Assembly (NCBI GenBank): GCA_036172245.1
Contig: JAYWIR010000074.1
Coordinates: 124,001 to 188,000 of the forward strand
From: Raillietiella orientalis
Taxonomy: Eukaryota
Reading direction: 5' to 3'
Length of the DNA: 64,000 nucleotides
Shown here: positions 1 to 64,000 of the stretch, one piece after another
Layout: each line of letters begins with the position of its first letter
Numbering within the stretch: the stretch's first letter is position 1
Notes under the pieces: generated by a model
Databases searched by the model: none
Told to the model about the DNA's origin: nothing
What the model saw: the letters and a program-made list of their open reading frames with translations, nothing else
Made by a program: the position numbers and the translations under genes

Positions 1-47
1 ATTGACCGTTGAAATGTTTTTAATAAACGTCCCGGCGTATCCGGGTG
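1..47 (+). mobile_element. 3' terminus of a non-LTR retrotransposon extending upstream of the window
   Basis: AATAAA (22-27) followed by cgtcccggcgtatccgggtg, the same terminal hairpin that ends the other elements in the window. Confidence 0.8.
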
Positions 48-1518
48 GCATCGCCCCCTGCTTTTTGTTTGCCCCATCAGAGAGAGAATTAAAAAGCGGA
101 CAAAGGACCTCCTCCGTATCGCTTTTTGGGGCAACGGGAGGGCCCGAGTCCCCTTAAAGGACTTGTGCGCTCCTCGTCGGGATGGTGGTCTAGGCCTCCT
201 GACGCTGAAGCGGCTGGAACTTCAGCTCCAGTACCGATTGTCGGCACTGGTTCCAGAGTTGTGGTGCACCTGTTGGTGTCTCCGTGCACGTCTCCTTCTC
301 CAGCAAGCCACCGGCAAGACGGGACTGACGTCGTTTCTTGCACTCCGTCGCCGCGTCAACCGATGCGGACTCCAGCTACGGAGGGTGGCTGCGCTGTACC
401 GGGAAAACCCAGGATTGCTTACCTGTCGCCCTTTGAACGGTTGTGCCTGGTTGCAGGAAACCTTTCGAACGTGGGAACAGTTCGGCATGCAACGCTCCGA
501 ACAGGAACGAAGGTTCCTGTTTGGGGGTTACAGAAGTTGCACGCTCCGCGAGATCCTTTAGGATCCTAAGAAGAGGGAGTGGACAGGAAGAACCCCCCTC
601 GCTGCTGCGCTGGACTCCTTAGTGGAACATCAGGACAGCGATGCTGAGGCGAAGTGGGAGGTTACAATAAAAATCTCCGGGAAGGAGAAGAAGCAGAGAG
701 AGTGGAAGACGGGCCAGCTAACTGATGCTGCGACCCCGAGTACGCCTCCTAATGGACTTCTGAAGTGGGAAGCGCTGCTGGATGTTCCGATTGAACATCT
801 GAAGTGGCCCCTGATTCTTATGAACACTTCCATCCTCCCCCTAAAATGGCAAGAGTCGGCATTCCTGTTGCAGCACTGGGGACTCCCCTGCAACGCCCGT
901 CGACACCACTAGACCTGGGGAGCGGTGGATCCCAATTGTGTAAGGTGCGGGGAACGGGAGTCCCTCCCCCACCTCCTAGTGGATCGTGTTGCCCTTCGGC
1001 CCCTTTGGTTCCGCTTTGTCGAGGCCATGGGAATCCCCTGCGGCAACCCCAGGGACGCACTGAAAGCCCTCTTCGCTGCTGACGCCCTTCGGCCAGCGGC
1101 CTCGTTAGCAGCTTTGTGCTGCCTACGCGGGATTGTCACCGTTTGGAGCAAGGCTACGGCAGGACAACGCGATCAGGCTGCCATCCAGCCAGCCTCCCAG
1201 TTCCTGAGGAGGGCGTTCCGATGGCCCCACCTGGATCCAGGAATACAGAAGGAGCTTGCCGACATCCTGCAAAGGATGCAACGTCCCAACTAGCAACTGT
1301 GATCCCTTCCCTTACCCTGCCAACTTTTTTTTTCTTTTTTGTTTTGTATTTTGTATTTCTTCCTTCCCCTCCTGCCGTAGTGGACCGTACGGGTCTGCGA
1401 ACCGGAGACCCGGCAGGCTCCGTGTTTGTTCGTGCGTGGCTGGAGCAATGGTCCAGCCACCGCACGTCTTTGTAAAAGTTTATTTTACAATAAACCCTTC
1501 GGATAAATCCGGGTGAAA
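48..1518 (+). mobile_element. Family F: 5'-truncated, degraded L1/Tx1-like element (C-terminal third of ORF2 plus 3' UTR)
   Basis: ORF fragments 163-561, 622-912 and 925-1293 match the ORF2 C-terminus of other copies (CAPRRDGGLGLL, PLKWQESA.LL.HWGLPCN, CxxC...HLL); T-rich UTR; AATAAA 1489 plus hairpin ending 1515. Confidence 0.85.
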
Positions 1519-2585
1519 ATCGAACTCCTTGTGGAGATCGACCGCGAATGCCAACGCTCCCGGCGTTCCGTCCTGCCGTCGGGGCCTGTTCTCGCCTGCG
1601 GCAGTGACTTTTTGAGCAGCCTGGCTTTGCTGCGCCACAACTTCCTGCAGCTGCATCCATGTACGCGCGAACAGCATGTTCCCTTCCATGGATTGTCCCG
1701 GAACGGCGTACGTTTGTTCCGGGCTCACCACAGATTTCGCGATACTTCCTAACCGCGCGACCGACAGCTTCGAAAACAACTTGACGTCCGAGTTCATCAA
1801 GGTGATAGGACGCCAGCTGTTAAGTTGACACAAGTCTCCGGCTTTCGGCAAAAACCGCACCTTCGCTGAACGGAAGGAATCCGGGACATTCCCGGATTCA
1901 CTCATCAGCGTCGCGAGTTTCAGCATCAAGGGAATGAGCTCCACTGCAAAGCACTGATAAAACTCTGCAGGAAGCCCATCCTCGCCTGGCGACTTTCGTC
2001 TCTCCAGCCCAGCGATTGCGGACGAAAATTCATCCGCCGTGAAGGGCTCGTTGAGACGTTCGCGCTCCTCCTCGCCGACAACACGAGCATCATGAGACAG
2101 GAGTATCTCAGAGAGAATATCCTCCGTCGGGGAATCCGCGGACAGCAAGGAGTAGTAGCGTCTCACAATTAGGCGTACTTCGGCTGGGGCCGAACATTCC
2201 TGGCCCTTGTCGTCCAACAGGCATGCTGCTCCGGACTGCCAGACCTGGCGCTCGGCCCTCGCCTTGTACTCTGCGAGACGCCCGACATCCGCGCGTCTCG
2301 AAAACGTGCGGGCCTGCACAAAGTCTCTACTGTTGGTTACGCCCTCATCGCAACCGCGTGGAAGCCGTTGCAAGGGGAATTGGCAACCGAACTCGCGGAC
2401 AGATCTTTTGAGATCGTCCTAGTCCGCAAGTTCTTGAATGGCAAACCCTCGGAGGTATCCACGTAGATGCTTCGCAGCCTCCGGTTGGCTATGCTAATCC
2501 ACCTGCATCCTCCAGTTTTGCAACGGAGGCACCCTGCCTGGCGGAAGGATCTCAAACTCCAGCCTGTGGTGGTGAGAAAGCCTAG

Positions 2586-3233
2586 TCAACAATGTCCCTC
2601 TCCTACCCACACGCGAATGCAGTTTTCATCGAGGAAAACGCGATCGAGCGATCTTTCCATTCCAGGTTCGCTGACCACCAAGTTGGCGGGGTGCACGCAC
2701 GCGCACATCTCGATGGGCAGCGCGCGCGCCCTCGGGCGGCTCCAATCGTCGGATAGCAGGAGGACGTTGAAGTCCCCAGCGACAAGGTGCGCCACTTGGA
2801 AATCGGAGATGTTGAGCCAGTGGCTCTGCACCTCACCAAAAAAAGCTTCTCTTTCCTCGAGGTAGCGAGAGCCACTCGGTGCGTAGACGTTCGTAAAGAC
2901 GAGATCGATGGACTCGGACCACTTGATTAAAAGCTGGCGTATTTTTCCGTCGTAATCGAAACGAACACTACGCACCGCGTTCGCCATTTTTCCACTTTCG
3001 AGGAACGCGAAGCCGCATGTGTGTGCGCCGCCGCACCGCCAATGTACCGTTTTGCCTGCGCGCTCCTCGATTTCGGCTGCCTGCTCGTAAGAGATTACGT
3101 GAATCTCCTGCAGGAGCGCGAGGTCGAAGGGGCGCACGGCGTTGACTACTAATCCCCTCTTCTCGTCGTTCTGCAGTCCGTTCACGTTCCAACACGTTAC
3201 GGACAGACGACGAGAAGACGCGATTCCCCGCAT
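2586..3233 (-). pseudogene. B1 ORF2 APE-type endonuclease domain (frame broken before the RT)
   Basis: MRGIASSRRLSVTCWNVNG...LQEIH...NVYAP...GDFN...SLDR; ATG at 3233 overlaps an upstream TAA (TAATG). Confidence 0.85.
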
Positions 3234-3790
3234 TACTGCTAAGAAGGTGGCGGCTTTTTGCAAGCTTTATCCGGCGAGCAGACAGCGAGCAGCACGACTG
3301 GCTGGAGGGGACGGTCGCCACCGTCCTCTGTCGTGCTGCATGCATGTAATGCCTCCACGCCAAGCTTAACCCCGTCTGGTTTCGTGGAGACTTCGCGTTG
3401 CTTCGCGGCGAGCGTTGCCTGGCTGCCTACTTTGATCGGCGCGCACACGCTTTTGAACGAGTTGTCCTCGTCTCGGTGATCGGAACGGCATCCATTTCGG
3501 AGTCCGAGGGGTGCATGTTCGATCGGGTTTGGGTCTTCCGCGAATAAGTGATAGCTTCTGCTGGATTGACAGCTGCCCTGTTGTCTATATCCGTCACCAG
3601 AGCAACGCTTTTGGTGACGGCTGCTTTCCCGGCGCGCGTTTTCAGCGTGTTTGCGAGCAGTTGCACGAGGGACCTTTGCTGAAGTCTTGTTTACTTCATT
3701 AAGGTTCCTCAGTTTGCTTGGCGCCGTAAATGGAGATTGTGCTCCATTGCCATCTTTGAAGCCATGCGCTTCTTTGGACGGGAGCGGTTC

Positions 3791-5152
3791 CTATGGCTCC
3801 GACACGCTCGTCATGGACGCTGCCTTTGGAAGGGCTTTTAATCCCTTCGTTGGCATGGCATCCGCGACAGTCAAGAGCTTGCTCTCCGACTGCGACGGCG
3901 TGAGATTTTTCTCCGCTTTCGCGGTGTTGGATCGCGACGCGGATTTTTTTTTGCCGACTTTCGATGTCGAAACGGCACAACCCTTCTTACCCGATTTGGG
4001 CTTCTCAGCCACTACAGGAGGTGAAGGAATGGACCTGACGGTACTGGAAGTGTCCTTACCGCCGTTGTCCATTGGCGTCCCCGCCGGTTGCTCGAACTCC
4101 GAGAGAGCTGGGCGTGCTTGGGAAAAAGAGCTATTGCGCCTAGGGGGACTTAACATTGCCCCGGATTCCCCGCACCCTTTCTTTTGCGGCTCCCCTGCCG
4201 CTTGTGGGGGCGCGCAGGGCTTCGCATGCGAGGCTTCCTGCTGCTTTAGGGCGACATTCCGTTTCCCGTTTTTACGGAATTTCTGCCGTGAGGTCTCCAA
4301 ATTTTGCGCAGATTTTTTCTTTTTATCCGCGCTTTGTTTTTTCAGATGGAGCTCCGCGGCTGCCTTTTCTCGCAAAAGATCTGAGCAATTTTTCAAATAA
4401 TGCTTGGATACTTTGCAATAATCGCATTTTCCAGCGGGGCATTTATCCAAACAATCCCCCTTCTTCCCACATTGCTCGCACGTTCTTACTTTGTTCACGA
4501 ACCACAGGTGGACGACCGTGGCTTTCACCTGTGGTATGGTGGGCAGCAGACGGCGGTCCGGCATTGTAAGCCGGACTCCAGCGACTCCGCTGTGTATGGA
4601 CGGGAAGTCCTTGAGGTTGCTAGGCACCCTCCACAGCGCATGGACCGTGGCTAATTTCGGGAACGCGTTCCGAATTTCAATATGCAAGATTTCCGACTCG
4701 ATGTCGAAAATCTCCGCCACAAATGAGTCGTCCATGGCGGCCGCGAAGACCTTCTGGTGACGGATCGACAACAGGGTGCGCAGCAAGCGTTGCACAAGTG
4801 CAGCGTCTTTGCAACGTACACTGAAATAGCCCATATCCTTCATGGGCATAATAGCGAGGAGGTCCTCCTCCCGCACCCTAACACGAGTCAGTTCATCGTT
4901 CAACTGATTCCCGTCGCGCGCAGAAAGAAAACCACTCACCTTATATCGGAGAGCAGGTCTATAGCCTTGGGCTACGTATGCCCGCAACTCCGACTCGTCG
5001 ACTGGTTTCCCTTTGACGGCTGCTGTGGCAGCAACGTCAGCAAAACTCCTCTCCATTCGCGAGAATGACGGAGTGGAGGCGGCCGTCGGTTCCGCGATTG
5101 CAGATCCGGATGCTGTTCCTCCAACTTCAGTAGCTTCGGGTTGGGTCGACAT
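3791..5152 (-). pseudogene. B1 ORF1, gag-like nucleic-acid-binding protein with two zinc knuckles; premature stop at 3791
   Basis: CEQCGKKGDCLDKC and CDYCKVSKHYLKNC, then a Lys/Ser-rich tail; similarity to B2 continues past the stop. Confidence 0.8.
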
Positions 5153-5230
5153 CGTCGTCAAAATGTACGACGCCAAGATGAAGCGGATGAAAGCACGGAG
5201 ACGAGAGCGAAGAAGTACACGTTTGCACTC

Positions 5231-7079
5231 GATTGAAATCTCCCGCTATCAGGTGAGCCTTCCGCACGTTGGTGTCCGCCAGCCAGTCGCGCTTCAGGGA
5301 TTCCAGCAGCCTGGTGCGGTCGCTGTATCCCTGCTTACCGCTGGAGCCGTACACATTCGTGACGATCAGTTTGATCGATTCGGACCAGCTGAGAATCAGT
5401 TAACCGACCCGAACGTCATCATCGAAGCGCACGCCCTTCACGGTAGCGTCGATGGCCGGCTTCACGAAGAACGCGACCCCGCAGGTGTTGCGGAGGCCGC
5501 AACGCCAATGCAACCGACCACCCGCGAACGTCTCGATCTCCTTGGCGTCTGCCGCGGTGATCACTTGGATCTCCTGCAGCAGGGCCAGGTCGAGCTCACG
5601 CAGGGTGTCGGCCGTAACTCGCATGTTACCGTCGTTGCGCAGCCCGTTGACGTTCCAACAGGCGGCGCGAATACGACGGCGACTGGCGAGCCCAACTGTT
5701 ACTCCTGGGAAGATGGCGATGCGGCGTCAGCCACCTGTTGGGGCGGAACGCTAGGTGGAGGACGAGGGTCAGGCGCTGCGTGCACCTGGTCCCCCTCCTC
5801 CATGGGTAACGGCGCGTCGAGCGGGTCACCCTCAGGTGGGGTCGCGCCTTCCTGATGGCCCTCCTCCATGGGGGCGGGCTGTTCAGGCTCGGGGACTGCA
5901 GGGAGGACATCGCTCACCTGCTCACCCTCTTCCATGAAGGTGGCCGTCTCGACGGCTTCCGAGCGTGGGAGTTCCCACTCCGGGATTCCCACGCTACCGC
6001 TACCTTCCTGCTTCCCCTCCTCGCTGGTGGAGGGGAGGTGCCTCCTGACTTGCGTCCCGACATCCTGCGGGGTGCCTCCGAGGAGAAGGATGCACTTCCG
6101 GCACCCAGGTCCGACTCACCTGTGGGGGCCTTTTTCGCGGGAGCCGGCCTTCGCACGGCCTTGCGTGAGGGGTTCTCACGCTCCACCAGCGTGGCCGCGA
6201 GCTCCTCCGCCGCCTTTGCGAACGCGGCGTACTCGGTGTCGACAGGCGCGTCGCGCGGCTCACCCTCTGTTTGCACAGAGGGTTCGCCGTCGCGAACTAC
6301 GGGCGCGACGGAAACGGCGAGGGGAGGCTCGTCGCCCCGGGTGGCATCTTACGGAACGACGATACGTTCCAGTGGCACCGTGCACTCGCGTACGGTTTTC
6401 GAACGCGGCCCGGGTTTTTTTCCCTTACCGGCCGGCTTCTCTTTCTTCTCCTTAAGAGGAGATTTTCTCTCTTTTCTGGCTGCTACAAGTTGCCAGCCCT
6501 CTTCACCTTCCGCCTCTTGGGAAGGTTTATCCTCCCTCTTTTCTTTTGCAGGTTGAGGATCTGGCAGCTTCAGGCGGCCAGCGTCCGCCTTAGGTCTAGT
6601 GACATTTACTGCGCGTTTCCCCTGCGCCTTCTTCGCGGCAGGAGGAACCGGGGAGTGGCGTTTTAGGCACACACGTCGAACGTGGCCCTTCTCCTCCCAC
6701 ATGTGGGATTGGATGTTAGGTCACCTCTTGCGAAGGTGTCCTACGGTATCGCAGTAGCCGCAATATTGAGGCTTTTCCACGTACCAGAAGTCCACGCTCT
6801 CTTGCGCGACCTCCAGCTTGTGGGGAAGCCCACAGTCCTTACTCACGGTTAACCGCGCTGCAGCCTGGCCTCCGAAATGGCAATTCAAGCCTTCAAAGGT
6901 TGTTGGCTTAGGCCACAGCACGTGCACCTCGCCGAACTTCCGTAGTTCTTGTGCTACCGCAGAGCGAGTCATACGGCTCGTTATTCCAGTGAGATGGACT
7001 ACCACGGAGCGGTCCATCGTCACCGGCAAGATCTTGCGGCCGTCGACGTTCAACGGGTTGGTGATAAGAGTCTGAGCCT
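5231..7079 (-). mobile_element. Family A, inverted 5' segment (most of ORF1 plus EN up to GDFN); host of B1
   Basis: ORF pieces 6721-7076, 6349-6702, 5914-6276, 5699-5992, 5400-5624 and 5231-5354 match A copies at 10097 and 17516; ends at HLIAGDFN where B1 begins. Confidence 0.85.
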
Positions 7080-7288
7080 TTGAAGACTGGGACCTTTTTA
7101 AGGAATCGGTCCGCAAGTTCTGTGAGCAGTTCCCCCTGGATCGCCTGCCTTCCGGATTCGGCGAGGGTGCTTGCAACCATCGAGCCTATTTACAGGCTCG
7201 TAGGTACGAGAGAACCCCTAATATCCGTCGCCTGGCCGAGTACCGCGCCGGGGCCGAACGCCAAGCCTGGCAATCCGGGTCGGCCAGC

Positions 7289-9877
7289 TTGCTGGACGAC
7301 CAGGGCGGGGAATGTTCATCCCCGGCGTCGGTACGGCATCTCGTGCGGAGTTTCTATTCCTCCCTTTACGCCAGGGAGCCCCCGGATCAAGACGCCTCAC
7401 GGCGCTTGCTTCCGGATGGCGCGCCGGCAATACGGGAGGAGGAGATGGGAAGCCTCGACGAGCCTTTTACCACCGGCGAAATTCTCGCCGGTATCAAAAG
7501 GCTCAAGAGGCGTAAAGCTCCAGGGGAAGACGGCTTGCCCGCGGAGTTCTTTCAGAGCTTCGCGGAAGAGCTGGCACCCCTGCTCCTTAAGCTTATCAGG
7601 CTGATCCGAGACGAAGGCGATGTTCCCGCCTCGTTTCGGTCAGCCAGAGTGAGGCTCCTTCCGAAAGGGGGAGACCTCAGGAATTTAAAGAACTGGCGTC
7701 CGATCACGATCCTGAATACGTACGCCAAGTTGATAGCAGGGCTATGGGCTTCGCGTCTGAGGCAGGTGGCAGAATCCGTAATTAGCCCGGAGCAGAATTA
7801 TGTTGTTCCCGGGCGAAGTATGAATGCCAAACTCTTCTTCGCAAGCACATGGTTGCACCTGCAGAGAAGAGAGAAGAAAGGGATTGGGAAAGTCGGCAAC
7901 CCCACATTGGGGCCGCCAGCCGGGCTGGGAAGGGAACCCCGGGCGGGGAAGGGGGCCCTAGCGCTCGCAGTGGATCTCCACAAAACGTTCGACTGTGTAG
8001 ACCAGGAACTTCTCTTGGAGCTCCTGGGTCGCATGGGCTTTCCACCCTCCCTGATTTCCAACCTGCGCTCTTGCTGGCGGAATGCGATGATAACCGTCTC
8101 TTTCAGCGGTCAAAAGGTGTATGGCGTGCCGGTGCGGCGGGGCATAAGGCAGGGAGGTAGCCTCAGCCCCCTGCTCTTCAGCACCTACATTGAGTTGGTG
8201 CTGAGAGCGAACAGGGTGACTTTGGCTACATTGCCGAGCTCGTGCCCCGGCACGCCCGCCGTAGCAGCCTATGCCGACGACCTTCTGCTCCTGTTACCTA
8301 TGTCCATCTTGGCGAAGGCGGTCGGAGACTTCTTCGATCTGCTCAGCCGCGGGAGCGGACTGCAGGTTAACAGGGCGAAGTCGTCGGTTGTGCCAATAGG
8401 TGCGGCGTGGGCAGGGCAGCAGTACTGTGTCCGTCTGGGGATCCCCACGGCGAGGTGCTTCAAGTACCTTGGTGTGCCGTTGGGGGACTACTCCCCTGCG
8501 GAAGCGTGGTCCAGCTGCCTCCAAAAAGTCGAGACGTCGATCGGCCCGTTCCCGGAAGGCAAGTTTCACTTGCCGGAACGGGCCGCGGTTTGGAACGCCT
8601 TCGCGGCCCCCATCCTCCGCCCCTTGCTTTTTGTTTTTCCCCCCACCGTGGAATCTAAGAAGAGGAAGAAGGACCTCCTCCGTATCGCCCTTTGGGGCAA
8701 GGGGAGGCCCCGAGTCCCACTGAAGGACTTGTGCGCTCCGCGTCGGGACGGCGGTCTTGGCCTCCTGACGCTGGAGCGCGTGGAGAAGCAGCTGCGGTGG
8801 CGAACCCTCGCCTTCGACGCGAAGATGTGGAGCACCCCTTGGTGCACTTCGGCCCGCCTCCTGGCCAGCCGTGTGTCCCGGTGCGATGGACTCGCGTCTT
8901 TTCTTCTGAGCCGTGGCGGGAAGATGCGAAGATGCGGCCTTCTGCTCGGGCGCATGGCAACATTGGCCAAGGAGAACAGCTGGATGGTTTGCTGCCCCGC
9001 CAACTCCCCCGCCTGGCTGGAGGAGAATATTGGAACGTGGGCAGTAGTTAACCAGAGAAGCCACGAGACGTGGAATCGTCTCCGATGCAGCCCCTACGCC
9101 CGCTGCACACTGCGGAATCTCCTGGAGAGTCCAGCAAGATGCACGTGGGCAGAGAAGACCTGCCTAGCTACGGCGCTGCCCTTCCTAAGGAGGGCACTTC
9201 ACAGCACCCGGACGCCAAGGTGGCAAGTCTCCTGCTGCATCGAGGGACGCGAGAAGTTGATCAGCGGCTGGACAACAGGAGAACTGGCCGACGCCACGAC
9301 CCCGAGCGTCCAGCCGAGAGGATTATTAAGATGGGGCGAGCTGCTCGCCATCCCCAGGGATGAGTTGAAGTGGCCCCCGGTGATGAAGGAATCCAGGATC
9401 CTACCCCTCAAGTGGTAAGAGTCGGCGTTGCTTTTGTTGCACTGGGGTCTACCCTGCAACGCGCGCCGCTTCCACTGGACGAGGGGAGCTGTGGATCCTG
9501 CGTGTGCCAGGTGCGGGGAGCGGGAGTCGCTTCCCCACCTTATTGTGGATTGTGCTGCCCTCCGACCCCTTTGGGAACGGTTCGGGACGACCCTCGGGCT
9601 GCCTACGGGCAGCACCCCCAGAGACGTTCTTCGGCCCCTCTTCGTGAAGGACGCACTGCAGCCAGCCGCAGCCATCGCAGCCTTGTGCTGCGTCCGTGGC
9701 ATCGTGGGGGCATGGAGCGACGCCAACAACGAAGGAGTGGGTCCACAGGCGAGGGATGTCATCCCGTATGCCAAACGCTTCTTGCAAAGAGCTGCCGGAT
9801 GGCCACAACTGAAGAATATGCAGACTGACCTCGAGGGCTCCGTTCGACGAATGGGCCCTCCCCACAGCGACCAGTGA
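7289..9877 (+). pseudogene. Reverse transcriptase part of family A ORF2, one in-frame stop at 9416-9418, no attached endonuclease
   Basis: KAPGEDG, WRPITIL, VDLHKTFD, GIRQGGSLSP, YADD, KYLG, GGLG, CARCGERESLPHLIVDC. Confidence 0.9.
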
Positions 9878-10050
9878 TCCCTTCCCTGCCCTCCAACTTC
9901 TTTTTGTTTGTTTCTTTTTATTTTACTTTTTGTCTTATCCCCATCCCCCTTCGCTGTCGGGGAGTGCCACGCCGGGCTGCGTCCCGGTGTCCCGACAGGT
10001 CCTGTGTTTACGGCCGTGGTAGGCCTTGTACCACGCATGTAAAGTTTATT

Positions 10051-10077
10051 AATAAACGCCCCGGGCGTACCCGGGTG
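10051..10077 (+). terminator. Representative element 3' end: AATAAA plus GC stem-loop, no poly(A); 13 instances in the window
   Basis: Also at 22, 1489, 14233, 23140, 35461, 40371, 51133, 56761, 62378 (+) and 14611-14635, 25273-25306, 40952-40977 (-); function inferred. Confidence 0.7.
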
Positions 10078-10096
10078 ATAACGCCGAATCCCTTGG

Positions 10097-10113
10097 CGAG
10101 TGGACGTGTTTTT
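10097..10113 (+). promoter_or_regulatory. Conserved 5'-terminal motif containing (G/A)GACGTGT, candidate internal promoter element
   Basis: At the 5' tip of A (10097, 17516), B (11808; variant at 5231 minus), E (37378 minus) and C (23907; 63777 minus), while the rest of the UTRs diverge; absent from D. Confidence 0.5.
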
Positions 10114-11799
10114 CCTTCGCTCCCGAGTAAGTCGACAGGAAGCGGTTTTGTCTTGAATTGTTTGGTGTGGAACATCGTTGGTGTCCGATGGCAGCGATGC
10201 CTGAGGAGACCACGATGGAGGTAGGTGTGGGGGAGGCTTGCCCACCCCCACAGCCTACAGAATCAAGGGCGTCCGCCCCGGAATCGCCCTCGCCGCTCAA
10301 GGCGAGGAGCTGGTGCGCCATGGTGGCCGCGCCGAGCGTGGAAACCATGGCCGAGATGGCGGCCTACCGGGCAGCTGGGTACAAGCCCAGCTTGGTGTAC
10401 CAGGTAGGCCCTTTATTTGATGGAAAAACGGCACGCGCGTTTACGAAAGCGCTGCAAAACGCCTGAGTAAGAGAAAAAGATCTTGACGGTTTGTCCGTTC
10501 TCAGCGGAGGTCAGCGAGTCGAGGTGGTGTGCAAGGAGATCACCTTGGCTCAGACTCTGATCACCAGCCTGCTGAACGTCGACGACCGCAACATCCTGCC
10601 GGTGACGATGGACCGCTCCGTGGTGGTCCATCTCACTGGAATAACGAGCCGTATGAGTCGCTCTGCGGCAGCACAAGAACTACAGAAGTTCGGCGAGGTG
10701 CACGCGGTGTGGCCTAAGCCAACAATCTTTGAAGGCTTCAATAGCCATTTCGGAGGCCACGCTGCAGCGCGGTTAACCGTGAGTAAGGACTGTGGGCTTC
10801 CCCACAAGCTGGAGGTCGCTCTAGAGAGCGTGGACCTCTGGAACGTGGAAAAGCCCCGGTATTGCGGCTACTGCGATACCGTAGGACACCGCGAAAAAGG
10901 CCCCCACAGGTGAGTTGGACCTAAGGGCCGTAAGTGCATCCTCCTTCTCGAAGGCAAGGCTCAGGAAGTCGGGACCAAATTCTCAGAAACCCAGGAGGCG
11001 CCTCCCCTCCACCAGCAAGGTAAAGAGACACGAAGTTAGCGGTAGCGCGAGAATCCCGGAGGGGGACCTCCCACGCTCGGAATCCGTCGAGACGGCCACA
11101 CCCATGGAGGAGTGTGAGCAGGAAGGCGATGTCCTCCCTGGAGTCCCCGAGCCTGAAAAGCCCGCCCCCATGGAGAAGGGCCAACAGGTATGCGCGACCC
11201 TACCTGAGGGTGACCCGCTCGACGCGCCGTTACCCATGGAGGAGGGGGACCAGGTGCACGCAGCGCCTGACCCTCCTCCTCCACCTAGCGTCCCGCCCCA
11301 ACAGGTGGCGGACGCCGCATCCATATCTTCCCAGGAATAACACCTGGACTCGCCAGTCGCCGTCGGATTCCCGCCGCCTGTTGGAACGTCAACGGGCTGC
11401 GCGACGACGGTAACAGGCGAGATACGGCCGACACCCTGCGTGAGCTCGACCTGGCCCTGCTGCAGGAGATCCACGTGATCACAGCGGCAGACGCCCAGGA
11501 GATCGGAACGATCGCAGGGGGTCGGTTAAATTGACGTTGCGGCCTCCGCAACACCTGCGGGGTCGCGTTCTTCGTGAAGCCGGCCATGCACGCTGCCGTG
11601 AAGGGCGTGCGCTTCGATGACGACGGTCGGGTCGGTCTGCTGATTCTCAGCTGGTCCGATTCGATCGAATTGATCGACACGAATGTGTACGCCCCCAGCG
11701 GTAAAAAGGGATACAGCGACCGTACCTGGCGGCTGTAATCCCTGAAGCGCGAGTGGCTGGCGGACATGAACGTGCGGAAGGCTCACCTGATAGCGGGAG

Positions 11800-14271
11800 A
11801 TTTCAATCGAGTGCGGACGTGTTTTTCTTCGCTGTCGTCTCCGTGCTTTCATCCGCTTCATCTTGGCGTCGTACATTTTGACGACGAAGTCGACCCAACC
11901 CGAAGCTACTGAAGTTGGAGAAACAGCATAGGGATCTGCAATCGCGGAACCGACGGCCGTCTCCACTTCGTCTTACTCGCCAATAGAGAGGAGTTTTGCT
12001 GACGTTGACGCCACAGAAGCCGAAAAAGGGAAACCAGTCGACGAGTCGGAGTTGCGGGCATACGTAGCCCAAGGCTATAGACCAGCTCTCCGATATCAGG
12101 TGAGTAATCTTCTTTCTGCGCGCGACGGGAATCAGTTCAACGAGGAACTGATCCGTGTTGGCGTGCGGGAGGAGGACCTTCTCGCTATTATGCCCGTAAA
12201 AGACATGGGCTATTTCAAGGAGCGTTGCAAAGACGCTGCACTTGTGGAACGCTTGTTGCGCACCCCGTTGTCGATGCGTGGCCAGAAGGTCTTCCCGGCC
12301 GCCATGGAGGACTCATTTGTGGTGGAGATTTTCGACATCGAGTAGGAAATCTCGGATATTGATATTCGGAACGCGTTGGCGAAATTCGCCACGGTCCATG
12401 CGCTGTGGAGGGTGCGTAGCAACCTCAAGGACTTCCCGTCCATACAGAGCGGAGTCGCTGGATTCCCGCTTACAATGCCGGACCGCCGTCTGCTGCCCAC
12501 CAAACTACAGGTGAAAGACACGGTCGTTCACCTGTGGTTCGTGGGCAAAGTAAGAACGTGCGAGCAATGCGGGAAGGAGGGGCATTGTTTGGATAAATTC
12601 CCCTTTGGAAAATGCCGTTATTGCAAACTATCCGGGCACTAATTGAAAAATTGCCCGGATCTTTTGCGAAAAAAGGCAGCCGCAAAGCTCTATCTTAAAA
12701 AACAAAGCGCGGATAGATAGAAAAAATCTGCGAAAAACCTGGAGAACCCACGGCAGAAATTTCGAAAAAACGCGAGGCGGAATGTCGCCCCAAAGCAGCA
12801 GGAAACCTCGCTCGCGAAGCCCTGCGCGCCCTTTCTCGCGGCAGGGGAGCCGCAAAAGAAAGGGTGCGGGGAATCCGAGGCAATGGTAAGTCCCCCTAGG
12901 CGCAATAGCTGTCCTTCCCAAGCACGCCTGGCTCTTTCGGAGTTCGAGCAACCTGGCGGGGACGTCAATGGACAGCGGCGGTAAGGACACTTCCAGTACC
13001 GTCAGATCCATTCCTTCACCTCCTGAAGTGGCTGAGAAGCCCAAATCGGTTAGGAAGTGTTGTGCCGTGTCGACTTCTAAAGTCGGCAAAAAAAAATCTG
13101 CGTCGCGATCCAACACCGCGAAAGCAGAGAGAAATCTCACACTGTCGCAGTCGGAGAGCAAGCTCTTGACTGGCGCGGATGCCATGCCTACGAAGGGATA
13201 AAAGCCCTTCCGAAGGCAGCGTCCATGACGAGCGTGTCGGAGGCATCGAAACTACTCCCGTTTAAAGACGCGGATGGCTTCAAAGATGGCAATGGAGCTA
13301 AATCTCCTTTTACGGCGCCACGCGAAGTGACGAACCGCAATGAAGTAAAGAAAACTTCAGCAAAGGTCCCTCGTGCAACTGCGCGTGAGCACGCTGAAAA
13401 CGCGCGCGCCGGGAAAGCAGCCGTCACCGAAAGCGATGCTCTGGATATGGAAAAAGACAACAGGACAGTTCGCTGCTCCCTCTTGCTTGGAAAGAAGCTG
13501 TGCTGCTTTTCGTTTACTGGGGTTTTCAGTGCAACGAGCGTTGGCATCGTGACTCCGGGGGACTTGCGTATGCGAACTGCGTTGGGTTCGGATCGACGGA
13601 GTGGATTCCGCACCTACTTCTGGACTGCGGTGTCCCACAAGGACTGTGGCGTAGGCTGGCAACAGCACTAATGCATCCCGTGGACGCCGCAAGAGACTTG
13701 CTGCGACGATTCTTCACGCCGAGCGGGCTGTCACTAAGCGCAAGGATTGCAACCATCGGTTGCAAACGCGCGATAGTTTCCGTCGGCCAGGCGTTGGTAA
13801 TCAACGGACAGCACCAAGAGGTAATCAGCAAAGCATCCTTCTACATGGGAGCTTCCGCTAGATGGCCTCATTTGACAGAGGAGACAAAAAGGAATCTCGC
13901 CGCAATACACTGCCGGTTTACACACCCTTAGCAGCGGACAACCCGGTGATCATTGCCCTACCCTCCATAAACAAATTTTGTATTTTCTTTTTACACCTGC
14001 GTCCCCATAGGCTCCGAAGCATTTTAGGTGCTCATCGTTTAAATCCCCGTGAGTACGGAGCCTAACCAAAAACCCGTTAACCTTCCCTCGAGGTTTTGAT
14101 TTTTGTTTGTTTCCCCTCATTCCTCCCACGCTGCGAGCGGTTTGTTTACCAGGCCTGCGTGCCAATAACTTTTCTATGTTCTCTGTCGTTTTGTTGGTTG
14201 AGGACATTGTCTCTGACCAGTTTATTATTATTAATAAACGCCCCGGCGTGACCGGGTGATAAATTTCAATC
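11800..14271. repeat. 9-bp TSD ATTTCAATC (11800-11808 and 14263-14271) flanking B2
   Basis: Exact direct repeat; the same 9-mer in reverse (gattgaaat 5231-5239) borders B1. Confidence 0.9.
11809..14262 (+). mobile_element. Family B copy B2: internally deleted element (decayed ORF1 joined to the extreme C-terminus of ORF2; no EN, no RT)
   Basis: 11809-13470 is colinear with B1 (5230-3575); it then jumps to LLFVYWGFQCN...PHLLLDCG (13500-13931); AATAAA 14233 plus hairpin; perfect TSD. Confidence 0.9.
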
Positions 14272-15994
14272 TCCGTCTGCTAACAGGTGAGCCAGAAACA
14301 CAAGAGAACGCGATGAACGAGTTGTGCGTCGCCATGCGTGCGGGCAACTTGTTCGAGGGTGAGAGGGGAATGGTCCGCAGCAACGACCACGTCTTCCTCG
14401 ACGCTGACCTGTCTTCACGGGTCGGCAAACAAAGGAGGGTTGCGTCGACGTTGTCGGACCATTCCCGGTTGATTTTCAAGATGCGGCTTCGCGACAAGAG
14501 ACCGCCATCCAGGGATTGGCGTCTGGCGAGGGAGTGGACGCGACTCCCTGGTGCGAAGGAACACCTTCGCGAATACCTGAGAGGCGTCACGCTCCGGAAT
14601 CTCCATTGAAACCCGGGTGCGCTGGGACGTTTATTCTCACGAATAAACCCATACAAACAGTGACTGGACCAGTAGTCCAGCCACGCCCTGTAAAGATATA
14701 GTTTGCCTGGCTACCGGTGCGCAGGTCGGAGCGGGCAACCTCGGCATCAGAGGGGAGGGGGAACGAAACAAAAAGAAAACAAAAAATAAACAAAAATCAG
14801 GGAGGGAGCGGGAAGGGATCACAGTCTGCTGGGTGGGTCCGTCATCCTCTTGAAGATGCCGGCAAGCTGTTTCTGCGTGTGTGGTTTCAGATGGGGCCAT
14901 CGATTCGCCACCCTGAGGAAACGGGCGGCATACCCGTTGGCATCCCTGTCGCTGGATCCTTCCGTCGCTTTGCTCCATGCCACGACGATCCCCCGTAGGC
15001 AGCACAGGGCTGCAAGCGAGGCCGCTGGAGGCAGGGCGTCACGGACAAAGAGCGTCTCTGATGTTGCCTCCGGGGATCCCCAGGGCTGCGGCAAAGCGTT
15101 CTCACAAGTGACGGAGGGCAACACAATCCACTAACAGGTGGGGGAGGTATTCACTCTCCCCGCACCTGACACAATTAGGGTTGACACCCCCCCGCGTCCA
15201 GAGGTGTCGGCGGGCGTTACAAGGAAGCCCCCAATAAAACACCAGCAGTGCCGACTGTTGCCACTCCACAATGAGGGTGCGCTAGTCCATGAGCACCGGG
15301 GGCCACTCGAGATGTTCCTCTGGAACATCCAGTTGCTCTCCCCATCGCAACAGTCCATTTGGGGTGGTCCTCGGGGTCGCAGCGTTAGTGAGCTGACCCG
15401 TTTTCCAATCCCCGATTTTCTTTGCCCTGCTGGCGATCTTGACAGTAACCTCCCATTGTGCCGCTACGTCGCTGATCAGATGTTCCCGTAGGGAGAGCAA
15501 TACCGCAGCAAGGGAATGTCTTTGTGCCCACGCTCTCCTTCGGGGATTCTCGATGATTTCTCGGAGCGTGCGGTGGGCATGAGACCCGAACAGAGCTATT
15601 CGCTCGTGTTGCGGGATCTGCTCCTGAATCATCGCTCACGTGCGGACGGTTTCCTGCAACCAGGCAGGACCGTTCACGGTGCGTACGAGGATCCGGTCCG
15701 AGTTGTTCTTCAGGAGCTTGGCCGCCCTCCGAAGTTGAAGTCCGCAGTGGCAGATGGGGATTCGAAGTGCAAAGTAGCACGAGAGTCTCGCATTGCCGGT
15801 GGCCCGCTCGACGAGGAGTCGTCCAGGGAGGCACCAAGGGGTGCACCAATTTTCTGCCATAAAGGCAAAAACTCGGAACTGGAGCTGTAGCTCCAGCCGC
15901 TCCAACGTCAGGAGGCCCAGACCACCATCCCGACGAGGAGCGCACAAGTCCGAAAGACGGACTCGGTGCCTCCCTCTGCCCCAAAGGGCGATCC

Positions 15995-17320
15995 TCAGGA
16001 GGTCCTTCGTCCTCTTCTTTGACTCCGCTGAGGGGTGCAAAAAAAAAGCAAGGGGCGAAGGAGGCGGGCCGCAAACGCGTTCCACGCCGCGGTCCGTTCC
16101 TGCAGGGAGACCCTGCCGTCATGGAACGGGCCGATAGCCGCCTGAGCCTTCCGAAGACAGCCGGACCACGCTTCCGCAGGGGAGTAATCCCCCAACGGCA
16201 CACCAAGGTACTTGAAGTACCTCACCGTGGGGATCCCCAATCGGACCCAGTCCTGCTGCCCTACCCACGCCGCTCCGACTGGCATTACGGACGACTTCGC
16301 CCTGTTCACCGTCAGTCTGGTTCCCCGACTCAGCAGGTCGAAGAACTCCTCGTCCGCCGCAGCCGGTGTGGACATAGGCAGCAGCAGCAGAAGGTCGTCC
16401 GCGTACGCCGAAACCGCAGGCGTACCGGAACAATCGCACGGCAGGTGCGCCAGAGTCTCCCTGTACGCTCTCAGCAACAATTCGAAATAGGCGCTGAAGA
16501 GCAAGGGGCTGAGGCTGTCTCCCTGCCGTATGCCGCGTCGCACCGGTACGCCGTGCTCGGTGGATCTTCTAAAAAAAACATTAATAAGCGCGTCGCGCCA
16601 GCTGGAGCGCAGGTAGACCACCAAAGAGGCCGGGAAGCCCAAGCATTCCAGAAGAACCAAAAGGAGATTCTGGTCGACGCAATCGAATGCTTTATGCAAA
16701 TCGACTGCGACCGCGAGGTCTCCTCTCCCCTTTCGACCATCCCGTCCCCCACCGACGGCCGCACCGGAATTCCGGTTGCTTATTATGCTCCTTCCTTGTT
16801 GGAGCTCTAACCATGTGGAAGCGTAAAACAGGTTCGCCTCCATACTTCGCCCGGGAACAGCATATGTCTGTTCCGAGCTGATGAAGATGTTGGCGACCCG
16901 TCCCAAACGCTCTGCCCACAGCTTGGCTAGCAACTTGGCGTCCGCATTCACTATTGTGATGGGACGCCAGTTTTTCATGCTCCTAAGGTCTCCTCCCTTA
17001 GGGAGGAGCCGCACCTTTGCTGAACGAAACGAGGTGGGAACGTCACCTGTTCCGCGGATCGGCAAGGTGAGCTGATGTACCAGGAGAGTGAGCTCTGCCG
17101 CTAAAGTTTGATAAAATTCCGCAGGCAGGCCGTCCTCCCCTGGAGCCTTTCGCCTTTTGAGCTCTCCGATGGCCGAGATGATCTCGCCCATCGTGAAAGG
17201 CTCGTCGAGGTTCCTTTTCTCCTCCTCCCCGATTGCTTGAGCACCTTCCGGAAGCAGGAGTCGTGAGACAGCCTGCTCCGGAGGCGCCCTGGCGTACAGG
17301 GAGGAGTAAAATTTACTCAC
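15995..17320 (-). pseudogene. Element E reverse transcriptase core (frameshifted at both ends)
   Basis: KAPGEDG, WRPITIVN, VDLHKAFD, GIRQGDSLSP, YADD, KYLG. Confidence 0.88.
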
Positions 17321-17498
17321 TATCCAGGTTTCTCAGTGGGAACTGAGTGCTCCCGGCCCTTGTTGTCCAGCAAGCTGGCCGACCCGGATTGCCAGGCTTG
17401 CCTCTCGGCTCCCGCTCGATACTCTGCTATCCTGCGCATGTCGGGGGTTCTCGCGTAACGTCGGGCCTGAAGATAGCGCCTTTCGTTACGCGGCCCCT

Positions 17499-20400
17499 CC
17501 CCAAATCCCTCTCCTCGAGAGCGGACGTGTTTTTCCGACGCTCCGCGAACGAGCAGAGGAAAGCGGTTTTTGTTTGGTTCAGTGTGAGGTTTATCACATC
17601 GTTGGTGTTCGATGGCATCGCTGCCAGAGGACAAAACGATGGAGGTAGGCGTGAGGGAGGCTAGCCCCCTCCACGACCTACAGAATCAGGGGCATCCGTC
17701 CCGGAATCGCCCTCGTCGCCCAAGACGAGGAGCTGGAGCGCCATGGTCGCCGCGCCGAGCGCGGAAACCTTGGCTGAGCAAACGGCCTACAGGGCCTCCG
17801 GATATAAACCATCCCTGGTTTATAAGGTAGGAAACCTGTTCGACGGTCGCACCGCGCGTGCCTTCAGCAAGGCACTACAGGAATTCCCCGTGTGTGAGGA
17901 GGATTTTGACGGCCTCGACGTACTCAGCGGGGGGCAACGCGTGGAGGTCTTCTGCAAAGACGTAGCCCTAGCGCAGCGCCTCATCAACACCCCGCTGAAT
18001 GTGGCTGGCCGAAAGATCCTACCCGTTAGCATGGACCGCTCCGTAGTGATCCATCTCACGGAGATCACGAACCGCATGACGCGCTCTGCGGTGAACGCGG
18101 AGTTGAAAAAATACGGAGATGTGCACGCGCTGTGGCGAAAGCCAACCATTTTTGACGGCTATAACAGCCTCTTTGGTGGCCAGGCAACAGCGCGTGTCAC
18201 TGTGAACGAGGGTGCTGAATTACCCCACAAACTGGAGGTCGGGTAGGAGCCCGTCGACCTCTGGTACGTAAGGAAACCCCGCTATTGTGGCTACTGCGAT
18301 GCAGTAGGGCATGTGCGCAGGCGGTGCCCGAATATCGAGTGCCACTTGTGCGGGGAAAAGGGACACGTCCGTCGTGTGTGCCCTAAACGCCCCATTCCGG
18401 TGCCACCTGCTGCCAAAAAGGCACAGGTGAAAACGATGAATAAGGTCGAAAGACCTCATCGCGCGAATATCCGGCCCCAGAAGCCTTCCCCTCCTCCATC
18501 AACCCAGGCGGCAGCGGAAAAAACCGCGAAACACGCGGGCGAGGAAGAAGGATGGACGCTGGTAAAGGCCAGAAAAGAACCCAAAAAGGGTTCACAAGAG
18601 AAGGCGGAGAAAAAGTCGGTCGCGAAGGCGAAAAAACCTGGTCCGCGATCTAAAACTCTCCGCGAGTGCTCGGTAGCACTGGAGCGCATCAACGTTCCCG
18701 AGGCTGCCACCCGGGGCGACGAGCCTCCCCTCGTCGTTTCCGCCGCGCCCGAGGTTCGCGACGGCGAACCCTCTGTTTGCACAGAGGGTGAGACGCGCGA
18801 CGCGCTCGCCGCCGGCGAGGACGCCGCCTTCGCGAAGGCGGCGGAGGAGCTCGCGGCCACGCAGGCTGAGCGTGAGAACCCCTCGCGCAAGGCCGTGCGA
18901 AGGCCGGCTCCGCCGAAGCAGGCCCCCGCAGGTGATTGCGATCTGGGGGCCGGAAGTGCATCCTCCTCCTCGGAGGCATCCCCCCGGAAGACGGGACGCA
19001 AGTCCCAAAAGCCGAGGAAGCGCCTCCCCTCCACGAGCGAGGAGGAGAAGCTGGAAGTCGCCGGCAGCGTGGGAATCCCGGAGGGGGAGCTCCCACGCGC
19101 GGAAGCCGTCGAGCAGGACACCCCCATGGAGGAGGGTGAGCAGGGGGGCGAAATCCCCCCTGCCGTCGCGGACCCTGAGGAGCCCACTTCTATGGAGGAG
19201 GGCCAGAAGGTAGGCGCGACCCCACCTGAGGGTGAACCGCCCGACGCGCCGTCACCGATGGAAAAGGGTGGCCAGGTGATAGAGTAACCTGTCCCTCCTC
19301 CTTCACCTAGCGTCCCGCCCCAACAGTTGGCGGACGCCGCACAACCGATTTCCAGGAATAACACCTGGGCTCGCCTGTCGCCGTCGAATCCGCGTGGCCA
19401 GTTGGAACGTCAACGGGCTGCGCGACGACGGCCACAGACGAGATACGGCCGACACCCTGCGTGACTTTCACCTGGCCCTGCTGCAGGAGATGCACGTGAT
19501 CACCTCGACAGACGTCCAGGAGATCGGAGCGATCGCGGGGGGTCGACTGTATTGGCGATGCGGCGCCCGCAACACCTGCGGGGTCGCGTTCTTCGTCAAG
19601 CCGGCCATCGACGCTGCCGTGAAGGGCGTACGCTTTGATAACGACGGTCGGGTCGGTCAGCTGATTCTCAGCTGGTCCGACTCGATCGAATTGATCGTCA
19701 CGAACGTGTACGCCCCGAGCGGAAAAGGGGGATACAGCGACCGTACCAGGCTACTGGAAACCCTGAAGCGCGATTGGCTGGCCGACACGAATGTGCGGAA
19801 GGCACAAGTGATAGCTGGAGACTTCAATCTCCGTCTGCTATCAGGTGAGCACGAAGCACAAGAACGCACGGCCAACGAGTTGTGCGCTGCCATGCGCACG
19901 CGCAACTTGTTGGCAGACGCGGAGGGAATGGACCGCAGCATCGACCACTTCTTCGTGGATGTCGACCTGTGCTCACGGGTCGGCAAACGGGGAAAAGTTG
20001 CGTCGACGCTGTCGGACCATTCCAGGATCATCGCCGAGGTTTGCCCGCGCGACAAAGGACCCCCGTCCAGGGCGCGGCGGCTGCCTGGGGACTGGACGCT
20101 GCTCTCAAGGTGCGAAAGAACACCTTCGCGAATTCCTGAGAGGCGTCACCCTCCGCAGTCTCCAAGACTAGTACCTCTTCAAGGCCACGGTCCGCGAGTT
20201 CTGGGAGGAGTTTCCCCTGCACCGCCTGCCCCCCGGATTCGGGGAGGGAGCTCGGAACCATCGGGCTTATCTACAGGCCCGCCGGTGCGAGAGGACCCCG
20301 AATGTCCGTCGCCTAGCGGAATATCGAGCCGGGGCCGAACGCCAAGCCTGGCAATCCGGGTCGGCCAGCTTGCTGGACGACCAGGGCCGGGAGCGATCCG

Positions 20401-23180
20401 CCCCACCCGCGATCAGGCACCTCGTGCGACGTTACTACTCCTGCCTCTACGCTAGGGCACCCCCAGAGCGGAACGCATCGCGGCTCCTGCTCCCGGATGG
20501 AGCCCCGGCAATAGGGTAGGAGGAGAAGATCAGCCTCGATGAGCCTTTTTCTACCGGTGAAATTCTCGCCGGTATTAAAAGGCTCAAGAGGCGAAAGGTG
20601 CCAGGGGAGGACGGCCTGCCTGCGGAATTCTTTCAATGTTTTGCGGCAGAGCTGGCACCCCTGGTGCTTCAGTTGACCGGGCTGATCCGAGACGAAGGCG
20701 ACGTTCCCGCCTCGTTTCGGTCAGCCCGTGTGAGGCTCCTCCCGAAGGAAGGAGAGCTGAGATCCTTGGGCAATTCGCGTCCGATCACAATGGTGAATAC
20801 GGACGCCAAGCTGATCGCTGGACTGTGGGCTTTGCGTCTAGGACAGGTGGCAGACTCCATAATTTGCCCGGAGCAGACGTACGCTGTTCCCGGGCGAAGT
20901 TAGGATGCCAACCTGTTCTTCGCGAGCACATGGTTCCATGTGCAGCGCTGCCTGAACGACACAGGGGGAAAGATTGGCAACCCCACTTTGGGACCGCCAG
21001 CTGGGCTAAGAATGGATACCCGGGCTGGGAAAGGAGCCCTAGCAATCGCGGTCGATCTCCACAAGGCGTTCGACTGCGTAGACCAGGAGCTACTGTTGGA
21101 GCTCCTGGGTCGCATGGGCTTCCCACCCTCCCTTCTCTCCTACCTGCGCTCATGCTGGCGCAATGCCATTGTCAACATCGTCTTTTCCAGCCAACAGGTG
21201 TACGGCGTGCCGGTGCGGCGGGGCATACGGCAGGGCGATAGCCTCAGTCCCCTGCTCTTCAGCACCTACTTTGAGTTGGTGCTGAGAGCGTACAGGGTGA
21301 CTTTGGCTGCCCTGCCCAGCTCGTGCCCCGGCACGCCCGCCGTTGCAGCATACGCCGACGATCTTCTGCTCATGTTGCCCATGTCCGCACCGGCAGCCGC
21401 AGTCGAGGAATTCTTCGACGTGCTAAGTCGTGGGACTAGACTGCGGGTAAACAAGGCGAAGTCGGCGGTCGTACCGGTCGGTGCGACATGGGTCGGACGG
21501 CCTGACTGGATCCTCTTGGGGATCCCCACGGCCAGGTACCTGAAGTACCTGGGTGTCTTGTTGGGGGACTTCTGCCTCGCAGAAGCCTGGTCAGGTCGTC
21601 TCCAGAAGGTAGAGTTGGCAATCGGCCCGTTCCTGGAAGGCAAGTTCCTTCTGCCGGAACGGGCCGCGGTGTGGAACGCCTTCGCAGCTCCCATTCTCCG
21701 CCCCCTGCTTTTTGTGTGCCCCGTCCCCCGTGAGGTTAAAAAGAGGACAAAAGACCTACTCCGCATCGCCCTCTGGGGCAGCGGGAGGCCACGTGTGCCT
21801 CTGGATGATTTATGCGCTCCTCGTCGAAACGGCGGTCTCGGCCTCCTGACGCTGGAGCGCCTGGAAATACAGCTGCGATTGCGCACCCTCGCCATCGCAG
21901 CAAAGTCATGAAGCACTTCTTGGTGCGTTCCGGCCCGAATCCTCGCCAGCCGTGTGTCCAGGACGCAAGGACTCTTGTCGTACTTTCTGTGCTCCAGCAG
22001 GAAGGTGAGAAGATGCGGCCTTCTTCTTAAGCGCACGGAAGCCCTGATCAGAGACAACGGCTGGACGGTATGCAGCCCCGCCAACTCCTCCGCCTGGCTG
22101 AGGAATCAGTTGCGACGTGGGCCAAGCTGAACCTCCAGACTTCCCCGGACTGGAACCGCCTGCGATTCGGCCCCAACGCCCGCTGCACACTGCGGACTAC
22201 TCTGGAGTGTCCCGCCAGGAGCACGTGGGCAGAGACCACCTCTCTAGCTTCGACCCTGTTCTTCCTCCGGAGGGCTTTATCCAGCGGCCGCAAGCCAAAG
22301 TGGCAAGTCTCCTGCCGAATCGCAGTCAAGGAGAAGAAGATGAGCGGTTGGACCATGGGAGAACAGGCGGATGCCACGACCCCGAGTGCCCTCCCTCGTG
22401 GACTTCGTCGATTTGGCGAGCTGCTCGGCATCCCGACGGATGACCTGAAGTGGCCCCCAATACTGATAGGATCCAGGCTTCTCCCCCTGAAGTGGCAAGA
22501 GTCGGCGATGCTGCTGTTGCACTGGGGTCTACCCTGCAACGCGCGCCGCTTCCACTGGACGCGGGGAAGTGTAAGGCCTGATTGTGCCAGATGTGGGGAG
22601 CGGAAATCGCTCCCCCACCTACTAGCTGACTTTGCTGCCCTACAACCCCTGTGGGAACGGTTCTGGACGACCTTCGGGCTCCCAACAGGCAGCGCGCCCG
22701 GAGACGTTCTTCAGCCCCTCTTCGTGCGGGACGCCCTGCATCCCGCCGCAGCCCTCGCAGCCCTCTGCTGCATCCGGGGCATCGTGGCGGCCTGGAGCGA
22801 CATTCGCGACGAAGGAGTGGATGCCAACGTGAGGGATGTCAACCCGTATGCGGTCTGCTTCATGCGGAGAGCAGCGAGATGGCCCCATCTGGGAAACATA
22901 AAGATGGACCTAGAGGGCATGCTGCGTAGGATGGACCCTCCTCTAAGTGGAACGTGATTCCCTCTTCTCCCTCCAAACTCTTTTTTGTTTTCCTTATCTT
23001 TATTTTTCTTTTTGTTTTGATCCCTATCCCCCTCCACTGCCGACGAGCGTCGCGCCGGGCTGCGTCCCGGCGTCCCGGCAGGTCCGGTGTTGTGTGGCCG
23101 TTAGTGGGGTCTCGTACCACGTTTATGTAGAGTTTTTTCAATAAACGCCCGGGCGTACCCGGGTGACAACCCCAAATCCC
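17499..23180. repeat. 11-bp TSD CCCCAAATCCC (17499-17509 and 23170-23180) flanking the inner A copy
   Basis: Exact direct repeat; removing the insert restores host E protein LPAGFGEGPRNERRYLQAR on the minus strand. Confidence 0.9.
17516..23169 (+). mobile_element. Family A (second subfamily), full-length uninterrupted copy of about 5.65 kb with stops and frameshifts
   Basis: 5' end cgagagcggacgtgttttt; ORF1 pieces 17612-19287 with CCHC knuckles; EN from about 19361 (WNVNG, LQEMH, GDFN, SDH); RT 20940-21911 (YADD); C-terminus 22070-22957; AATAAA 23140 plus hairpin. Confidence 0.9.
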
Positions 23181-25403
23181 GCAGGTAGGCGATGCAGGGG
23201 GAACTGGTCGCAGAACTCCTGGACCGACCGCTTGAAGCGGTCCCAGTCGTGAAGTGTCTGCATCCTGAAGCTCCGAATAAACGCGCGGAGGTGCTCCTCC
23301 GCGTCGGGAAACTTCAGCCAGTCCCCGGGCAGACGCCACACTGACGAGAAGGGGCCCTTGTCGCGCGGACGCACTTCGAACATGATCCGACCATGGTCCG
23401 ACAGCTCGGATGGTACCTTGCCGCGCCTGCCCACCCGAGAGCATAGGTGCTGATCAAGGTACACGTGATCGATGCTGCTTTCCATGGCCGTGTTCCCGGC
23501 CAACAAGTTGCGCGTGTTCATTTCTGCGCACAACTCGTTGACGCGCTCGTTCAGTGTATCCGGCGCACCTGAAAGCAGGCGCAGGTTGAAATCACCTGCG
23601 ATCAGGTGCGCTTTGCGAGCTCCTGCATCGGTCAGGCAATCGCGTCTCAGGGAAAGGTAGAATTCCCTTCTTGCCTTCGCCCTCAACGCGTTGTTTCCGC
23701 TAGGAGCGTATAGGTTGGTGACGACCAGGTCGATAGAGTCGGACCAGCTGAGAGTCAGCTGACCGACGCGACCTGCGTCATCGAACCGAACGTCCTTTAT
23801 TGCGGTCTCGATGGCTGGCCGAAGCAGGAAGGCGACACCGCTTGATTTCACGGTGCCGCAACGCCACAACTGCCGCCCACCCGAGATCCGTTCGATCTCT
23901 TGCGCTCGTACAGTGCAGACGTGTTTCCGCGTCTATCCGCGCCAACGATCGTGCAACTTTGTGCCTGCGTTTTTGCTCGCACTTGTGTGTTTCTGTGCAA
24001 TCTGCCAAGTAGCATAGTGCAACATGGCGAGTACACAGGATAGTGTGGAGGAGCAAGCCACTGAATGCACTTCAGCTGCACTTGAAGTGGCCGCATCCTC
24101 CGTAATGGTTTCCTCGCCCCCGGTGAGGAGTTACGCCGTCGTTACCTCCCAAAGACCAGGACCCTGCGATGCGGAGTTCCAGGCATATGTGTCATCAGGA
24201 TACATGCCTGCACTCCGTTATAAGGTCAGTGGGCCACTTAACGGGAGAATGGGTCGTGAGCTCAATGATGAGCTCGTCCGGATAGGCGTTTGCGAGGAGG
24301 AACTCCTTGCCATGATGCCTGCCGGCAGGATGGAATATACGAAGATTCGGTGCAAGAACGCAGCTCTTGTGCAGCGCCTTCTCCGTACGCCGTTGACCAT
24401 CAATGGAAAGGAAGTCCTACCTACCGCGATGGACAACTCTTTTGTCGTTCAATTGTGCGACATCGAACCGGAAATCTCCGACCGCGATGTCGTAAGTGTG
24501 CTGGCGATGTTCGCCGCCGTGCACGCTCTGTGGAGGAGGCCAAATCCTCTAAAGGATTTCCCCTCTGTCCACATTGGACAAGCCTCCGCAAGGATCACCG
24601 TCGCGAACAGGCGTGTTGTGCCTGAGCAGCTGCAGGTGAACGGCACGGTCGTTCACCTGTGGTTCATAGGCCAGACTCGCGCGTGCGAGCAGTGCGGCAA
24701 GGATGGGCACCGAATTAAAAAGTGCCCCTCTCCAAGATGCCGCTATTGCAAAGATTCCGGGCACGAAATCAAGAAGTGCCCGGTACTTGCAAGAAAAAGA
24801 GCCGCAGCGGAAATTCGTCGGGTTCAAGAGACCAGTGCACGAAAAGCCGCAGCGGCAAATAAAAAACGTCGTCCGCAAACACTCGAAAAAAACCACGAGC
24901 GATCCGCGGATAAAAAGAAAGCATCCCCGCCCGCAACGCCCCGAAAGGGGAAAGTCACGGCGGGGAAGCCAATTAAAAAGGGGCGCGAGGGTTTGACGCC
25001 TGCCGTGCCTTCCCTCTCTGCCTAACTCGCAGGCACCTTTCTGAGCCTGGAACCAGGAAATCTCCGTAACACCCTGGAGGGAAAGGTAGGAAAACAGGAA
25101 GATCGCAACAGTGCGAAGACTTCTTGCCCCGTTCCGTTGTCCCTTCCGAGTTCCGGACAGCCCCACTGCAGCGCAGGCCCCACTGCAAAGGCTACAAAAG
25201 CCGTAAAAAGCAGCGTCGCGACGAGCAAAAGCACGCTGCATGCAGTAGCCCCATCGCCGACTCGGCAGGTTTCCCCAAGTCCCACAAGGGGTGGGGTAAG
25301 TTTATTTTTCTATAAAAATACAAAATTTACATTCGCACGCTCACTCACTCAATACAATTATTTTGCACTTGGGGGTCCTTGGGTTGCACTAGAGTTCTGC
25401 TAT

Positions 25404-28400
25404 TCAGGGGGGAATTCCAGCAGGATGGTCCCGGGCGTCGTCCTGGATCCTCTTCAGGATGAATCGGTACGTCCAGGCGTGGATCTTCCCGCAGTTCCTG
25501 ATGCCGATTTCCCTCTTCAAGAGCCCTTGTAGGATCTCCATTGGTGGTGCGGCTCTCCTGGCTTTCCTCATTTTCCACCACCGCACAAGTATGGCGGTGA
25601 TGAAGAGGGCTATGGTCGTCCTCTCCATGGGATTGTAACAGGGAACATTACCATCCCCATGAAACATCCCGGCGAGGATCTCCATAACGGACTTGTTGGT
25701 AAGTCCTATGATCCTTTTCAGGATCAGCCAGTCATGCAGCAGTGTGGGACACGTCAAGACGTGAAGTCTCGTGTCGTCGTCTCCACATGCTGCGCAGTCT
25801 CGGTCTTCCCGTCTTCCTGTAAAGTGCTGCAATCGGGACCCACTCTGGATTCCTCCGTGATAAAACATCAGGAGGTCATCCTGGGTGCCCGGCGGAAGGT
25901 CACTCCTCCAGAGAGTCGTGCCGATCGCTAACAGGTTGAACCGTTCACTCCCGTAGCGTTCGGTGGCTTCCTGGAGGGCACTGGTGTCACGGTCGTTTTC
26001 TTGGATAAACCTTCGGAGGTTTGTTCTGGTTACCCTCGACCATGCGAAGTCGTTGTGGCTGAACCACACTTCGCGGGTCCTGTGGGTAAACCTTCCTAAC
26101 ATCATCTCTGTATACCGAAGTATACGTGTTTGATGTAGGTAGCCTCCTCGCCTCCACTCCTGGATTTGCAGTAGGGTAACTCTGGACCGCTGGTAGATCC
26201 AGCTTCTCGTGTCCGGCGGGACAGAAAGCAACCAAGGGATCACCAGGATGGACTCGTCCTGCCAGAGTTCCCTGCTTCGCGGCACGATCTTGATTTGGTG
26301 CTTCCGCACCAGCCGTTGCTTCCTCCTCCAGGTCGGGTCGATTCTTATCCATTCCCCTACTTTGCCTAGCAGCGCAGTCATCAGGCCTTTCGAGTTGTTA
26401 AGCAACAACGCGTAGGCCCGGTGCGCCGCATACGGCCAGTCATCGCAGTAAGTGGCCATGTCCAGGATGTGTCGCGTATCCATGATTTCCATGGAATGTG
26501 CAAGCGACTTCATCCCGGAACCGCCTTCTTCCCTGGGACGACACAGGGGTTTCAGTCGGACTCTTGGGCGATAGTGGCCCCACAGTGTTTTTCTCTGCAG
26601 CTTGTCGAACTCCCTCGTGGTGTCCTTGTTCATCCTCGCGAGGGCCGCCCCGAAGAGCACTTTCGGAAGGAGTACTCCGTTCCATATGTTTGCCTTTCGC
26701 TTCATCCCAAGGTCCGTTCGGGTGTACTTGGCTGCTTCCTTGGCCGTTTTCCCCAGGATTTCCTTCCACAGCAGCTTCGACGCAGAGCCGTCGCCGATGT
26801 AGACTCCCAGGTACTTGGCCGTGTCCACCGTACGGAATCCACTACCCGTTAGAGTGGAGAGATCCAGTATTCCGACGGAAAAAAGCTGGCTCTTCTGAGA
26901 ATTGATTTTTAAGCCCAAGCCCTGTTCCATCAGGTCCACCACATCCAGAAACGCACGCTGATTATTCTCTCCCTTGATGAAGAAGAGTAGATCATCGGCG
27001 TATGCCAGATGGGTAAGACGCTGGCTATCGATGGTAATCCCGCTTAGTCGTCCGCTCTTCTCGATAAAGGACGACAACGCCTCCATATAGATGACGAACA
27101 GCATCGGACTTAGCGAGTCGCCCTGTCGGACTCCTCGTTCCATCCTGATTGCTGCCGTCTCCTGGCCGTTGATCTTGATCCGGCAGTACTGGTTCTGGAA
27201 TACCGCCCTCACGAAGTTGCTGAAGTGTTCCGGAAGCCCTAGCTTCTCCAGAACCTTCAGCAGCATCCCGTGGTCGATGGAGTCGAAGGCCTTCTCCATG
27301 TCAGTGAACACCAGCACCAGGTTCTCGCCGACGTATCGACTGAGTCCAACAGTGGCCTGGGCACACTTGACATTGTCCGACATGTGTCGTCCTGGGACTG
27401 CACATGTCTGGACCGGAGATATCAGCCTCGACATGATTTTGCCTAAGCGGTTGGACCAGATCTTCGCCAACCACTTGGCATCGGAGTTTAGAATCGAGAT
27501 TGGCCTCCATTGGGCGATCTGGGTAGAGTCGCCTCCTTTCGGCAGCAATCTTATCCGACTCTCGTAGAAGGACTGAGGTAGTCTGCCTTCTTCCCGGATG
27601 CAGAGGGTCAACTGGTGGAACAAGCGCAGGTAGGCGTGCAGGTACCGCTGATAGTGCGTGATGGGTACACTGTCAGGGCCCGCTGCCACGTCCTTGCGAA
27701 GTTGCCCAAACGCAGTCTTCACCTCTTCTTCGGAGAACTCCTCCTCCAGTCTGTTCCGCTGGAGGTCGTCGGTCCTTTTCTCGAGATAGCTCAAGAAGGC
27801 CTGTTGACTAGAGCGACACAGCTGTTGTCGCCTGAAGTGTTTCGTGTAATGCCTGTGAAAGGCATCCACGATGTCCTCAGACGAGTGTCGCTTTTGGCCG
27901 TCGTACTGGATGCAGAAGATATCTGTTGCCAGATTTCTCTTCTCCAGCACGCCGACTTCCCCTTTTATGTTATTGAGGACGTACCGACTCTCGTACTGAT
28001 CGAAGTACTTTGAAAGGGAGCGATCTTGGATATTCAGATCCCGGTACGCCTCTTGCCTCAAGCGCCTATCCCCGAACTGCATGTTCGCAAACAGGTGTAT
28101 CCTGTGTTTCAGGCTGTCCCAGTCGGCGACTCTTCGGATTGTTGTTGCCCTCAGAATCGTCTCCAGGACAGCCTGATGTCCGGGATGGGTTTCGAACCAG
28201 GCGGGCATGCTGATGAGCGCCGCCCTGATGCCGTGCCTCCGCCGAGGATTCTCCGTTCTTAGGGAAAACCGCACCAGGGGGTGATCGGACACCGTGGTCA
28301 TAATGTCTCGAAAACCCTGGATGCGATTCCCAAGTTCGGTGCTGTGCAGGACGTGATCGATCGGCTTGTGACTTGCAGTTCGCCACACCAGTCCGAACTC

Positions 28401-28922
28401 GTCGGATAACCGCCGATACGCCGTCTTTTTTCTGGCGTCTTCGGAGTGAGTGATCTCATCCAATATGTTGAGATCGCCAGCAACAATCACGACGTCCTTG
28501 GAAGCAACCTTTTCACGGAGTGCTGCATGCAGCGCCTCCGCACAACGATGTTTTAGCCTGTGCGGTCCGTACACGTTCACCAGGATGAGGTGAACAGTAG
28601 CGGACCAGGTGAGTCGCACGCCGATGATTCGTCCGGGTTGGGGACAGAACACTTCCAGAATAGTGGGGGCCAAGTTGTTCTTGATTAGGACCGCCACTCC
28701 CTGCGTGTTCCGTTCTCCCTCGCTGACGAAAATCTGCCCGTTGAATCGCCGTTCCATTTGCTGACTAATGTCGAGACCCATCTTGTGGGTCTCCTGCAGG
28801 CACACTATGTCTTGTTGTGCGATGGTCCGCACAATCCTTCTTCTTTTTCCCTGGTCGACCATACCGTTTACATTCCAGGAGGCGATGTTCAGCCTCCTGG
28901 CGGTCGATAGGGAAGAGGCCAT
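25404..28922 (-). CDS. Intact ORF2 of D0: APE endonuclease, reverse transcriptase and C-terminal CCHC (1172 aa from first ATG)
   Basis: WNVNG, LQETH, NVYGP, GDLN, IDH, SDH; AGPDS, WRPISIL, DMEKAFD, GVRQGDSLSP, YADD, KYLG; CAACGDDDTRLHVLTC. Confidence 0.93.
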   Translation of the reverse strand: MASSLSTARRLNIASWNVNGMVDQGKRRRIVRTIAQQDIVCLQETHKMGLDISQQMERRFNGQIFVSEGERNTQGVAVLIKNNLAPTILEVFCPQPGRIIGVRLTWSATVHLILVNVYGPHRLKHRCAEALHAALREKVASKDVVIVAGDLNILDEITHSEDARKKTAYRRLSDEFGLVWRTASHKPIDHVLHSTELGNRIQGFRDIMTTVSDHPLVRFSLRTENPRRRHGIRAALISMPAWFETHPGHQAVLETILRATTIRRVADWDSLKHRIHLFANMQFGDRRLRQEAYRDLNIQDRSLSKYFDQYESRYVLNNIKGEVGVLEKRNLATDIFCIQYDGQKRHSSEDIVDAFHRHYTKHFRRQQLCRSSQQAFLSYLEKRTDDLQRNRLEEEFSEEEVKTAFGQLRKDVAAGPDSVPITHYQRYLHAYLRLFHQLTLCIREEGRLPQSFYESRIRLLPKGGDSTQIAQWRPISILNSDAKWLAKIWSNRLGKIMSRLISPVQTCAVPGRHMSDNVKCAQATVGLSRYVGENLVLVFTDMEKAFDSIDHGMLLKVLEKLGLPEHFSNFVRAVFQNQYCRIKINGQETAAIRMERGVRQGDSLSPMLFVIYMEALSSFIEKSGRLSGITIDSQRLTHLAYADDLLFFIKGENNQRAFLDVVDLMEQGLGLKINSQKSQLFSVGILDLSTLTGSGFRTVDTAKYLGVYIGDGSASKLLWKEILGKTAKEAAKYTRTDLGMKRKANIWNGVLLPKVLFGAALARMNKDTTREFDKLQRKTLWGHYRPRVRLKPLCRPREEGGSGMKSLAHSMEIMDTRHILDMATYCDDWPYAAHRAYALLLNNSKGLMTALLGKVGEWIRIDPTWRRKQRLVRKHQIKIVPRSRELWQDESILVIPWLLSVPPDTRSWIYQRSRVTLLQIQEWRRGGYLHQTRILRYTEMMLGRFTHRTREVWFSHNDFAWSRVTRTNLRRFIQENDRDTSALQEATERYGSERFNLLAIGTTLWRSDLPPGTQDDLLMFYHGGIQSGSRLQHFTGRREDRDCAACGDDDTRLHVLTCPTLLHDWLILKRIIGLTNKSVMEILAGMFHGDGNVPCYNPMERTTIALFITAILVRWWKMRKARRAAPPMEILQGLLKREIGIRNCGKIHAWTYRFILKRIQDDARDHPAGIPP

Positions 28923-28935
28923 AAAAGGGGAAGAC

Positions 28936-30721
28936 CTATTTCTTGGCCTTCCTGAGCTTCTTCTGTCTGAGAGAGCGTGCTCTTCCCGACAATGAAGAAG
29001 CAGCGGGCTTCTCGCTGCCGGCGTCACTCTCTGTTCCGGTGAGGTCGGTTACTTCCGCCTCCTCCGTCGAGTGTTCGGCCCGCTCGATCGGTTTTCGAGA
29101 TAGCGTCTCTATCTGGACCTTGGCGCAGAAGTTCGCCTTTACGTCGAGAAGCTGTTCCTCTAGCTTTTCGCGCTCGGTGACCTCCACAACCTGGTTGACC
29201 TTCTCCTGTGCATTGCAGATCTTTTGCAAGATTTTCTCTTGCTGGAAACCGCTCTGCACCTCTAGGACTACATTAGCCAGTGATGCCAACTCCTCCGTAG
29301 ATTGCAGGGCCTCCTGTGACACCGGAGTGGCTTCGGCTTTTTCTTCTTCCGCGCCTTCCTGCGCTACCTCCATCTTCTCGCCTTCTTGCTCTTCACCTTC
29401 CAGGATAAGAGGGGTTACTTGCTCCTTGACGAGCATCCTCCTCTTTCCTTTCTTCCCTACCTGTATGAAGCCGTCTTCCGATACCGGGACGGCTTCTTTC
29501 ACCTTTTTCGGGCTTTCTGCCTTCTGAGGCTGTTCTGCCTCCTTGGTGTTTCTCTCTCACGGGAGAGAGACCTCGAATCCTTCTGCAGTTTGCAAACTCC
29601 GGACAGCTCCATTTGGCATGTCCGTGTTTCTTGCAGAAGGAGCACACCTCCGGCTGCGGGCAGTTTCGGACTTGATGTCCTACTTTGCCGCAGCGGAAAC
29701 AACGACACGTTGGGCAAGCGCCGGCCCTGTGGCCGAACTGCTTGCACCCGGTGCAGAATATCGGCTGTTGCCGGTAACGCACGTTCACTCCCTGGGATTG
29801 CTCGTCATGAACGGCTTATCCAGGGATCACAGCTCCCTCTTTCAACTTCATTTTGGCGATCATGTCGCCAGAATATATTTTTCCAGAGAAGTTCTGGAAT
29901 TCAAGGTCCAGAACTTCCCCATACTGCTCCAAAAAGTTCCACACCGTTAGTTGCAGTGTGAGGATGGAGATGCCGTTCAGAAAGAAGGTTGTGTATGGCA
30001 TCTCGCCAACACCACAAACCATCCTCCCTTGTATATTAATCCCCTTCTGGATCAATCGCTCTCTAATCTCTTCACAGTCTGTGAAGACTGTGAACCCGTT
30101 GTTTGCTGGTATGAAAGCTTGTATGCGATCAAAATTCATGTCCGTTTTATCGAGGCACAGATACACCTCCCTGATATTATTGAACTTGATCAGCCCAGTC
30201 TTGAAAATGATGGGCTTCACATTCGGCCCTAACTCCACGATCGGTCGATCCACCTTTTGGACTTTACCGCATAGCGGCTTCCCGAATTTTCTTGGTGGGT
30301 GGACACTCGCTTGTCCAGCCGCCACCGACACATAGGAGAAGGGCTGCGCCGCCGCAGCCGAACAAGATGGCGTCTCGCCCTGAACCGCGTGGACGCCCGC
30401 GGGTCCTGCCTGGGACGCCGCCGCTCCGAGCGCAACCCTCGACGTCGCCACCTTTGCCGCCGCGGGCGGCACCCTCGGCATCGCCGCCGCAGGCGCGACC
30501 TTCCCCGCCGCGGGCACGATCCTCGGCGTCGCCGCCGCGGGCACGACCTCCGCCGTCGTCGCCGCGGGCACGACCCTTGGCATCGCCGCCGCCGGCGCAG
30601 CACAGCCCGCCGCGGGCGCGATCCTCGGCATGCCTGCCACCGCCTCGCCGTTGCCGCACGTTACCTCCATGGCTTCCATGGGGGACGACGGTCTCTCCAC
30701 TCCTCTTCTAGGTGCCTGCAT
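28936..30721 (-). pseudogene. D0 ORF1 with three CCHC knuckles; stop at 29816 and a frameshift near 29500
   Basis: Matches the intact D3 ORF1; CTGCKQFGHRAGAC, CFRCGKVGHQVRNC, CSFCKKHGHAKWSC. Confidence 0.85.
30450..30635 (-). repeat. Degenerate GC-rich tandem repeat in D ORF1 encoding PR(I/V)(A/V)PAA units; also at about 45805-45990, 51443-51630 and 57073-57225
   Basis: Repeated gccgaggatcg(t/c)gcccgcggcg-like units; D3 lacks one 27-bp unit relative to D0-D2. Confidence 0.75.
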
Positions 30722-31562
30722 CCTGGCAGCTGGTCCTGCTGCACGAAACCACTGCAGGTCTTCCGCCGCGATCTCCTCGGCGCTTCTTTTCTAGTTTCGT
30801 TTGGAAAACTTCCCCTCTCCGGGCACACACGAGCACAATGAACTGATTAACTTGTCAAGCGCACAATACTTCGAGCCGCGGGGCAAGTTCACCGACTCGG
30901 CAGGAGAGGAGCGATCTCCCGACTGTCAAGAAGGTGACTCCGTTGCCGCCTTTTAAAGGCGTAGCGAAAGCAACGCTTCCAGAGAACGCAGCGAAAATCC
31001 CGGAGGTTTCCGCAACTAATGTCGCGGAAGCCTCCGAAAATCGCGAAGGCGAATGGAAGGTTGTGGAGAGGAGGAAAGAAAAATCTCCAAAGAAAGCTCC
31101 GCAACCTCCATCCCTCAGCTCTTCCAAAGGAAAAAGCAGTCGCGCGAATACGAAAACACGCGCGGCTTGTGACTCTTCCAAGGAAAAAGCCAACGCCTTC
31201 AACGCGTGCAAGTCCGCTTCTGTGACCGCCGAGAAGACCATTCCGGTGCAATCGGACGGATGCAAGCGCACATCGATCGTGCGAGCTTCAGACTTCGCAA
31301 AGGAGTCCGATAACGCAGCTGAACGACGCGTAACTCGCGCGGGAGCGAGCGCCCGCAGGGCTGAAGCCCTGAGGCGTGACACACTCGCCGCGGAACGGCG
31401 AGTGCTCACCCCGGAACCCACAGGTTCTGCACCCGGGGAGGAGCACCCGATTACGTGCAGCACAGTTGAGGCCGGTGGCGACCGCGCCCGCCAGCCCGTC
31501 GTGCTGCTTACTGCCCGCTCGCCGGGTGAGGCGAGCACCACGGCCTCGCTTTCCCAGCCGTG

Positions 31563-34500
31563 ATGAGGGCAATCGCGTCTTCTCGTCGTGTTGCCGTAAC
31601 GTCTTGGAACGTCAACGGGCTCCAACACGAGAAGAAGAGGCAACTAGTGGCTCACGCTCTGCGCGCCTGCGACTTGACGCTCCTGCAGGAGATTCACAGC
31701 ATCTCCGGAGAGCAGGCTGCCGAAATCGAACGGCGCGCGGGCGGAACGCTACTTTATAGGTGCGGCGTTGCACGTACGTGTGGTGTCGCTTTCCTCGTAC
31801 GAGGAACTTTGGCGGGAGCGGTGCGCAGCGTTCGTTTCGACACGGAAGGCCGAGTGGGACAGCTTGTACTCAAGTGGTCCGTCTCGCTCGTCCTTGTCGT
31901 AACAAACGTGTACGCGCCGAGCGGTGCTGGACGATGGGCCGAAAGGATTGAGTTCTTCGGTACCCTTCAAGGCCAGTGGCTCACTCGATCTCACCCTACT
32001 GTGGCCCATGTCATTGCGGGGGACTTTAACGTCCACCTGCTTTCCGAGAATAGATCCCACAAAAGGGAAAAGTTGCTAGCGGAAGAGATGTGCGCGTCCG
32101 TGCACGCGTGCAGCTTGTTCGCTAGCGACCCTGTTATGGCAGCAACGCCGGATTACGTATACATTGATGAACACTTGCTCTGTGGAGTGGGTAGGAGAGG
32201 TCCCGTGCCGTCCGTGCTTTCAGACCACAACAGGCTCGAGTTCGAGTTGCTCCTGCCAGGCAAGGGGCCTCCAAACTGTTTTTGGAGGATGCCGGCAGAC
32301 TGGCTAAGCCAACCGGAGGCGGCTAAGCATCTTCGCCAGTACCTCCTCGATTTTGCCATAAGTGAGCTCGAGTACTGGGACGATCTGAGAAGATCGGTCC
32401 GCAAGTTCTGCTGCCGGTTTCCCTTGCAACAGCTTCCGTGCGGCTACGGAGAGGGCGTAGCCACCAGCAGAGATTTTCTGCAGGCCCGCTCCTTTTCCAG
32501 GCGCGCGGACGTTGGTCGATTATCCGAGTACAAGGCCAAGGCCGAGCGCCAGGTCTGGCAGTCAGGGGCGACAGTTCTGCTCGACGACCAGGACCGGGAA
32601 TGCTCGGCTCCAGCCGGCGTGCGACGGAGAGTCAGGCGCTATTACTCTTCTCTGTATGCAGAGGCACCGACGGAACGCAGCCTGTCCCGGCTGCTTCTGC
32701 CGATTGATGCACTTGTTGTAGACGAGGATGAACGCGCGCGTCTTGATGAGCCATTCACGGCAGAGGAAATTTCCTCGGCCATCTCGGGGCTCAAGAGACG
32801 AAAAGCGCCAAGCGAAGATGGGCTCCACGCGGAATTCTTTCAGTGTTTTGCGGCGGAGCTCATCCCTCTGGTGCTCCAGCTCTCGTCGCTGATGCGAGAC
32901 TTGCGCGATGTCCCCGCATCGTTTCGCTCAGCGAAGGAGCGTCTACTGCCGAAAGGCGGAGATTTGCGCCAACTGAACAACTGGCGTCCGATCACATTAG
33001 TGAATTCGAACGTCAAGTTGTTCTCGAAACTTTGGGTGGCGCGGATGGGTAGGATCGCGGAATCCTTGGTAAGTCCGGAGCAGACGTACGCTGTTCCTGG
33101 GCGGTCCATAGACGCGAATCTCTTGTTCATCCGCACATGGCTGCAATTGCAGCATCGTGTGGCGGTGGGTCGTCGTGCGGAAGCTACGCCTTCGATCTCT
33201 CACCGACGGAGGCGCGGGACGCAAAGGGAGACACCGGGAGCCTTGGCGGTTGCAGTCGATCTGCACAAAGCTTTCGATTGCGTGAACCAAAAGCTTCTTC
33301 TTGAGCTTTTGGAACATCTGGGTCTTCCGGCATCCCTGTTGGCGTACTTGCGCTCCTGCTGGCGCCACGCGATTACATCCATTGTTTTCAGTGGCTGTCG
33401 CGTGTACGGCGTGCCGGTACGACGAGGAATTAGGCAGGGTGACAGCATAAGCCCGCTGCTCTTCAGCATCTATTTTGAATTGGTGCTGGAGGCTTACAGG
33501 CTGACGCTAGCCAACCTGCCGAGCTCCTGTCCAGGTACGCCGGCCGTTGCAGCCTATGCCGACGACCTGCTTCTCCTGTTGCCCATGTCCATTCCGACAG
33601 CGTCGCTTGAAGATTTCTTTGAGTTGATCCGTCGCGGTGCGGGCGTGAGCGTTAACAGGAGTAAGTGTATGGTTGTTCCGGTGGGTGCGACGTGGGAGGG
33701 GCAGTCCGACTGGATCGATCTGGGGATCCCCACGGGCAGGTACCTCAGGTACCTTGGCGTGCCGTTCGGCGACTTCTGCATCTCAGAAGCGTGGTCGGAC
33801 TGCCTTCGGAAGGCAGAGCGTGCACTTAGCCCGTTTTCAGGAGGCGAGTTCGTCTTGCCGGAACGGGCCTGCATCTGGAACACCTTCGTTGCCCCCCTCC
33901 TCCGCCCCCTGTTTTTTGTTTGTCTAACCCTCCAGGAAGTCAAAGTCTTGGCGCAGCGCCTTCTACGCAAAGCGTTGTGGGGCGCTGCAAGATCCCGTGT
34001 TAGACTTAAAGACTTGGTGGCGCCGCGTCAGGATGCAGGCTTGGGCATCCTCGACTTAAACAGCATCGAACTGCAGGTGCAGTTTCGCATGCTGCGGCTC
34101 TGTGCCAAGCTGTGGTGTACGCCGTGGTGCTTACCCGCACGCCTTATACTGAGGCGCTGCACGGGAAACGAGGGACTGCTTTCGTTGCTACCCCACTTTC
34201 GGCACACCAGAATAGGGTTTGGCTTCCCGCTGAGGCAGCTGTCCTCACTGCTGGAAGCCCAAAGCTGGATCTCCTGCCGCCCTATGAACATTAATGCATG
34301 GCGGCAGGAATCTTTTTCATCGTGGGCAGCTTCCGAAGAAACGCGCCCGGAAGATCTTCGACGCCTGCGACTTCTCCTCAGTCATCAAATGGACGAAGTC
34401 ATGCAGGACAAGAAGTTGTCGTATCGTCTGGCCGCCACACCACTCGCCGCAGCGCTGTCTGGCCTGAGGGCAAGCAACGACGGTTGCCTACCGGCGAAAT

Positions 34501-35135
34501 GGGAATTCTCCTGCAAAATAGCGGGAGTCAGTAAGCTCCTCGGCAGCTGGACGACAAAGGAGCTGGTGCAAGCCGCCACACCTCGGAATCGGGCGAAGGG
34601 ACTGCTTCGGTGGAGCGAACATTTAAGTGTGCCCCCCGGAGAGATAGTGGTTCCCCCCGTTTGTTTGGACAGCTCCGTGTTTCCCCTTAAGTGGAAGCAA
34701 GATGTGCTGCTCTTTTTACATTGTGCATTTCACTGTAATAAGCAGCGAAGCATCGTTTCCGGGGGAGCTGCTTTGCCAAACTGTTTAAGGTGCGGAGAGA
34801 TCGAGTCTTTTCCGCACCTTTTGTTGGACTGCGGTGACCTCCGGGAACTGTGGCGAAGGCTCACTTCGGCCATCATGCCACAAGGAGGCACTGCCATTGA
34901 TGTGCTGCGGCGCTTCTTCAGCAGAAATGGACTTTCGGTTGGCGCGATTGTCGCAACCATGTGTTGCGTTCGCGCCATCGTGAGGGCCCGCTACGCCCTG
35001 GAGTTGTCGTCGCAGCGAAGGGAGGCTCACCTGCTTGCAGCTCAATCCATGGAGAAGGCTTCAAGGTGGTTTCATCTTCGTGACAAGGTGAATGAGGACA
35101 TCACCTGCATACATCGCCGGTTTACACATCTTTGA
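31563..35135 (+). CDS. Intact ORF2 of C1: APE endonuclease, reverse transcriptase and C-terminal CCHC (1190 aa from ATG)
   Basis: WNVNG, LQEIH, NVYAP, GDFN, SDH; WRPITL, VDLHKAFD, GIRQGDSISP, YADD, RYLG; CLRCGEIESFPHLLLDC; ATG overlaps the ORF1 stop (TGATG). Confidence 0.93.
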   Translation: MRAIASSRRVAVTSWNVNGLQHEKKRQLVAHALRACDLTLLQEIHSISGEQAAEIERRAGGTLLYRCGVARTCGVAFLVRGTLAGAVRSVRFDTEGRVGQLVLKWSVSLVLVVTNVYAPSGAGRWAERIEFFGTLQGQWLTRSHPTVAHVIAGDFNVHLLSENRSHKREKLLAEEMCASVHACSLFASDPVMAATPDYVYIDEHLLCGVGRRGPVPSVLSDHNRLEFELLLPGKGPPNCFWRMPADWLSQPEAAKHLRQYLLDFAISELEYWDDLRRSVRKFCCRFPLQQLPCGYGEGVATSRDFLQARSFSRRADVGRLSEYKAKAERQVWQSGATVLLDDQDRECSAPAGVRRRVRRYYSSLYAEAPTERSLSRLLLPIDALVVDEDERARLDEPFTAEEISSAISGLKRRKAPSEDGLHAEFFQCFAAELIPLVLQLSSLMRDLRDVPASFRSAKERLLPKGGDLRQLNNWRPITLVNSNVKLFSKLWVARMGRIAESLVSPEQTYAVPGRSIDANLLFIRTWLQLQHRVAVGRRAEATPSISHRRRRGTQRETPGALAVAVDLHKAFDCVNQKLLLELLEHLGLPASLLAYLRSCWRHAITSIVFSGCRVYGVPVRRGIRQGDSISPLLFSIYFELVLEAYRLTLANLPSSCPGTPAVAAYADDLLLLLPMSIPTASLEDFFELIRRGAGVSVNRSKCMVVPVGATWEGQSDWIDLGIPTGRYLRYLGVPFGDFCISEAWSDCLRKAERALSPFSGGEFVLPERACIWNTFVAPLLRPLFFVCLTLQEVKVLAQRLLRKALWGAARSRVRLKDLVAPRQDAGLGILDLNSIELQVQFRMLRLCAKLWCTPWCLPARLILRRCTGNEGLLSLLPHFRHTRIGFGFPLRQLSSLLEAQSWISCRPMNINAWRQESFSSWAASEETRPEDLRRLRLLLSHQMDEVMQDKKLSYRLAATPLAAALSGLRASNDGCLPAKWEFSCKIAGVSKLLGSWTTKELVQAATPRNRAKGLLRWSEHLSVPPGEIVVPPVCLDSSVFPLKWKQDVLLFLHCAFHCNKQRSIVSGGAALPNCLRCGEIESFPHLLLDCGDLRELWRRLTSAIMPQGGTAIDVLRRFFSRNGLSVGAIVATMCCVRAIVRARYALELSSQRREAHLLAAQSMEKASRWFHLRDKVNEDITCIHRRFTHL

Positions 35136-37456
35136 TAACGGCGTAATCCGGTGACCCCTGCGACCTCTCGCCCACGCATACCCCGTCCCCGTTCGCTCGG
35201 TAAAATTTCCGGTGCCCATGCATTTATCCCCGTGTCTTCCAGAGCGATCCCAAAGACCGTTATCCCGTCCTCCTTATTCATTGTTTTTATTTTATTTTGG
35301 TTTCTTTGTGTTTCCCGCCCCCCCACACCGTTCACAAAACTGTTACTCTGGCCTGCGTGCCAGCAATATTCTCTTCATTCTTGTTTAGTCGTCGGTTGGG
35401 AGTTTGGTTCCCAACTGGTTTATTTTGTATAATTGCTTTTTTTTTGGTTATGTTATATGGAATAAACGCTTCGGCGTCACCGGGTGAGAAATCTCCCGGG
35501 CTTGATCTGCGGAGATCACGTGGATCTCCTGCAGCAGCATTAGGTCGAAGGATGCCAGGGAATCGGCCACGTCACGCCTCTTGCCGTCGTCGCTTAGCCC
35601 GTTCACGTTCCAACAGGCGATCAGAAGACGACAGCGATAGGCGATTCCCGGCATAATGGCTGGTAAAGTGGCGTCGCGGCACCTGCCGCGGGGCAAATGT
35701 AGGAAAGGTCCATCGGTACGAGGACGGAGGCCTCTTCAGGCGCCTGGGGTACCTGTTCGGCCTCCATCCTCACCATCCCCTCCGTGTCCGCGCGTGGGAG
35801 TCTCTCGGGCGACGGGTCCCGAGAGTTTCCCACGCTCATGGCACCCTCGCTACCGGAAGCCATCTCTTCCCCTTCGTCAGGGGAGACGATCTTCCAAGGC
35901 ATTGTGGACTTTCGTACAGCCTTTTTGCGGGTTGCGCTGGAGATGGAAGCTGTGCTTCCGGCCTCCACCTCAAGGACGGAAGTGGAGAATTCCTGAGGGG
36001 AGGCCGGACGCCTCACGGCCTTCTTGCCAGCCTTGGGGGCGACCGGCTGCAACGAGGCAGCCAGCTCCTCCGCGGGGCGCTTGAAAGCGACGTCATCGAG
36101 CGTGGGCTCGATGACGGACGCCGCCGCCTCGCTCCCCTCCTTGTTGACTTTGTCAAGGGAGGGTTGAGCAGGGGCAGCAGCGAGTTCTTTAGCGCCGCAT
36201 CCGTCAATGACGGGAATCCGCTCTACAACGACGCAGCAGCTTTTAATTTTTTCGCGGCGCAGAGCGGTCTCGCTTTGTTTCGCCACGTTCTTTCTCTTCC
36301 TATGGGAGTTTTTCTTGGGTTCGACCTTCTGCCATCTTGGCTCTTGACCCTCGCCCTCGACCTTTTCGGAGTTTTTCGCCGAAGTCTCGGGATTGCCTTC
36401 GCCTTGGTGGCGGAAGTGACCTCCTTAGCAGCAGCACGAGCTGCCAGCTTCTTTCTCTTTTTTGCCGCGCGCTTTCTCGCGTTTTTCGAGGACACGACGC
36501 GGACTGTGTTTTGGGGGCACACCAGACGGGTGTGCCCCGCTTGTATGCATTGCAAGCACTGCACGCTCGGACACCTCATTTTAAGGTGACCAAAGCTGCT
36601 GCAGCAGCCGCAAAACTTGGGTTTCCCCACGTACCACACGTCAACGGATTCACCGTTGACGGTGAGTTTGTGGGGAAACTCACATCCCTCGCGAACGGTC
36701 ACTCGCGCTGCACTCAGGCCGCCAAGCACCCCGTCGTAATCGACAAAAGGAGTAGGCTTTCCCCACAGCGCGTGGACAGTTGCAAATTTTTCTAATTCGT
36801 TTCGGACGGCCTCCTCCGTCATCCGGAACGTGATACCGGTCAGGTTAATAATCACCGACCGGTCTTCAGTAATGGGGAGAAGCCTCCGGCTGCCCATAAT
36901 TACGGGGGTTCGCAGAAGTCTCTGCGCAAGAGTTTCCTCCTTGCAGGTAACTTCCACAAATTGACCCCCGCTTCTGACAGACATAGCCAGAAGCTCCTCT
37001 TTTTGTACACCGAGAACGCGCATCGCCTACGAAAAGGCGCGCGCGTTCTCGGGAGAATATAAACCGTCTACCTTATATAGAAGGGGTGGGTCATACCCCT
37101 CCTTCAGGTGAGAGCGCATTTCCGCCATAGCCGCTGGCGTAGGTGCCGCAGCCACGGCGTTCCAAGCCCTGGGTAGTGCCATGGGCGCAACCGTGCTGGC
37201 GGGAGCCTCCACCGATGCGGGAGACCCCACCTCCATCTCCTCCGGGTGCAATGAGGTCATCGCTCCCGGAACCTCACCGGTAGGGGTATCAGGCATTGCT
37301 GCCTAATCCTCCACCCACACCACGCAAAAGCACCAACGGAAATGAAACTCATGAGCAACGAAAAGACACGTCCACTCGACGCTCCGGAATCTCCAGGACT
37401 CCGACCTTTTTAAGGAATCGGTCCGGGAGTTCTGCGAGCAGTTCCCCCTGGACCGC

Positions 37457-40200
37457 TTGCATTCCGGATTCAACGAAGGTCCTCGCAATCATCGGGCGTA
37501 TTTTCAGGCCCGTAGGTACGAGCGAACCTCTAATGTCCGTCGCATGGCCGAGTACCGCGCCGGGGCCGAACGCCAAGCCTGGCAATTCGGGTCGGCCAGC
37601 TTGCTGGACGACCAGGGCCGGGAATGTTCCTCCCCGGCGTCGGTACAACATCTCGTGCGGAGTTATTATTCCTCCCTTTACGCCGGGGCGCCCTTGGATC
37701 AAGATGCCTCTCGGCTCTTGCTTCCGGATGGTGCCGCGGCAATAGGGGAGGAGGAGTCGTTGAGCTTCGATGAGCCTTTTACCACCGGGGAAATTCTCAC
37801 CGGTATCAAAAGGCTTAAGAACCGGAAAGCTCCAGGGGAAGACGGCTTGTCCGCGAAGTTCTATCAGAGATCCGCGGAAGAGCTAGCACCCCTGCTGCTT
37901 CAGCTTACAAGGCTTATCCGAGACGAAGGCAATGTTCCCGCCTCGTTTGATTCAGCCAGAGTGAGGCTCCTTCCGAAAGGGGGAGACCTTAGGAATTTGA
38001 ACAACTGGCGTCCGATCACGATTGTGAATACGGACGCCAAGTTGGTTGCCGGGCTATGGGCTTTGCGTCTGGGGCAGGTGGCAGAAGCCATAATTAGCCC
38101 GGAGCAGACAGATGCTGTTCTCGGGCGAAGTAGGGATGCCAACCTCTTCTTCGCGAGCACATGGATGCAGGCGCAGAGGTGTCAAAAGAAAGGGAAAGGA
38201 AAAAACGGCAACCTCACTTAGGGGCCGTCAGCAGGGCAGGGAATGGATTCTTGGGCGGATAAAGGGGCCTTAGAGCTCGCAGTCGATCTATATAAGGCGT
38301 TCGACTGTGTTGACCAGGGGCTTTTCTTAGAGCTCCTGGGTCGCATGGGCTTCCCACCCTCCTTGATTACCTACCTGCGCTCTTGCTGGATATATGCGAT
38401 AATTTCCGCCTCTTTCAGCAGTCAGAAGGTGCTTGGCGTGCCGGTGCGGCGGGGCATCAGGCAGGGAGATAGCCTCAGTCCCCTGCTCTTCAGCACCTAC
38501 TTTGAGTTGGTGCTGAGAGCGTACAGGGTGACTTTGGCCCCATTGCCGAGCTCGTGCCCCGGCACGCCCGCCGTTGCAGCGTACGCCGACGATCTTCTGT
38601 TCTTGTTGCCAATGTCCACCCCGGCAAAGGCGGTCGGAGACTTCTTCGATCTGCTCAGCCGCGGGACCGGACTGCAGATCAACAGGGCGAAGTCGTCGGT
38701 GGTGGCAGTAGGTGCGGCGTGGGCAGGGCAGCAGGACTGGGTCCGTCTGGGGATCCGCACGGCGAGGTGCCTCAAGTGCCCTGGTGTGCCGTTGGGTGAC
38801 TACTCCCCTGCGTAAACGTGGTACAGCTGTCTTCAAAAAGTTGAGACGGCGATCGGCCCGTTCCTGGAAGGCAAGTTTCACTTGCCGGAACGGGCCGCGG
38901 TTTGGAACGCTTTTGCGGCCTCCATCCTCCGCTTCTTGCTTTTTGTTTGCCTTGCCCCCAGAGAATGCAAAAAGAGGACAAAGGATCTCCTCCGCATAGC
39001 TCTTTGGGGCAAGGGGATGCCCCGCGTCCCTCTGAAGGACTGTTGCGCGCCGCGTCGGGACGGCAGCCTTGGCCTCCTGACGCTGAAGCGCGTGGAAATC
39101 CAGCTGCGGTGACGAACCCTCACCATCGCAACGAAGATGTGGAGCACCCCTTGGTGCGTTCCGGCCCGCCTTCTCGCCAGGCGTGTGTCTCGATGCGAAG
39201 GACTCGCGTCGTTTCTTCTGTGCCCTGGCCGGAAGATCCGAAGATGCGGTCTTATGCTCCGACGCATAGCATCCCTGGCGAAGACGAACGGTTAAACGGT
39301 TTGTGGCCCCGCCAACTCCTCCGCCTAATTGGAGGAGTCTGCTGGCACATAAGCTAAGCAGAACCGGAGGAGCGAAAACAATATGAACTGCCTGCCAATC
39401 GGCCCATACGCCAACCGCACCCTGTGGGAAATACTGGAATTTCCCTGGAGTCGCAGGTGGGCGCTGACGACCTTCCTTGCTACGGCGTTGTCCTACCTCC
39501 TGAGGGCGCTTCAGGATCGCCAGAAACCCAAATGGCAAGTTACCTGCCAGATCGTAGGCAGAAAGAAGATATTAAGCGGCTGGACCACTGGAGAACTCGC
39601 GGACGCCACGACCCCGCGCTTTCAGCCGCGTGGATTGCTGAGATGGGGTGAGCTGCTCGCCATCCCTACGGATGTGCTCAAGTGGCCCCCGGTAATGAAG
39701 GAATCAAGCAATCCTGCCCCTTAAGTGGCAAGAGTGGGCGTTGCTACTGCTGCACTGGGGATTACCCTGCAACGCACGCCGCTTCCGCTGGACAAGGGGA
39801 GCCGTAGATCCTGAGTGTCTCAGGTGCGGGGAGCGCCAATCGCTCTCCCACCTTATTGTGGAATGTGCTGCCATCCGACTCCTCTGGGAACGGTTCGGGG
39901 CGAGCCTCAGGCTCCCTACGGGCAGCACCCCCAGAGACGTTCTTCAGCCCCTCTTCGTGAAGGACGCACTGCAGCCAGCCGCAGCCATCGCAGCCTTGTG
40001 CTGTGTCCGTGGCATTGTGGCGGCATGGAGCGACGCCCATAAGGAAGGAGTGGGTCCACACGTGAGAGATGTCATCCCATACGCCCAACGCTTCATGCGG
40101 AAGAGCTGTCGGATGGCCCCAACTGGGGAATATACGGACGGACCTCGAGGGATTTTTTCAACGGATGGGCCCTCCTCAAAGCGTTCAGCAATCCCTTCCC
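37457..40200 (+). pseudogene. Degraded RT and C-terminus of the outer A copy
   Basis: Fragments 37457-38221, 38243-38815 (YADD), 38882-39112, 39383-39724 and 39741 onward are colinear with 7289-9877. Confidence 0.88.
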
Positions 40201-43200
40201 TGCCCAGCAACTTCTTTTTGTTTGTTCATTTTTTATTTTTCTTTTTGTTTTATTCCCATTTCCCTTCGCTGCTGAGGAACGCTACGCTGGGCTGCGTCCC
40301 GGCGTCCCGGCCGGTCCAGTGCATATGGCTGTGAGCGGGGCCTTGTACCGCGGATGTAGAGTTTTTTAAAAATAAACGCCCCGGGCGTACCCGAGTGTAA
40401 ACCTCCAAGGCTGGCAAGAAGGCCGTCAGGCGTCCGGCCTCCCCTCAGGAGTCCCCCACTTCCGACCCCGAGGTGGAGGCCGGAAGCGCAGCCTCCGTTT
40501 CTACGGCACCGCGCAAGAAGGCTGGACGTAAGTCCAAAAAGCCAAGGAAGCTCGTCTCCCCCGTCGAAGGGGAAGAGATGGCTTCCGCAAGCGAGGGTGC
40601 CATGAGCGTGGGAAACTCTCGGGACCCGTCCCCCGAGAGACTCCCACGCACGGACACGGAGGGGATGGAGGGGGTGGAGGCCGAACAGGTGCTTCAGGTG
40701 CCTGAGAAGGCCTCAACCTACATGGACATCCCGCTCGCCTCGCAAGAGGCGGGCTCCCCCACACCTTAATTCTGCCAGCAGTAATGCCGGGAATCTCCTC
40801 CCGCCGTCGTCTGCGCATCGCCGTTTGGAACGTGAACGGCATGACAGACGCCGGCAGGAGACCAAACATGGCCGCCCTTCTGGAGTCCTACGACCTTGCG
40901 CCGCTGCAGGAGATCCACGTGATCTCTGCAGAACAAGCGCAAGAGATTTCTCACCCGGTCACGCCGGGGCGTTTTTTCCATATAACATAACCAAAAAAAG
41001 CAATTATACAAAATAAACCAGTTAAGAACCAAACTCCCAACCGACGACTGAACAAGAATAAAAAGAATATTGCTGGCACGCAGGCCAGAGTAACAGTTTC
41101 GTGAACGGTGTGGAGGGGCGGGAAACACAAAGAAACCAAAATAAAATAAACACAATGAATAAGGAGGACGGGATAACGGTCTTTGGGATCGCTCTGGAAG
41201 AAACGGGGATAAAAGCATGGGCACCGGAAATTTTACCGAGCAAACAAGGACGGGGTATGGGTGGGCGAGAGGTCGCAGGGGCCACCGGATTACGCCGTTC
41301 TCAAGGGTGTGCAAACCGGCGATGTATGCCGGTGATGTCCTCATTCACCTTGTCACGAAGATGAGACCACCTTGAAGCCTTCTCCATGAATTGAGCTGCA
41401 AACAGGTGAGCCTCCCTTCGCTGCGATGACAACTCCAGGGCGTAGCGGGCCTTCACGATGGCGCGAACGCAACACATGGTTGCGACAATCGCGCCAACCG
41501 AAAGTCCATTTCTGCTGAACAAGAGCCGCTGCACATCAATGGCAGTGCCTCCTTGTGGCATGATGGCCGAAGGGAGCCTTCGCCACAGTTCCCGGAGGTC
41601 ACCGCAGTCCAGCAAAAGGTGCGCAAAAGACTCGATCTCTCCGCACCTTAAACAGTTTGGCAAAGGAGCTCCCCCGGAAACGATGCCTCGCTGCCTATTA
41701 CAGTGAAATACACAATGTGAAAAGAGCAGTACACCTTGATTCCACTGTAAAGGGAACACGGAGCTGTCCAAAAAAACGGGGGGAACCACTATTCCTCCGG
41801 GGGGCACACTCAAATGTTCGATCCAACGAAGCAGTCCCTTCGCCCGATTCCGAGGTGTGGCGGCTTGCACCAGCTCCTTTGTCGTCCAACTGCCGAGGAG
41901 CTTACTGACTCCTGCTATTTTGCAGGAGAATTCCCATTTCGCCGGTAGTCAACCGTCGTTGCTTGCCCTCAGGCCAGACAGCGCTGCGGCGAGTGGTGTG
42001 GCGGCCAGACGATACGACAACTTCTTGTCCTATATGACTTCGTCCATTTGATGACTGAGAAGAAGACGCAGGCGTCGAAGATCTTCCGGGCGCGTTCCTT
42101 CGAAAGCTGCTCACGATGAAAAAGATTCCTGCCGCCATGCATTCGTGTTCATGGGGCGGCAGGAGATCCAGCTTTCGGCTTCCAACAGTGATGACAGCTG
42201 CCTCAGCGGGAAGCCAAGCCCTATTCTGGTGTGCCGAAAGTGGGGTAGCAACGAAAGCAGTCTTTCGCTTCTCGTGCAGCGCCTCAGTATAAGGCATGCG
42301 AGTGAGCAGCACGGCGTACACCACAGCTTGGCACAGAGCCGCAGCATGCGAAACAGCACCTGCAGTTCGATGCTGTTTAAGTCGAGGATGCCCAAGCCTG
42401 CATCCTAACGCGGCGCCACCAAGTCTTTAAGTCTATCACGGGATCTTGCAGCGCTTTACAACGATTTGCGTAGAAAGCACTGCGCCCAGACTTTGACTTC
42501 CTGGGGGGGTGGACAAACGAAAAACCGGGGGCGGAGGAGAGGGGCAACGAAGGTGTTCCAGATGCAGGCCCGTTCCGGCAAGACGAACTCGCCTCCTGAA
42601 AACGGGCTAAGTGCACGCTCTGCCTTCCGAAGGCAGTCCGACCACGCTTCTGAGATGCAGAAGTCGCCCAACGGCACGCCAAGGTACCTGAGGTACCTGC
42701 CCGTAAGGATCCTCGGATCGATCCAGTCGGACTGCCCCTCCCACGTCGCACCCACCGGAACAACCATACACTTACTCCTGTTAACGCTCACGCCCGCACC
42801 GCGACGAATCAACTCAAAGAAGACTTCAAGCGATGTCGCCGGGGTGGACATGGGCAACAGGAGAAGTAGGTCGTCGGCATAGGCTGCCAAGGCCGGCGTA
42901 CCTGGACAGGAGCTCGGCAGGTTGGCTAGCGTCAGCCTGTAAGCCTCCAGCACCAATTCAAAATAGATGTTGAAGAGCAGCGGGCTTAAGCTATCACCCT
43001 GCCTAATTCCTCGTCTTACCGGCACGCCCTACACGCGACAGCCACTGAAAACAATGGATGTAATCCCGTGGCGCCAGCAGGAGCTCAAGCACGCCAACAG
43101 GGATTCCGGAAGACCCAGACGTTCCATAAGCTCAAGAAGAAGCTTTTGGTTCACGCAATCGAAAGCTTTGTGCAATTGGACTGCAACCGCCAAGGCTCCC

Positions 43201-45547
43201 AGGGATTCCCTTTGCGACCCGCGCCTCCGTCGGTGAGAGATCGGAGGCGTTGCTTCCGCACGACCATTAACCGCCACACGATGCTGCAATTGCAGCCTTG
43301 TGCGGATGAACAAGAGATTCGCGTCCATGGACCGCCCAGGAACAGCGTACGTATGCTCCGGACTTACCAAGGATTTCGCGATCCCACCCATCCGCGCCAT
43401 TCAAAGTTTCGAGAACAACTTGACGTTCGAATTCACTAATGTGCTCGGACGCCAGTTGTTCAGTTGGCGCAAATCTCGGCCTTTTGGCAGTAGACGCACC
43501 TTCCCTGAGCGAAAGAAGGAGGATACATCGCCCGAGTCTTGCATCAGCGACGAGAGTTGGAGCATCAGGGGGATGAGCGCCGCCGCAAAACACTGAAAGA
43601 ATTCCGCGGGGAGCCCATCTTCGTCTGGCGCTTTTCGTCTCTTGAGCCCTGAGATGGCCGAGGAAATTTCCTCTGCCGTGAAGGGCTCATCAAGACGCGC
43701 GCGTTCCTCCTTGTCTACAACAGGAGCATCAATCGGCAGAAGCAGCCGGGAGAGGCTGCGTTCCGTCGGTGGCTCTCCATACAGAGAAGAGTAATAGCGC
43801 TCGACTATCCGTCGCACGTCGGCTGGAGCCGAGCATTCCCGGTCCTGGTAGTCGAGCAGAACTGTCGCCCCTGACTGTCAGACCTGGCGCTCGGCCTTAA
43901 CCTTGTACTCGGAAAACCGTCCAACTTCCACGCGCCTCAAAAAGGAGCGGGATAGCAGAAAATCTCTGCTGTTGGCTACGCCCTCTCCGTAGCCGCACGG
44001 AAGCTGTTGCAAGGGAAACCGGCAGCAGAACTCGCGGACCGATCTTCTCAGATCGTCCCAGTACTCGAGCTCACTTATGGCAAAATCGAGAAGGTACTGG
44101 CGAAGATGCTTAGCCCCCTCCGGTTGGCTTAGCCAGTCTGCCGGCATCCTCCAAAAACAGTTTATAGGCCCCTTGCCTGGCGGGAGCAGCTCGAACTCGA
44201 GCCTGTTGTGGTCTGAAAGCACGGACGGCACGGGACCTCTCCTACCCACTCCACAGAGCAAGTGTTCATCAAGGTATACGTAATCCGGCGTTGCTGCCAT
44301 AACAGGGTCGCTAGCGAACAAGCTGCACGCGTGCACGGACGCGCACATCTCTTCCGCTAGCAACTTTTCCCTTTTGTGGGATCTATTCTCGGAAAGCAGG
44401 TGGACGTTAAAGTCCCCCGCAATGAGATGGGCCACAGTAGGGTGAGATCGTGTGAGGCACTGGCTTTGAAGGGTAACGTATAACTCAATCCTTTCGGCCC
44501 ATCGTCCAGCACCGCTCGGCGCGTACACGTTGGTTACGACAAGGTCGATCGAGTCCAACCACTTGAGTACAAGCTGTCCCAATCGGCCTTCCGTGTCGAA
44601 ACGAACGCTGCGCACCGCTTCCGCCAAAGTTCCTCGCACCAGGAAAGCGACGCCGCACGTACGTGCAACGCCGCACCTATAAAGTAGCGTTCCGTCCGCG
44701 CGCCGTTCGATTTCGGCAGCCTGCTCTCCGGAGATGCTGTGAATCTCCTGCAGGAAAGTCAAGTCGAAGGCGCGCAGAGCGTCAGCCACTAGTCGCCTCT
44801 TCTCCCCGTGTTGGAGCCCGTTGACGTTCCAAGGCGTTACGGCAACACGACGAGAAGACGCGATTGCCCTCATCACGGCTGGGAAAGCGAGGCCGTGGTG
44901 CTCGCCTCACCCGGCGAGCGGCCAGTAGGCAGCACGACGGGCTGGAGGGCGCGGTCGCCACCGGCCTCAACTGTGCTGCACGTAATCGGGTGCTCCTCCC
45001 CGGGTGCAGAACCTGTGGGTTCCGGGGTGAGCACTCGCCGTTCCGCGGCGAGTGTGTCACGCCTCAGGGCTTCAGCCCTGCTAGCGCTCGCTCCCGCGCG
45101 AATAACGCGTCGTTCAGCTGCGTTATCGGACTCCTTTGCGGAGTCTGATGCTTGCACGATCGACGTGCGCTTGCATCCGTCCGATTGCACCAGAATGGTC
45201 TTCTCGGCGGTCACAGAAGCGGACTTGCACGCGTTGAAGGCGTTGGCTTTTTCCTTGGAAGAGTCACAAGCCGCGCATGTTTTCGTATTCGCGCGACTGC
45301 TTTTTCCTTTGGAAGAGCTCAGGGATGGAGGTTGCGGAGCTTTCTTTGGAGATTTTTCTTTCCTCCTCTCCACAACCTTCCATTCGCCTTCGCGATTTTC
45401 GGAGGCTTCCGCGACAGTAGTTGCGGAAACCTCCGGGATTTTCGCTGCGTTCTCTGGGGGCGTTGCTTTCGCTACGCCTTTAAAAGGCGGCAACGGAGTC
45501 ACCTTCTTGACAGTCGGGAGATTGCTCCTCTCCTGCCGAGTCGGTGA

Positions 45548-48500
45548 ACTTGCTCCGCGGCTCGAAGTATTGTGCGCTTGACAAGTTAATCAGTTCATTG
45601 TGCTCGTGTGTGCCCGGAGAGGGGAAGTTTTCCAAACGAAACTAGAAAAGAAGCGCCGAGGAGATCGCGGCGGAAGACCTGCAGTGGTCCCGTGCAGCAA
45701 GACCAGCTGCCAGGATGCAGGCACCTAGAAGAGGAGTGGAGAGACCGTCGTCCCCCATGGAAGCCATGGAGGTAACGTGCAGCAGCGGCGAGGCGGTGGC
45801 AGGCATGCCGAGGATCGCGCCCGCGGCGGGCTCTGCTGCGCCGGCGGCGGCGATGCCAAGGGTCGTTCCCGCGGCGACGACGGCGGAGGTCGTGCCCGCG
45901 GCGGCGACGCCGAGGATCGTGCCCGCGGCGAGGAAGGTCGCGCCTGCGGCGGCGATGCCGAGGGTGCCGCCCGCGGCGGCAAAGGTGGCGACGTCGAGGG
46001 TTGCGCTCGGAGCGGCGGCGTCCCAGGCAGGACCCGCGGGCGTCCACGCGGTTCAGGGCGAGACGCCATCTTGTTAGGCTGCGGCGGCGCAGCCCTTCTC
46101 CTATGCGTCGGTGGCGGCTGGACAAGCGAGTGTCCACCCACCAAGAAAATTCGGGAAGCCGCTATGCGGTAAAGTCCAAAAGGTGGATCGACCGATCGTG
46201 GAGTTAGGGCCGAATGTGAAGCCCATCATTTTCAAGACTGGGCTGATCAAGTTCAATAATATCAGGGAGGTGTATCTGTCCCTCGATAAAACGGACATGA
46301 ATTTTGATCGCATACAAGCGATCATACCAGCAAACAACGGGTTCACAGTCTTCACAGACTGTGAAGAGATTAGAGAGCGATTGATCCAGAAGGGGATCAA
46401 TATACAAGGGAGGATGGTTTGTGGTGTTGGCGAGATGGCATACACAACCGTCTTTCTGAACGGCATCTCCATCCTCACACCGCAACTAACGGTGTGGAAC
46501 TTTTTGGAGCAGTATGGGGAAGTTCTGGACCTTGAATTCCAGAACTTCTCTGGAAAAATATTTTCTGGCGACATGATCGATAAAATGAAGTTGAAAGAGG
46601 GAGCTGTGATCCCTGGATTAGCCGTTCTTGACGAACAATCCCAGGGAGTGAACGTGCGTTACCGGCAACAGCCGATATTCTGCACCGGGTGCAAGCAGTT
46701 CGGCCACAGGGGCGGCGCTTGCCCAACGTGTCGTTGTTTCCGCTGCGGCAAAGTAGGACATCAAGTCCGAAACTGCCCGCAGCCGGAGGTGTGCTCCTTC
46801 TGCAAGAAACACGGACATGCGAAATGGAGCTGTCCGGAGTTTGAAAACTGCAGAAGGATTCGAGGTCTCTCTCTCGTGAGAGAGAGAAACATCAAGGAGG
46901 CCGAACAGCCTCAGAAGTTGGCAGGAAGGCCGAAGAAGGTGAAGGAAGCCGTGCAGGTATCGACGGACGGCTTCATTGAGGAAAGAAAGAAAGGAAAGAG
47001 GAGGATGCTCGTCAAGGAGCAAGAAACCCCTCTTATCCTAGAAGGAGCAGCGCAGGAAGGCGGAAAGATGGAGTTAGCGCAGGAAGGCGCGAAAGAAGGA
47101 AACCAGGAAGCCACTCAAGTGTCGCAGGAGGCCCTGCAGTCCACGGAGGAGTTGGCAACACTAGCGGAGGAAGCGATGGAGGTGCAAAGCGGGCCTCAGC
47201 AAGAGAAAATCTTGCAGAAGATCTGCAATGCACAGGAAAAGGTGAACCAGGTTGTGGAGGTCACCGAGGGCGAGATGCTAGAAGAACAGCTTCTCGACGT
47301 AAAGGCGAACTTCTGCGCAAAGGTCGAGATAGAGGCGCTATCTCGAAAATTGATCGGGCGGGCCGAACACTCTACGGAGGAGGCGGAAGTAACCGACCTC
47401 ACCGGAACGGAGAGTGACGCCGGCAGCGAGAAGCCCGCTGCTTCTTCATCGTCTGGAAGAGCACGCTCTCCCAGACAGAAGAAGCTCAGGAAGGCCAGGA
47501 AATAGGTCTTCCCCTTTTATGGCCTCTTGCCTATCGACCGCCAAGAGGCTGAACATCGCCTCCTGGAATGTAAACGGTGTGGTCGACCAGGGAAAAAGAA
47601 AAAGGATTGTGCGAACCATCGCACAACAAGACATAGTGTGCCTGCAGGAGACCCACAAGATGGATCTCGAGATTGGTCAGCGAATGGAACGGCGATTCAA
47701 CGGGCAGATGTTCGTCAGCGAGGGAGAACGGAACACGCAGGGTGTGGCGGTCCTAATCAAGAACCACATGGCCCCCACTATTCTGGAAGTGTTCTGTCCC
47801 CAACCCGGACGAATCATCGGCGTGCGACTGGCCTGGTCCGCTACTGTTCACCTCATCCTGATGAACGTGTACGGGCCGCACAGGCTGAAACATCGTTGTG
47901 CGGAGGCGCTGCATGCAGCACTCCGTGAAAAGGTCGCCCCCAAGGACGTCGTGATTGTTGCTGGCGATCTCAACATATTGGATGAGATCACTCATTACCA
48001 AGACGCCAGAGGAAGGACGGCGTATCGGCGGCTATCCGAAGAGTTCGGACTGGTGTGGCGAACTGCAAGTCACAAGCCGATCGATCCCGTCCTCCACAGC
48101 ACCGAACTAGGGAATCGCATTCAGGGTTTTCGAGACACATTGACCACTCTGTCCGATCTCCCGTTGGTGCGGTTTTACCTAAGAACGGAGAATCCTCGGC
48201 GGAGGCAAGGCACCAGGGCGGCGCTCATCAGCATGCCCTCCTGGTTCGAGACACATCCTGGACATCTGGAGGTCCTGGAGACGATTCTGAGAACCACAAA
48301 AATCAGAAGAGTCGCCGACTGGGACAGCTTGGAACACAGGATACACCTGTTTGCAAATATGCAATTCGGGGATAGGTGCTTGAGGCAGGAGGCGTACCGA
48401 GAGCAGAACATCCAAGACCGCTCACTCTCAAAGTACTTCGATCAGTACGAGTCGGTACGTCTTCAACAACATAAAAGGGGAAGTCGGCGTGCTGGAGAAG

Positions 48501-51169
48501 AGAAATCTGGCAACAGATATCTTCTGCATCCAGTACGACGGTCAAGAGCGACAGTCGTCCGAGGATATCGTGGAAGTCTTTTACAGGCATTACACGAAAC
48601 ACTTCAGGCGACAACATCTCTGTCGGTCTAGTCAACAAGCCTTTCTGAGCTATCTCGAGAAGAGGACCGACGACCTCCAGCGGAACAGATTGGAGGAGGA
48701 ATTCTCCGAAGACGAGGTGAAGACTGCTTTTGCACAACTGCGCAAGGATGTGGCGGCGGGCCCTGACAGTGTACCCATCACGCACTATCAGCGGTGCCTG
48801 CATGCCTTCCTGCGCTTGTCCCACCAGTTGAACCTCTGCATCCGTGAAGAAGGCAGACTACCTGAGTCCTTCTACGAGAGTAGGATGAGCTTGTTGCCGA
48901 AAGGAGCCGACCCAACCCAGATCGCTCTATGGAGGCCAATCTCAATCCTGAACTCCGATGCCAAGTGGTTGGCGAAGATCTGGTCCAACCGCTTAGGCAA
49001 GGTCATGTCGAGGCTGATCTCTCCGGTCCAGACATGTGCAGTCCCAGGACGACACATGTCGGACAATGTCAAGTGTGCCCAGGCCACTGTTGGACTCAGT
49101 CGATACGTCGGCGAGAACCTGGTGCTGGAGTTCACTGACATGGAGAAGGCCTTCGACTCCATCGACCACGGGATGCTGCTAAAGGTTCTGGAGAAGCTAG
49201 GGCTTCCGGAACACTTCAGCAACTTCGTGAGGGCGGTACTCCAGAACCAGTACTGCCGGATCAAGATCAACGGCCAGTAGACGGCAGCGATCAGGATGGA
49301 ACGAGGAGTCCGACAGGGCGACTCGCTAAGTCCGATGCTGTTCGTCATCTATATGGAGGCGTTGTCGTCCTTTATCGAGAAGAGCGGACGACTAAGCGGG
49401 TTTACCATCGATAGCCAGCGTCTTACCCATCTGGCATACGCCGATGATCTACTCTTCTTCATCAAGGGAGAGAAAAATCAGCGTGCGTTTCTGGATGTGG
49501 TGGACCTGATGGAACAGGGCTTGGGCTTAAAAATCAATTCCCAGAAGAGCCAGCTTTTGCCCGTCGGAATACTGGATCTCTCCACTCTAACGGGGAGTGG
49601 ATTCCGTACGGTGGACACGGCCAAGTACCTGGGAGTCTACATCGGCGACGGCTCTGCGTCGAAGCTGCTGTGGAAGGAAATCCTGGGGAAAACGGCCAAG
49701 GAAGCAGCCAAGTACACCCGAACGGACCTTGGAATGAAGCGAAAGGCCAACATATGGAACGGAGTACTCCTTCCGAAAGTGCTCTTCGGGACGGCCTTCG
49801 CGAGGATGAACAAGGAAACCACGAGGGAGTTCGACAAGCTGCAGAGAAAAACACTGTGGGGCCACTATCGCCCAAGAGTCCGACTAAAACCCCTGTGTCG
49901 TCCCAGGGAAGAAGGCGGTTCCGGGATGAAGTCGCTTGCACATTCCATGGAAATCATGGATACGCGACACATCCTGGACATGGCCACTTACTGGGATGAC
50001 TGGCCGTATGCGGCGCACCGGGCCTACGCGTTGTTGCTTAACAACTCGAAAGGCCTGATGACTGCGCTGCTAGGCAAAGTAGGGGAATGGATAACAATCG
50101 ACCCGACCTGGAGGAGGAAGCAACGGCTGGTGCGGTAACACCAAATCAAGATCGTGTCGCGAAGCAGGGAACTCTGGCAGGAAGAGTCCATTCTGGTGAT
50201 CCCTTGGATGCTTCCTGTCCCGCCGGACACGAGAAGCTGGATCTACCAGCGGTCCAGAGTTACCCTACTGCAAATCCAGGAGTGGAGGCGAGGAGGCTAC
50301 CTACATCAAACACGTATACTTCGGTATACAGAGATGATGTTAGGAAGGTTTACCCACAGGACCCGCGAAGTGTGGTTCAACCACAACGACTTCGCATGGT
50401 CGAGGGTAACCAGAGCAAACCTCCGAAGGGTTATCCAAGAAAACGATCGTGACACCACTGCCCTCCAGGAAGCCACCGAACGCTACGGGAGTGAACGGTC
50501 CAACCTGTTAGCGATCGGCACGACGCTCTGGAGGAGTGACCTTCCGCCGGGCACCCAGGATGACCTCCTGATGTTTTATCACGGAGGAATCCAGAGTGGG
50601 TCCCGATTGCAGCACTTTACAGGAAGACGGGAAGACCGAGACTGCGCAGCATGTGGAGACGACGACACGAGACTTCACGTCTTGACGTGTCCCACACTGC
50701 TGCATGACTGGCTGATCCTGAAAAGGATCATAGTACTTACCCACAAGTCCGTTATGGAGATCCTCTCCGGGATGTTTCATGGGGATGGTAATGTTCGCTG
50801 TTACAATCCCATGGTGAGGACGACCATAGCCCCCTTCATCACCGCTATACTTGTGCGGTGGTGGAAAATGTGGAAAGCCAGGAGAGTCGCACCACCCATG
50901 GAGATCCTACAAGGGCTCTTGGAGAGGGAAATCGGCATCAGGAACTGCGGGAAGATCCACGCCAGGACGTACCGATTCATCCTAAAGAGGATCCAGGACG
51001 ACGCCCGAAACCATCCAGCTGGAATTCCCCCCTGAAAAGCAGAACTCCATTGTAACCGAAGGACCCCCAATTGCAAAATGTTTGTATTGAGTGAATGAAA
51101 GTGCGAATGTAAATTTTGTATTTTTATAGAAAAATAAACTTACCCCACCCCTTGTGGGACTTGGGGAAA
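45548..51169 (+). mobile_element. Family D copy D1, full length, several stops and frameshifts
   Basis: ORF1 45715-47505 (stop 46075-46077); ORF2 pieces 47519-48450, 48489-49280, 49296-50138, 50154-51035; bounded by target 16-mers at 45532 and 51170. Confidence 0.92.
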
Positions 51170-51185
51170 CCTGCCGAGTCGGCGA

Positions 51186-54100
51186 ACTTGCTCCGCGGCT
51201 CAAAGTATTGTGCGCTTGACAACTTAATCAGTTCATTGTGCTCGTGTGTGCCCGGAGAGGGGAAGTTTTCCAAACGAAACTAGAAAAGAAGCGCCAAGGA
51301 GATCGCGGCGGAAGACCTGCAGTGGTCTCGTGCAGCAAGAATAGCTGCCAGGATGCAGGCACCTAGAAGAGGAGTGGAGAGACCGTCGTCCCCCATGGAA
51401 GCCATGGAGGTAACGTGTGGCAACGGCGAGGCGGTGGCAGGCATGCCGAGGATCGCGCCCGCGGCGGGCTTTGCTGCGCCGGCGGCGACGATGCCAAGGA
51501 TCGTGCCCGCGGCGACGACGGCGGAGGTCGTGCCCGCGGCGGCGACGCCGAGTATCGTGCCTGCGGCGGGGAAGGTCGCGCCTGCGGCGGCGATGCCGAG
51601 GGTGCCGCCCGCGGCGGCAACGGTGGCGACGTCGAGGGTTGCGCTCTAAGCGCCGGCGTCACAGGCAGGACCCGCGGGCGTCCACGCAATTCAGGGCGAG
51701 ACGCCATCTTGTTCGGCTGCGGCGGCGCAGCCCTTTTCCTATGCGTCGGTGGCGGCTGGACAATCGAGTGTCCACCCACGAAGAAAATTCGGGAAGCCGC
51801 TATGCGGTAAAGTCCAAAAGGTGGATCGACCGATCGTGGAGTTAGGGCCGAATGTGAAGCCTATCATTTTCAAGACTGGGCTGATCAAGTTCAATAATAT
51901 CAGGGAGGTGTATCTGTCCCTCGATAAAACGGACATGAATTTTGATCGCATACAAGCGATCATACCAGCAAACAACGGGTTCACAGTCTTCACAGACTGT
52001 GAAGAGATTAGAGAGCGATTGATCCAGAAGGGGATCAATATACAAGGGAGGATGGTGTTGGCGAGATGCCATACACAACCGTCTTTCTGAACGGCATCTC
52101 CATCCTCACACCGCAACTAACGGTGTGGAACTTTTTGGAGCAGTATGGGGAAGTTCTGGACCTTGAATTCCAGAACTTCTCTGGAAAAATATTTTCTGGC
52201 GACATGATCGCCAAAATGAAGTTGAAAGAGGGAGCTGTGATCCCTGGATTAGCCGTTCTTGACGAACAATCTCAGCGAGTGAACGTGCATTACCGGCAAC
52301 AGCCGATATTCTGCACCAGGTGCAAGCAGTTCGGCCACAGGGCCGGCGCTTGCCCAACGTGTCGTTGTTTCCGCTGCGGCAAAGTAGGACATCAAGTCCT
52401 AAACTGCCGCAGCCGGAGGTGTGCTCCTTCTGCAAGAAACACGGACATGCGAAATCGAGCTGTCCGGAGTTTGCAAACTGCAGAAGGATTCGAGGTCTCT
52501 CTCCCGTGAGAGAGAGAAACACCAAGGAGGCGGAACAGCCTCAGAAGGCAGGAAGGCCGAAAAGGTGAAAGAAGCCGTCCCGGTATCGGAAGACGGCTTC
52601 ATACAGGTAGGGAAGAAAGGAAAGAGGAGGATGCTCGTCAAGGAGCAAGAAACCCCTCTTATCCTGGAAGGTGAAGAGCAAGAAGGCGAGAAGATGGAGG
52701 TAGCGCAGGAAGGCGCGGAAGAAGAAAAAGCCGAAGCCACTCCGGTGTCACAGGAGGCCCTGCAATCTACGGAGCAGTTGGCATCACTGGCTAATGTAGT
52801 CCTAGAGGTGCAGAGCGGTCCCCAGCAAGAGAAAATCTTGCAGAAGATCTGCAATGCACAGGAGAAGGTCAACCAAATTGTGGAGGTCACCGAGCGCGAA
52901 AAGCTAGAGGAACAGCTTCTCGACGTAAAGGCGAACTTCTGCGCCAAGGTCCAAATAGAGACGCTATCTCGAAAACTGATCGAGCGGGCCGAACACTCGA
53001 CGGAGGAGGCGGAAGTAACCGACCTCACCGGAACAGAGAGTGACGCCGGCAGCGAGAAGCCCGCTGCTTCTTCATTGTCTGGAAGAGCACGCTCTCTCAG
53101 ACAGAAGAAGCTCAGGAAGGCCAAGAAATAGGTCTTCCCCTTTTATGGCCTCTTCCCTATCGACCGTCAGGAGGCTGAACATCGCCTCCTGGAATGTAAA
53201 CGGTATGGTCGACCAGGGAAAAAGAAGAAGGATTGTGCGGACCATCGCACAACAAGACATAGTGTGCCTGCAGGAGACCCACAAGATGGGTCTCGAGATT
53301 AGTCAGCAAATGGAACGGCGATTCAACGGGCAGACTTTTGTCAGCGAAAGAGAACGGCACACGCAGGGAGTGGCGGTCCTAATCAAGAACAACTTGGCCC
53401 CCACTATTCTGGAAGTGTTCTGTCCCCAACCCGGACGAATCATCGGCGTGCGACTCGCCTGGTCCGCTACTGTTCACCTCATCCTGGTGAACGTGTACGG
53501 ACCGCACAGCCTGAAACATCGTTGTGCGGAGGCGCTGCATGCAGCACTACGTGAAAAGGTTGCTTCCAAGGACGTCGTGATTGTTGCTGGCGATCTCAAC
53601 ATATTGGATGAGATCACTCACTCCGAAGACGCCAGAGGAAGGACGGCGTATCGGCGGTTATCCGACGAGTTCGGACTGGTGTGGCGAACTGCAAGTCACA
53701 AGCCGATCGATCACGTCCTGCACAGCACCGAACTTGGGAATCGCATCCGGGGTTTTCGAGACATTATGACCACGGTGTCCGATCACCCCCTGGTGCGGTT
53801 TTCCCTAAGAACGGAGAATCCTCGGCGGAGGCAAGGCACCAGGGCGGTGCTCATCAGCATGCCCGCCTGGTTCGAAACCCATCCCGGAAATCAGGCTGTC
53901 CTGGAGACGATTCTGAGGGCAACAACAATCCGAAGAGTCGCCGACTGGGACAGCCTGAAACACAGGATACACCTGTTTGCGAACATGCAGTTCGGGGATA
54001 GGCGCTTGAGGCAAGAGGCGTACCTGGAGCTGAACATCCAAGATCGCTCCCTCTCAAAGTACTTCGATCAGTACGAGAGTCGGTACGTCCTCAATAACAT

Positions 54101-56797
54101 AAAAGGGGAAGTCGGCGTGCTGGAGAAGAGAAATCTGGCAACAGATATCTTCTGCATCCAGTACGACGGCCAAAAGCGACAGTCGTCTGAGGACATCGTG
54201 GATGCCTTTCACAGGCATTACACGAAACACTTCAGGCGACAACAGCTGTGTCGCTCTAGTCAACAGGCCTTCTTGAGCTTTCTCGAGAAGAGGACCGACG
54301 ACCTCCAGCGGAACAGACTGGAGGAGGAGTTCTCCGAAGAAGAGGTGAAGACTGCGTTTGGGCAACTTCGCAAGGACGTGGCAGCGGGCCCTGACAGTGT
54401 ACCCATCACGCACTATCAGCGGTACCTGCACGCCTAGCTGCGCTTGTTCCACCAGTTGACCCTCTGCATCCGGTAAGAAGGCAGACTACCTCAGTCCTTC
54501 TACGAGAGTCGGATGAGATTGCTGCCGAAAGGAGGCGACTCTACCCAGATCGCCCAATGGAGGCCAATCTCGATTCTAAACTCCGATGCCAAGTGGTTGG
54601 CGAAGATCTGTTCCAACCGCTTACGCAAGGTCATGTCGAGGCTGATCTCTCCGGTCCAGACATGTGCAGTCCCAGGACGACACATGTCGGACAATGTCAA
54701 GTGTGCCCAGGCCACTGTTGGACTCAGTCGATACGTCGGCGAGAACCTGGTGCTGGAGTTCACTGACATGGAGAAGGCCTTCGACTCCATCGACCACGGG
54801 ATGCTGCTAAAGGTTCTGGAGAAGCTAGGGCTTCCGGAACACTTCAGCAACTTCGTGAGGGCGGTACTCCAGAACCAGTACTGCCGGATCAAGATCAACG
54901 GCCAGTAGACGGCAGCGATCAGGATGGAACGAGGAGTCCGACAGCTCGACTCGCTAAGTCCGATGCTGTTCGTCATCTATATGGAGGCGTTGTCGTCCTT
55001 TATCGAGAAGAGCGGACGACTAAGCGGGATTACCATCGATAGCCAGCGTCTTACCCATCTGGCATACGCCGATGATCTACTCTTCTTCATCAAGGGAGAG
55101 AAAAATCAGCGTGCGTTTCTGGATGTGGTGGACCTGATGGAACAGGGCTTGGGCTTGAAAATCAATTCCCAGAAGAGCCAGCTTTTGCCCGTCGGAATAC
55201 TGGATCTCTCCACTCTAACGGGTAGTGGATTCCGTACGGTGGACACGGCCAAGTACCTGGGAGTCTACATCGGCGACGGCTCTGCGTCGAAGCTGCTGTG
55301 GAAGGAAATCCTGGGGAAAACGGCCAAGGAAGCAGCCAAGTACACCCGAACGGACCTTGGGATGAAGCGAAAGGCCAACATATGGACCGGAGTACTCCTT
55401 CCGAAAGTGCTCTTCGGGGCGGCCTTCGCGAGGATGAACAAGGAAACCACGAGGGAGTTCGACAAGCTGCAGAGAAAATCACTGTGGGGCCACTATCGCC
55501 CAAGAGTCCGACTAAAACCCCTGTGTCGTCCCAGGGAAGAAGGCGGTTCCGGGATGAAGTCGCTTGCAGTATCCATGGAAATCATGGATACGCGACACAT
55601 CCTGGACATGGCCACTTACTGGGATGACTGGCCGTATGCGGCGCACCGGGCCTACGCTTTGTTGCTTAACAACTCGAAAGGCCTGATGACTGCGCTGCTA
55701 GGCAAAGTAGGGGAATGGAAAAGAATCGACCCGACCTGGAGGAGGAAGCAACGGCTGGTGCCTAAGCACCAAATCAAGATCGTGCCGCGAAGCAGGGAAC
55801 TCTGGCAGGACGAGTCCATCCTGGTGATCCCTTGGTTGCTTCCTGTCCCGCCGGACACGAGAAGCTGGATCTACCAGCGGTCCAGTGTTACCCTACTGCA
55901 AATCCAGGAGTGGAGGCGAGGAGGCTACCTACATCAAACACGTATACTTCGGTATACAGAGATGATGTTAGGAAGGTTTACCCACAGGACCCGCGAAGTG
56001 TGGTTCAACCACAACGACTTCGCTTGGTCGAGGGTAACCAGAACAAACCTCCGAAGGTTTATCCAAGAAAACGACCGTGACACCAGTGCCCTCCAGGAAG
56101 CCACCGAACGCTACGGGAGTGAACGGTTCAACCTGTTAGCGATCGGCACGACGCTCTGGAGGAGTGACCTTCCGCCGGGCACCCAGGATGACCTCCTGAT
56201 GTTTTATAACGGAGGAATCCAGAGTGGGTCCCGATTGCAGCACTTTACAGGAAGACGGGAAGACCGAGACTGCGCAGCATGTGGAGACGACGACACGAGA
56301 CTTCACGTCTTGACGTGTCCCACACTGCTGCATGGCTGGCTGATCCTGAAAAGGATCATAGGACTTACCAACAAGTCCGTTATGGAGATCCTCGCCGGGA
56401 TGTTTCATGGGGATGGTAATGTTCCCTGTTACAATCCCATGGTGAGGACGACCATAGCCCTCTTCATCACCGCCATACTTGTGCGGTGGTGGAAAATGAG
56501 GAAAGCCAGGAGAGCCGCACCACCGATGGAGATCCTACAAGGGCTCTTGAAGAGGGAAATCGGCATCGGGAACTGCGGGAAGATCCACGCCTGGACGTAC
56601 CGATTCATCCTGAAGAGGATCCAGGACGACGCCCGGGACCATCCAGCTGGAATTCCCCCCTGAAAAGCAGAACTCTAGTGCAACCCAAGGACCCCCAAGT
56701 GCAAAATAATTGTATTGAGTGAGTGAGGGTGCGAATGTAAATTTTGTATTTTTATAGAAAAATAAACTTACCCCACCCCTTGTGGGACTTGGGGAAA
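51186..56797 (+). mobile_element. Family D copy D2, full length, several stops and frameshifts
   Basis: ORF1 pieces 51353-53131; ORF2 pieces 53145-54437, 54513-54908, 54924-56663; bounded by 16-mers at 51170 and 56798. Confidence 0.92.
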
Positions 56798-56813
56798 CCT
56801 GCCGAGTCGGCGA

Positions 56814-59800
56814 ACTTGCTCCGCGGCTCAAAGTATTGTGCTCTTGACAAAGTAATTAGTTAATTGTGCTCGTGTGTGCCCGGAGAGGGGAAGTTTTCCA
56901 GACGAAACTAAAAAAAAGAAGCGGCGAGGAGATCGCGGCAAAAGACCTGCAGTGGTCCCGTGCAGAAAGACCAGCTGCCAGGATGCAGGCACCTAGAAGA
57001 GGAGTGGAGAGACCGCCGTCGTCCATGGAAGCCATGGAGGTAACGTGCGGCAACGGCGAGGCGGTGGCAGGCATGCCGAGGATCGCGCCCGCGGCGGGCT
57101 TTGCTGCGCCGGCGGCGGCGATGCCAAGGGTCGTGCCCGCGGCCGCGACGCCGAGGATCGTGCCCACGGCGGGGAAGGTCGCGCCTGCGGCGGCGATGCC
57201 GAGGGTGCCGCCCGCGACGGTAACGGCGGCAACGTCGATGTTTGCGCCCGCGGCGGTGGCTTCCCAGGCGGGACCCGCGGGCGTCCACGCGGTGCAGGGA
57301 GCGACGCCATCTTGTTCGGCTGCGGCGTCGCAGCCCTTTTCTTATGCGTCGGTGGCGGCTGGACAGGCGAGTGTCCACCCACCTCGGAAATTCGGTAAGC
57401 CGCTTAGCGGAAATGTACTAAAAGTGGACCGACCAATAGACGAAATAGGCCCCAACGTGAAGCCCATTATCTTCAAGACGGGGCTAATAAAATTTAATAA
57501 CATCAGGGAGGTCTATTTGTCCCTCGACAAGACGGACATAGACTTTGATCGCATTCAGGCGATCATTCCATCGAACAACGGGTTCACAGTCTTTACAGAC
57601 TGTGAAAACATTAGAGAGCGATTGATCCAGAAGGAGATCAATATACAAGGACGGATGGTTTGTGGTATTGGCGAGATGCCATACACAACCGTCTTTTTAA
57701 ACGGCATCTCCATCCTCACACCGCAACTAGCGGTGTGGAATTACTTGGAGCAGTTTGGGGAAGTTCTGGACCTTGATTTCCAGAACTTCTCTGACAACAT
57801 ATTTTCTGGCGACATGATCGCCAAGATGAAGTTGACGGAGGGAGCTGTGATCCCTGGATTGGCCGTTATTGACGAACAATCCCAGGGAGTGAATGTGCGT
57901 TACCGGCAACAACCGGTATTCTGCACCGGGTGCAAGCAGTTCGGCCACAGGGCCGGGGCTTGCCCAACGTGTCGTTGTTTCCGCTGCGGCAAAGTAGGAC
58001 ATCAAGTCCGAAACTGCCCGCAGTTGGAGGTGTGCTCCTTCTGCAAAAAACACGGACATGCGAAATGGAGCTGTCCGGAGTTTGAAAACTGCAGAAGGAT
58101 TCGAGGTCTCTCTCCCGTGAGAGAGAGAAACATCAAGGAGGCCGAACTGCCTCAGATGGCAGGAAGGCAGAAAAAAGTGAAAGAAGCCGTCCCGGTGTCG
58201 GCGGACGGCTTCATAGAAGTGGGAAAGAAGGGAAAGAGGAGGATGCTCGTCAAGGAGCAAGGAACTCCTCAAATCCTGGAAGCAGCAGAGCAGGAAGGCG
58301 ACAAGACGGAGGTAGCGCAGGAAGGCGCGAAGGAAGAGAGACAGGAAGCCACTAAAGTGTCGCAGGAAGCTCTGCAGACTACGGAGGAGTTGGCAACACT
58401 AACGGAGGAGACCATGGAGGTGCAGAGCGGTCCTCAGCAAGAGAAAATCTTGCAGAAGATCCGCACTGCACAAGAGAACATCAACCAGGTGGTGGAGGTC
58501 GCCGAACGCGAGAAGTTAGAGGAACAGCTTCTCGACGTGAAAGCGAACTTCTGCGCCAAGGTCGAGATAGAGGCGCTATCTCGAAAATTGATCGCGCAGG
58601 CGGAACACTCTACGGAGGAGGCGGAAATTACCGACCTCACAGGTACGAAGAGTGACGCCGGCAGCGAGAAGCCCGCTGCTTCTTCATTGTCTGGAAGAGC
58701 ACGCTCTCTCAGACAGAAGAAGCTAAGGAAGGCCAAAAAATAGGTCTTCCCCTTTTATGGCCTCTTCCCAATCAACCGCCAGGAGGATAAACATCGTCTC
58801 CTGGAACGTAAACAATGTGGTCGACCAGGGAAAAAGAAGAATGATTGTGCGGACCATCGCACAACAAGACATCGTGTGCCTGCAGGAGACCCACAGGATG
58901 GATCTGGAGATAAGCCAGCGAATGGAACGGCGATTCAACGGGCAGATGTTCGTCAACGAAGGAGAACGGAACACGAAGGGTGTGGCGGTGCTAATAAAGA
59001 ACCACTTAGCCCCTACTATTCTGGAAGTGTTCTGTCCCCAACCCGGACGAATCATCGGCGTGCGACTGGCCTGGTCCGCGACTGTTCACTTCATCCTGGT
59101 GAACGTTTACGGGCCGCACAGGCTAAAACATCGTTGTGCGGAGGCGCTGCATGCAACACTCCAGCAAAAGGTCGCCCCTAAGGACGTCGTGATTGTGCTG
59201 GCGATCTCAACATCTTGGATGTGATCATTCATTCGGAAGACGCCAGAGGAAGGACGGCGTATCGACGGCTATCCGAGGAGTTCGGAGTGGTGTGGCGAAC
59301 TGCAAGTCACAAGCCGATCGATCACGTCCTGCACAGCACCGAAGTTGGAAATCGCATTCAGGGTTTTCGAGACATTATGACCACGGTGTCTGATCACCCC
59401 CTGGTGCAGTTTTCCCTAAGAACGGAGAATCCTCGGAGGAGGCAAGGCACCAGGGCGGCGCTCAACAGCATGCCCGCCTGGTTCGAAACCCATCCCGGAC
59501 ATCAGGCTGTCCTGGAGACGATTCTGAAGGAAACAACAATCCGAAGAGTCGCCGACTGAGACAGCCTGAAACACAGGATACACCTGTTTGCAAACATGCA
59601 CTTCGGAGATAGGCGCTTGGGGCAGGAGGCGTAACGGGAGCTGCACATCCAAGATCGCTCCCTCTCAAAGTACTTCGATCAGTACGAGAGTCGGTACGTC
59701 TTGAAGAACATAAAAGGGGAAGTCGGCGTGCTGGAGAAGAGAAATCTGGCAACAGATATCTTCTGCATCCGGTACGACGGTCGAAAGCGACAGACGTCTG

Positions 59801-62414
59801 AGGAAATCGTGGATGCCTTACAAAGGCATTACACGAAACACGTTAGGCGACTACATCTCTGTCGCTCTAGTCAACAGGCCTTTCTGAGCTACCTCGAGAA
59901 GAAGACCGACGATCTCCAGCGGAACAGACTGGAGGGGAAATTCTCCGAAGACGAGGTCTAGACTGCGTTTGGTCAACTAGGCAAGGACGTGGCAGCGGGC
60001 CCTGACAGCGTACCCAACACTCACTATCAGCGGTACTTGCATGCTTACCTGCGTTTGTTCCACCAGTTGGCCCTCTGCATCCGAAAAGAAGGAAGACTCC
60101 CGGTATCCTTCTACGAGAGTAGGATGAGCTTGCTGCCAAAAAGAGGCGATCACACGCAGGTCGCTCAATGGAGGCCGATCTCGATCCTGAACTCAGATGC
60201 CAAGTGGTTGGCGAAGATCTGGTCCAACCGCTTAGGCAAGGTCATGTCGAGGCTCATGTCTCCGGTCCACACGTGTGCAGTCCCTGGACGTCACATGTCG
60301 GACAATGTCAAGTGTGCCCAGGCCACCGTCGGACTAAGCCGATACGTCGGCGAGAATCTGGCGCTGGTGTTCACTGACATGGAGAAGGCTTTCGATTCCA
60401 TCGACCATGCGATGCTGCTGAAGGTTCTGGAGAAGCCACGCCTTCCGGAACACTTCAGCAACTTCGTGAGGGTGGTACTCCAGAACCAGTACTGCCGAAT
60501 CAAAATCAACAACCAGGAGACGGCAGCAATCCGGATGGAACGGGGAGTCCGGCAGGGCGATTCGATAAGACGGATGCTGTTCGTCATCTACATGGAGGCG
60601 TTGTCGTCCTTTATCGAGAAGAGCGGACGACTGCAAGGCATAACAATCGATGGCCAGCGTCTTACCCATCTGGCATACGATGATGATCTACTCTTCTTTG
60701 TCAAGGGAGAGAGAAATCAACGAGCGTTTCTGGATGTGGTAGACCTGATGGATCAAGGCCTCGGTCTAAAGATCAACGCCCAGAAAAGCCAGCTCTTGCG
60801 CGTTGGTATCTTCGATCTCTCCACTCTAGCGGGGAGAGGATTCCGAATGGTGGACAAGGCCACATATCTGGGTGTCTACATTGGCGACGTCTCCGCGTGG
60901 AAGCTATTGTGGATCGAGATCCTAGGGAAAACGGCCAAGGAAGCAGCCAAGTACACCCGAACGGAACTTGGAAAGCAGCGATAGGCCAACATATGGAACG
61001 GAGGACTTCTTCCAAAAGTGCTTTCCGGGGCGGCCGTCGCGAGGATGAACAAGGAAACCACGAGGGAGTTCGACAATCTGCAGAGAAAAACACTGTGGGG
61101 CCACTATCGCCCAAGAGTCCGACTAAAACCCCTGTGTCGTCCCAGGGAAGAAGGCGGTTCCGGGATGAAGTCGCTTGCACACTCCATAGAAATCATGGAT
61201 ACGCGACACATCCTGGACATTGCCACTCACTGGGATGACTGGCCCTATGCGGCGCACAGGGAATACGCGTTGTTGTTGAAGAACTCGAAAGGCCTGATGA
61301 CTGCTCTGCTAGGCCGAGCATGCGAATGGAAACATATCGACCCAACGTGGACGAGGAAGCAACGCCTGTTGCGAAAGCACAAAATCAAAATCGTGCCGAG
61401 AAGCAGGGAACTCTGACAGGACGAGTACATCCTGGTGATCCCTTGGATGCTTCCTGTCCCGCCGGACACGAGAAGCTGGATCCACCAGCGGTCCAGAGTT
61501 ACCCTTCAACGAATCCAGGAGTGGAAACGAGGATGGTACCTACATTACACTCGTATGCTTAGGTATATAGAGATGATGTTTGGATGGTTTACCCACATGA
61601 CTCGCGAAGTGTGGTTCAATCACAACGACTTTTCGTGGTCCAGGTTAACCAAAACAAACCTACGGAGACTAATTGAAGAAGAACACAATGATATTAGTTT
61701 CCTCCAGGAAGCCGCCGATCGCTACGGGAGTGACCGGATCAACTTGTTAGCGATATGCACCACGCTCTGGAGGAGTGACCTTCCGCCGGGCACCCAGGAT
61801 GGCCTCCTGATGTTTTATCATGGAGGAATCTAGAGTGGGTCCCGATTGCAGCACTACACCGGAAAAAGGGAAGATCGAGACTGCACAGCATGTCGAGACA
61901 TCGCCACGAGATTCCACGTCTTGACGTGTCCCACATTGCTGCATGACTGGCTGATCCTGAAAAGGAACATCGGACTCACCACCAGGTACGTAATGGAGAT
62001 CCTCGCCGGGATGTTTCAGAGGAATGGTAATGTTCCCTGTTACAATCCCATGGTGAGGACGACCATCGCCCTCTTCATCACCGCCATACTTGTGCGGTGG
62101 TGGAAAATGAGGAAAGCCAGAAGAGCCGCACCACCGATGGAGATCCTACAAGGGCTCCTGAAGAGAGAAATCGAGATTAGAAACTGTGGGAAAATCCAAG
62201 CCTGGACGTACCGATTCATCCTGAAGAGGATAAAAGACGACGCCCGGGACCAAACAGCAGGAAACCCACCATGGGTGCAGAACTTGTGAGAACCCAAGGA
62301 CTTCGTAGTGGTAAAAAAAGTGCTAATGGTATGGATGAGATTGTAGTGTGAATGTTTTTATAGATAAATTTCAGAAAAATAAATTTACCCCACCCCTCGT
62401 GGGACTCGGGGAAA
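56814..62414 (+). mobile_element. Family D copy D3, full length, most divergent; ORF1 intact, ORF2 heavily broken (YDDD in place of YADD)
   Basis: ORF2 pieces 58757-62289; divergent 3' UTR; AATAAA 62378 plus hairpin; target copy actgccgagtcggcga 62415-62430. Confidence 0.9.
56983..58743 (+). CDS. Intact ORF1 of D3 (586 aa): Ala/Pro repeats, central globular region, three CCHC zinc knuckles, Glu-rich probable coiled-coil tail
   Basis: Open from ATG 56983 to TAG 58743; three CX2CX4HX4C motifs; 13-nt spacer to the ORF2 ATG. Confidence 0.88.
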   Translation: MQAPRRGVERPPSSMEAMEVTCGNGEAVAGMPRIAPAAGFAAPAAAMPRVVPAAATPRIVPTAGKVAPAAAMPRVPPATVTAATSMFAPAAVASQAGPAGVHAVQGATPSCSAAASQPFSYASVAAGQASVHPPRKFGKPLSGNVLKVDRPIDEIGPNVKPIIFKTGLIKFNNIREVYLSLDKTDIDFDRIQAIIPSNNGFTVFTDCENIRERLIQKEINIQGRMVCGIGEMPYTTVFLNGISILTPQLAVWNYLEQFGEVLDLDFQNFSDNIFSGDMIAKMKLTEGAVIPGLAVIDEQSQGVNVRYRQQPVFCTGCKQFGHRAGACPTCRCFRCGKVGHQVRNCPQLEVCSFCKKHGHAKWSCPEFENCRRIRGLSPVRERNIKEAELPQMAGRQKKVKEAVPVSADGFIEVGKKGKRRMLVKEQGTPQILEAAEQEGDKTEVAQEGAKEERQEATKVSQEALQTTEELATLTEETMEVQSGPQQEKILQKIRTAQENINQVVEVAEREKLEEQLLDVKANFCAKVEIEALSRKLIAQAEHSTEEAEITDLTGTKSDAGSEKPAASSLSGRARSLRQKKLRKAKK

Positions 62415-62430
62415 ACTGCCGAGTCGGCGA

Positions 62431-63660
62431 TGGGGCGACTGCATGCAGCGTGCTTTTGCTCGTCGCGACGCTGCTTTTTACGGCTTTCGTAGCCTTTGCA
62501 GTGGAGCCTGCGCTACAGTGGGGCTGTCCGGAACTCGGAAGGGACAACGGAAAGGGGCAAGAAGTCTTCGCACTGTTGCGATCTTCCTGTTTTCCTACCT
62601 TTCTCTCCAGGGTGTTACGGAGATTTCCTGGTTCCTGGCTCGGAGAGGTGCCTGCGAGTTTGGCAGAGAGGGAAGGCACTGCACGCGTCAAACGCTCGCA
62701 CCCCTTTTTAATTTTCTTCCACGCCGTGACTTTCCCCTTTCGGGACGTTGCGGGCGGGGATGCTTTCCTTTCATCCACGGATCGCTCGTCGTTTTTTGCG
62801 AGTTTTTGCGGACGACGTTTTTTATTTGCCGCTGCGGCTTTTCTTGCAGTGGTCTCTTGAACCCGACGAATTTCCGCTGCGGCTCTTTTTCTTGCAAGTC
62901 CCGGGCACTTTTTGATTTCGTGCCCGGAATCTTTGCAATAGCGGCATCTTGGAGAGGGGCACTCTTTAATTCGCTGCCCCTCCTTGCCGCACTGCTCGCA
63001 CGCGCGAGTCTGGCCTATGAACCACAGGTGAACGACCGTGCCGTTCACCTGCAGCTTCTCAGGCACAACACGCCTGTTCGCGACGGTGATCCGTGCGGAG
63101 GCTTTTCCAATGTGGACATAGGGGAAATCCTTTAGAGGATTTGGCCTCCCCCACAGAGTGTGCACGGTGGCGAACTTCGCCTGCACACTTACGACATCGC
63201 GGTCGGAGATTTCAGGTTCGATGTCGCACAATTGAACGACAAAAGAGTCGTGCATCGCGGTAGGTAGGACTTCCTTGCCATTGATGGTTAACGGCGTACG
63301 GAGAAGGCGCTGCACAAGTGCTGCGTTCTTGCACCGAATCTTGGTATATTCCATCCTGCCAGCAGGCATTATGGCAAGAAGTTCCTTCTCGCGAACGCCT
63401 ATCCGTACGAGCTCATCATTGAGCTCACGACCTATTCTCCCGTTAAGTGGCACACTGACCTTATAACGGAGTGCAGGCATGTATGCTGATGACACATATG
63501 CCTGGAACTCCGCATCGCAGGGTCCTGGTCTTTTGGAGGTAACGGCGGCGTAACTCCTCACCGGGGGCGAGGAAACCATTACGGAGGATGCGGCCACTTC
63601 AAGTGCAGCTGAAGTGCATCCAGTGGCTTGCTCCTCCACACTATCCTGTGTACTGGCGAT
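62431..63660 (-). pseudogene. C2 ORF1 N-terminal part up to the D insertion site; start codon mutated to ATC
   Basis: ORF track 62371-63639 matches C1 ORF1 and reaches SPTRQ at the insertion point. Confidence 0.8.
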
Positions 63661-64000
63661 GTTGCACTATGCTACTTGTCAGATTGCACAGTTACACACA
63701 AGTGCGAGCAAAAACGCAGGCACAAAGTTGCCCGATCGTTGGCGCGGACAGACGCGGAAACACGTCTGCACTGTACGAGCGCAAGAGATCGAACGGATCT
63801 CCGGAGGGCGGCAATAGTACTGGTGTGGGAGAGCGAAAAGTTGCGCTGTCGCCTACCTGCTTCGGCCAGCCGTCGAGGCCGCGGCTCGGGGCGTGCAGTT
63901 CGACGATTACGGTCGTGTCGGCCAGCTGACTCTCAGGTGGTCCGACTCGATCGATCTGATCGTCAGGAACGTGTACGCACCGAGCGGCGCGGAGGATGTG

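Follow-up and report, generated by a model that had tools for sequence, protein, structure and literature searches.

Nested LINE families in a Raillietiella orientalis contig seem to use one another as landing sites

The DNA analyzed is a 64,000-nucleotide stretch of Raillietiella orientalis (assembly GCA_036172245.1, contig JAYWIR010000074.1, forward strand, positions 124,001–188,000), referred to here as the window and numbered 1–64,000. It is made up entirely of nested LINE copies of the APE-endonuclease/reverse transcriptase (RT) type. The segment list accounts for 64,000 of 64,000 bases without a gap and, as a result, each insert has another element as its host, as the initial annotation had held; the coordinates and junction words which it gave for families A to E were all recovered in place. 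None of the five core junction words occurs elsewhere within the 64 kb. Full-length copies number ten (A2, A4, B1, C1, C2, E1, and D0 to D3), and five others are 5'-truncated or cut (X1, A1, A5, E2, X0). Target site duplications (TSDs) of 9, 11, 11, 15, and 17 bp are present, and a TSD is absent at two junctions (A4|E2 and X0|X1). When inserts are cut out with one TSD copy retained, host frames of 382, 409, and 631 codons are open across the sites. The window also contains two large inverted repeats.

The encoded proteins have the architecture of L1-type elements. Pfam searches of 13 long open reading frames (ORFs) detected RVT_1 in five, Exo_endo_phos in five, zf-CCHC in two, and no domain in three. 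In ORF2 of C1, Exo_endo_phos spans residues 25–233 (E = 2.2e-11) and RVT_1 residues 474–744 (E = 2.3e-19); in ORF2 of D0, these domains span residues 56–256 (E = 9e-18) and 504–750 (E = 1e-34). Both proteins combine an N-terminal APE-type endonuclease with a following RT in one ORF2, which is a feature of the L1 group. A C-terminal CCHC motif in ORF2 is a defining trait of this group, and a regular expression located it (C..C(8-9)H(4)C) in C1 and D0 alike, at residue 1085 of each; Pfam reported no zf-RVT for either. The best RT matches in the PDB are to human LINE-1 ORF2p (E = 1.3e-38 to 1.4e-32, five distinct sequences), compared with E = 2e-12 to 1e-10 for R2 proteins. As far as domain architecture goes, the earlier description of the elements as L1/Tx1-like is correct. 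In ORF1, zf-CCHC was found by Pfam in family D (E = 2.6e-4 and 1.9e-4), motif searches located three zinc knuckles in D3 and one in C2, and Pfam detected no domain in the ORF1 of C and B.

Families A, B, C, and E also share a 5' motif, GACGTGTTT, and a 3' tail, AATAAACG..CCGGGTGAnAA. The tail had been described as an AATAAA-hairpin; its sequence is conserved, while the proposed fold shows compensatory change in none of five predicted pairs. In an RT tree, the A copies (A1, A4, A2) together with E1 and the database sequence P0051 are sister to B, C1, and C2 (support 0.996), and D is sister to all other families (support 0.992). In this tree, for which 12 unnamed database proteins served as outgroup, families A, B, C, E, and D form one clade in which D is more distant. 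The closest database proteins are the metagenome fragments P0051 and P0093, which are 58–60% identical; all others are at most 37% identical.

Family C is inserted in the endonuclease region of family E. C1 lies on the forward strand within E1, with its 5' end and ORF1 as far as the D site at 23906–25268 and its 3' part, including an intact 1201-codon ORF2 (31530–35135), at 30890–35490. C2 lies on the reverse strand, with its 3' part at 40948–45532 and its 5' part at 62431–63778 (94.6% and 95.1% identical to the respective parts of C1); its ORF1 of 631 codons is recovered once the D copies are removed. The host of C2 is the 5'-truncated E2 (+), which adjoins the 3' end of A4 without a TSD, reaches the C site at 40401–40947, and continues past it at 63779–64000 (ORF2 residues ~62–133) as far as the window edge. 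The junction word ATCTCTTGCGC is found at 23895 and, in reverse complement, at 40937 and 63779. A fourth copy, the right TSD copy of C1 at 35491, reads ATCTCCCGGGC and is off at three of 11 positions. The target encodes AQEI (GCG-CAA-GAG-AT) in the E endonuclease, and a 382-codon frame is restored in E1 across its C and A sites.

The two C insertions are independent. The initial annotation had placed C twice at A(Q/R)EI codons in differing hosts, and had reasoned that equal host and insert divergence would trace repeated sites to duplication of single insertions. For C, these values are unequal: the inserts are 94.6–95.1% alike, whereas the E flanks are only 75.0% and 80.0% alike. Identity outside the C ends falls from ~95% to ~70–77%, and to 53–77% within 100–200 bp. 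This step is not razor-sharp due to local conservation of the E flanks beside the target: E1 and E2 share 87 of 133 amino acids and 295 of 399 nucleotides of the endonuclease, but 47 of 51 nucleotides within 20 bp of the target, and stretches at 35753–35872 and 35993–36039 are 92–97% alike. Both E copies that bear the exact C word are occupied. Neither the word nor an insert at this position is present in the six other endonuclease-bearing copies (A2, A4, A5, C1, C2, B1). Among the joints listed for the contigs of run X1 (15 of 16), one leads from 23894 to 35491, as predicted for an empty C site in another E copy, and a second leads from 23911 to 35512.

Every D copy lies antisense within ORF1 of a C element. 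The full-length D0 (25269–30889, reverse strand) carries an intact 1214-codon ORF2 and interrupts C1; D1, D2, and D3 form a forward-strand tandem at 45533–62430 in C2, with bodies at 45547–51170, 51185–56798, and 56813–62415. A 15-mer, CCTGCCGAGTCGGYG, bounds each body, with six copies flanking the four bodies. The D word CTGCCGAGTCGGYG is found at 45533, 51171, 56799, and 62416 on the forward strand and at 25255 and 30890 on the reverse strand. Removal of D restores the 631-codon C2 ORF1 across the site, and ORF1 of D3 itself is an open frame of 627 codons. D0 and D2 are 97.7% identical, D0 and D1 95.1%, and D1 and D2 95.0%, while D3 is 88.4–88.6% identical to the rest. We infer at least three separate events among the four copies. 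D0 and D1 probably represent one event, as their 4.9% divergence equals that of C1 and C2 (4.9–5.4%) and both have the same ..GGTG variant in the 5'-side TSD copy; C1 with D0 and C2 with D1 were probably copied whole from one composite. The earlier count of four D insertions at a single word is upheld as a shared 15-mer, with this probable exception for the number of events.

Family A is inserted in E and probably in one other related element. The full-length A2 (17510–23169, forward strand, 5660 nt) lies inside E1 between perfect 11-bp TSD copies, CCCCAAATCCC, at 17499 and 23170. A second target copy, the 11-mer CGCCGAATCCC (10082–10092, forward strand), separates the 3' end of A1 from the 5' end of A4. 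A1 (7079–10081, forward strand) comprises the 3' 3 kb of the element, starts at most 1 nt from the E nick site, and carries a 779–780-codon open frame with an RT. A4, also on the forward strand, is split into a 5' part reaching the B site (10093–11808, with the 5' motif at 10103), a middle part (14263–14605, ORF2 residues ~165–280) whose end is the left E TSD copy, and a 3' part (37379–40400) that begins with the right copy and had been recorded as a third A piece. Excision restores a 409-codon frame in A4 across its B and E sites.

Both A sites previously read as GGGATTYGGSG were found, in unlike flanks but at homologous codons. CGCCGAATCCC matches the A2 TSD at nine of 11 positions (host strand G GGA TTC GGC G), and the sites differ only at two synonymous third positions of GFG codons. 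Just 11 bp of the A1/A4 host remain. A1 is 84.1% identical to the 3' part of A4, and A2 is 76–78% identical to A1 and A4 (77.9% to A1), such that diverged A subfamilies retain one target. Two or three independent A events have occurred at these GGA-TTY-GGS codons.

For family E, there is one clear event with a visible 3' junction. E1 lies on the reverse strand in three parts: 14606–17509 (ORF2 residues ~305 to the end, 3' tail 14606–14635), 23170–23905 (residues ~62–307), and 35491–37378 (5' end motif 37372–37364). The proposed 17-bp TSD in A is present, with both copies of the 17-mer ACGCTCCGGAATCTCCA found at 14589 and 37379. At the window start, X0 (1–50, forward strand) is the 3' end of an element lying mostly to the left, with the tail AATAAACGTCCCGGCGTATCCGGGTGGCA. 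The 5'-truncated, E-like X1 element (51–1520, forward strand; ORF2 residues ~792 to the end, 3' tail 1489–1520) abuts it head-to-tail, lies antisense within B1 at ORF2 residue ~583, and is 69.8% identical to E1 (16058–14629). If it is counted as family E, that family is not strictly site-specific, as its site differs from that of E1.

Family B has inserted in A, and its two copies do not represent independent targeting. B1 (1521–5230, reverse strand, full length; 5' end, 484-codon ORF1, ORF2 residues 8–583) lies at the GDFN codons of the 5'-truncated A5 (5231–7078, reverse strand), the two together being a copy of an A[B] composite. B2 (11809–14262, forward strand) is internally deleted, retaining 1660 nt of the 5' end and ORF2 from residue ~1047, and has A4 as host and ATTTCAATC as TSD. 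The words ATTTCAATC and GGAGATTTCAATC are found at 11796–11808 and 14263, with the reverse complement at 5231. B is collinear with C1 (B 239–875 with C1 267–900; B 1891–3598 with C1 1916–3624). The first 1658 nt of B1 are 89.8% identical to B2. Overall identity is 90.1% between the B copies and 89.5–93% between their A hosts (A5 and the A4 5' part), a match that points to a single ancestral insertion copied along with its host. By the reasoning of the initial annotation itself, its claim of repeated B targeting is refuted.

Independent events in this one 64-kb window are few: two for C, at least three for D, two or three for A, and one each for B and E. By our own arithmetic, a second random insertion would fall on the same base in the same orientation of a 5.5-kb host in ~1 in 11,000 cases, and a random 11-mer would match at nine or more of 11 positions with a probability of ~1.3e-4. 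At least three families seem to land repeatedly at one short sister-family sequence, and the families apparently serve as insertion targets for one another. The view that the window reflects a targeting network instead of a random pile-up is supported for C, D, and A, but not for B.

Alternative explanations were weighed against this evidence. A host and its insert are copied as a unit in this window, which can pass for site specificity and calls for a control. That duplication alone accounts for the window, with one random insertion per family and sites repeated through segmental or inverted duplication or composite retrotransposition, holds for B and probably for D0 and D1, and the two inverted repeats would fit it. 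As a general account we judge it improbable, since divergence is 20–25% between the C hosts and 5% between the inserts, D3 is 11.5% unlike its tandem neighbors and every D body is bounded by a 15-mer copy of its own, and the A sites have unlike flanks and synonymous differences; the repeated C, D, and A sites thus cannot all be traced to one duplicated insertion. A variant that we regard as decidedly unlikely invokes inverted duplication of a single E[C[D]] segment, followed by gene conversion that kept the C[D] core alike as the E flanks drifted. The inverted orientation of C1[D0] and C2[D1–3], 5–17 kb apart, and the 92–97% stretches in the flanks accord with it, but conversion tracts would have to stop at both C termini, flank identity drops to 53–77% within 100–200 bp, E2 is 5'-truncated and adjoins the 3' end of A4 while E1 does not, and neither the D tandem array nor the A sites would be explained.

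Insertion could instead be directed to a chromatin domain, such as a centromere-type transposon island of the kind proposed for Zepp and ZeppL, with the repeated sites arising by chance or as hotspots. Those elements cluster in one block per chromosome, according to two reports (PMC3446292, PMC8226300). The window is likewise 100% transposon-derived, and its two TSD-less junctions and the E-like element elsewhere indicate that not all events occur at a fixed word. Nevertheless, base, orientation, and TSD length are identical in two C, at least three D, and two to three A events, each coincidence having a probability of ~1e-4 or less by our arithmetic, and this explanation in place of sequence specificity is very unlikely; regional targeting may well act on top of it. 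Highly repetitive regions are also easily misassembled, and collapsed or misjoined repeats could yield false nesting. We give this almost no weight, as TSDs match at the junctions, excision restores frames, the copies differ by 2–25%, and contigs of run X1 cross the C1/D0 junction (24962–25556, 11 differences in 595) and the D/C junction (30600–31115).

On balance, it is probable that the window holds nested copies of one radiated APE-endonuclease LINE lineage, comprising A, B, C, E, the E-like X1, and the more distant D, that enter family-specific words in sister families. Target-primed reverse transcription would place new copies at short words in coding regions: D at the 15-mer in C ORF1, C at the AQEI codons of the E endonuclease, A at the GFG codons (G-GGA-TTY-GGS-G) in the post-endonuclease linker of E and one other related element, E at the 17-mer (TLRNLQ codons) in the corresponding linker of A, and B at the GDFN codons (GGA-GAT-TTC-AAT-C) of the A endonuclease. 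A and E, each of which has inserted in the other, would form a reciprocal target pair. Because the TSD remakes the target on either side of an insert, repeated insertions would build head-to-tail arrays such as D1-D2-D3 and A1-A4. Insert-bearing hosts can also give rise to copies of the whole composite (A[B] and probably C[D]), and a junction then spreads although no fresh targeting has taken place. Specificity may sit in each family's endonuclease. B and E may be as site-specific as the other families, and the pattern may extend genome-wide.

A broader possibility, which we put forward tentatively, is that these families form a closed, self-feeding ecosystem. Each endonuclease would have evolved to cut a short stretch of sister-family coding sequence that is conserved locally, and the network would grow only into itself, building and sustaining a transposon-only, possibly centromere-like domain of the chromosome without a host-gene target. 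Through mutual targeting of A and E, each new copy would offer the partner family a further place to insert. Targets would be kept by A2 relative to A1/A4 and by D3 relative to D0–D2 because a host element cannot easily change the target sequence.

Safe sites known for sequence-specific LINEs are rRNA genes, snRNA genes, microsatellites, telomeres, and unrelated transposons. If our preferred reading of family-specific targeting is correct, the landing sites here are coding sequences of sister LINEs, with a reciprocal pair. The window would then provide a natural series of close APE endonucleases with different 9–17-bp targets, useful for studying changes in specificity and for engineering targeted insertion. 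It would also offer a concrete mechanism by which transposon-only islands, the algal Zepp-type centromere blocks for example, could grow through self-insertion, and a case of parasites of parasites with a co-evolving target supply.

Self-nesting by Zepp and targeting of other transposons by Tx1-clade LINEs are known precedents; no reciprocal network of several LINE families was found in the literature searched. In Craig et al. (PMC8226300), Zepp (Coccomyxa/Chlorella) and ZeppL (Chlamydomonas and relatives) are described as L1-type LINEs found almost only in nested clusters, with one or two families targeting their own copies in arrays of mostly 5'-truncated 3' ends; Blanc et al. 2012 (PMC3446292) describe one nested-element cluster per chromosome. 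The window is similar in that its copies are nested in their own kind with complete tiling. In contrast, at least five families are present, and both the word and the sister family that contains it vary from one to the next. Full-length copies are in the majority, and the elements end in a fixed 3' tail (..GGGTGAnAA) in place of a long poly(A). No green-algal names were among the database matches to window proteins.

The Tx1 clade is comparable in having APE-type LINEs with family-specific sites inside other mobile elements. Examples in Kojima 2015 (PMC4494074) are Tx1L in Tx1D, Tx1-Mar in Mariner-N4_AMi, Tx1-9_AMi in Harbinger, and Tx1-8_Crp and Tx1-4_AMi in LTR elements, with related families having different targets and sequential insertion yielding tandem copies. 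Sequence-specific insertion, a trait of this clade, is seen in the window for A, C, and D, with one event each for B and E. The targets differ, being sister-LINE coding sequences of the same lineage rather than unrelated DNA transposons or LTR elements, and include one reciprocal pair. R1, R2, Keno, Utopia, and TRAS/SART likewise occupy a "safe haven": they insert at one set word of a dispensable multicopy sequence, in fixed orientation and with a TSD or small deletion, as outlined in PMC4640811. They use host genes or simple repeats for this, whereas the multicopy target here is itself a parasite and, as a result, the target supply grows with the parasites.

The tiling of the window, built from self-comparison, tblastn with the intact ORF2s and a scan for shared ends, accounts for 64000 of 64000 bases, and every insertion is hosted by another retroelement, as the initial annotation had proposed. 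Five LINE families are present (A to E; numbered names denote single copies). On the left, X0, the 3′ end of an element lying mostly outside the window, is followed by element X1 (+ strand, E-like, 5′-truncated), which interrupts B1 (−). B1 is in turn carried by A5 (−), which lies left of A1 (+), a copy retaining the 3′ 3 kb only and standing head-to-tail ahead of A4 (+). A4 is interrupted by B2 (+) and E1 (−), E1 by A2 (+) and C1 (+), and C1 by D0 (−). On the right side, the 5′-truncated E2 (+) is interrupted by C2 (−), which carries the tandem D1-D2-D3 (+).

Excision of the inserts, each with one copy of its target-site duplication (TSD), yields continuous frames: E1 is open for 382 codons through its C and A sites, A4 for 409 codons through its B and E sites, and C2 ORF1 for 631 codons through the D site. 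This continuity validates the nesting model base by base. Insert and host lie antisense to each other in six of the seven relations (A within E, C within E twice, D within C, E within A, element X1 within B), the sole sense relation being B within A. Two head-to-tail junctions have no TSD: the A4 3′ end against the 5′-truncated start of E2 (40395-40405) and the X0 3′ end against the 5′-truncated start of element X1 (45-55). The downstream element is E or E-like at both. Junctions of this type would be expected if the reverse transcriptase (RT) jumped templates, passing from one RNA to the 3′ end of a second.

GC content is 53-62% throughout and long open frames occur on both strands. Among 13 long frames tested, RVT_1 was found in five, Exo_endo_phos in five and a zinc knuckle in two, with no match in three. 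Two ORF2 frames are intact: that of C1 (31530-35135, +, 1201 codons) and that of D0 (25404-29048, −, 1214 codons). Both encode an APE-type endonuclease at the N-terminus, then RT and a CCHC-like motif at the C-terminus. Among solved proteins, both come closest to human LINE-1 ORF2p (E 1e-38), with R2 proteins at E 1e-12. Judged by this architecture, the elements are L1-group LINEs. Families A, B, C and E have common ends, with GACGTGTTT as 5′ motif and AATAAACG..CCGGGTGAnAA as 3′ tail; the D tail, ..ACCCCACCCCTTGTGGGACTTGGGGAAA, is distinct. The 5′ end is conserved as ..GAGYGSGGACGTGTTT.. in A, B, C and E and as AACTTGC.. in D. Full-length copies form the majority in the window, which is unusual for L1-type elements, and at the 3′ end the elements carry a fixed tail that finishes in AA or AAA and lacks long poly(A). 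The AATAAA-"hairpin" initially described at these ends is treated here as a conserved tail: none of the five pairs in its consensus fold shows compensatory change, so that covariation lends the structure no support, and single-sequence folds gave z-scores of −1.88, −0.09, −0.61 and +0.64.

All junction words and coordinates initially reported are present, and the core target words were found nowhere else in the window. The TSDs measure 9 bp for B (ATTTCAATC), 11 bp for C (ATCTCTTGCGC), 11 bp for A2 (CCCCAAATCCC), 15 bp for D (CCTGCCGAGTCGGYG) and 17 bp for E1 (ACGCTCCGGAATCTCCA). Read on the element strand, the flank words are CCTGCCGAGTCGG.. for D, ATCTCTTGCGC for C, CSCCRAATCCC for A, ATTTCAATC for B and TGGAGATTCCGGAGCGT for E. 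The C site is GCG CAA GAG AT (AQEI), about 10 codons past the catalytic LQE of the E endonuclease, and the B site, GGA GAT TTC AAT C, encodes the GDFN motif in the A endonuclease. A occupies G GGA TTT GGG G (GFGE) in the E1 linker, and E occupies ACG CTC CGG AAT CTC CA (TLRNLQ) in the A4 copy of that linker, some 25 codons upstream. The D site lies in the C-terminal part of C ORF1. Inspection of the window junctions by eye revealed no nick-site consensus common to the families, in agreement with the initial reading. The right TSD copy of C1 (35491-35501) is ATCTCCCGGGC against ATCTCTTGCGC on the left, a difference at 3/11 positions, though the C1 ORF2 is intact; both copies of C2 are perfect. 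The junctions display target-primed-type insertions at family-specific words, with fixed TSD length and orientation.

Equality of host and insert divergence had been set beforehand as the mark of duplication, and the outcome differs by family. For C, the C1 and C2 inserts are 95.1% and 94.6% alike, against 75.0% and 80.0% for the E flanks. The endonucleases of E1 and E2 are identical at 87/133 residues and 295/399 bases, and at 47/51 bases within 20 bp of the target. Beyond each end of C the identity drops, but the drop does not fall at one single base because the target lies within a conserved patch. We read these comparisons as two C insertions into two diverged E hosts, and the initial claim to this effect holds. 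For D, identities are 97.7% (D0-D2), 95.1% (D0-D1), 95.0% (D1-D2) and 88.4-88.6% (D3 against the others). A separate 15-mer copy borders every D body, and the 15-mers in each host exceed the bodies by one. The 5′-side TSD copy reads ..GGTG in both C1[D0] (30890-30903) and C2[D1] (45533-45546), brackets marking an insert within its host, and ..GGCG elsewhere; the divergence of D0 from D1 equals that of C1 from C2. The shared variant points to copying of the C[D] composite (~11.6 kb) in one piece into the second E host, with D2 and D3 probably added later. Four D insertions at one 16-mer had been proposed. What stands is probably at least three events at one 15-mer, from two subfamilies, D0 and D1 being probably one copied junction.

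For A, the TSD of A2 in E1 is perfect. A1 and A4 are separated by CGCCGAATCCC (host strand G GGA TTC GGC G), which differs from the E1 site at 2/11 positions, both synonymous third positions of the same GFG codons; the homologous site of A1 itself matches this spacer at 10/11. Identity of A2 to A1 and A4 is 76-78%. Taken together, this codon homology and the divergence of A2 argue that diverged A subfamilies hit homologous sites in two hosts, twice at one, which bears out the earlier statement that A recurs at the same site. E provides a single event with both junctions visible, namely E1 in A4 with the 17-bp TSD originally noted. The 3′ junction of E2 is beyond the window, and element X1, 70% like E1, sits at a different place (B ORF2 aa ~583). 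The start of A1 (7068-7090) lies at most 1 nt from the E first-strand nick position in A4, the right edge of the 17-bp TSD; the sequence adjoining that start is the 5′-truncated end of A5 (−), not E.

The two B copies require a different account. B1 (1521-5230), taken initially for two pieces (1521-3572 and 3573-5230), is a single full-length B. It aligns collinearly with C1 through ORF1 and ORF2 and runs on into a C-like ORF2 with 58-66% amino acid identity to C1. B2 (11809-14262) is internally deleted, retaining the initial ~1660 nt and the end of ORF2 beyond about aa 1047. Identity is 90.1% between B1 and B2, and 89.5% and 93.0% between their A hosts, which indicates one B event followed by copying of the A[B] composite, rather than the two insertions first supposed. 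Inverted duplication had been considered as the source of two simple palindromes; the right-hand one is ruled out by host versus insert divergence, and the idea is kept for A[B]. In its topology, the arrangement A5[B1]+A1 would also fit a possible origin by twin priming from an A[B] RNA. However, A1 is 84.1% identical to the 3′ part of A4, against 89.5-93% for A5/B1 to A4/B2, and these identities are not those of one source.

Of three coded sequencing runs, only run X1 (distinct from element X1) contains the stretch, with 0.36 of sampled words; matches in runs X2 and X3 are confined to low-complexity spots. Contigs of run X1, a public run, support the nesting further, and one of them spans the C1/D0 junction. 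A contig joint 23894 → 35491 corresponds to an empty C site of another E copy and a weaker joint connects 23911 → 35512, although repeats can also give rise to joints at the likeness setting used, and to joints whose sides are short. None of the 15 joints listed for run X1, out of 16, crosses the D site (25254 → 30904) as a D-free C copy would; since contigs are no evidence of absence, this carries no weight for or against such copies.

By analogy with the R1, Tx1L and L1 endonucleases, the APE domain of each family would recognise its own word and introduce a bottom-strand nick at the TSD's 5′ edge. With the word inside the TSD, both flanks would remain targetable after insertion, which would explain the D1-D2-D3 and A1-A4 arrays. 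Likewise, targets in conserved coding patches would remain recognisable in diverged hosts. The insertion graph runs D into C, C into E, B into A, A into E and E into A; the A-E pair is reciprocal, and each family therefore supplies sites to the other. As a multi-family targeting network, the initial interpretation stands for three of the five families (A, C, D), falls for the second B insertion and may hold for E. The observation is real, and the interpretation is right for A, C and D on one window and a handful of events.

In the RT tree (query-anchored alignment, FastTree, 12 unnamed outgroups), (A1,A4,A2)+(E1,P0051) is sister to (B,C1,C2) with support 0.996, and this combined group has D as its sister with support 0.992. 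RT identity is 49-68% among the A, E, B and C families, against 29-34% to D. P0051, a 619-residue metagenome protein, is 73% identical to the E1 RT and 58% to C1, which places a relative of family E in an environmental sample. In the protein collections, close relatives are limited to P0051 and P0093 (from metagenome contigs of 2870 and 1425 bases), and none was found among named proteins; other proteins among 1.8 billion representatives are at most 37% identical. The sea-turtle protein P0052 was rejected as a close relative, its high score stemming from four repeated RT fragments at ~30-35% identity, and the ESM Atlas returned generic RT/endonuclease clusters only. A metagenome scan with the RT alignment kept 80 loci, all distant (19-40% identity, best segment) and without the P0051 contig. 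The D 3′ tail had 0 matches in a separate metagenome scan, and the A/B-type tail pattern had 0 in genome_contigs and 0 in viral_contigs.

In the openly accessible literature, judged from titles, abstract openings and selected passages, we found no case, reciprocal or multi-family, of sister LINE families targeting each other's coding sequence. Zepp and ZeppL are described as L1 elements nested in their own copies, with one cluster per chromosome (PMC8226300, PMC3446292, PMC9940879); the available sections of these papers describe one or two families per species and no defined target words. Tx1-clade LINEs have family-specific targets that, in the sections available, include piggyBac, Mariner, Harbinger and LTR elements (PMC4494074), and transposons are likewise named among the targets of specific LINEs in the portion available of a further paper (PMC4640811). 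The window combines Tx1-type targeting of transposable elements with Zepp-type self-nesting, both of which are known kinds.

Follow-up and report, generated by a model that had tools for sequence, protein, structure and literature searches.

LINEs with a specific target are known from several safe havens: host multicopy genes, microsatellites, DNA transposons, and LTR elements. R1, R2, and SART/TRAS insert with nucleotide precision, leave a fixed target-site duplication (TSD) or deletion, form head-to-tail arrays, and use template RNA with target flank. In the cited sections of one source on the Tx1 clade, the targets include the piggyBac-type Tx1D for Tx1 of Xenopus, Mariner-N4_AMi for Tx1-Mar, and LTR retrotransposons for Tx1-8_Crp and Tx1-4_AMi (PMC4494074). 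The same sections define a target-specific LINE by a 20% rule, under which a large share of the genomic copies is flanked by the target, and discuss co-transcription with the target as an aid to precise Tx1 integration (PMC4494074). Zepp and ZeppL of green algae are described, in the parts of the sources used here, as one L1 LINE family that nests into its own copies, mostly in the form of 5'-truncated 3' ends (PMC3446292, PMC8226300). Mutual nesting at preferred regions of other elements is described for plant LTR retrotransposons in the part of the source used (PMC6911290). Tx1-type target-specific LINEs and Zepp clusters are the closest known kinds to the locus described here. No report of cross-targeting among LINEs was found in the literature searched, which leaves out most subscription journals.

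Architecture of the nest

The window (the whole 64-kb stretch of DNA analysed, from whose first letter all positions are counted) was covered entirely by LINE pieces. One LINE of the A lineage occupied positions 10098-40401; its junctions were read directly, and it had a span of 30,304 nt, with 5,051 nt of its own sequence. It was split by five younger LINE relatives (X, E, A2, C1, and D0), which were stacked, each at an exact spot in the coding sequence of its host. The features of the locus are as follows:

7083-10097, plus strand: A0, the 3' part of an A-lineage element, starting at the exact TLRNL nick position
10098-11808, plus strand: A piece 1, with a complete 5' end (GAGTGGACGTGTTTTTCC), the ORF1 region, and the endonuclease to the GDFN codons
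11809-14263, plus strand: X, a C-like element with an internal deletion, in which the 5' region is followed directly by the final ~150 codons and the 3' end
14264-14605, plus strand: A piece 2, from the GDFN codons to TLRNL; its 3' end is the left 17-mer copy
14606-17509, minus strand: E 3' piece, with the RT, C-terminal region, and 3' end; it terminates at the left 11-mer TSD copy (17499-17509)
17519-23169, plus strand: A2, a full-length A-group member of 5,651 nt, antisense in the LPAGFGEG codons of E
23170-23906, minus strand: E middle piece, with the right 11-mer copy at one end and the 12-nt copy (23895-23906) at the other; it covers the endonuclease from aa ~62 as far as the GFG codons
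23909-25269, plus strand: C1 piece 1, with the 5' end and ORF1 with two CCHC knuckles; its last nucleotides are the 16-mer at 25254-25269
25270-30888, minus strand: D0, a full-length D-lineage element of 5,619 nt, antisense in the C1 ORF1 tail
30889-35490, plus strand: C1 piece 2, with a 16-mer copy (30889-30904), the remaining ORF1 tail, ORF2 (31530-35135, 1,201 codons), and the 3' end
35491-37378, minus strand: E 5' piece, with the 12-nt copy (35491-35502), endonuclease aa 1-66, the ORF1 region, and a complete 5' end
37379-40401, plus strand: A piece 3, with the right 17-mer copy, then the linker, RT, C-terminal region, and 3' end
40402-64000: a second, inverted E>C>D nest, with E' on the plus strand, C' on the minus strand, and D1, D2, and D3 on the plus strand; the D units are head to tail, each pair separated by one 16-mer

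An earlier note on this DNA had proposed four-level nesting (D in C, C in E, and E in A), with a single A element stretched to 30 kb, and every structural claim in it could be read directly from the sequence. The three minus-strand pieces of E were flanked by the claimed 17-bp TSD, a perfect 17-mer (ACGCTCCGGAATCTCCA, 17/17) at 14589-14605 and 37379-37395, which encodes TLRNL. The second A-subfamily copy placed inside the same E, A2, was flanked by a perfect 11-mer (CCCCAAATCCC, 11/11) at 17499-17509 and 23170-23180, the reverse complement of the GFG codons of LPAGFGEG, with 9 filler nucleotides (17510-17518) at the 5' junction. As that note also held, the TLRNL and GFG sites lie close together in the EN-RT linker; in A2 the TLRNL nick is 70 nt from the GFG site. 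The junctions of C1 in E and D0 in C1 were read as well. C1 was found in the E endonuclease codons (Q)A(R/Q)EI with a 12-nt duplication matching at 9 of 12 positions and 2 filler nucleotides (CG, 23907-23908) after the E middle piece, and D0 lay between two 16-mer copies alike at 15 of 16. Removal of the inserts and one copy of each TSD in silico restored reading-frame continuity at all five host junctions.

The chance of a matching 17-mer at two given junctions is ~6e-11. All nine A/X/E/C-type ends shared common 5' and 3' termini.

The sixth element, X, is absent from the first description of the nest. It lies in sense orientation in the GDFN codons of A, with the TSD (A)TTTCAATC at 11801-11808 and 14264-14271 (8/8).

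At its 5' boundary, A was preceded by A0, whose sequence is cut exactly where an E-type element would nick and borders on a minus-strand element that is itself 5'-truncated. A GFG-type 11-mer (CGCCGAATCCC) plus 5 nt follows A0 directly before the 5' end of A; because this is the sole spacer, A0 and A are arranged head to tail. Judging from this 11-mer, A itself is probably not the outermost element. The 3' flank of A contained no TSD matching its 5' flank, and its 3' end abuts the 5'-truncated E'. Two further candidate events were not established: twin priming as the source of the A3/A0 head-to-head junction, and insertion of A in ORF1 of E', where there was only a 6-7-nt resemblance to the GFG nick site.

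The second nest contains E' (a 5'-truncated second E copy, 40402-40948 plus 63776 onward) and C' (a second C copy, 40949-45547 plus 62415-63775), with a perfect 12-nt duplication (12/12) at 40936-40947 and 63778-63789.

Element class and state of decay

At least five diverged lineages were found in the window, with RT cores 45-87% identical; E, A2, C1, and D0 through D3 are full length with complete 5' ends. In the interval 10098-40401, ORF2 was open only in C1 (1,201 codons) and D0 (1,214 codons, 25404-29048; its ORF1 is at 29816-30790). In both open ORF2s (P0001 and P0002) Pfam recognised an Exo_endo_phos domain, with E-values of 9e-18 and 2e-11, and an RVT_1 domain, with E-values of 1e-34 and 2e-19. 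In a PDB search, the best solved relative was human LINE-1 ORF2p (E 1e-38 for C1 and 5e-57 for D0), R2 being far weaker (E 2e-12 and 3e-28). ORF1 of C1, A2, and E contained two CX2CX4HX4C motifs, scored as Pfam zf-CCHC above the cut-off in A2 (E 1e-4) and below it in C1 (E 0.03), and a CX2CX7-8HX3-4C motif was present near the ORF2 C-termini. Zinc knuckles in ORF1 and a C-terminal Cys/His motif after the RT are typical of the L1/Tx1 group. Protein searches returned no close or clade-labelled relatives, the nearest being at most 30% identical and having no clade name; the best match of C1 ORF2 had 27-30% identity over 30-40% of its length, and an Atlas search gave only generic endonuclease+RT clusters. 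We read these elements as LINEs of the L1/Tx1 kind that are related to one another and have two ORFs, an AP-type endonuclease and an RT being encoded by each. ARAGORN found no tRNA genes in the window, Rfam gave no match there at gathering score and so no known ribozyme marking the 5' ends, and a candidate conserved 3' hairpin showed compensatory change in none of five pairs.

Defects in ORF2 followed the nesting: at least 8 stops in A, 3 stops and at least three frameshifts in E, and none in C1 or D0. Within A, piece 1 has a 596-nt deletion at 10888/10889 relative to A3 and A2 and 2 stops over the aa 8-167 found by tblastn, and piece 3 has 6 stops and a frameshift. Identity to the nearest relative in the window was 87% (RT core) for A, ~80% for E, 94-97% for C, and 97.7% for D. 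These figures support the conclusion that the inner elements are younger and less decayed than the outer ones. The earlier statement that the intact ORF2s are in the deepest elements holds for the ORF2s of C1 and D0, but it needs two qualifications. ORF1 of C1 is interrupted by the D0 insertion and also contains a TAA at 25026 (C' has AAA there), so that C1 cannot be autonomous; A2, which is also at the third level, has 4 stops and at least two frameshifts in ORF2.

Recurrent target sites and the origin of the nest

The same targets were used repeatedly, at the same nucleotide and in the same orientation: the C site in two hosts and the D site by four units in two hosts. C was inserted at an identical nucleotide in E and E'. 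Coincidence of nucleotide and strand in a 5.5-kb host has a chance of ~1 in 11,000. The two E copies are only 78-83% alike (83.1% in the 5' piece and 77.8% in the middle piece), whereas C1 and C' are 94.3-97.3% alike, which rules out one simple segmental duplication of the arms 23697-36039 and 40402-63987. One 16-mer bounds all four D units, D0 through D3, in both C copies; because D-D identities range from 89.1% to 97.7%, origin of the array from one local duplication is likewise ruled out. GFG-type 11-mers follow the 3' ends of both A2 and A0, and these two flanks are suggestive of A-group recurrence at GFG-type sites. The TLRNL site accounted for one full event in the window (E in A) and one truncation at the same bond (A0). 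The comparison of positions thus supports insertion at fixed sites, not at random.

Reciprocal targeting of A and E, also proposed earlier, was seen once in each direction as a complete event in the window (E in A, and A2 in E). Because each direction occurred once, and because the RT core of A2 has only 79-80% identity to that of A (73% for E), the A/E cycle stands as an observation of nesting and does not establish a property of two families.

From these results we consider it probable that the nest is a genuine Russian doll, built by successive target-primed reverse transcription at lineage-specific sites. An unlikely alternative, though the strongest of those weighed, is that it arose in part by ectopic recombination, gene conversion, or segmental duplication between similar nests, in which case the A parts and/or the E pieces would come from different copies and the depth would be overstated. 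The C1 TSD matches at only 9 of 12 positions where the E'/C' pair is perfect, so the E 5' and middle pieces could derive from different E copies; these pieces are, however, about equally far from E' (83% and 78%). D1 is a mosaic, ~98% identical to D0 and D2 in some stretches and ~91% in others, which indicates that recombination or gene conversion acts here. A/X and A3/X' form an inverted pair in which host and insert are equally diverged (85-94% per 200 nt), so the two GDFN insertions may be one event that was later duplicated. Both C copies carry the same pattern of 16-mer variants, TCACC at the 5' side of D and TCGCC elsewhere, so the C>D composite may have been duplicated whole. Moreover, with site-specific insertion, different host copies can yield identical TSDs, which are then no longer unique markers and are weaker proof that the pieces belong to one element. 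Against these points, all five host frames close exactly, and each of the three A pieces shows 72-83% identity to A2. Neither the 17-nt nor the 11-nt TSD has a mismatch (17/17 and 11/11), though the A2 version of the 17-mer, an empty site with no E insert, differs at 3 positions. Finally, 26 identical flank nucleotides beside the 5' side of C end in register with the E frame, an observation explained equally well by donor flank in the template RNA.

A mis-join by the assembler among the C and D copies, which could have produced the nest or the inverted second copy, seems quite improbable. These copies are 94-98% identical, alike enough to confuse an assembler. The search of public reads gave one DNA match, with 0.27 of the sampled words, and no RNA match was listed; comparison of three runs with positions 17450-37449 yielded only short Logan contigs, 46 of them with identity of >=99% and 58 with 95-99%, and none spanned more than one junction. 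Nevertheless, proper TSDs mark the junctions, across which the host frames close. The two arms are not a fold-back, since they differ by 3-22%, and a 595-nt public contig (11 differences) crosses the C/D junction 25253/25254, which demonstrates that such a junction exists outside this assembly. A joint in one further contig links 23911 to 35512 with 4 letters in between and resembles an E-type copy with an empty C site, but its shorter side, at only 27 letters, is too short for it to serve as evidence.

A random pile-up in a gene-free repeat graveyard with no targeting is very improbable: LINE-in-LINE insertion is expected even of non-specific elements in a window made wholly of LINEs, and TLRNL (full event), ILRPLLF, and DLHKEFD (left side) were each seen once there, but nucleotide, strand, and TSD length recur for C (two hosts), D (four units in two hosts), and the A group (two GFG-type flanks), one coincidence having a uniform expectation of ~1e-4, and TSD length is fixed per lineage.

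A model of growth and comparison with known systems

Under the preferred reading of successive target-primed insertion, the endonuclease of each lineage would nick one short sequence inside the coding region of sibling lineages. The E-type enzyme would cut A-lineage elements within their TLRNL codons, after ...AATCTCCA, giving antisense insertion with a 17-nt stagger, and the A-group enzyme at the GFG codons of the LPxGFGEG linker motif, also antisense, with an 11-nt stagger. The X/C-like target would be the GDFN codons (sense, 8-9 nt stagger), the C target the AxEI codons of the E endonuclease (antisense, 12-nt stagger), and the D target the 16-mer in the C ORF1 tail (antisense). A would have come first, entering a GFG site in yet another host beside A0; X and E would then have entered A, A2 and C1 would have entered E, and D0 would have entered C1 last. 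Both endonuclease specificity as the cause and the relative order of X, E, and A2 are inferred. Because arrivals bring new targets and each TSD re-creates the site, such a process would explain the head-to-tail arrays D1-D2-D3 and A0-A. Template RNAs may also carry some donor flank, which would explain the donor-type target copies beside the 5' end of C and the 3' ends of D.

We propose more tentatively, as an idea not quite as likely to be right as wrong, that these LINEs form a closed guild in an animal genome. Its members would be sibling L1/Tx1-like LINEs whose endonucleases have each been retargeted to short coding motifs of other lineages, some pairs being reciprocal (E into TLRNL of A, and the A group into GFG of E). 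They would reside almost wholly within each other and form islands that lack genes and expand by themselves, with a few dozen nucleotides of donor flank on their template RNAs seating the cDNA at the homologous target. It is plausible that the array grows without hitting host genes, since LINE sequence makes up all 64 kb of the window.

If true, the landing of diverged LINE lineages in each other's conserved coding motifs, sometimes in both directions, would be a different solution from the safe havens already known. Purifying selection on the host element would keep the target unchanged, each insertion would disable a competitor while supplying new targets, and the island could grow without touching host genes. 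This is a testable model for the origin of LINE-only islands, whether or not they are heterochromatin, centromere-like regions, or small-RNA source loci. The lineages would also offer, as a natural series, AP endonucleases that are closely related yet have different targets of known sequence, useful for learning how such enzymes read DNA.

The locus shares with R1, R2, and SART/TRAS nucleotide-exact insertion, a fixed TSD, and head-to-tail arrays at a re-created site, and would share template RNA with target flank; the targets of those elements, however, are host multicopy genes or repeats, and the best solved relative here is L1 ORF2p, not R2. Plant LTR retrotransposons, in the part of the source used, similarly show a family-specific preference for a place in other retrotransposons, but they are integrase-based and have a regional preference, not nucleotide-exact endonuclease sites in LINE ORFs (PMC6911290). 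With Zepp and ZeppL, as far as the cited parts describe them, the locus has in common GC-rich LINE-only islands, LINE nested in LINE, and tandem arrays formed by targeting of existing copies (PMC3446292, PMC8226300). It differs from Zepp as described there in having at least five diverged lineages, mostly full length, each with a nucleotide-exact site in the ORF of another lineage; self-nesting of one family with 5'-truncated 3' ends was not what was found, hosts and guests being from different lineages. Like the Tx1 clade in the cited sections, these are AP-endonuclease LINEs at defined positions and orientations inside other transposons, with related families having different targets (PMC4494074). 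Unlike the Tx1 targets described there, which are DNA transposons, LTR elements, RNA genes, and microsatellites, the targets here are coding motifs of sibling LINEs (TLRNL, GFG, GDFN, AxEI, and the ORF1 tail). In a further difference from the Tx1 clade as covered in those sections, the roles of host and guest are exchanged here between lineages.

Nested elements within the A element

A tblastn map and self-comparison showed that fragments of two-ORF LINEs make up the 64-kb window from one end to the other. Its G+C content is 53–63%, and no tRNA or Rfam family was found in it. The 5′ terminus GAGTG(C)GGACGTGTTTTTC is common to the A, X, E and C lineages; these lineages and the left-edge elements E2 and Y have a common 3′ terminus, which lacks poly(A) and consists of AATAAACG, then a short hairpin, then GGGTGA.AA. 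This tail was located at 3′ ends at positions 10081, 14263, 14606, 23169, 35490, 40401, 1519, 51 and 40949; the D tail differs from it. Because the termini are common, the junctions of the nest are easily read:

10098 to 40401: A, the outer LINE, read from its termini
11809 to 14263, sense: X, an internally deleted C-like element in the GDFN codons of A, with a target-site duplication (TSD) of 8–9 nt
14606 (3′ end) to 37378 (5′ end), minus strand: E, with a perfect flanking 17-mer, ACGCTCCGGAATCTCCA, corresponding to the TLRNL codons of A
17519 to 23169, antisense within E: A2, with a perfect flanking 11-mer, CCCCAAATCCC, the reverse complement of the GFG codons of LPAGFGEG
23909 to 35490, antisense within the endonuclease codons of E: C1
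25270 to 30888, antisense within C1: D0, bounded by two 16-mer copies that are 15/16 alike

These junctions, together with the 17-mer, 11-mer and 16-mer read from the sequence, confirmed the A>E>C>D nest within one 30-kb A described in the earlier note, in which X was absent. The element lengths (A 5,051, X 2,455, E 5,506, A2 5,651, C1 5,947 and D0 5,619 nt) sum, with 75 nt of target duplication and filler, to the 30,304-nt span; the 5′ junction of A2 has nine nt of filler. When the inserts and one TSD copy were excised in silico, as the earlier note had proposed, all five host junctions were in frame, reading GDFN/LRLL, TLRNL/QDSDLFKE, QAREI/ERISGG, LPAGFG/EGPRNERR and APSPTRQ/ERSDLP (slash at the junction). 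A lacks 596 nt at 10888/10889 that are present in A2 (18311–18914) and in A3 (6140–6735), an A-lineage copy to its left; in X, about 3.2 kb of ORF2 is missing (13463–13468), part of which its relative X′ has kept.

The nest probably extends outward beyond A. The 5′ end of A is separated from the 3′ end of A0, another A-lineage copy, by CGCCGAATCCC and 5 nt. Because this TSD-plus-filler layout is that of the A2 5′ junction, it suggests a head-to-tail arrangement of A0 and A within a single GFG site of yet another host, which would bring the nest to five levels. On the other side, the complete 3′ end of A abuts E′, a second E copy that is 5′-truncated at the equivalent of 36039 in the ORF1 of E. 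No TSD matching the 5′ flank of A was found at this junction (40401/40402), where the flank CCTCCAAGG has just a 6–7-nt core in common with the GFG nick site.

At its left edge (positions 1–7080), the window has another deep nest:

5231 to 7080, minus strand: A3, holding X′ at its GDFN codons
1520 to 5230, minus strand: X′, interrupted by the E2 3′ end at the RT motif codons DLHKEFD
52 to 1519, plus strand: E2, interrupted by the Y 3′ end at its ILRPLLF codons
ending at 51: Y, the 3′ end of another element

Lineages and reciprocal nesting

Lineage identities were determined from a 1.2-kb RT-core alignment. A and A0 were 87% identical, and A2 was 79–80% identical to both, making its earlier label as an A-subfamily copy a fair one. 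With 73% identity to the A group, E is a distinct sister lineage. C1 and C′, a second C copy, were 94% identical; C was 63–68% identical to the A group and E, X′ was about 70% identical to C, and D was about 45% identical to every other lineage.

The A group and E are reciprocally nested, E in A and A2 in E. Of the reciprocal targeting that the earlier note proposed, this nesting is real, but there is only one complete event per direction, and we consider the evidence evenly balanced on whether such targeting is a property of the families. The interpretation as a whole was partly supported; the observation itself was confirmed. The two sites are close together, as had been claimed, with 70 nt from the TLRNL nick to the GFG site in A2. 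A0 starts exactly at the E-type first-nick position of the TLRNL site (CCA^GGACT), which is a second sign that this bond is a preferred cut. A0 abuts the 5′-truncated end of the minus-strand A3 (7078–7085) with 2–3 filler nt and no TSD; this junction could have come from a TSD-less insertion or from rearrangement. The homologous 17-mer of A2 has three mismatches and is empty. Conservation of the TLRNL codons does not extend to E or C, so only the A lineage offers this target. GFG sites within the A group itself have C in place of G at the start and are empty. Two A-group 3′ ends, those of A2 and A0, are followed by a GFG-type 11-mer (CCCCAAATCCC and CGCCGAATCCC, respectively). At the GDFN sites, the insertions of X in A and X′ in A3 may represent one event, because host and insert are equally diverged (85–94% per 200 nt).

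Probable site-directed insertion and the origin of the host pieces

In the right third of the window lies another E>C>D nest, oppositely oriented:

from 40402: E′
40949 to 63775: C′
in tandem: D1 (45548 to 51169), D2 and D3

C′ in E′ and C1 in E are inserted at the same nucleotide, with a perfect 12-mer, AGCGCAAGAGAT, flanking C′. The same 16-mer bounds all four D units across both C copies (25254–25269, 30889–30904, 45532–45547, 51170–51185, 56798–56813 and 62415–62430). The chance of matching nucleotide and strand in a 5.5-kb host is about 1 in 11,000.

With site-specific insertion, a perfect TSD is no longer proof that the host pieces on either side of an insert belong to a single copy. We consider a recombinant origin of the nest, in which these pieces need not derive from one copy, unlikely. 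The following details are relevant to such an origin and to the insertion mechanism. The 12-mers flanking C1 match at just 9/12 positions. The 5′-side 12-mer and 14 nt beyond it match E′ exactly (26/26; 23881–23906 vs 63778–63803) within surrounding E sequence of about 78% identity (0.78^26 = about 0.002), and the 3′-side copy is diverged from its first base. In both C copies, the 16-mer reads TCACC at the 5′ end of D and TCGCC at D 3′ ends. D1 is a mosaic relative to D0 and D2, with about 98% identity over the first ~1.2 kb and ~3.6–5.2 kb and about 91% between, a pattern suggestive of recombination, conversion or template switching between copies of D; sequence exchange thus does occur here.

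The flank patterns of C and D fit template RNAs with a donor flank able to pair with the target, a possibility that PMC4494074 discusses for target-specific LINEs; they also fit recombination, gene conversion or composite copying. The 26-nt flank of C would fit either a C-borne donor flank or a short conversion tract. Public sequence data consist of short contigs at 97–99% identity, and one 595-nt contig spans the C/D junction at 25253/25254.

A single segmental duplication producing both nests was ruled out, because it would give equal divergence, and the parts are unequally diverged: 83.1% and 77.8% identity for parts of E and E′, 94.3–97.3% for C1 and C′, and 97.7%, 95.2% and 89.4% for D0 with D2, D1 and D3.

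The transition bias among C and D copy differences was unusually low, with transitions:transversions of 167:142, 147:125, 63:66 and 318:275 in the C1 vs C′ and D vs D comparisons.

Coding capacity and comparison with known systems

Two ORF2s are open, both encoding an AP-type endonuclease and a reverse transcriptase (Pfam):

25404 to 29048, minus strand: ORF2 of D0, 1,214 codons
31530 to 35135, plus strand: ORF2 of C1, 1,201 codons

Human LINE-1 ORF2p was the best solved relative (E 5e-57 for D0 and 1e-38 for C1), with R2 far behind; database proteins were at most 30% identical. In the A, C and E lineages, ORF1 encodes two CCHC knuckles. ORF1 of every D copy has tandem repeats of 27/48 nt, also of 75 nt in D3, with an Ala/Pro-rich product (30446–30631, 45805–45980, 51445–51617 and 57075–57216).

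The intact ORF2s are in the inner layers, as the earlier note had it, C1 and D0 having no ORF2 defects. Defects were found in ORF2 of A (at least 8 stops and a frameshift), E (3 stops, at least 3 frameshifts), A2 (4 stops, at least 2 frameshifts), C′ (8 stops), D1 (2 stops and a frameshift), D2 (3 stops) and D3 (7 stops and a frameshift). ORF1 of C is one long frame through the D target (codons SPTRQ) to the ORF2 start. Because this frame has a TAA at 25026 in C1 (AAA in C′) and is also split by D0, C1 is not autonomous. The common tails would let proteins of one lineage mobilize the RNA of another.

A full-text search of the accessible literature found no report of LINE lineages cross-targeting one another's coding motifs. 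Tx1-clade LINEs are known to occupy fixed positions within DNA transposons and within LTR elements (PMC4494074), and Zepp and ZeppL LINEs nest into their own copies and build LINE-only clusters (PMC3446292, PMC8226300). Fixed-site insertion of the Tx1 type and nesting of the Zepp/ZeppL type are joined in this window. In addition, several diverged lineages here use one another's coding motifs, sometimes in both directions.

What the first reader, a model, noticed from the sequence alone, without database searches (positions are those of the whole stretch)
11790..14280. Family B inserts into the catalytic GDFN codons of the family A endonuclease
The TSD ATTTCAATC covers the Asp-Phe-Asn codons of GDFN, an APE active-site motif, at both B copies. 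Inference: targeting a constrained motif gives a stable target and inactivates the host element. B is the only family here inserted in the same orientation as its host. B's own motif is coded ggggacttcaacgtc and is unoccupied.
Basis: partly seen in the sequence, partly recalled or inferred. Interest (0 to 1): 0.8.

Follow-up and report, generated by a model that had tools for sequence, protein, structure and literature searches.

The report
LINE inserted in another LINE's GDFN codons
A retrotransposon sits, with a clean 9-base duplication, exactly in the codons for the catalytic Gly-Asp-Phe-Asn motif of a sister retrotransposon's endonuclease, but the two copies in this window may be one insertion that was later duplicated.

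Summary
B1 (11809-14262, +) is flanked by ATTTCAATC on both sides, and an uninterrupted paralog (A3) carries the site once, as GGA GAC TTC AAT CTC (AGDFNL). B2 (minus strand, from 5230 leftwards) has the same 5' junction. Its 3' junction lies outside the window.

The elements are APE+RT LINEs of L1-like architecture in a nest of sibling families. Other families in the window use their own fixed sites. B is therefore most likely a target-specific LINE that integrates in sense at the GDFN codons (confidence about 0.7).

The window does not show two independent hits:
- Host and insert pairs are equally and neutrally diverged: A1-A2 119/1243 = 9.6%, B1-B2 165/1657 = 10.0%, Fisher p = 0.75.
- The two loci form an inverted repeat whose inner end lies at an endonuclease nick site, not at family A's own landing site.
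- A second, younger inverted duplication in the window has the same layout.

One insertion later copied is about as likely as two insertions.

Contigs of one public run show a third, full-length B-like copy with the same junctions, and an empty site. Many earlier notes of this scan report the same GDFN targeting on other DNA of this genome; I could not test them. I rate it a new variant of a known kind.

The parts
10098..11808 (+). Host A1, 5' part: conserved 5' end GAGTGGACGTGT, ORF1 remnant with a 596-bp deletion at 10888, and the endonuclease N-terminal part up to ..LIAGDFN
   Evidence: BLAST to A3 17519-19829; tblastn with A3 EN aa 23-182 at 11328-11807; junction letters; deletion
11796..11807 (+). 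GGAGATTTCAAT, the Gly-Asp-Phe-Asn codons of A1
   Evidence: Codon pattern scan, 7 matches against 0.17 expected; translation; alignment to L1-EN GDFN
11800..11808 (+). Left copy of the 9-bp target-site duplication ATTTCAATC
11809..14262 (+). B1: 2454-bp internally deleted copy of family B. It has a complete 5' end (GAGTGCGGACGTGT), an ORF1 remnant at 11809-13250 with 4 stops and 2 frameshifts, two CCHC knuckles near 12550-12650, an ORF2 C-terminal remnant at 13464-13925, and a 3' end ..AATAAACGCCCCGGCGTGACCGGGTGATAA without poly(A)
   Evidence: (46% identity to G ORF2 aa 1047-1200)
13463..13468 (+). Breakpoint of the roughly 3.4-kb internal deletion of B1 (end of ORF1 to ORF2 aa ~1046)
   Evidence: The B1/B2 alignment ends at 13468/3573. 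X1 contigs run on unlike at 13468 and 13463. The letters behind 13468 match B2 at 3572-3547
14263..14271 (+). Right copy of the duplication ATTTCAATC
14272..14605 (+). Host A1 continued (LRLLTGE.., rest of the endonuclease), up to the next nested insertion, C1, which has the 17-bp duplication ACGCTCCGGAATCTCCA
1519..5230 (-). B2: 5' 3.7 kb of a full-length-type B copy. ORF1 is open (484 codons, 3791-5245); endonuclease at 2616-3245; RT up to DLHKEFD at 1519, with 1 frameshift and 2 stops in ORF2. It is then interrupted by a + strand element
   Evidence: Exo_endo_phos 32.8 bits
2763..2777 (-). B2's own GDFN codons GGGGACTTCAACGTC, uninterrupted
5231..5239 (-). ATTTCAATC at the 5' junction of B2. 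The partner copy is outside the window
5231..7078 (-). Host A2: family A coordinates ~450 to GDFN, 90.4% identical to A1. Its end at 7078-7082 abuts A_x at the nick of the C-type site
19817..19828 (+). Empty GDFN site of paralog A3 (GGAGACTTCAAT, one mismatch to the 9-bp target)

Best explanation
Family B is an APE-type LINE of about 5.9 kb. It has an ORF1 with two CCHC knuckles, an ORF2 with endonuclease and reverse transcriptase, a conserved 3' end without poly(A), and no LTRs. It belongs to a group of sibling LINE families that land inside one another.

Mechanism (inferred):
- B integrates by target-primed reverse transcription, in the same orientation as its host.
- Its endonuclease nicks the antisense strand of the host gene between GGAG and ATTTCAATC. 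That 3' end primes copying of B RNA from its conserved 3' end.
- The sense strand is cut 9 bases further on, which gives the duplication ATTTCAATC.
- The insertion splits the host's endonuclease at its catalytic Asp/Asn and so kills that host copy.

What is shown: the precise insertion, its place in the codons, the empty paralogous site, and the anatomy of B.

What is inferred: the nick order, that B's own endonuclease reads this sequence, and that GDFN is B's regular target.

The window holds at least one such integration. B1 and B2 are either two hits or one hit that was later copied together with its host.
For: Exact 9-bp duplication around B1, with the site present once in A3.

B1 and B2 share the same 5' junction and complete 5' ends carrying the terminal motif found across the sibling families.

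B has its own endonuclease and RT.

Sibling families in the same window use their own fixed sites:
- Family A lands at C[GC]CC[GA]AATCCC in two hosts with different sequence: A3 in C1 with an 11-bp duplication, and A_x and A1 in tandem.
- C1 sits in A1 with a 17-bp duplication.
- Family T has CTGCCGAGTCGG at every junction.
- E sits after the DLHKEFD codons.

In run X1:
- A 3755-nt contig carries 30 nt of A flank, then B 5' sequence (90 differences in 1690), then goes on as full-length B.
- A 1040-nt contig carries B's 3' part through the duplication to 14281.
- One contig has the empty site.
- Among the loose ends shown (11 listed, 82 more not shown), no B end joins an unrelated flank. The two at 14233 and 14264 are family G.

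Only the two sites with exactly GATTTCAATC are occupied. A3 (GAC) and C1 (AAC) differ by one base each and are empty.
Against: Independent hits are not shown.
- A1-A2 and B1-B2 differ by 9.57% and 9.96% (p = 0.75), both neutrally (omega 0.84-1.17 and 0.80), as expected if host and insert were copied together.
- The arms form an inverted repeat. A2's inner end is not at family A's own site, which is intact in A_x at about 7152-7166.
- If the pair is one event, GDFN targeting rests in this window on a single insertion plus analogy.

The X1 copy may be an ortholog of B1 rather than a separate event. Only one B-like contig covers B's 5' part there (summed depth about 15).

No relative was found in the metagenome scans, and no whole genome is held for this window.

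No endonuclease assay exists.
Confidence: 0.7

Rival explanations
1. One B insertion only, then a DNA-level inverted duplication. A1 with B inside was copied in inverted orientation after a break at the endonuclease nick site in A_x (7083). That gave arm 3573-7078 as a mirror of 10547-13468, with a 3.5-kb spacer. B1 and B2 then count as one event.
For: Host and insert have equal neutral divergence, with no step at the junction: per-150-bp bins run 5-16% throughout, 9.57% against 9.96%, p = 0.75. Omega is about 1 in both.

The host branches are equal: 53 against 49.

A2's end lies within 1-2 nt of the C-type nick (..CTCCA|GGACT), lacks the 17-bp duplication, and is 77 nt away from family A's own site.

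A second inverted duplication (25254-36039 against 51185-40402, 94%) has the same layout. It starts right after A1's 3' end, with inverted microhomology CCTCCAA/TTGGGGG.
Against: The 7078/7083 junction has a 4-nt filler and no inverted microhomology.

Disabling lesions are uneven. B1 ORF1 has 4 stops and 2 frameshifts; B2 ORF1 has none (6:0, p = 0.03). Counting B2's ORF2 as well gives 6 of 9, p = 0.03. This is a weak sign of unequal age, and it is contradicted by 36 against 57 unique substitutions measured with a poor outgroup.

The outer end of the arm cannot be seen: B1's deletion hides it on one side and the window edge on the other.
Confidence: 0.35
2. One B insertion only, then retrotransposition of a composite A-B-A transcript. 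B lies in sense, so read-through from A's promoter is possible. A2/B2 would be a 5'-truncated retrocopy of the composite.
For: Equal neutral divergence of host and insert. B is in sense orientation. A2 is 5'-truncated at family A coordinate ~450 and abuts a nick site. Most copies in the window are 5'-complete, which points to processive reverse transcription.
Against: It needs an RNA of about 11 kb that reads through B's own 3' end signal (AATAAA plus the conserved terminal motif), and mobilisation in trans. The landing point is the C-type nick, not family A's own site.
Confidence: 0.1
3. B has no site preference. The position in the GDFN codons is a chance landing in a region made almost wholly of LINE sequence.
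For: If B1 and B2 are one event, the window has a single observation. The nest offers little other than LINE coding sequence to land in.
Against: Every sibling family mapped here uses a fixed site. If the two hits were independent, the same nucleotide and strand in a host of about 5.7 kb would be expected about once in 11,000 (my arithmetic). The X1 contigs show the same junctions on a copy 5% different from B1.
Confidence: 0.05

Closest known systems
Tx1L/Tx2L of Xenopus and other target-specific APE-type LINEs of the Tx1 and R1 groups
   Same: An APE endonuclease plus RT element that integrates at one nucleotide of a repeated target, with a short fixed duplication and precise ends. The target can be another mobile element: 'transposons' are among the listed targets, and Tx1 and R1 are named as the APE-type target-specific clades (PMC4640811, introduction, passages seen). 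Tx1L-EN nicks almost only at its target in vitro (PMC1950540, passages seen).
   Different: Here the target is protein-coding sequence of a sister LINE, the codons of its catalytic GDFN motif. Several sibling families each have another site in one another's genes. That Tx1L lands in the DNA transposon Tx1D is my recollection and comes from no call. Placement of B in the Tx1 clade was not tested. The best database relatives are only about 30% identical L1-like proteins.
Zepp (Coccomyxa / 'Chlorella') and ZeppL LINE clusters of green algae
   Same: L1-type LINEs that form GC-rich clusters of nested copies by inserting into existing copies (PMC3446292 and PMC8226300, passages seen).
   Different: The Zepp passages describe arrays made mostly of 3' ends, owing to 5' truncation, and name no fixed nucleotide or codon target. 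Here most copies are 5'-complete and the junctions are exact. Homology to Zepp was not tested, because I had no reference sequence.
Cnl1 of Cryptococcus and MoTeR of Magnaporthe (LINE arrays at chromosome ends)
   Same: Non-LTR elements that pile up in arrays of their own kind (bioRxiv 10.1101/2021.08.11.455996, passages seen).
   Different: Those are subtelomeric arrays. No coding-motif target is described in the passages I read. That Cnl1 inserts into earlier Cnl1 copies is my recollection.

Membership tests
APE-type non-LTR retrotransposon (LINE), L1-like architecture | Apurinic-type endonuclease domain N-terminal in ORF2 | tested here: met
   B2 2616-3245(-): Exo_endo_phos 32.8 bits (cut-off 24.5). 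Sister G ORF2: 44.4 bits. A3 EN: 50.7 bits, and it matches L1-EN structures 2v0s and 1vyb.
APE-type non-LTR retrotransposon (LINE), L1-like architecture | Reverse transcriptase domain following the endonuclease | tested here: met
   B2 1519-2610(-) aligns to G ORF2 aa 220-583 at 66% identity, up to DLHKEFD. RVT_1 is found in the ORF at 1480-2418(-) only below Pfam's cut-off (22.1 bits against 29.6) and in G ORF2.
APE-type non-LTR retrotransposon (LINE), L1-like architecture | Target-site duplication, no LTRs | tested here: met
   9-bp duplication. The ends are unlike each other.
APE-type non-LTR retrotransposon (LINE), L1-like architecture | 3' poly(A) tail (typical of L1 proper) | tested here: not met
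   B ends ..CCGGGTGATAA directly at the duplication. Families A, G and C1 likewise lack a tail.
Target-specific LINE (as in the Tx1 and R1 groups) | Repeated independent insertions at the same nucleotide of the target | tested here: inconclusive
   Two copies share the junction, but equal neutral divergence of host and insert and the inverted-repeat layout allow a single event. A third copy in X1 may be an ortholog.
Target-specific LINE (as in the Tx1 and R1 groups) | Empty copies of the same target exist | tested here: met
   A3, C1, G and B2's own GDFN codons are uninterrupted. There is an empty-site contig in X1.
Target-specific LINE (as in the Tx1 and R1 groups) | The element's endonuclease nicks the target sequence specifically | not testable with these tools
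   Needs a nicking assay.
Tx1 clade | RT phylogeny places the element within the Tx1 clade | not tested
   No reference sequences were at hand. Database hits are unnamed L1-like proteins of about 30% identity, many with zf-RVT.
Zepp / ZeppL | Sequence homology to Zepp ORF2 | not tested
Zepp / ZeppL | Clusters of LINE copies nested in one another | tested here: met
   Nest map.

The most novel reading that the evidence does not exclude
B is one member of a guild of sibling LINEs in which each lineage homes to a different conserved codon motif of the others' ORF2 (GDFN, DLHKAFD, sites after the endonuclease, and others). B's target is the catalytic GDFN codons, and whether a copy is hit depends on its synonymous codon choice. 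Copies reading GAT TTC AAT C are hit. B itself (GAC TTC AAC G) and hosts with a single third-position change escape. This would be an arms race fought at silent sites between retrotransposons, and it would also build the repeat island.
Probability: 0.25. Interest if true: 0.8.

Novelty: new variant of a known kind. Interest (0 to 1): 0.55.

Why it matters
Target-specific LINEs are known for rRNA, snRNA and tRNA genes, telomeric and simple repeats, and some DNA transposons. A LINE whose landing site is the catalytic-motif codons of other LINEs would be a parasite of its own kin.

The target is held in place by selection on the host element's enzyme. Each hit kills a competitor. Repeated hits would build nested LINE islands of the Zepp type, for which no nucleotide-level rule is given in the Zepp and ZeppL passages I read.

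It would also offer natural endonucleases with new, defined 9-20-bp specificities.

For this window the claim is limited. There is one secure integration at that site, and the second copy may be a duplicate.

Tried and rejected

Metagenome scans:
- B2 ORF1 as protein query: 255 pattern matches, none confirmed.
- The conserved B/G 3' end as a DNA pattern: 0 matches.

Protein database: the family A RT found one relative at 65% identity, and the remaining 70 of 71 hits were 34% identical or less (mostly 22-30%), unnamed or generic. This gave neither context nor clade.

Sequencing runs: X2 and X3 hold next to nothing of the stretch apart from a low-complexity spot at 14752-14790. That says nothing about presence.

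Loose ends in X1 at 14233 and 14264 first looked like B ends at another target. They match family G's 3' UTR (35439-35459) and G's own flank (35507-35520), so I rejected them as B.

Selection tests meant to show that the hosts, or the B copies, diverged while still active gave omega near 1 for A1-A2 and B1-B2. Polarised B changes were 9 synonymous to 27 non-synonymous on one branch and 17 to 40 on the other. No signal either way.

Relative-rate and lesion counts point in opposite directions, so I drew no conclusion on relative age.

The 3' terminal hairpin has 0 of 7 predicted pairs with compensatory change, so no structure claim is made.

The earlier-notes look-up by sequence returned nothing (B1's 3' part) or only an unrelated phage note sharing 2 of 180 words (B2's 5' part). 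The look-up by place near the window returned nothing.

Literature searches found no paper describing a LINE that targets endonuclease codons. Subscription-journal papers, for example the original Zepp paper of 1997, were not readable here.


Full report
What is there.

The window is a nest of related non-LTR retrotransposons.
- ORFs match RVT_1, Exo_endo_phos and zf-CCHC.
- The family A endonuclease matches solved L1 endonuclease structures.
- Database relatives of the family A RT are L1-like proteins of about 30% identity, plus one metagenome hit at 65%.
- No whole genome is held for this window.

The insertion.
- B1 occupies 11809-14262 (+), between two copies of ATTTCAATC at 11800-11808 and 14263-14271.
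- The host, A1, reads ..VRKAHLIAGDFN | B1 | (FN)LRLLTGE.. .
- The uninterrupted paralog A3 reads GCTGGAGACTTCAATCTCCGT, which is AGDFNLR, with the site present once.
- So the 9-bp duplication is real. It covers the last two bases of Asp, then Phe, Asn, and the first base of Leu.
- In the alignment to the L1 endonuclease, AGDFN pairs with MGDFN, which by counting along the chain is G144-N147.
- The D145A/N147A double mutant gives 0% retrotransposition, and D145A keeps 3% of nicking activity (PMC1950540, Table 1, passage seen).

Anatomy of B.
- B1 is an internally deleted copy. Its first 1660 bp align with B2 at 90.0% (165 differences in 1657).
- Its last ~800 bp encode the C-terminal 154 residues of an ORF2, 46% identical to aa 1047-1200 of sister family G, followed by a 3' UTR.
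- The 3' end is ..AATAAACGCCCCGGCGTGACCGGGTGATAA, without poly(A). Families A, G and C1 share this terminal motif.
- B2 lies on the minus strand from 5230 leftwards. Its ORF1 is open for 484 codons. Its endonuclease is at 2616-3245, with its own GDFN coded GGGGACTTCAAC. Its RT runs up to DLHKEFD at 1519, where a + strand element interrupts it.
- By analogy with G (5921 bp, intact ORF2 of 1201 aa), full-length B is about 5.9 kb.
- B2's 5' junction (..GGGAGATTTCAATC|GAGTGC..) is the same as B1's. Its 3' junction is outside the window.

Context: fixed sites are the rule here.
- C1 (-) sits in A1 (+) with a 17-bp duplication, ACGCTCCGGAATCTCCA, at 14589-14605 and 37379-37395.
- A3 (+) sits in C1 (-) with the 11-bp duplication CCCCAAATCCC. 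A_x's 3' end is followed by the variant CGCCGAATCCC and then by A1's 5' end. So family A used this motif in hosts of different sequence.
- G (+) sits in C1's endonuclease.
- T copies carry CTGCCGAGTCGG at every junction.
- E (+) sits exactly after the DLHKEFD codons of B2.
- All these pairs are antisense, and B is in sense.
- One more junction, the 3' end of an element at 22-51 abutting E on the same strand, means B is not strictly the only same-strand case.

Are B1 and B2 two hits? This is the crux, and the window does not settle it.

For a single event:
- The host pair differs by 119/1243 = 9.57% and the insert pair by 165/1657 = 9.96% (Fisher p = 0.75). There is no step at the junction and no long identical tracts.
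- Both divergences are neutral. Omega is 0.84 (EN) and 1.17 (ORF1) for A1-A2, and 0.80 for B1-B2. In contrast, A1 or A2 against A3 gives 0.43-0.55.
- The host branches are equal: 53 against 49 with A3 as outgroup.
- The two loci are the arms of an inverted repeat, 3573-7078 against 13468-10547, with a 3.5-kb spacer.
- A2's inner end at 7078-7082 abuts A_x within 1-2 nt of the nick of the C-type site, without the 17-bp duplication. Family A's own site, 77 nt further on in A_x, is intact.
- A second, younger inverted duplication (25254-36039 against 51185-40402, 94%) has the same layout. It starts right after A1's 3' terminus, with inverted microhomology.
- Together these suggest fold-back-type repair of endonuclease breaks, which would copy host and insert as one piece.

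For two events:
- Fixed-site insertion is the norm in this nest.
- B1's ORF1 carries 4 stops and 2 frameshifts, while B2's carries none (6:0, p = 0.03). With B2's 3 ORF2 lesions included the split is 6 of 9, p = 0.03.
- In simulation an ORF of this kind stays open after 50-70 random substitutions only 13-6% of the time.
- Against this, B2 has more, not fewer, unique substitutions than B1: 57 against 36, measured with an outgroup only 55% identical. Neither branch shows selection.

I put two independent hits and one copied hit at roughly even odds.

Outside evidence.
- One public run, X1, holds 0.18 of the sampled words.
- A 3755-nt contig starts 30 nt inside the A flank. It follows B for 1690 nt with 90 differences and then goes on where B1 has its deletion. 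The letters there match B2.
- A 1040-nt contig covers 13463-14281, through the right-hand duplication.
- One contig skips 11799->14263, the empty site, though its shorter side is only 21 letters.
- At the three places in B where X1's difference from B1 is listed (11960, 12954, 13198), X1 has B2's state.
- So a third, full-length and less decayed B-like copy exists with the same junctions. It may be an ortholog of B1 in a related strain. Only one B-like contig covers the 5' part, so it does not prove a separate event.
- Contigs show presence only. 82 loose ends were not listed.

Occupancy.
- The codon pattern GGNGAYTTYAAY occurs 7 times (0.17 expected).
- A1 and A2 (GATTTCAATC) are occupied.
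- A3 (GACTTCAATC), C1 (GATTTCAACC), G and its duplicate (GACTTTAACG) and B2 itself (GACTTCAACG) are empty.
- Family T has GDLN instead.
- This fits sequence-dependent targeting and escape by silent changes, but the numbers are tiny, and A1 and A2 may be one case.

Mechanism.
- The sense orientation and the duplication imply a first nick on the antisense strand at GGAG|ATTT and a second nick 9 nt downstream on the sense strand. This is inference from the standard target-primed model.
- The shared 5' (GAGTG.GGACGTGT) and 3' termini, combined with different landing sites, suggest sibling lineages that diverged in endonuclease specificity.
- No compensatory changes support a 3' hairpin.

Known relatives and novelty.
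- The closest in mode of action are target-specific APE LINEs of the Tx1 and R1 groups, whose targets include other transposons (PMC4640811, passages).
- The closest in genomic habit are Zepp and ZeppL clusters (PMC3446292, PMC8226300, passages).
- In five searches I found no paper naming endonuclease codons of another LINE as a target.
- Earlier notes of this scan report the same GDFN targeting, in sense and with a 9-bp duplication by a 5.9-kb family, on many other pieces of this genome and in different host families. I could not read that DNA. The notes raised my prior but are not counted as evidence.

Verdict.
- This window alone secures one integration, not two.
- It is a new variant of a known kind, of moderate to high interest.

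Noticed in passing
window 7078-7083 and 40402-40408: Both inverted duplications of the window begin at an endonuclease nick site. One begins at the C-type site in A_x. The other begins right after the 3' end of A1, with inverted microhomology CCTCCAA/TTGGGGG near 36040. This suggests fold-back repair of LINE endonuclease breaks as a second way the nest grows.
   Followed up: partly
window 1496-1519 (junction), element 52-1495 (+): A + strand LINE (E) ends ..CCGGGTGAAAA exactly against the antisense of the DLHKEFD codons of B2's reverse transcriptase. This is an antisense insertion in the RT motif, as earlier notes of this scan report elsewhere in this genome.
   Followed up: partly
window 22-51: The 3' end of another element (AATAAACGTCCCGGCGTATCCGGGTGGCA, + strand) abuts E on the same strand at E's codons RPLLFVCP. 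It is a second same-orientation junction, cut off by the window edge.
   Followed up: no
window 25254-30904 (-) and 45532-62430 (+): Family T (5.64 kb, endonuclease motif GDLN) is present once in one arm of the large inverted duplication and three times head to tail in the other. CTGCCGAGTCGG is repeated at every junction. This points either to repeated hits on a regenerated target or to unequal exchange.
   Followed up: partly
window 23916-25254 + 30905-35486 (+): Family G, B's sister (ORF1 44% and ORF2 58-66% identical in protein), has an intact ORF2 of 1201 codons (31530-35132). It sits antisense in C1's endonuclease near aa 71-82. It may be a recently active copy.
   Followed up: partly
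window 10093-10103, 17488-17518, 23171-23181: Family A's own target is C[GC]CC[GA]AATCCC (antisense of ..GGGATTYGGSG.. in ORF2), with an 11-bp duplication, 77 nt downstream of family C's 17-bp site. A_x and A1 lie in tandem on one such site, with 5-7 extra bases at the 5' junctions.
   Followed up: partly
window 10888 and 13463-13468: The right arm carries two large deletions that are absent from the left arm: 596 bp in A1's ORF1 region and about 3.4 kb in B1.
   Followed up: yes

Follow-up and report, generated by a model that had tools for sequence, protein, structure and literature searches.

The LINE 3' ends located in the window (the whole 64-kb stretch of DNA analyzed here, from a single genome) all close with the same compact module, in which a hexamer is followed by a GC hairpin and an A-rich tail of 3 to 4 nt (13/13 ORF2 3' ends). 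Poly(A) between the 3' untranslated region (UTR) and the target-site duplication, by which relaxed-type L1 elements are recognized, is absent (0/13). We consider this module to be a stringent-type 3' tail of L1-like LINEs in which AAUAAA is the element's own polyadenylation signal, with a probability of roughly 0.55. The best explanation for the 29- to 38-nt module is that it represents the 3'-terminal cis element of both lineages residing here, referred to as non-D and D. LINEs of the hairpin-recognizing (stringent) type are already known, and no new mechanism is involved.

The window is a nest of LINEs, each ORF2 of which combines an endonuclease with a reverse transcriptase. A tblastn search with the two intact ORF2s as queries recovered 12 ORF2 3' ends, and a 13th element (e22) is truncated by the left window edge (Table 1). 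The non-D and D lineages, whose ORF2s share about 27% identity, contribute nine and four module copies, respectively. Because C2 and most of the D copies are DNA-level duplicates, the 13 copies collapse to about nine independent lineages: C2 sits within a 10.8-kb inverted duplicate of the C1 region (94% identity), and all four D copies carry one common target-site-duplication sequence. The boundary of the inverted duplication falls at 40401/40402, which is the end of the module of element H. C1 and D are the copies with intact ORFs; the ORF2 of C1 has 1201 aa, and D is nested within C1. Directly after the e22 module, at 51, comes the next element, which is 5'-truncated (copy 51-1519, beginning at ORF2 aa 792), and the 5' end of another element starts 11 nt past the module at 10051-10081.

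Table 1. Terminal modules, target-site duplications (TSDs), and the upstream hairpin, in window coordinates
Feature	Position	Strand	TSD	Details
Window-edge element e22, module	22..50	+		Tail GCA
Copy 1489, module	1489..1519	+		Stem UUCGGA/UCCGGG, loop UAAA, tail AAAA
Copy 10051, module	10051..10081	+		Tail ATAA
Internally deleted 2.45-kb element 11809-14262, module	14233..14262	+	ATTTCAATC, 11800-11808 and 14263-14271	Tail ATAA
M, old host element (14606-37380 with nested inserts), module	14606..14635	-	GCTCCGGAATCTCCA, 14591-14605 and 37381-37395	Tail TCAA
Full-length element 17510-23169, module	23140..23169	+	CCCCAAATCCC, 11 bp, 5' copy 17499..17509, 3' copy 23170-23180	AATAAA 23140-23145, tail ACAA 23166-23169
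Element 17510-23169, terminal hairpin	23146-23165	+		CGCCCGGG-CGTA-CCCGGGTG, 8 bp, loop CGTA
Upstream 3'-UTR hairpin	23055..23070	+		CCGGG-CUGCGU-CCCGG, ~110 nt before element end
D, intact element 25270-30888, module	25270..25306	-	CCTGCCGAGTCGGYGA, 16 bp, 25254-25269 and 30889-30904	AATAAA, CTTA, bulged hairpin CCCCACCC/GGGACUUGGGG, tail AAA
C1 (23906-35490), module	35461..35490	+	ATCTCTTGCGC, 23895-23905 and, mutated, 35491-35501	Tail AGAA
H, host element, module	40371..40401	+		Tail TAAA; one stem pair broken, G to A
C2, DNA-level duplicate of C1 module	40948..40977	-		AAAAAA for AATAAA; tail AGAA
Tandem D array, unit 1, module	51133..51169	+
Tandem D array, unit 2, module	56761..56797	+
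Tandem D array, unit 3 (most diverged), module	62378..62415	+		Tail AAAA

Because target-site duplications of 9, 11, 11, 15, and 16 bp directly adjoin the tails in five lineages, the 3' ends are exact and poly(A) was not copied with them. At every insertion, the matching host ORF2 fragments share 3 to 5 aa; the element at 17510-23169, for example, splits its host ORF2 at aa 305-307. By comparing DNA contigs over 17000-36000, we found one that joins 23894 to 35491, representing the empty-site joint for C1; among the matches listed for this region, all from the DNA contigs of one study (three runs, one of which covers the stretch), there were no loose contig ends at LINE 3' termini. An A run of more than 3 nt was found in the 40-nt flank after none of the 13 ends, the longest run being 3 nt. 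The module measures 29 to 31 nt in 9/9 non-D copies and 37 to 38 nt in 4/4 D copies, the tail extends 3 to 4 nt beyond the stem in all 13, and the spacing from hairpin to end is thus fixed. The hexamer is AATAAA in 12 copies and AAAAAA in C2 (40977-40972, minus strand).

An earlier note on this DNA had described 13 ends without poly(A), each with AATAAA, a stem-loop, and a tail of 2 to 5 nt. The layout holds, with AATAAA in 12/13 and tails of 3 to 4 nt; the 13 ends are not independent. The replacement hexamer that it reported in C2 was borne out, and its example hairpins at 14242, at 1500, and in D are as described. Its list of tails (ATAA, ACAA, AGAA, and AAA only) was too short, since GCA (e22), TAAA (40401), TCAA (14606), and AAAA (1519 and 62415) also occur.

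The evidence that these ends are under constraint comes from the conservation of the last 30 nt, the fixed spacing, the matching layout of D, and a covarying hairpin with a CTGCG loop further upstream. In the 21 pairs formed by seven copies (e22, C2, and D left out), conservation peaks in the last 30 nt, with a mean pairwise identity of 0.785, compared with 0.53 to 0.59 for the end of ORF2 and three UTR segments further upstream. The tail of D is unrelated in sequence and has the same layout as the non-D tails. The upstream hairpin recurs as a homologue in each of six further non-D copies of the alignment, and its CUGCG loop is invariant; 85.7% of its 35 cells pair and two pairs are changed on both sides. 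Its covariation score of 0.305 (0.111 for shuffled alignments) was reached by 2/500 shuffles, and slid controls gave at most 0.162. As a whole, the 150-nt 3' UTR folds better than its shuffles in the copies that are intact or young, namely C1 (z -3.6), D (z -2.9), and copy 1489 (z -4.3), and no better in copies 10051 (z -1.1), 23140 (z -0.2), and 40371 (z +0.7). In addition, 11/13 copies have TGTA in the 60 nt that precede the hexamer, the expectation being 0.097 per 60 nt. UGUAA as the operative signal was rejected, because TGTAA is present in some copies only and the TGTA sites counted, at 13 to 50 nt ahead of the hexamer, are too distant from the 3' end.

These features suggest a working model, in which AAUAAA, together with UGUA and U-rich sequence upstream, would act as an element-encoded polyadenylation signal and set the transcript end at or just past the hairpin, 23 to 32 nt from the hexamer. 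The ORF2 protein would then bind the structured 3' UTR through the terminal hairpin, and probably through the CUGCG-loop hairpin as well, and begin target-primed reverse transcription at the ANAA or AAA tail, so that poly(A) would remain uncopied or contribute its first one or two As only. Judged from the sequence, a 3' RNA element rather than poly(A) may therefore set where target-primed reverse transcription starts. The earlier note had likewise proposed that a defined RNA structure positions this step; the exact ends, the fixed spacing, and the conserved last 30 nt are in line with the proposal. The argument from covariation of the terminal hairpin is not supported, covariation being seen instead in the upstream CTGCG-loop hairpin.

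The module could instead be mainly a 3'-end-processing signal, with a reverse transcriptase that recognizes the RNA 3' terminus alone, or a few As there as a short oligo(A), and not the hairpin. AAUAAA and the hairpin would then fix cleavage, so the whole signal would stay inside the element, and the copies would lack poly(A) because the A tails of the transcripts are very short or because priming occurs at the first As. The hexamer is kept in 12/13 copies of two unrelated lineages at 23 to 32 nt before the end, which is the usual distance from hexamer to cleavage site, and the upstream TGTA, the tails that end in A with NA ahead of the final A(s), and the terminal stem without covariation all agree with such a signal. 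However, a reverse transcriptase guided by the A tail should leave variable A runs, and the tails stay within 3 to 4 nt in 13/13 copies; the sequence at the nick is A/T-rich in none of the five target sites defined, so that annealing of primer to tail is not evident; and the covarying hairpin in the upstream structured UTR suggests protein-RNA recognition. We regard a module that is mainly a processing signal as unlikely. An extension that joins both functions seems less probable still: D and non-D might have reached one end layout (AAUAAA, hairpin, two or three As) since the host 3'-end machinery makes hairpin-set LINE RNA ends with no or very short A tails, at which the reverse transcriptase primes. 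Hexamer and hairpin would then be a composite signal, intermediate between those of poly(A)-dependent and structure-dependent LINEs.

Whether the terminal 30 nt act as a hairpin at all bears on another explanation, namely that they work as primary sequence, either in single-stranded RNA or in the DNA itself (e.g., in second-strand synthesis), and that the hairpin is incidental. Because CCCGGG is self-complementary, even its direct repetition resembles a stem. In a hand-gapped structural alignment of eight non-D copies (C2 dropped), 56/60 cells of the terminal stem pair; column shuffles gave a mean of 55.5 and reached at least 56 in 868/2000 cases. The stem columns are near-invariant, and shuffles pair equally well. 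The RNAalifold covariation term for the terminal hairpin is +0.21, and the sole doubly changed pair is a G-C to A-U replacement in the copy at 1489. The claim that pairing survives sequence change is accordingly not supported for the non-D hairpin, with one compensatory pair only and pairing at the level of the shuffles.

Nor does the stability of the hairpins greatly exceed what their composition gives by chance. The perfect 8-bp stem at 23146-23165 has a minimum free energy (MFE) of -16.1 kcal/mol and a z of -3.0 (RNAfold, dinucleotide shuffles), whereas only 1/11 tails falls below a z of -2 against its own dinucleotide shuffles, and same-composition shuffles fold almost as well. The eight independent non-D tails rank at fractions from 0.0004 to 0.61 of all 24-nt windows of the same stretch, and three of them (1489, 14635 on the minus strand, and C1) are no more stable than 18 to 61% of its random 24-mers. 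The tails exceed the 25 other AATAAA sites in structure, the median of those sites being -0.3 kcal/mol. A chance look-alike, AATAAA with a hairpin of -17.9 kcal/mol, occurs at 23276 inside antisense ORF2. Stem pairs are broken in the two oldest copies, at 14635 (minus strand) and 40371, and the hairpin of M has decayed to an MFE of -2.4. The C1 stem carries U-G wobbles where C2 retains CC; these wobbles post-date the C1/C2 DNA duplication and therefore reflect decay, not selection.

Against a role as primary sequence, D attains the same shape from unrelated sequence, and copy 1489 keeps its stem despite the change of the loop-closing pair from G-C to A-U and a UAAA loop. In addition, paired changes lengthen the stem from CCGG/CCGG with a 5-nt loop to CCGGG/CCCGG with a 4-nt loop. 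On balance we think it improbable that the hairpin is incidental. A histone-like stem-loop was rejected, because Rfam covariance models gave no match to any of the 3' ends at E values up to 1 and a retrocopy could not carry the downstream element of such a signal. Finally, it is highly improbable, and we reject, that poly(A) was present at insertion and was afterwards lost or shrunk: A tails do tend to shorten with age, but this general tendency is all that speaks for such loss, and it is contradicted by target-site duplications that directly follow the 3- to 4-nt tail in five lineages, including C1 and D with their intact ORFs, and by tails of one length class in 13/13 copies.

The proteins identify these elements as APE-type LINEs. 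Both intact ORF2s contain Pfam Exo_endo_phos (PF03372) followed by RVT_1 (PF00078), the domain order of APE-type LINEs, and the variable target-site duplications (9 to 16 bp in five lineages) and 5' truncation are features of the same type. Among solved structures, the best match of both is human LINE-1 ORF2p (E values of 1e-38 and 5e-57), and the R2 structure matches more weakly (2e-12 and 3e-28); the designation L1-like is indirect in that it was assigned by this best structural match. At the C-termini, zf-RVT (E value of 0.049) and zf-CCHC (0.03) both fell short of the Pfam cut-offs, and CX2CX7HX3-4C motifs are visible in both ORF2s. In the protein collection, the D ORF2 has only remote homologues, whose identity does not exceed 31% across 30% of the query, and the Atlas matches are generic RVT_1/Exo_endo_phos clusters only. 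Scanning metagenome contigs with a protein pattern from the ORF2 alignment gave 57 pattern matches, none of them confirmed, and a DNA-pattern scan for the tail elsewhere gave no matches.

Stringent-type recognition of the 3' end was defined for L2, CR1, and R2-like LINEs. ORF2 proteins of stringent LINEs bind their cognate 3' stem-loop, and in a zebrafish L2 pair the cognate protein discriminates by the loop (PMC4176376). The 3' termini of UnaL2/ZfL2-type elements consist of short tandem repeats, for instance (TGTAA)n (PMC3747384). The L2-clade stringent LINEs (eel UnaL2, zebrafish ZfL2-1 and ZfL2-2) resemble the elements here in their conserved stem-loop at the extreme 3' end, the lack of poly(A), and a defined start of reverse transcription, and differ from our elements, which have a single A-rich tail of 3 to 4 nt and AATAAA immediately ahead of the hairpin. 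The proteins here also differ in being closest to L1 ORF2p among solved structures.

On the L1 side, the division in the earlier note between L1 with poly(A) and the L2 clade with a stem-loop is incomplete, because some L1-clade LINEs, in monocots and in a green alga, had previously been put forward as having stringent-type 3' ends (PMC3472496). In that study, 13/15 green-algal L1 families end without (A)n, eight of the 15 having other repeats, e.g., (CAA)n or (TAA)n, and five having none. The monocot lineage with LINE1-1_ZM and Chlamydomonas L1-1_CR share with our elements an L1-like ORF2, a 3' end that is the most conserved part, and a predicted hairpin; LINE1-1_ZM and L1-1_CR, however, still end in poly(A), and the monocot hairpin has compensatory changes (PMC3472496), whereas the terminal hairpin here lacks covariation. 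Vertebrate and mammalian L1s of the relaxed type are alike in having an APE and reverse-transcriptase ORF2, a 3'-terminal AATAAA, 3'-UTR tracts rich in T and in C, and 5' termini conserved within a genome (PMC5381506). In the vertebrate L1s examined there, AATAAA is followed by a poly-A tail in all, compared with 0/13 here, and our five defined target sites depart from the TT/AAAA-like sites of vertebrate L1. Green-algal Zepp/ZeppL L1 clusters resemble the nest in the window, since insertion into existing copies likewise yields LINE-only nests and tandem arrays (PMC8226300); Zepp, like L1-1_CR, has an (A)n terminus (PMC3472496), unlike the elements here. A described LINE that combines AATAAA, a terminal hairpin, and no poly(A) did not turn up among the papers that the literature searches listed.

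If the reading as a stringent-type L1-like tail is true, these elements would be a clean example for the debate over whether stringent (structure-specific) 3'-end recognition came first in the L1 lineage and gave way to poly(A) later. The value of the example lies in junctions set by target-site duplications, a canonical AATAAA that is kept, and the absence of copied poly(A). No short tail-only or partner (SINE-like) element was found in the window, nor did either tail core recur elsewhere in it. Mobilization across families may be possible, and for comparing cognate with cross-family mobilization this one genome offers two natural tail variants, non-D and D, as well as loops that vary by family (CGUA, CGUGA, CGUAU, CGUCA, and UAAA).

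The window, with a G+C content of 53-62%, consists of LINE copies nested within one another, and no non-LINE genes were seen across its whole length. It is of the same kind as the LINE-only nests of green algae, the Zepp/ZeppL clusters, described in PMC8226300. All analysis rests on this one window; pattern scans of metagenome contigs with the ORF2 alignment and with the tail found no relatives. The best solved-structure match of both intact ORF2s is human LINE-1 ORF2p (E 5e-57 and 1e-38), R2 proteins matching far more poorly; Pfam scored zf-RVT at the C-terminus of ORF2, and zf-CCHC in ORF1, below its cut-offs. We therefore call the elements L1-like, a label taken from solved-structure matches. 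The two intact ORF2s share about 27% identity and define the D lineage and the non-D group (families A, B, C, E and F of the earlier note). Each of the five insertions that a target-site duplication delimits lies in another LINE copy.

With both ORF2s as queries, tblastn located 12 ORF2 3' ends within the window; the left window edge truncates one more element, the 13th. As the earlier note had stated, a module of hexamer, hairpin and short tail follows every 3' end (13/13), the hexamer being AATAAA in 12 of the 13 copies and AAAAAA in one (C2, the DNA duplicate of element C1; 40977-40972, minus strand). The non-D module is 29-31 nt long, with the consensus AATAAA CGCCCCGG(G) CGT(A/GA) (C)CCGGGTG ANAA, and the D module 37-38 nt (AATAAA CTTA CCCCACCCCTTGTGGGACTTGGGG AAA); no further copies of either tail core occur elsewhere in the window. 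The tails are not limited to ataa, acaa, agaa and aaa, as GCA, TAAA, TCAA and AAAA are also present. Upstream of the hexamer lie TGTA and a U-rich element that reads GTTTATT or GTTTTT, a sequence context that fits a genuine polyadenylation-signal setting; that the module serves 3' processing and nothing else is possible, though we consider it rather improbable. GTTTATT stands 0-36 nt 5' of AATAAAC at 1478-1495, 10044-10057, 14220-14239, 14629-14648 (-) and 35418-35467, forming an inverted repeat that puts AATAAA on both strands and partly explains its excess (37 against 11 expected); the pair could form a weak A-U hairpin holding the hexamer.

The case for the terminal hairpin, the stem-loop inside the module, is weak beyond sequence conservation. 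RNAalifold recovers it; the covariation term is +0.21, and in one pair both sides have changed. Against dinucleotide shuffles, z fell below -2 in one of 11 tails (the copy at 23140), the remaining tails ranging from -1.7 to +0.9; the eight independent non-D tails rank from the top 0.04% to the 61st percentile among all 24-nt windows of the stretch, and the 25 AATAAA sites elsewhere are still far less structured (median -0.3 kcal/mol). When the copies are aligned by structure with gaps set by hand, pairing holds in 56 of 60 stem cells; column shuffles average 55.5, with 868 of 2000 equal or better. From the shuffle, percentile and covariation tests, the earlier statement that pairing survives sequence change therefore stands only narrowly: column shuffles pair as well, but one A-U pair in the copy at 1489, three copies whose stem lengthens by paired changes, and the D hairpin with its unrelated sequence remain in its favor. 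A module acting through its primary sequence, with the hairpin incidental, seems unlikely. At 23276-23310 (+), within the antisense of an ORF2, an AATAAA precedes a hairpin of -17.9 kcal/mol and GGGAAA and is not an element end; this chance look-alike shows how easily hairpins form in this G+C-rich DNA.

Across seven copies (21 pairs), conservation peaks in the last 30 nt of the element: mean pairwise identity is 0.785 there and 0.53-0.59 in the ORF2 end and in three UTR segments farther upstream. The stem-to-end distance is constant among copies. About 105-138 nt upstream of the 3' end, the non-D copies have a separate 5-bp hairpin whose CUGCG loop is invariant. Its stem changes from CCGGG/CCCGG to CUGGC/GCCAG, and GGU/ACC is seen as well; pairing holds in 85.7% of cells, and the covariation score of 0.305 versus 0.111 was reached by 2 of 500 shuffles, slid controls scoring lower. 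Judged by sequence, the conservation, constant distance and covarying upstream hairpin indicate function, and the CUGCG-loop hairpin may be the better candidate protein-binding element. A middle hairpin, with stems GGCUGGA/UCCAGCC or GGUUGGGA/UCCCAACC, is strong in three copies (z -5.5, -4.6 and -3.8 against shuffles) and weak in four others. The whole 150-nt UTR beats shuffles in C1, D and copies 1489 and 14635, and folds no better than shuffles in copies 10051, 23140 and 40371.

Coordinates of features in the window
Feature	Coordinates	Strand	Remark
Intact ORF2, 1214 aa	25404-29048	minus	Exo_endo_phos + RVT_1 (Pfam)
Intact ORF2, 1201 aa	31530-35135	plus	Exo_endo_phos + RVT_1 (Pfam)
Target-site duplication CCCCAAATCCC	element 17510-23169		
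Target-site duplication GCTCCGGAATCTCCA	M (old host element), 14606-37380	minus	
Target-site duplication ATCTCTTGCGC	C1, 23906-35490		3' copy mutated at C1, intact next to C2
Target-site duplication ATTTCAATC	2.45-kb element 11809-14262		
Target-site duplication CCTGCCGAGTCGGYGA	D, 25270-30888	minus	
CUGCG-loop hairpin	23055-23070	plus	5-bp stem
CUGCG-loop homologues	9969-9990, 1387-1408, 14147-14168, 14711-14732 (-), 35345-35366, 40284-40305		inner 16 of 22 nt
Middle 3'-UTR hairpin, long	1431-1466 (+), 14650-14690 (-), 35392-35418 (+)		fold compared with shuffles
Conserved non-D 5' terminus	17510-17540, 10093-10120, 11809-11835, 23906-23930, 37355-37380 (-)		

Reconstruction of the nest places target-site duplications directly next to the tail in five lineages, the interrupted host ORF2 restarts with a 3-5 aa overlap at every insertion, and the empty site of C1 (23894 joined to 35491) is present in one DNA contig from a public sequencing run. 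No A runs >3 occur within 40 nt beyond the end in any flank. The reconstructed junctions therefore demonstrate the lack of poly(A), already noticed earlier, and a tail of 3-4 nt as real rather than merely apparent, and they contradict a secondary loss of poly(A), which is very improbable. A/T-richness at the nick and complementarity to the tail were each found in 0/5 defined targets.

The 13 ends do not represent 13 events; after removal of DNA-level duplicates only about nine independent lineages are left. C2 is C1 duplicated at the DNA level, because 25254-36039 and 40402-51185 form an inverted duplication with 94% identity, each arm holding one D copy. AAAAAA in C2 and TT-for-CC in the C1 stem postdate this duplication and are thus decay, not active-element evolution. 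Other large inverted duplications pair 3573-7068 with 10098-13468 and 23697-25254 with 62430-63987 (the set at 89-94% identity); the boundary 40401/40402 is exactly a LINE 3' end and that at ~10098 a LINE 5' end. Three head-to-tail D elements occupy 45532-62430 (+) in the order duplication-D-duplication-D-duplication-D-duplication, the third being ~12% diverged. One 16-bp target-site duplication separates the three tandem units and also flanks the single inverted D; either several insertions into one target or unequal exchange between the duplications could have built the array.

We favor, at roughly 55%, a stringent-type LINE tail, recognized through its hairpin. Beyond the observed exact ends and conservation, we infer polyadenylation, RNA binding and the start site on RNA: AAUAAA would set the transcript end at the hairpin or just beyond, ORF2 protein would bind the structured UTR, and target-primed reverse transcription would start at the ANAA/AAA tail, leaving poly(A) uncopied. 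In zebrafish L2 elements, it is established that the ORF2 protein recognizes a stem-loop, whose loop confers cognate specificity (PMC4176376). Ohshima described an L1-clade lineage of monocots whose 3' hairpin is conserved; of 15 green-algal L1 families in that paper, only 2 have (A)n at the end, while 8 have another repeat, for example (CAA)n or (TAA)n, and the remaining 5 have no repeat (PMC3472496). The vertebrate L1s examined in PMC5381506 all end in AATAAA and poly-A; the present elements share this hexamer style but have a stringent-style end instead of poly-A, a combination that is no new mechanism. A literature keyword search, with Repbase outside its scope and the PMC3472496 supplements covered by keyword only, found no description of the exact layout (AATAAA and terminal hairpin without poly(A)). 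The hairpin loops differ (CGUA, CGUGA, CGUAU, CGUCA, UAAA), and by analogy with zebrafish L2 this argues for caution over the cross-family mobilization that the earlier note raised as possible.

Full-length non-D elements have a conserved 5' terminus with GGACGTGTTTTTCC or a close variant. The 2.45-kb element 11809-14262 (+) combines a full-length 5' terminus, the ORF1 region and only the last ~150 ORF2 codons; its tail is normal, and its target-site duplication is 9 bp long. It is either a trans-mobilized deletion derivative or the product of post-insertion deletion. At junction 50/51 a tail runs without a spacer into the next element, which is 5'-truncated; at 10081-10093 the tail is followed by 11 nt (CGCCGAATCCC, with 9/11 identity to a target-site duplication elsewhere) and then a 5' end of full length. 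Such head-to-tail joints may have formed by template switching or because elements inserted where a junction already existed.

What the first reader, a model, noticed from the sequence alone, without database searches (positions are those of the whole stretch)
32019..32228. Endonucleases appear to lack the hairpin segment that sets target preference in other APE retrotransposons
From the GD(F/L)N Asp to the next conserved Asp there are 43 residues in C (…LFASDPVMAATPDY) and 39 in D (…LVWRTASHKPIDH). A, B and E are similarly short (LLADAEGMDRSIDH, LVVSEPGMERSLDR, LLAGNTAMESSIDH). Human L1 EN has 60 (D145 to D205), including the YTF...SKID beta-hairpin (betaB6-betaB5) implicated in target choice. 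No T(Y/F) hairpin motif is visible here, yet insertions look site-specific. Inference: specificity comes from another surface, another domain or RNA-DNA pairing.
Basis: partly seen in the sequence, partly recalled or inferred. Interest (0 to 1): 0.78.

Follow-up and report, generated by a model that had tools for sequence, protein, structure and literature searches.

The report
Compact LINE endonuclease with stub hairpin
The nicking enzymes of five related jumping-gene (LINE) lineages in this repeat nest are about 17 to 21 residues shorter than usual in one segment, because a structural connector is gone and the DNA-probing hairpin is probably cut to a short loop, which is a modest but real variant of a known enzyme.

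Summary
In all 8 endonuclease (EN) copies with both landmarks (5 lineages) the GD(F/L)N Asp lies 39-43 residues before the next catalytic Asp. Human L1 and R1Bm EN have 60. Database relatives measured here have 54-76 (median 64 in 82), and every other EN segment is of normal length.

AlphaFold models of C and D (pLDDT 88.9 and 89.3) match L1-EN best (Z 24.8-25.0). They keep 12 strands, including a 3-4 residue strand directly after helix alphaB2.

On my reading, most of the deficit is the helix-to-strand connector (the DxWRxxxP motif of relatives) plus a shorter preceding loop. The betaB6-betaB5 hairpin survives as an irregular loop of 9 (C) or 7 (D) residues, about 5-6 or 3-4 between the anchor positions, against 9 in L1, 7 in R1Bm and 11 in Tx1L/TRAS1. 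Sequence aligners place the gap differently, so residue equivalences are uncertain.

The catalytic residues are intact. Element 3' tails do not match their flanks, which argues weakly against pairing through the tail.

This scan reached a similar verdict on other DNA of the same genome (e1-7591589). I rate it a new variant of a known kind, of moderate interest.

The parts
31560..35135 (+). Element C ORF2 (1191 aa, open): EN + RT + C-terminal Cys/His region
   Evidence: ORF; PF03372 at residues 15-223 (E 2.1e-11) and PF00078 at 464-734 (E 2.3e-19)
31566..32303 (+). C endonuclease domain as modelled (246 aa)
   Evidence: AlphaFold2 pLDDT 88.9, pTM 0.89.: best match is L1-EN 1vyb_A, Z 24.8, rmsd 2.6, 212 residues aligned
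32022..32156 (+). C short segment, from GDFN Asp (D153) to the catalytic Asp (D196) plus Tyr; 43 residues Asp to Asp
   Evidence: HMMER alignment to L1-EN jumps from L1 I178 to D205
32115..32123 (+). Predicted 3-residue strand LFA (184-186) directly after helix alphaB2; read as the remnant of betaB6
   Evidence: DSSP (E184-186); 12 strands in the model
32124..32150 (+). 9-residue loop SDPVMAATP (187-195) with one helical turn (190-193); takes the place of the betaB6-betaB5 hairpin
   Evidence: H190-193; block pLDDT 76-84
25404..29027 (-). Element D ORF2 (1207 aa, open)
   Evidence: PF03372 (E 8.9e-18) and PF00078 (E 1e-34)
28206..28916 (-). D endonuclease domain as modelled (237 aa)
   Evidence: pLDDT 89.3.: best of 48,161 chains is L1-EN variant 2v0r_A, Z 25.0, 207 residues aligned; TRAS1 EN Z 20.6; R1Bm EN Z 19.0
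28353..28475 (-). D short segment, 39 residues Asp to Asp. It ends with strand LVWR (176-179), loop TASHKPI (180-186), then D187
19364..20095 (+). Lineage A endonuclease domain; short segment 19820-19948 (41 residues)
23465..23593 (-). Lineage E short segment (41 residues); the EN is truncated at its N-terminus by the C insertion
2640..2774 (-). Lineage B short segment (43 residues); the copy has a stop codon soon after
44133..44870 (-). Second C copy EN (91% aa identity to the first), part of an inverted segmental duplication
53151..53861 (+). Second D copy EN; a third D short segment lies at 59203-59325

Best explanation
These are working L1-type APE endonucleases of a LINE clade in which one region has been pared down.

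The connector between helix alphaB2 and strand betaB6 (the DxWRxxxP element of L1-like and APE1/ExoIII-like enzymes) is lost, so betaB6 follows the helix directly. [quoted passage not shown] That loop has 9 residues from strand to Asp in A/B/C/E-type enzymes and 7 in D.

Catalysis should proceed as in L1-EN, by a single-strand nick that primes reverse transcription (inferred). The stub loop carries a Met conserved in 4 of 5 lineages. It can at most touch the groove edge. The long sequence-specific targets of these elements are therefore probably read mainly by other EN surface loops and/or by non-EN parts of ORF2p (inferred, not shown).
For: - The short segment is present in 8 of 8 copies and 5 lineages. 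Two of them sit in open 1191- and 1207-aa ORF2s.
- The catalytic set is invariant across the 5 aligned ENs: N15, E42, Y116, D153, N155, D196, S219-D220-H221.
- Only the D145-D205 segment deviates from relatives.
- Both models have high confidence and have L1-EN as best structural match. Both show helix, then 1-2 residues, then a 3-4 residue strand, then a 7-9 residue loop, then the Asp strand, with 12 strands in total.
- Relatives carry LxDxWRxxNPxxxxYTWxxxxxxxxSRxDY in this place.
- Anchors and loop lengths are taken from PMC1950540 (L1 9, Tx1L and TRAS1 11, R1Bm 7). R1Bm T175 to D186 is 11 (PMC1919474).
- Target-site duplications of 9 and 15 bp at junctions show EN-type integration.
Against: - No coordinates were available, so the strand pairing and the residue-by-residue superposition on L1-EN were not seen. 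The equivalences rest on DSSP strings and counting.
- The three sequence aligners disagree. HMMER stops at L1 I178 and resumes at D205. MAFFT deletes connector plus betaB6 for A and C, but for D it aligns VWR with the connector's VWR. hhalign removes 'SLTRYTW' and spreads further gaps upstream, which leaves a nearly full-length loop.
- Model confidence is lower in exactly this region (block pLDDT 76-84 in C, 67-78 in D).
- The MSA has only 5 family members plus 54 relatives at 20-31% identity.
- The 12-strand count of L1-EN is recalled, not taken from a call.
- No biochemical data exist.
Confidence: 0.5

Rival explanations
1. The hairpin is kept at near-normal length and only the connector and the upstream loop are deleted. 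Target reading then works as in R1Bm or L1, through this hairpin.
For: - hhalign places C's FASDPVMAATPD on the relatives' hairpin loop 'ARAKS--KSRID'.
- Counted from the middle strand residue (F185), C has 11 residues to the Asp. That equals R1Bm's T175 to D186, against 13 in L1.
Against: - The DSSP of both models shows no ribbon, only a helical turn (C) or coil (D) between a 3-4 residue strand and the Asp strand.
- D has only 7 residues from strand end to Asp.
- The conserved Thr anchor is S/T in only 3 of 5 lineages at the inferred position.
- hhalign's placement splits helix alphaB2, which the model predicts as one continuous 16-residue helix.
Confidence: 0.27
2. The hairpin, including betaB6, is lost altogether, and the residues that remain are what is left of the connector. 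This would be a natural analogue of the L3G loop-deletion mutant.
For: - MAFFT aligns D's L-VWR-TAS with the relatives' L-x-D-VWR connector.
- HMMER aligns C through L1 I178 and then jumps to D205.
- No Thr-aromatic motif is present.
Against: - Both models predict a beta strand, not the connector's conformation, directly after the helix, and they keep 12 strands.
- In L1 the L3G variant loses nearly all nicking and retrotransposition (PMC1950540, Table 1). These elements, by contrast, have open ORFs and copies up to 97.5% identical.
Confidence: 0.15
3. The EN is decayed or dispensable, and integration uses another nuclease or pre-existing nicks.
For: Nothing direct. Loss of a region that is otherwise nearly universal could suggest relaxed constraint.
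Against: - All catalytic residues are invariant across lineages that are only 24-46% identical.
- The ORF2s of C and D are open.
- Junctions carry 9- and 15-bp target-site duplications at fixed words.
Confidence: 0.03

Closest known systems
Human LINE-1 endonuclease (L1-EN; PDB 1VYB, 7N8S)
   Same: Best sequence match in the PDB (E 3.7e-6 to 3.6e-8) and best structural match (Z 24.8-25.0). Same catalytic residues. Same spacing in four of the five landmark segments.
   Different: The D145-D205 segment has 39-43 residues instead of 60. There is no DxWRxxxP-type connector, no Y-T-F motif, and no predicted two-stranded hairpin. L1 targets a loose TTTT/AA word, whereas these elements sit at long fixed words.
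R1Bm endonuclease (PDB 2EI9), a site-specific R1-clade LINE
   Same: An APE-type LINE EN of about the same overall size: chain residues 9-222 align to D model residues 7-221. It has the shortest natural hairpin loop among the ENs compared in PMC1950540 (7 residues), and its specificity is ascribed partly to other surface residues (Y98) (PMC1919474).
   Different: R1Bm still has 60 residues from D126 to D186 and keeps T175-F176 and a hairpin at 176-183. Its compactness lies elsewhere in the domain. The structural match is weaker (Z 19.0).
Engineered L1-EN loop variants LR1 and L3G (Repanas et al. 2007, PMC1950540)
   Same: Their hairpin loops are cut to 7 or 3 residues, which brackets the 3-6 residues inferred here.
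   Different: In the L1 scaffold these variants are nearly dead (2% and 0% retrotransposition). The natural enzymes here belong to elements that look recently active.
Plant RTE-clade EN (PMC6007223)
   Same: A natural LINE EN whose hairpin loop is shorter than usual, which the authors link to altered cleavage preference.
   Different: It is only two residues shorter, belongs to a different clade, and no connector loss is described in the passages read.
Tx1L and other Tx1-group site-specific L1-like LINEs
   Same: L1-like ORF2 with a sequence-specific target. Earlier notes of this scan name them as the nearest behavioural analogue of this LINE guild.
   Different: Tx1L-EN has an 11-residue hairpin loop (PMC1950540). 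Clade membership of the present family was not tested by phylogeny.

Membership tests
APE-type (Exo_endo_phos, PF03372) endonuclease of non-LTR retrotransposons | Pfam PF03372 match above the gathering score | tested here: met
   44.4 bits (C) and 65.3 bits (D) against a cut-off of 24.5
APE-type (Exo_endo_phos, PF03372) endonuclease of non-LTR retrotransposons | Catalytic residues equivalent to L1 N14, E43, Y115, D145, N147, D205, S228-D229-H230 | tested here: met
   N15, E42, Y116, D153, N155, D196, S219, D220 and H221 are invariant in 5 ENs. Alignment to L1-EN
APE-type (Exo_endo_phos, PF03372) endonuclease of non-LTR retrotransposons | Conserved Thr (L1 T192, R1Bm T175) followed by an aromatic residue at the base of the hairpin | tested here: not met
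   no T-(F/Y/W) in any of the 8 segments. At the position after the predicted strand the lineages have S, S, T, D and G
[quoted passage not shown] | Protruding two-stranded betaB6-betaB5 hairpin with a 7-11 residue loop between the anchors | tested here: inconclusive
   a 3-4 residue strand, then a 7-9 residue irregular loop. About 5-6 (C) or 3-4 (D) residues lie between the anchor positions by my count. No coordinates were available to see protrusion, and hhalign gives a longer loop
L1-like / APE1-like subgroup | D-x-W/F/Y-R-x-x-x-P connector between alphaB2 and betaB6 | tested here: not met
   D, W and R are invariant or nearly so in 54 relatives and absent in A, B, C and E. D keeps only V-W-R, which is predicted as a strand
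L1-like / APE1-like subgroup | Overall fold closest to L1-EN | tested here: met
   Z 24.8, rmsd 2.6, 212 residues aligned.: Z 25.0, against 21.1 for the next unrelated chain
L1/Tx1-clade LINE | ORF2 with EN, RT and a C-terminal Cys/His (zf-RVT-like) region; ORF1 with CCHC knuckles | tested here: inconclusive
   EN and RT are met. PF13966 was not hit in the window's ORF2 at E<=0.01, although many relatives carry it. Cys/His motifs can be seen in the translations. No phylogeny was made
Site-specific LINE | Independent insertions of one lineage at the same target word | tested here: inconclusive
   D: 4 copies are flanked by CTGCCGAGTCGG(C/T)GA, but they lie in a tandem array and an inverted duplication. 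C: one independent insertion only. Earlier notes on other windows claim recurrence; I did not check them

The most novel reading that the evidence does not exclude
This LINE guild has evolved natural 'minimal-hairpin' endonucleases that would be nearly dead in the L1 scaffold, yet its elements still integrate at long, lineage-specific words. If so, target choice has moved off the canonical minor-groove hairpin, to other EN loops or to a non-EN part of ORF2p. The guild would then be a natural system in which nicking chemistry and target reading can be separated and re-engineered.
Probability: 0.2. Interest if true: 0.7.

Novelty: new variant of a known kind. Interest (0 to 1): 0.42.

Why it matters
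The betaB6-betaB5 hairpin is the element most often put forward as the handle for re-targeting LINE endonucleases (PMC1950540, PMC1919474, PMC2868851 listing). The R1Bm paper calls it common to all LINE ENs with solved structures.

A clade of apparently active, apparently site-specific LINEs lacks the connector and keeps at most a stub of this hairpin. That would show the L1-type scaffold tolerates much more trimming than the engineered variants suggested. It would also point experimenters to other determinants of target choice.

The present evidence is computational, and the residue equivalences are uncertain. For now it is a lead for structural and biochemical work rather than a result.

Tried and rejected
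- Whole-genome search: no genome is held for this window.
- Metagenome scan with the EN profile: 71 loci, none above 34% identity, and most matches cover only residues up to about 156-189. No relative with the short segment was found, and these loci were not analysed further.
- Word-indexed protein search with C ORF2: 36 hits at 31% identity or less. None has the short segment among the 18 measurable.
- Foldseek and VIA-align give ranges, not residue pairs, and model coordinates are not exposed.
- TRAS1 and Tx1L Asp-to-Asp distances could not be obtained. TRAS1 was not among the printed alignments, and Tx1L is in the PDB only as the LTx chimera.
- Pairing between the RNA 3' tail and the target: four junction types were read. 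The tails TGATAA, TGATAA, TGAGAA and GAAAC sit next to the flanks CGCCGAAT, ATTTCAAT, ATCTCCCG and CTGCCGAG. There is no tail-flank similarity beyond a possible single base, and two lineages with the same tail have different flanks. Read-through transcripts that carry the flank cannot be excluded.
- 3'-terminal stem-loops: only 1 of 4 folds is clearly better than shuffles (z -2.1, -1.45, -0.6, +0.8).
- Literature (listings, plus passages of PMC1950540, PMC8565326, PMC6007223 and PMC1919474): no description of a LINE EN with this deletion was found. One search returned nothing useful. Figures and supplements, where the published EN alignments sit, were not seen.

Full report
WHAT IS THERE. The window is eukaryotic DNA made almost wholly of nested L1-like LINEs. 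No genome is held for it, and GC content is 53-63%.

Element C has an open ORF2 of 1191 aa (31560-35135, +). Element D has one of 1207 aa (25404-29027, -). Both carry Pfam Exo_endo_phos and RVT_1 above the gathering scores.

The finding's coordinates (32019-32228) run from the Gly of GDFN to the His of SDH in C's endonuclease (EN).

THE OBSERVATION. A six-frame scan finds eight EN copies that hold both landmarks. The distance from the GD(F/L)N Asp to the next catalytic Asp is 43 (C, two copies), 43 (B), 41 (A), 41 (E) and 39 (D, three copies).

Human L1-EN has 60 (D145 to D205). R1Bm-EN also has 60 (D126 to D186; residue list in PMC1919474, passages read).

A profile of the five ENs was run against 1.84 billion representatives and gave 5710 hits, of which only the best 150 are listed.
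- 106 of these 150 had all motifs, and 104 of the 106 give 55-76, with a mode of 63.
- The two outliers are 25 and 100. The 25 is a wrong Asp picked by the regex, since its Asp-to-SDH spacing is 43 instead of 24. The 100 was not checked.
- Of 36 full-length ORF2 relatives, 18 were measurable and give 54-71.
- Requiring six landmarks, 82 of 186 stored proteins give a median of 64 and a minimum of 54.

The four other inter-landmark segments of C and D are ordinary: 27/74/37/24 and 27/74/32/24, against medians of 29/72/31/24.

So the shortness is real, is confined to this one segment, is shared by five lineages that are only 24-46% identical in the EN, and is not seen in any relative I could measure.

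WHICH RESIDUES ARE MISSING. Repanas et al. (PMC1950540, passages read) define the hairpin loop as the residues between the anchors T192 and S202. It has 9 residues in L1, 11 in Tx1L and TRAS1, and 7 in R1Bm. Miller et al. (PMC8565326, passages) show P197 and H198 of this loop inside the minor groove.

Relatives of the present family carry, after helix alphaB2, the pattern L-x-D-x-W-R-x-x-N-P-x-x-x-x-Y-T-W-(loop)-S-R-x-D-Y. That is a connector, then strand betaB6, then the loop, then betaB5.

AlphaFold2 models were made with a 59-row alignment.
- C: pLDDT 88.9.
- D: pLDDT 89.3.
- Both match L1-EN best: C has Z 24.8, rmsd 2.6 and 212 residues aligned to 1vyb_A. D has Z 25.0 to 2v0r_A among 48,161 chains, TRAS1-EN Z 20.6 and R1Bm-EN Z 19.0.

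DSSP on the models gives the following.
- C: helix 166-181, strand 184-186 (LFA), helical turn 190-193 (VMAA), strand 196-201 starting at the catalytic Asp.
- D: helix 166-174, strand 176-179 (LVWR), coil 180-186 (TASHKPI), strand 187-192.

Each model has 12 strands. That is the number I recall for the two six-stranded sheets of L1-EN (recalled, not from a call). I therefore read the short strand as betaB6.

Counting then gives these figures from the end of alphaB2 to the Asp: 15 residues in C and 13 in D, against 28 in L1 (L177 to D205).
- About 9-10 of the missing residues are the connector (L1 178-188).
- About 3-6 come from the hairpin loop.
- A further 4-6 are missing upstream, in the betaB4-alphaB2 loop and helix.
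- If the last three residues before the Asp stand for L1 202-204, then 5-6 loop residues remain in C and 3-4 in D.

HOW FIRM THIS IS. It is not very firm at the residue level.
- Coordinates are not exposed, so I could not see which strand LFA / LVWR pairs with, or how far the loop protrudes.
- HMMER aligns C up to L1 I178 and resumes at D205.
- MAFFT removes connector plus betaB6 for A and C, but for D it aligns V-W-R with the connector's V-W-R.
- hhalign removes 'SLTRYTW' and puts further gaps upstream, which would leave a nearly full-length loop.
- Model confidence dips in this region (blocks of 76-84 in C, 67-78 in D).

All methods agree on one point. There is no room for both a connector and a normal hairpin.

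The conserved Thr-aromatic motif is absent from all eight segments. At the position after the strand the lineages have S (C), S (B), T (D), D (A) and G (E).

A Met five residues before the Asp is shared by A, B, C and E (EGMDRS, PGMERS, TAMESS, PVMAAT). It sits in the predicted helical turn.

FUNCTION. The catalytic set is invariant, and two ORF2s are open. Junctions carry target-site duplications.
- A 9-bp ATTTCAATC duplication lies at an insertion into the G-D-F-N codons of another LINE (11800-11808 and 14263-14271).
- A 15-bp CTGCCGAGTCGG(C/T)GA word flanks every D copy.

These are therefore working nicking enzymes of the L1 type (inferred from sequence).

The window contains a 10.8-kb inverted duplication (25254-36039 against 51185-40402, 94% identity) and a three-unit D tandem array. 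C therefore has a single independent insertion here, and D's four flanks are not clearly independent. Earlier notes on other windows of this genome report recurrent sites. I treat them as leads.

Tails TGATAA, TGATAA, TGAGAA and GAAAC abut the flanks CGCCGAAT, ATTTCAAT, ATCTCCCG and CTGCCGAG, and two lineages with the same tail have different flanks. Read-through transcripts that carry the flank remain possible. 'Another EN surface' and 'another domain' remain open. Pfam finds no extra domain in ORF2 at E<=0.01.

COMPARISON AND NOVELTY. The nearest known enzyme is human L1-EN. The nearest precedents for short hairpins are:
- R1Bm-EN, with 7 loop residues and specificity partly from Y98 (PMC1919474);
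- plant RTE ENs, two residues shorter than other LINEs (PMC6007223);
- the engineered LR1 and L3G variants, which lose nearly all activity in the L1 scaffold (2% and 0% retrotransposition).

None of these lacks the connector or has an Asp-to-Asp distance near 40. Two full-text searches and the passages read gave no description of such an EN. Published alignments in figures and supplements were not visible to me.

This scan looked at the same idea before, on another piece of the same genome (e1-7591589). It concluded 'connector missing, hairpin kept, modest variant'. My models agree that the connector accounts for most of the loss, but they add that the hairpin itself is also cut down.

VERDICT. 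I class this as a new variant of a known kind, with interest 0.42.

Noticed in passing
45532-62430 (+); single inverted copy at 25254-30904 (-): Three D elements lie head to tail with a period of about 5.64 kb. Each unit is separated from the next by one copy of the 15-bp word CTGCCGAGTCGG(C/T)GA, which also flanks the array and the inverted single copy. The units are 88-97.5% identical to one another. This fits repeated insertion into the same site, or unequal exchange.
   Followed up: partly
25254-36039 versus 51185-40402: A 10.8-kb inverted segmental duplication (94% identity) carries D plus C. A further match (23697-30904 versus 63987-56798) has 89% identity. The second copies of C and D in this window are therefore not independent insertions.
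   Followed up: partly
11800-11808 and 14263-14271; duplicate junction near 5232 (-): A LINE is inserted exactly in the GGA-GAT-TTC-AAT (G-D-F-N) codons of another LINE's endonuclease, with a 9-bp target-site duplication ATTTCAATC. The copy near 5232 belongs to an inverted duplication (3573-6140 versus 13468-10889, 89% identity).
   Followed up: partly
10051-10081, 14233-14262, 35461-35490 (+): Three different lineages end with the same 3' terminus, AATAAACGC-(GC-rich palindrome)-GGGTGA(T/G)AA, and have no poly(A). D ends with ...CCCCACCCC..GGGG..GGGGAAAC. The predicted stem-loops are clearly better than shuffles in only 1 of 4.
   Followed up: partly
10082-10097 (+): A 16-bp spacer, CGCCGAATCCCTTGGC, lies between the 3' end of one element and the 5' start (GAGTGGACGTGTTT...) of the next. 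This is a tail-to-head arrangement like the D array.
   Followed up: no
23890-23912 and 35491-35504: C (with D nested in its ORF1) is inserted antisense into the EN-coding region of an E-like LINE, at the codons for ...AQEIE.... The two flanks share only 10 of 14 bases of the presumed target-site duplication, so either the duplication has decayed or the flanks come from different host copies (compared by eye).
   Followed up: partly
EN loops at 32124-32150 (C), 19916-19942 (A), 2646-2672 (B), 23471-23497 (E): A Met five residues before the catalytic Asp is conserved in 4 of 5 lineages and lies in the predicted helical turn of the stub loop. From recall, APE1 uses a Met of the equivalent loop as a minor-groove wedge. 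Not tested.
   Followed up: no
whole window, C ORF2 numbering: tblastn fragments of ORF2 break repeatedly at about the same residues (about 52-56, 155-157, 267-270). This fits the 'LINEs inserting into LINEs at fixed sites' picture noted elsewhere in this genome. Independent events were not separated from duplications.
   Followed up: no
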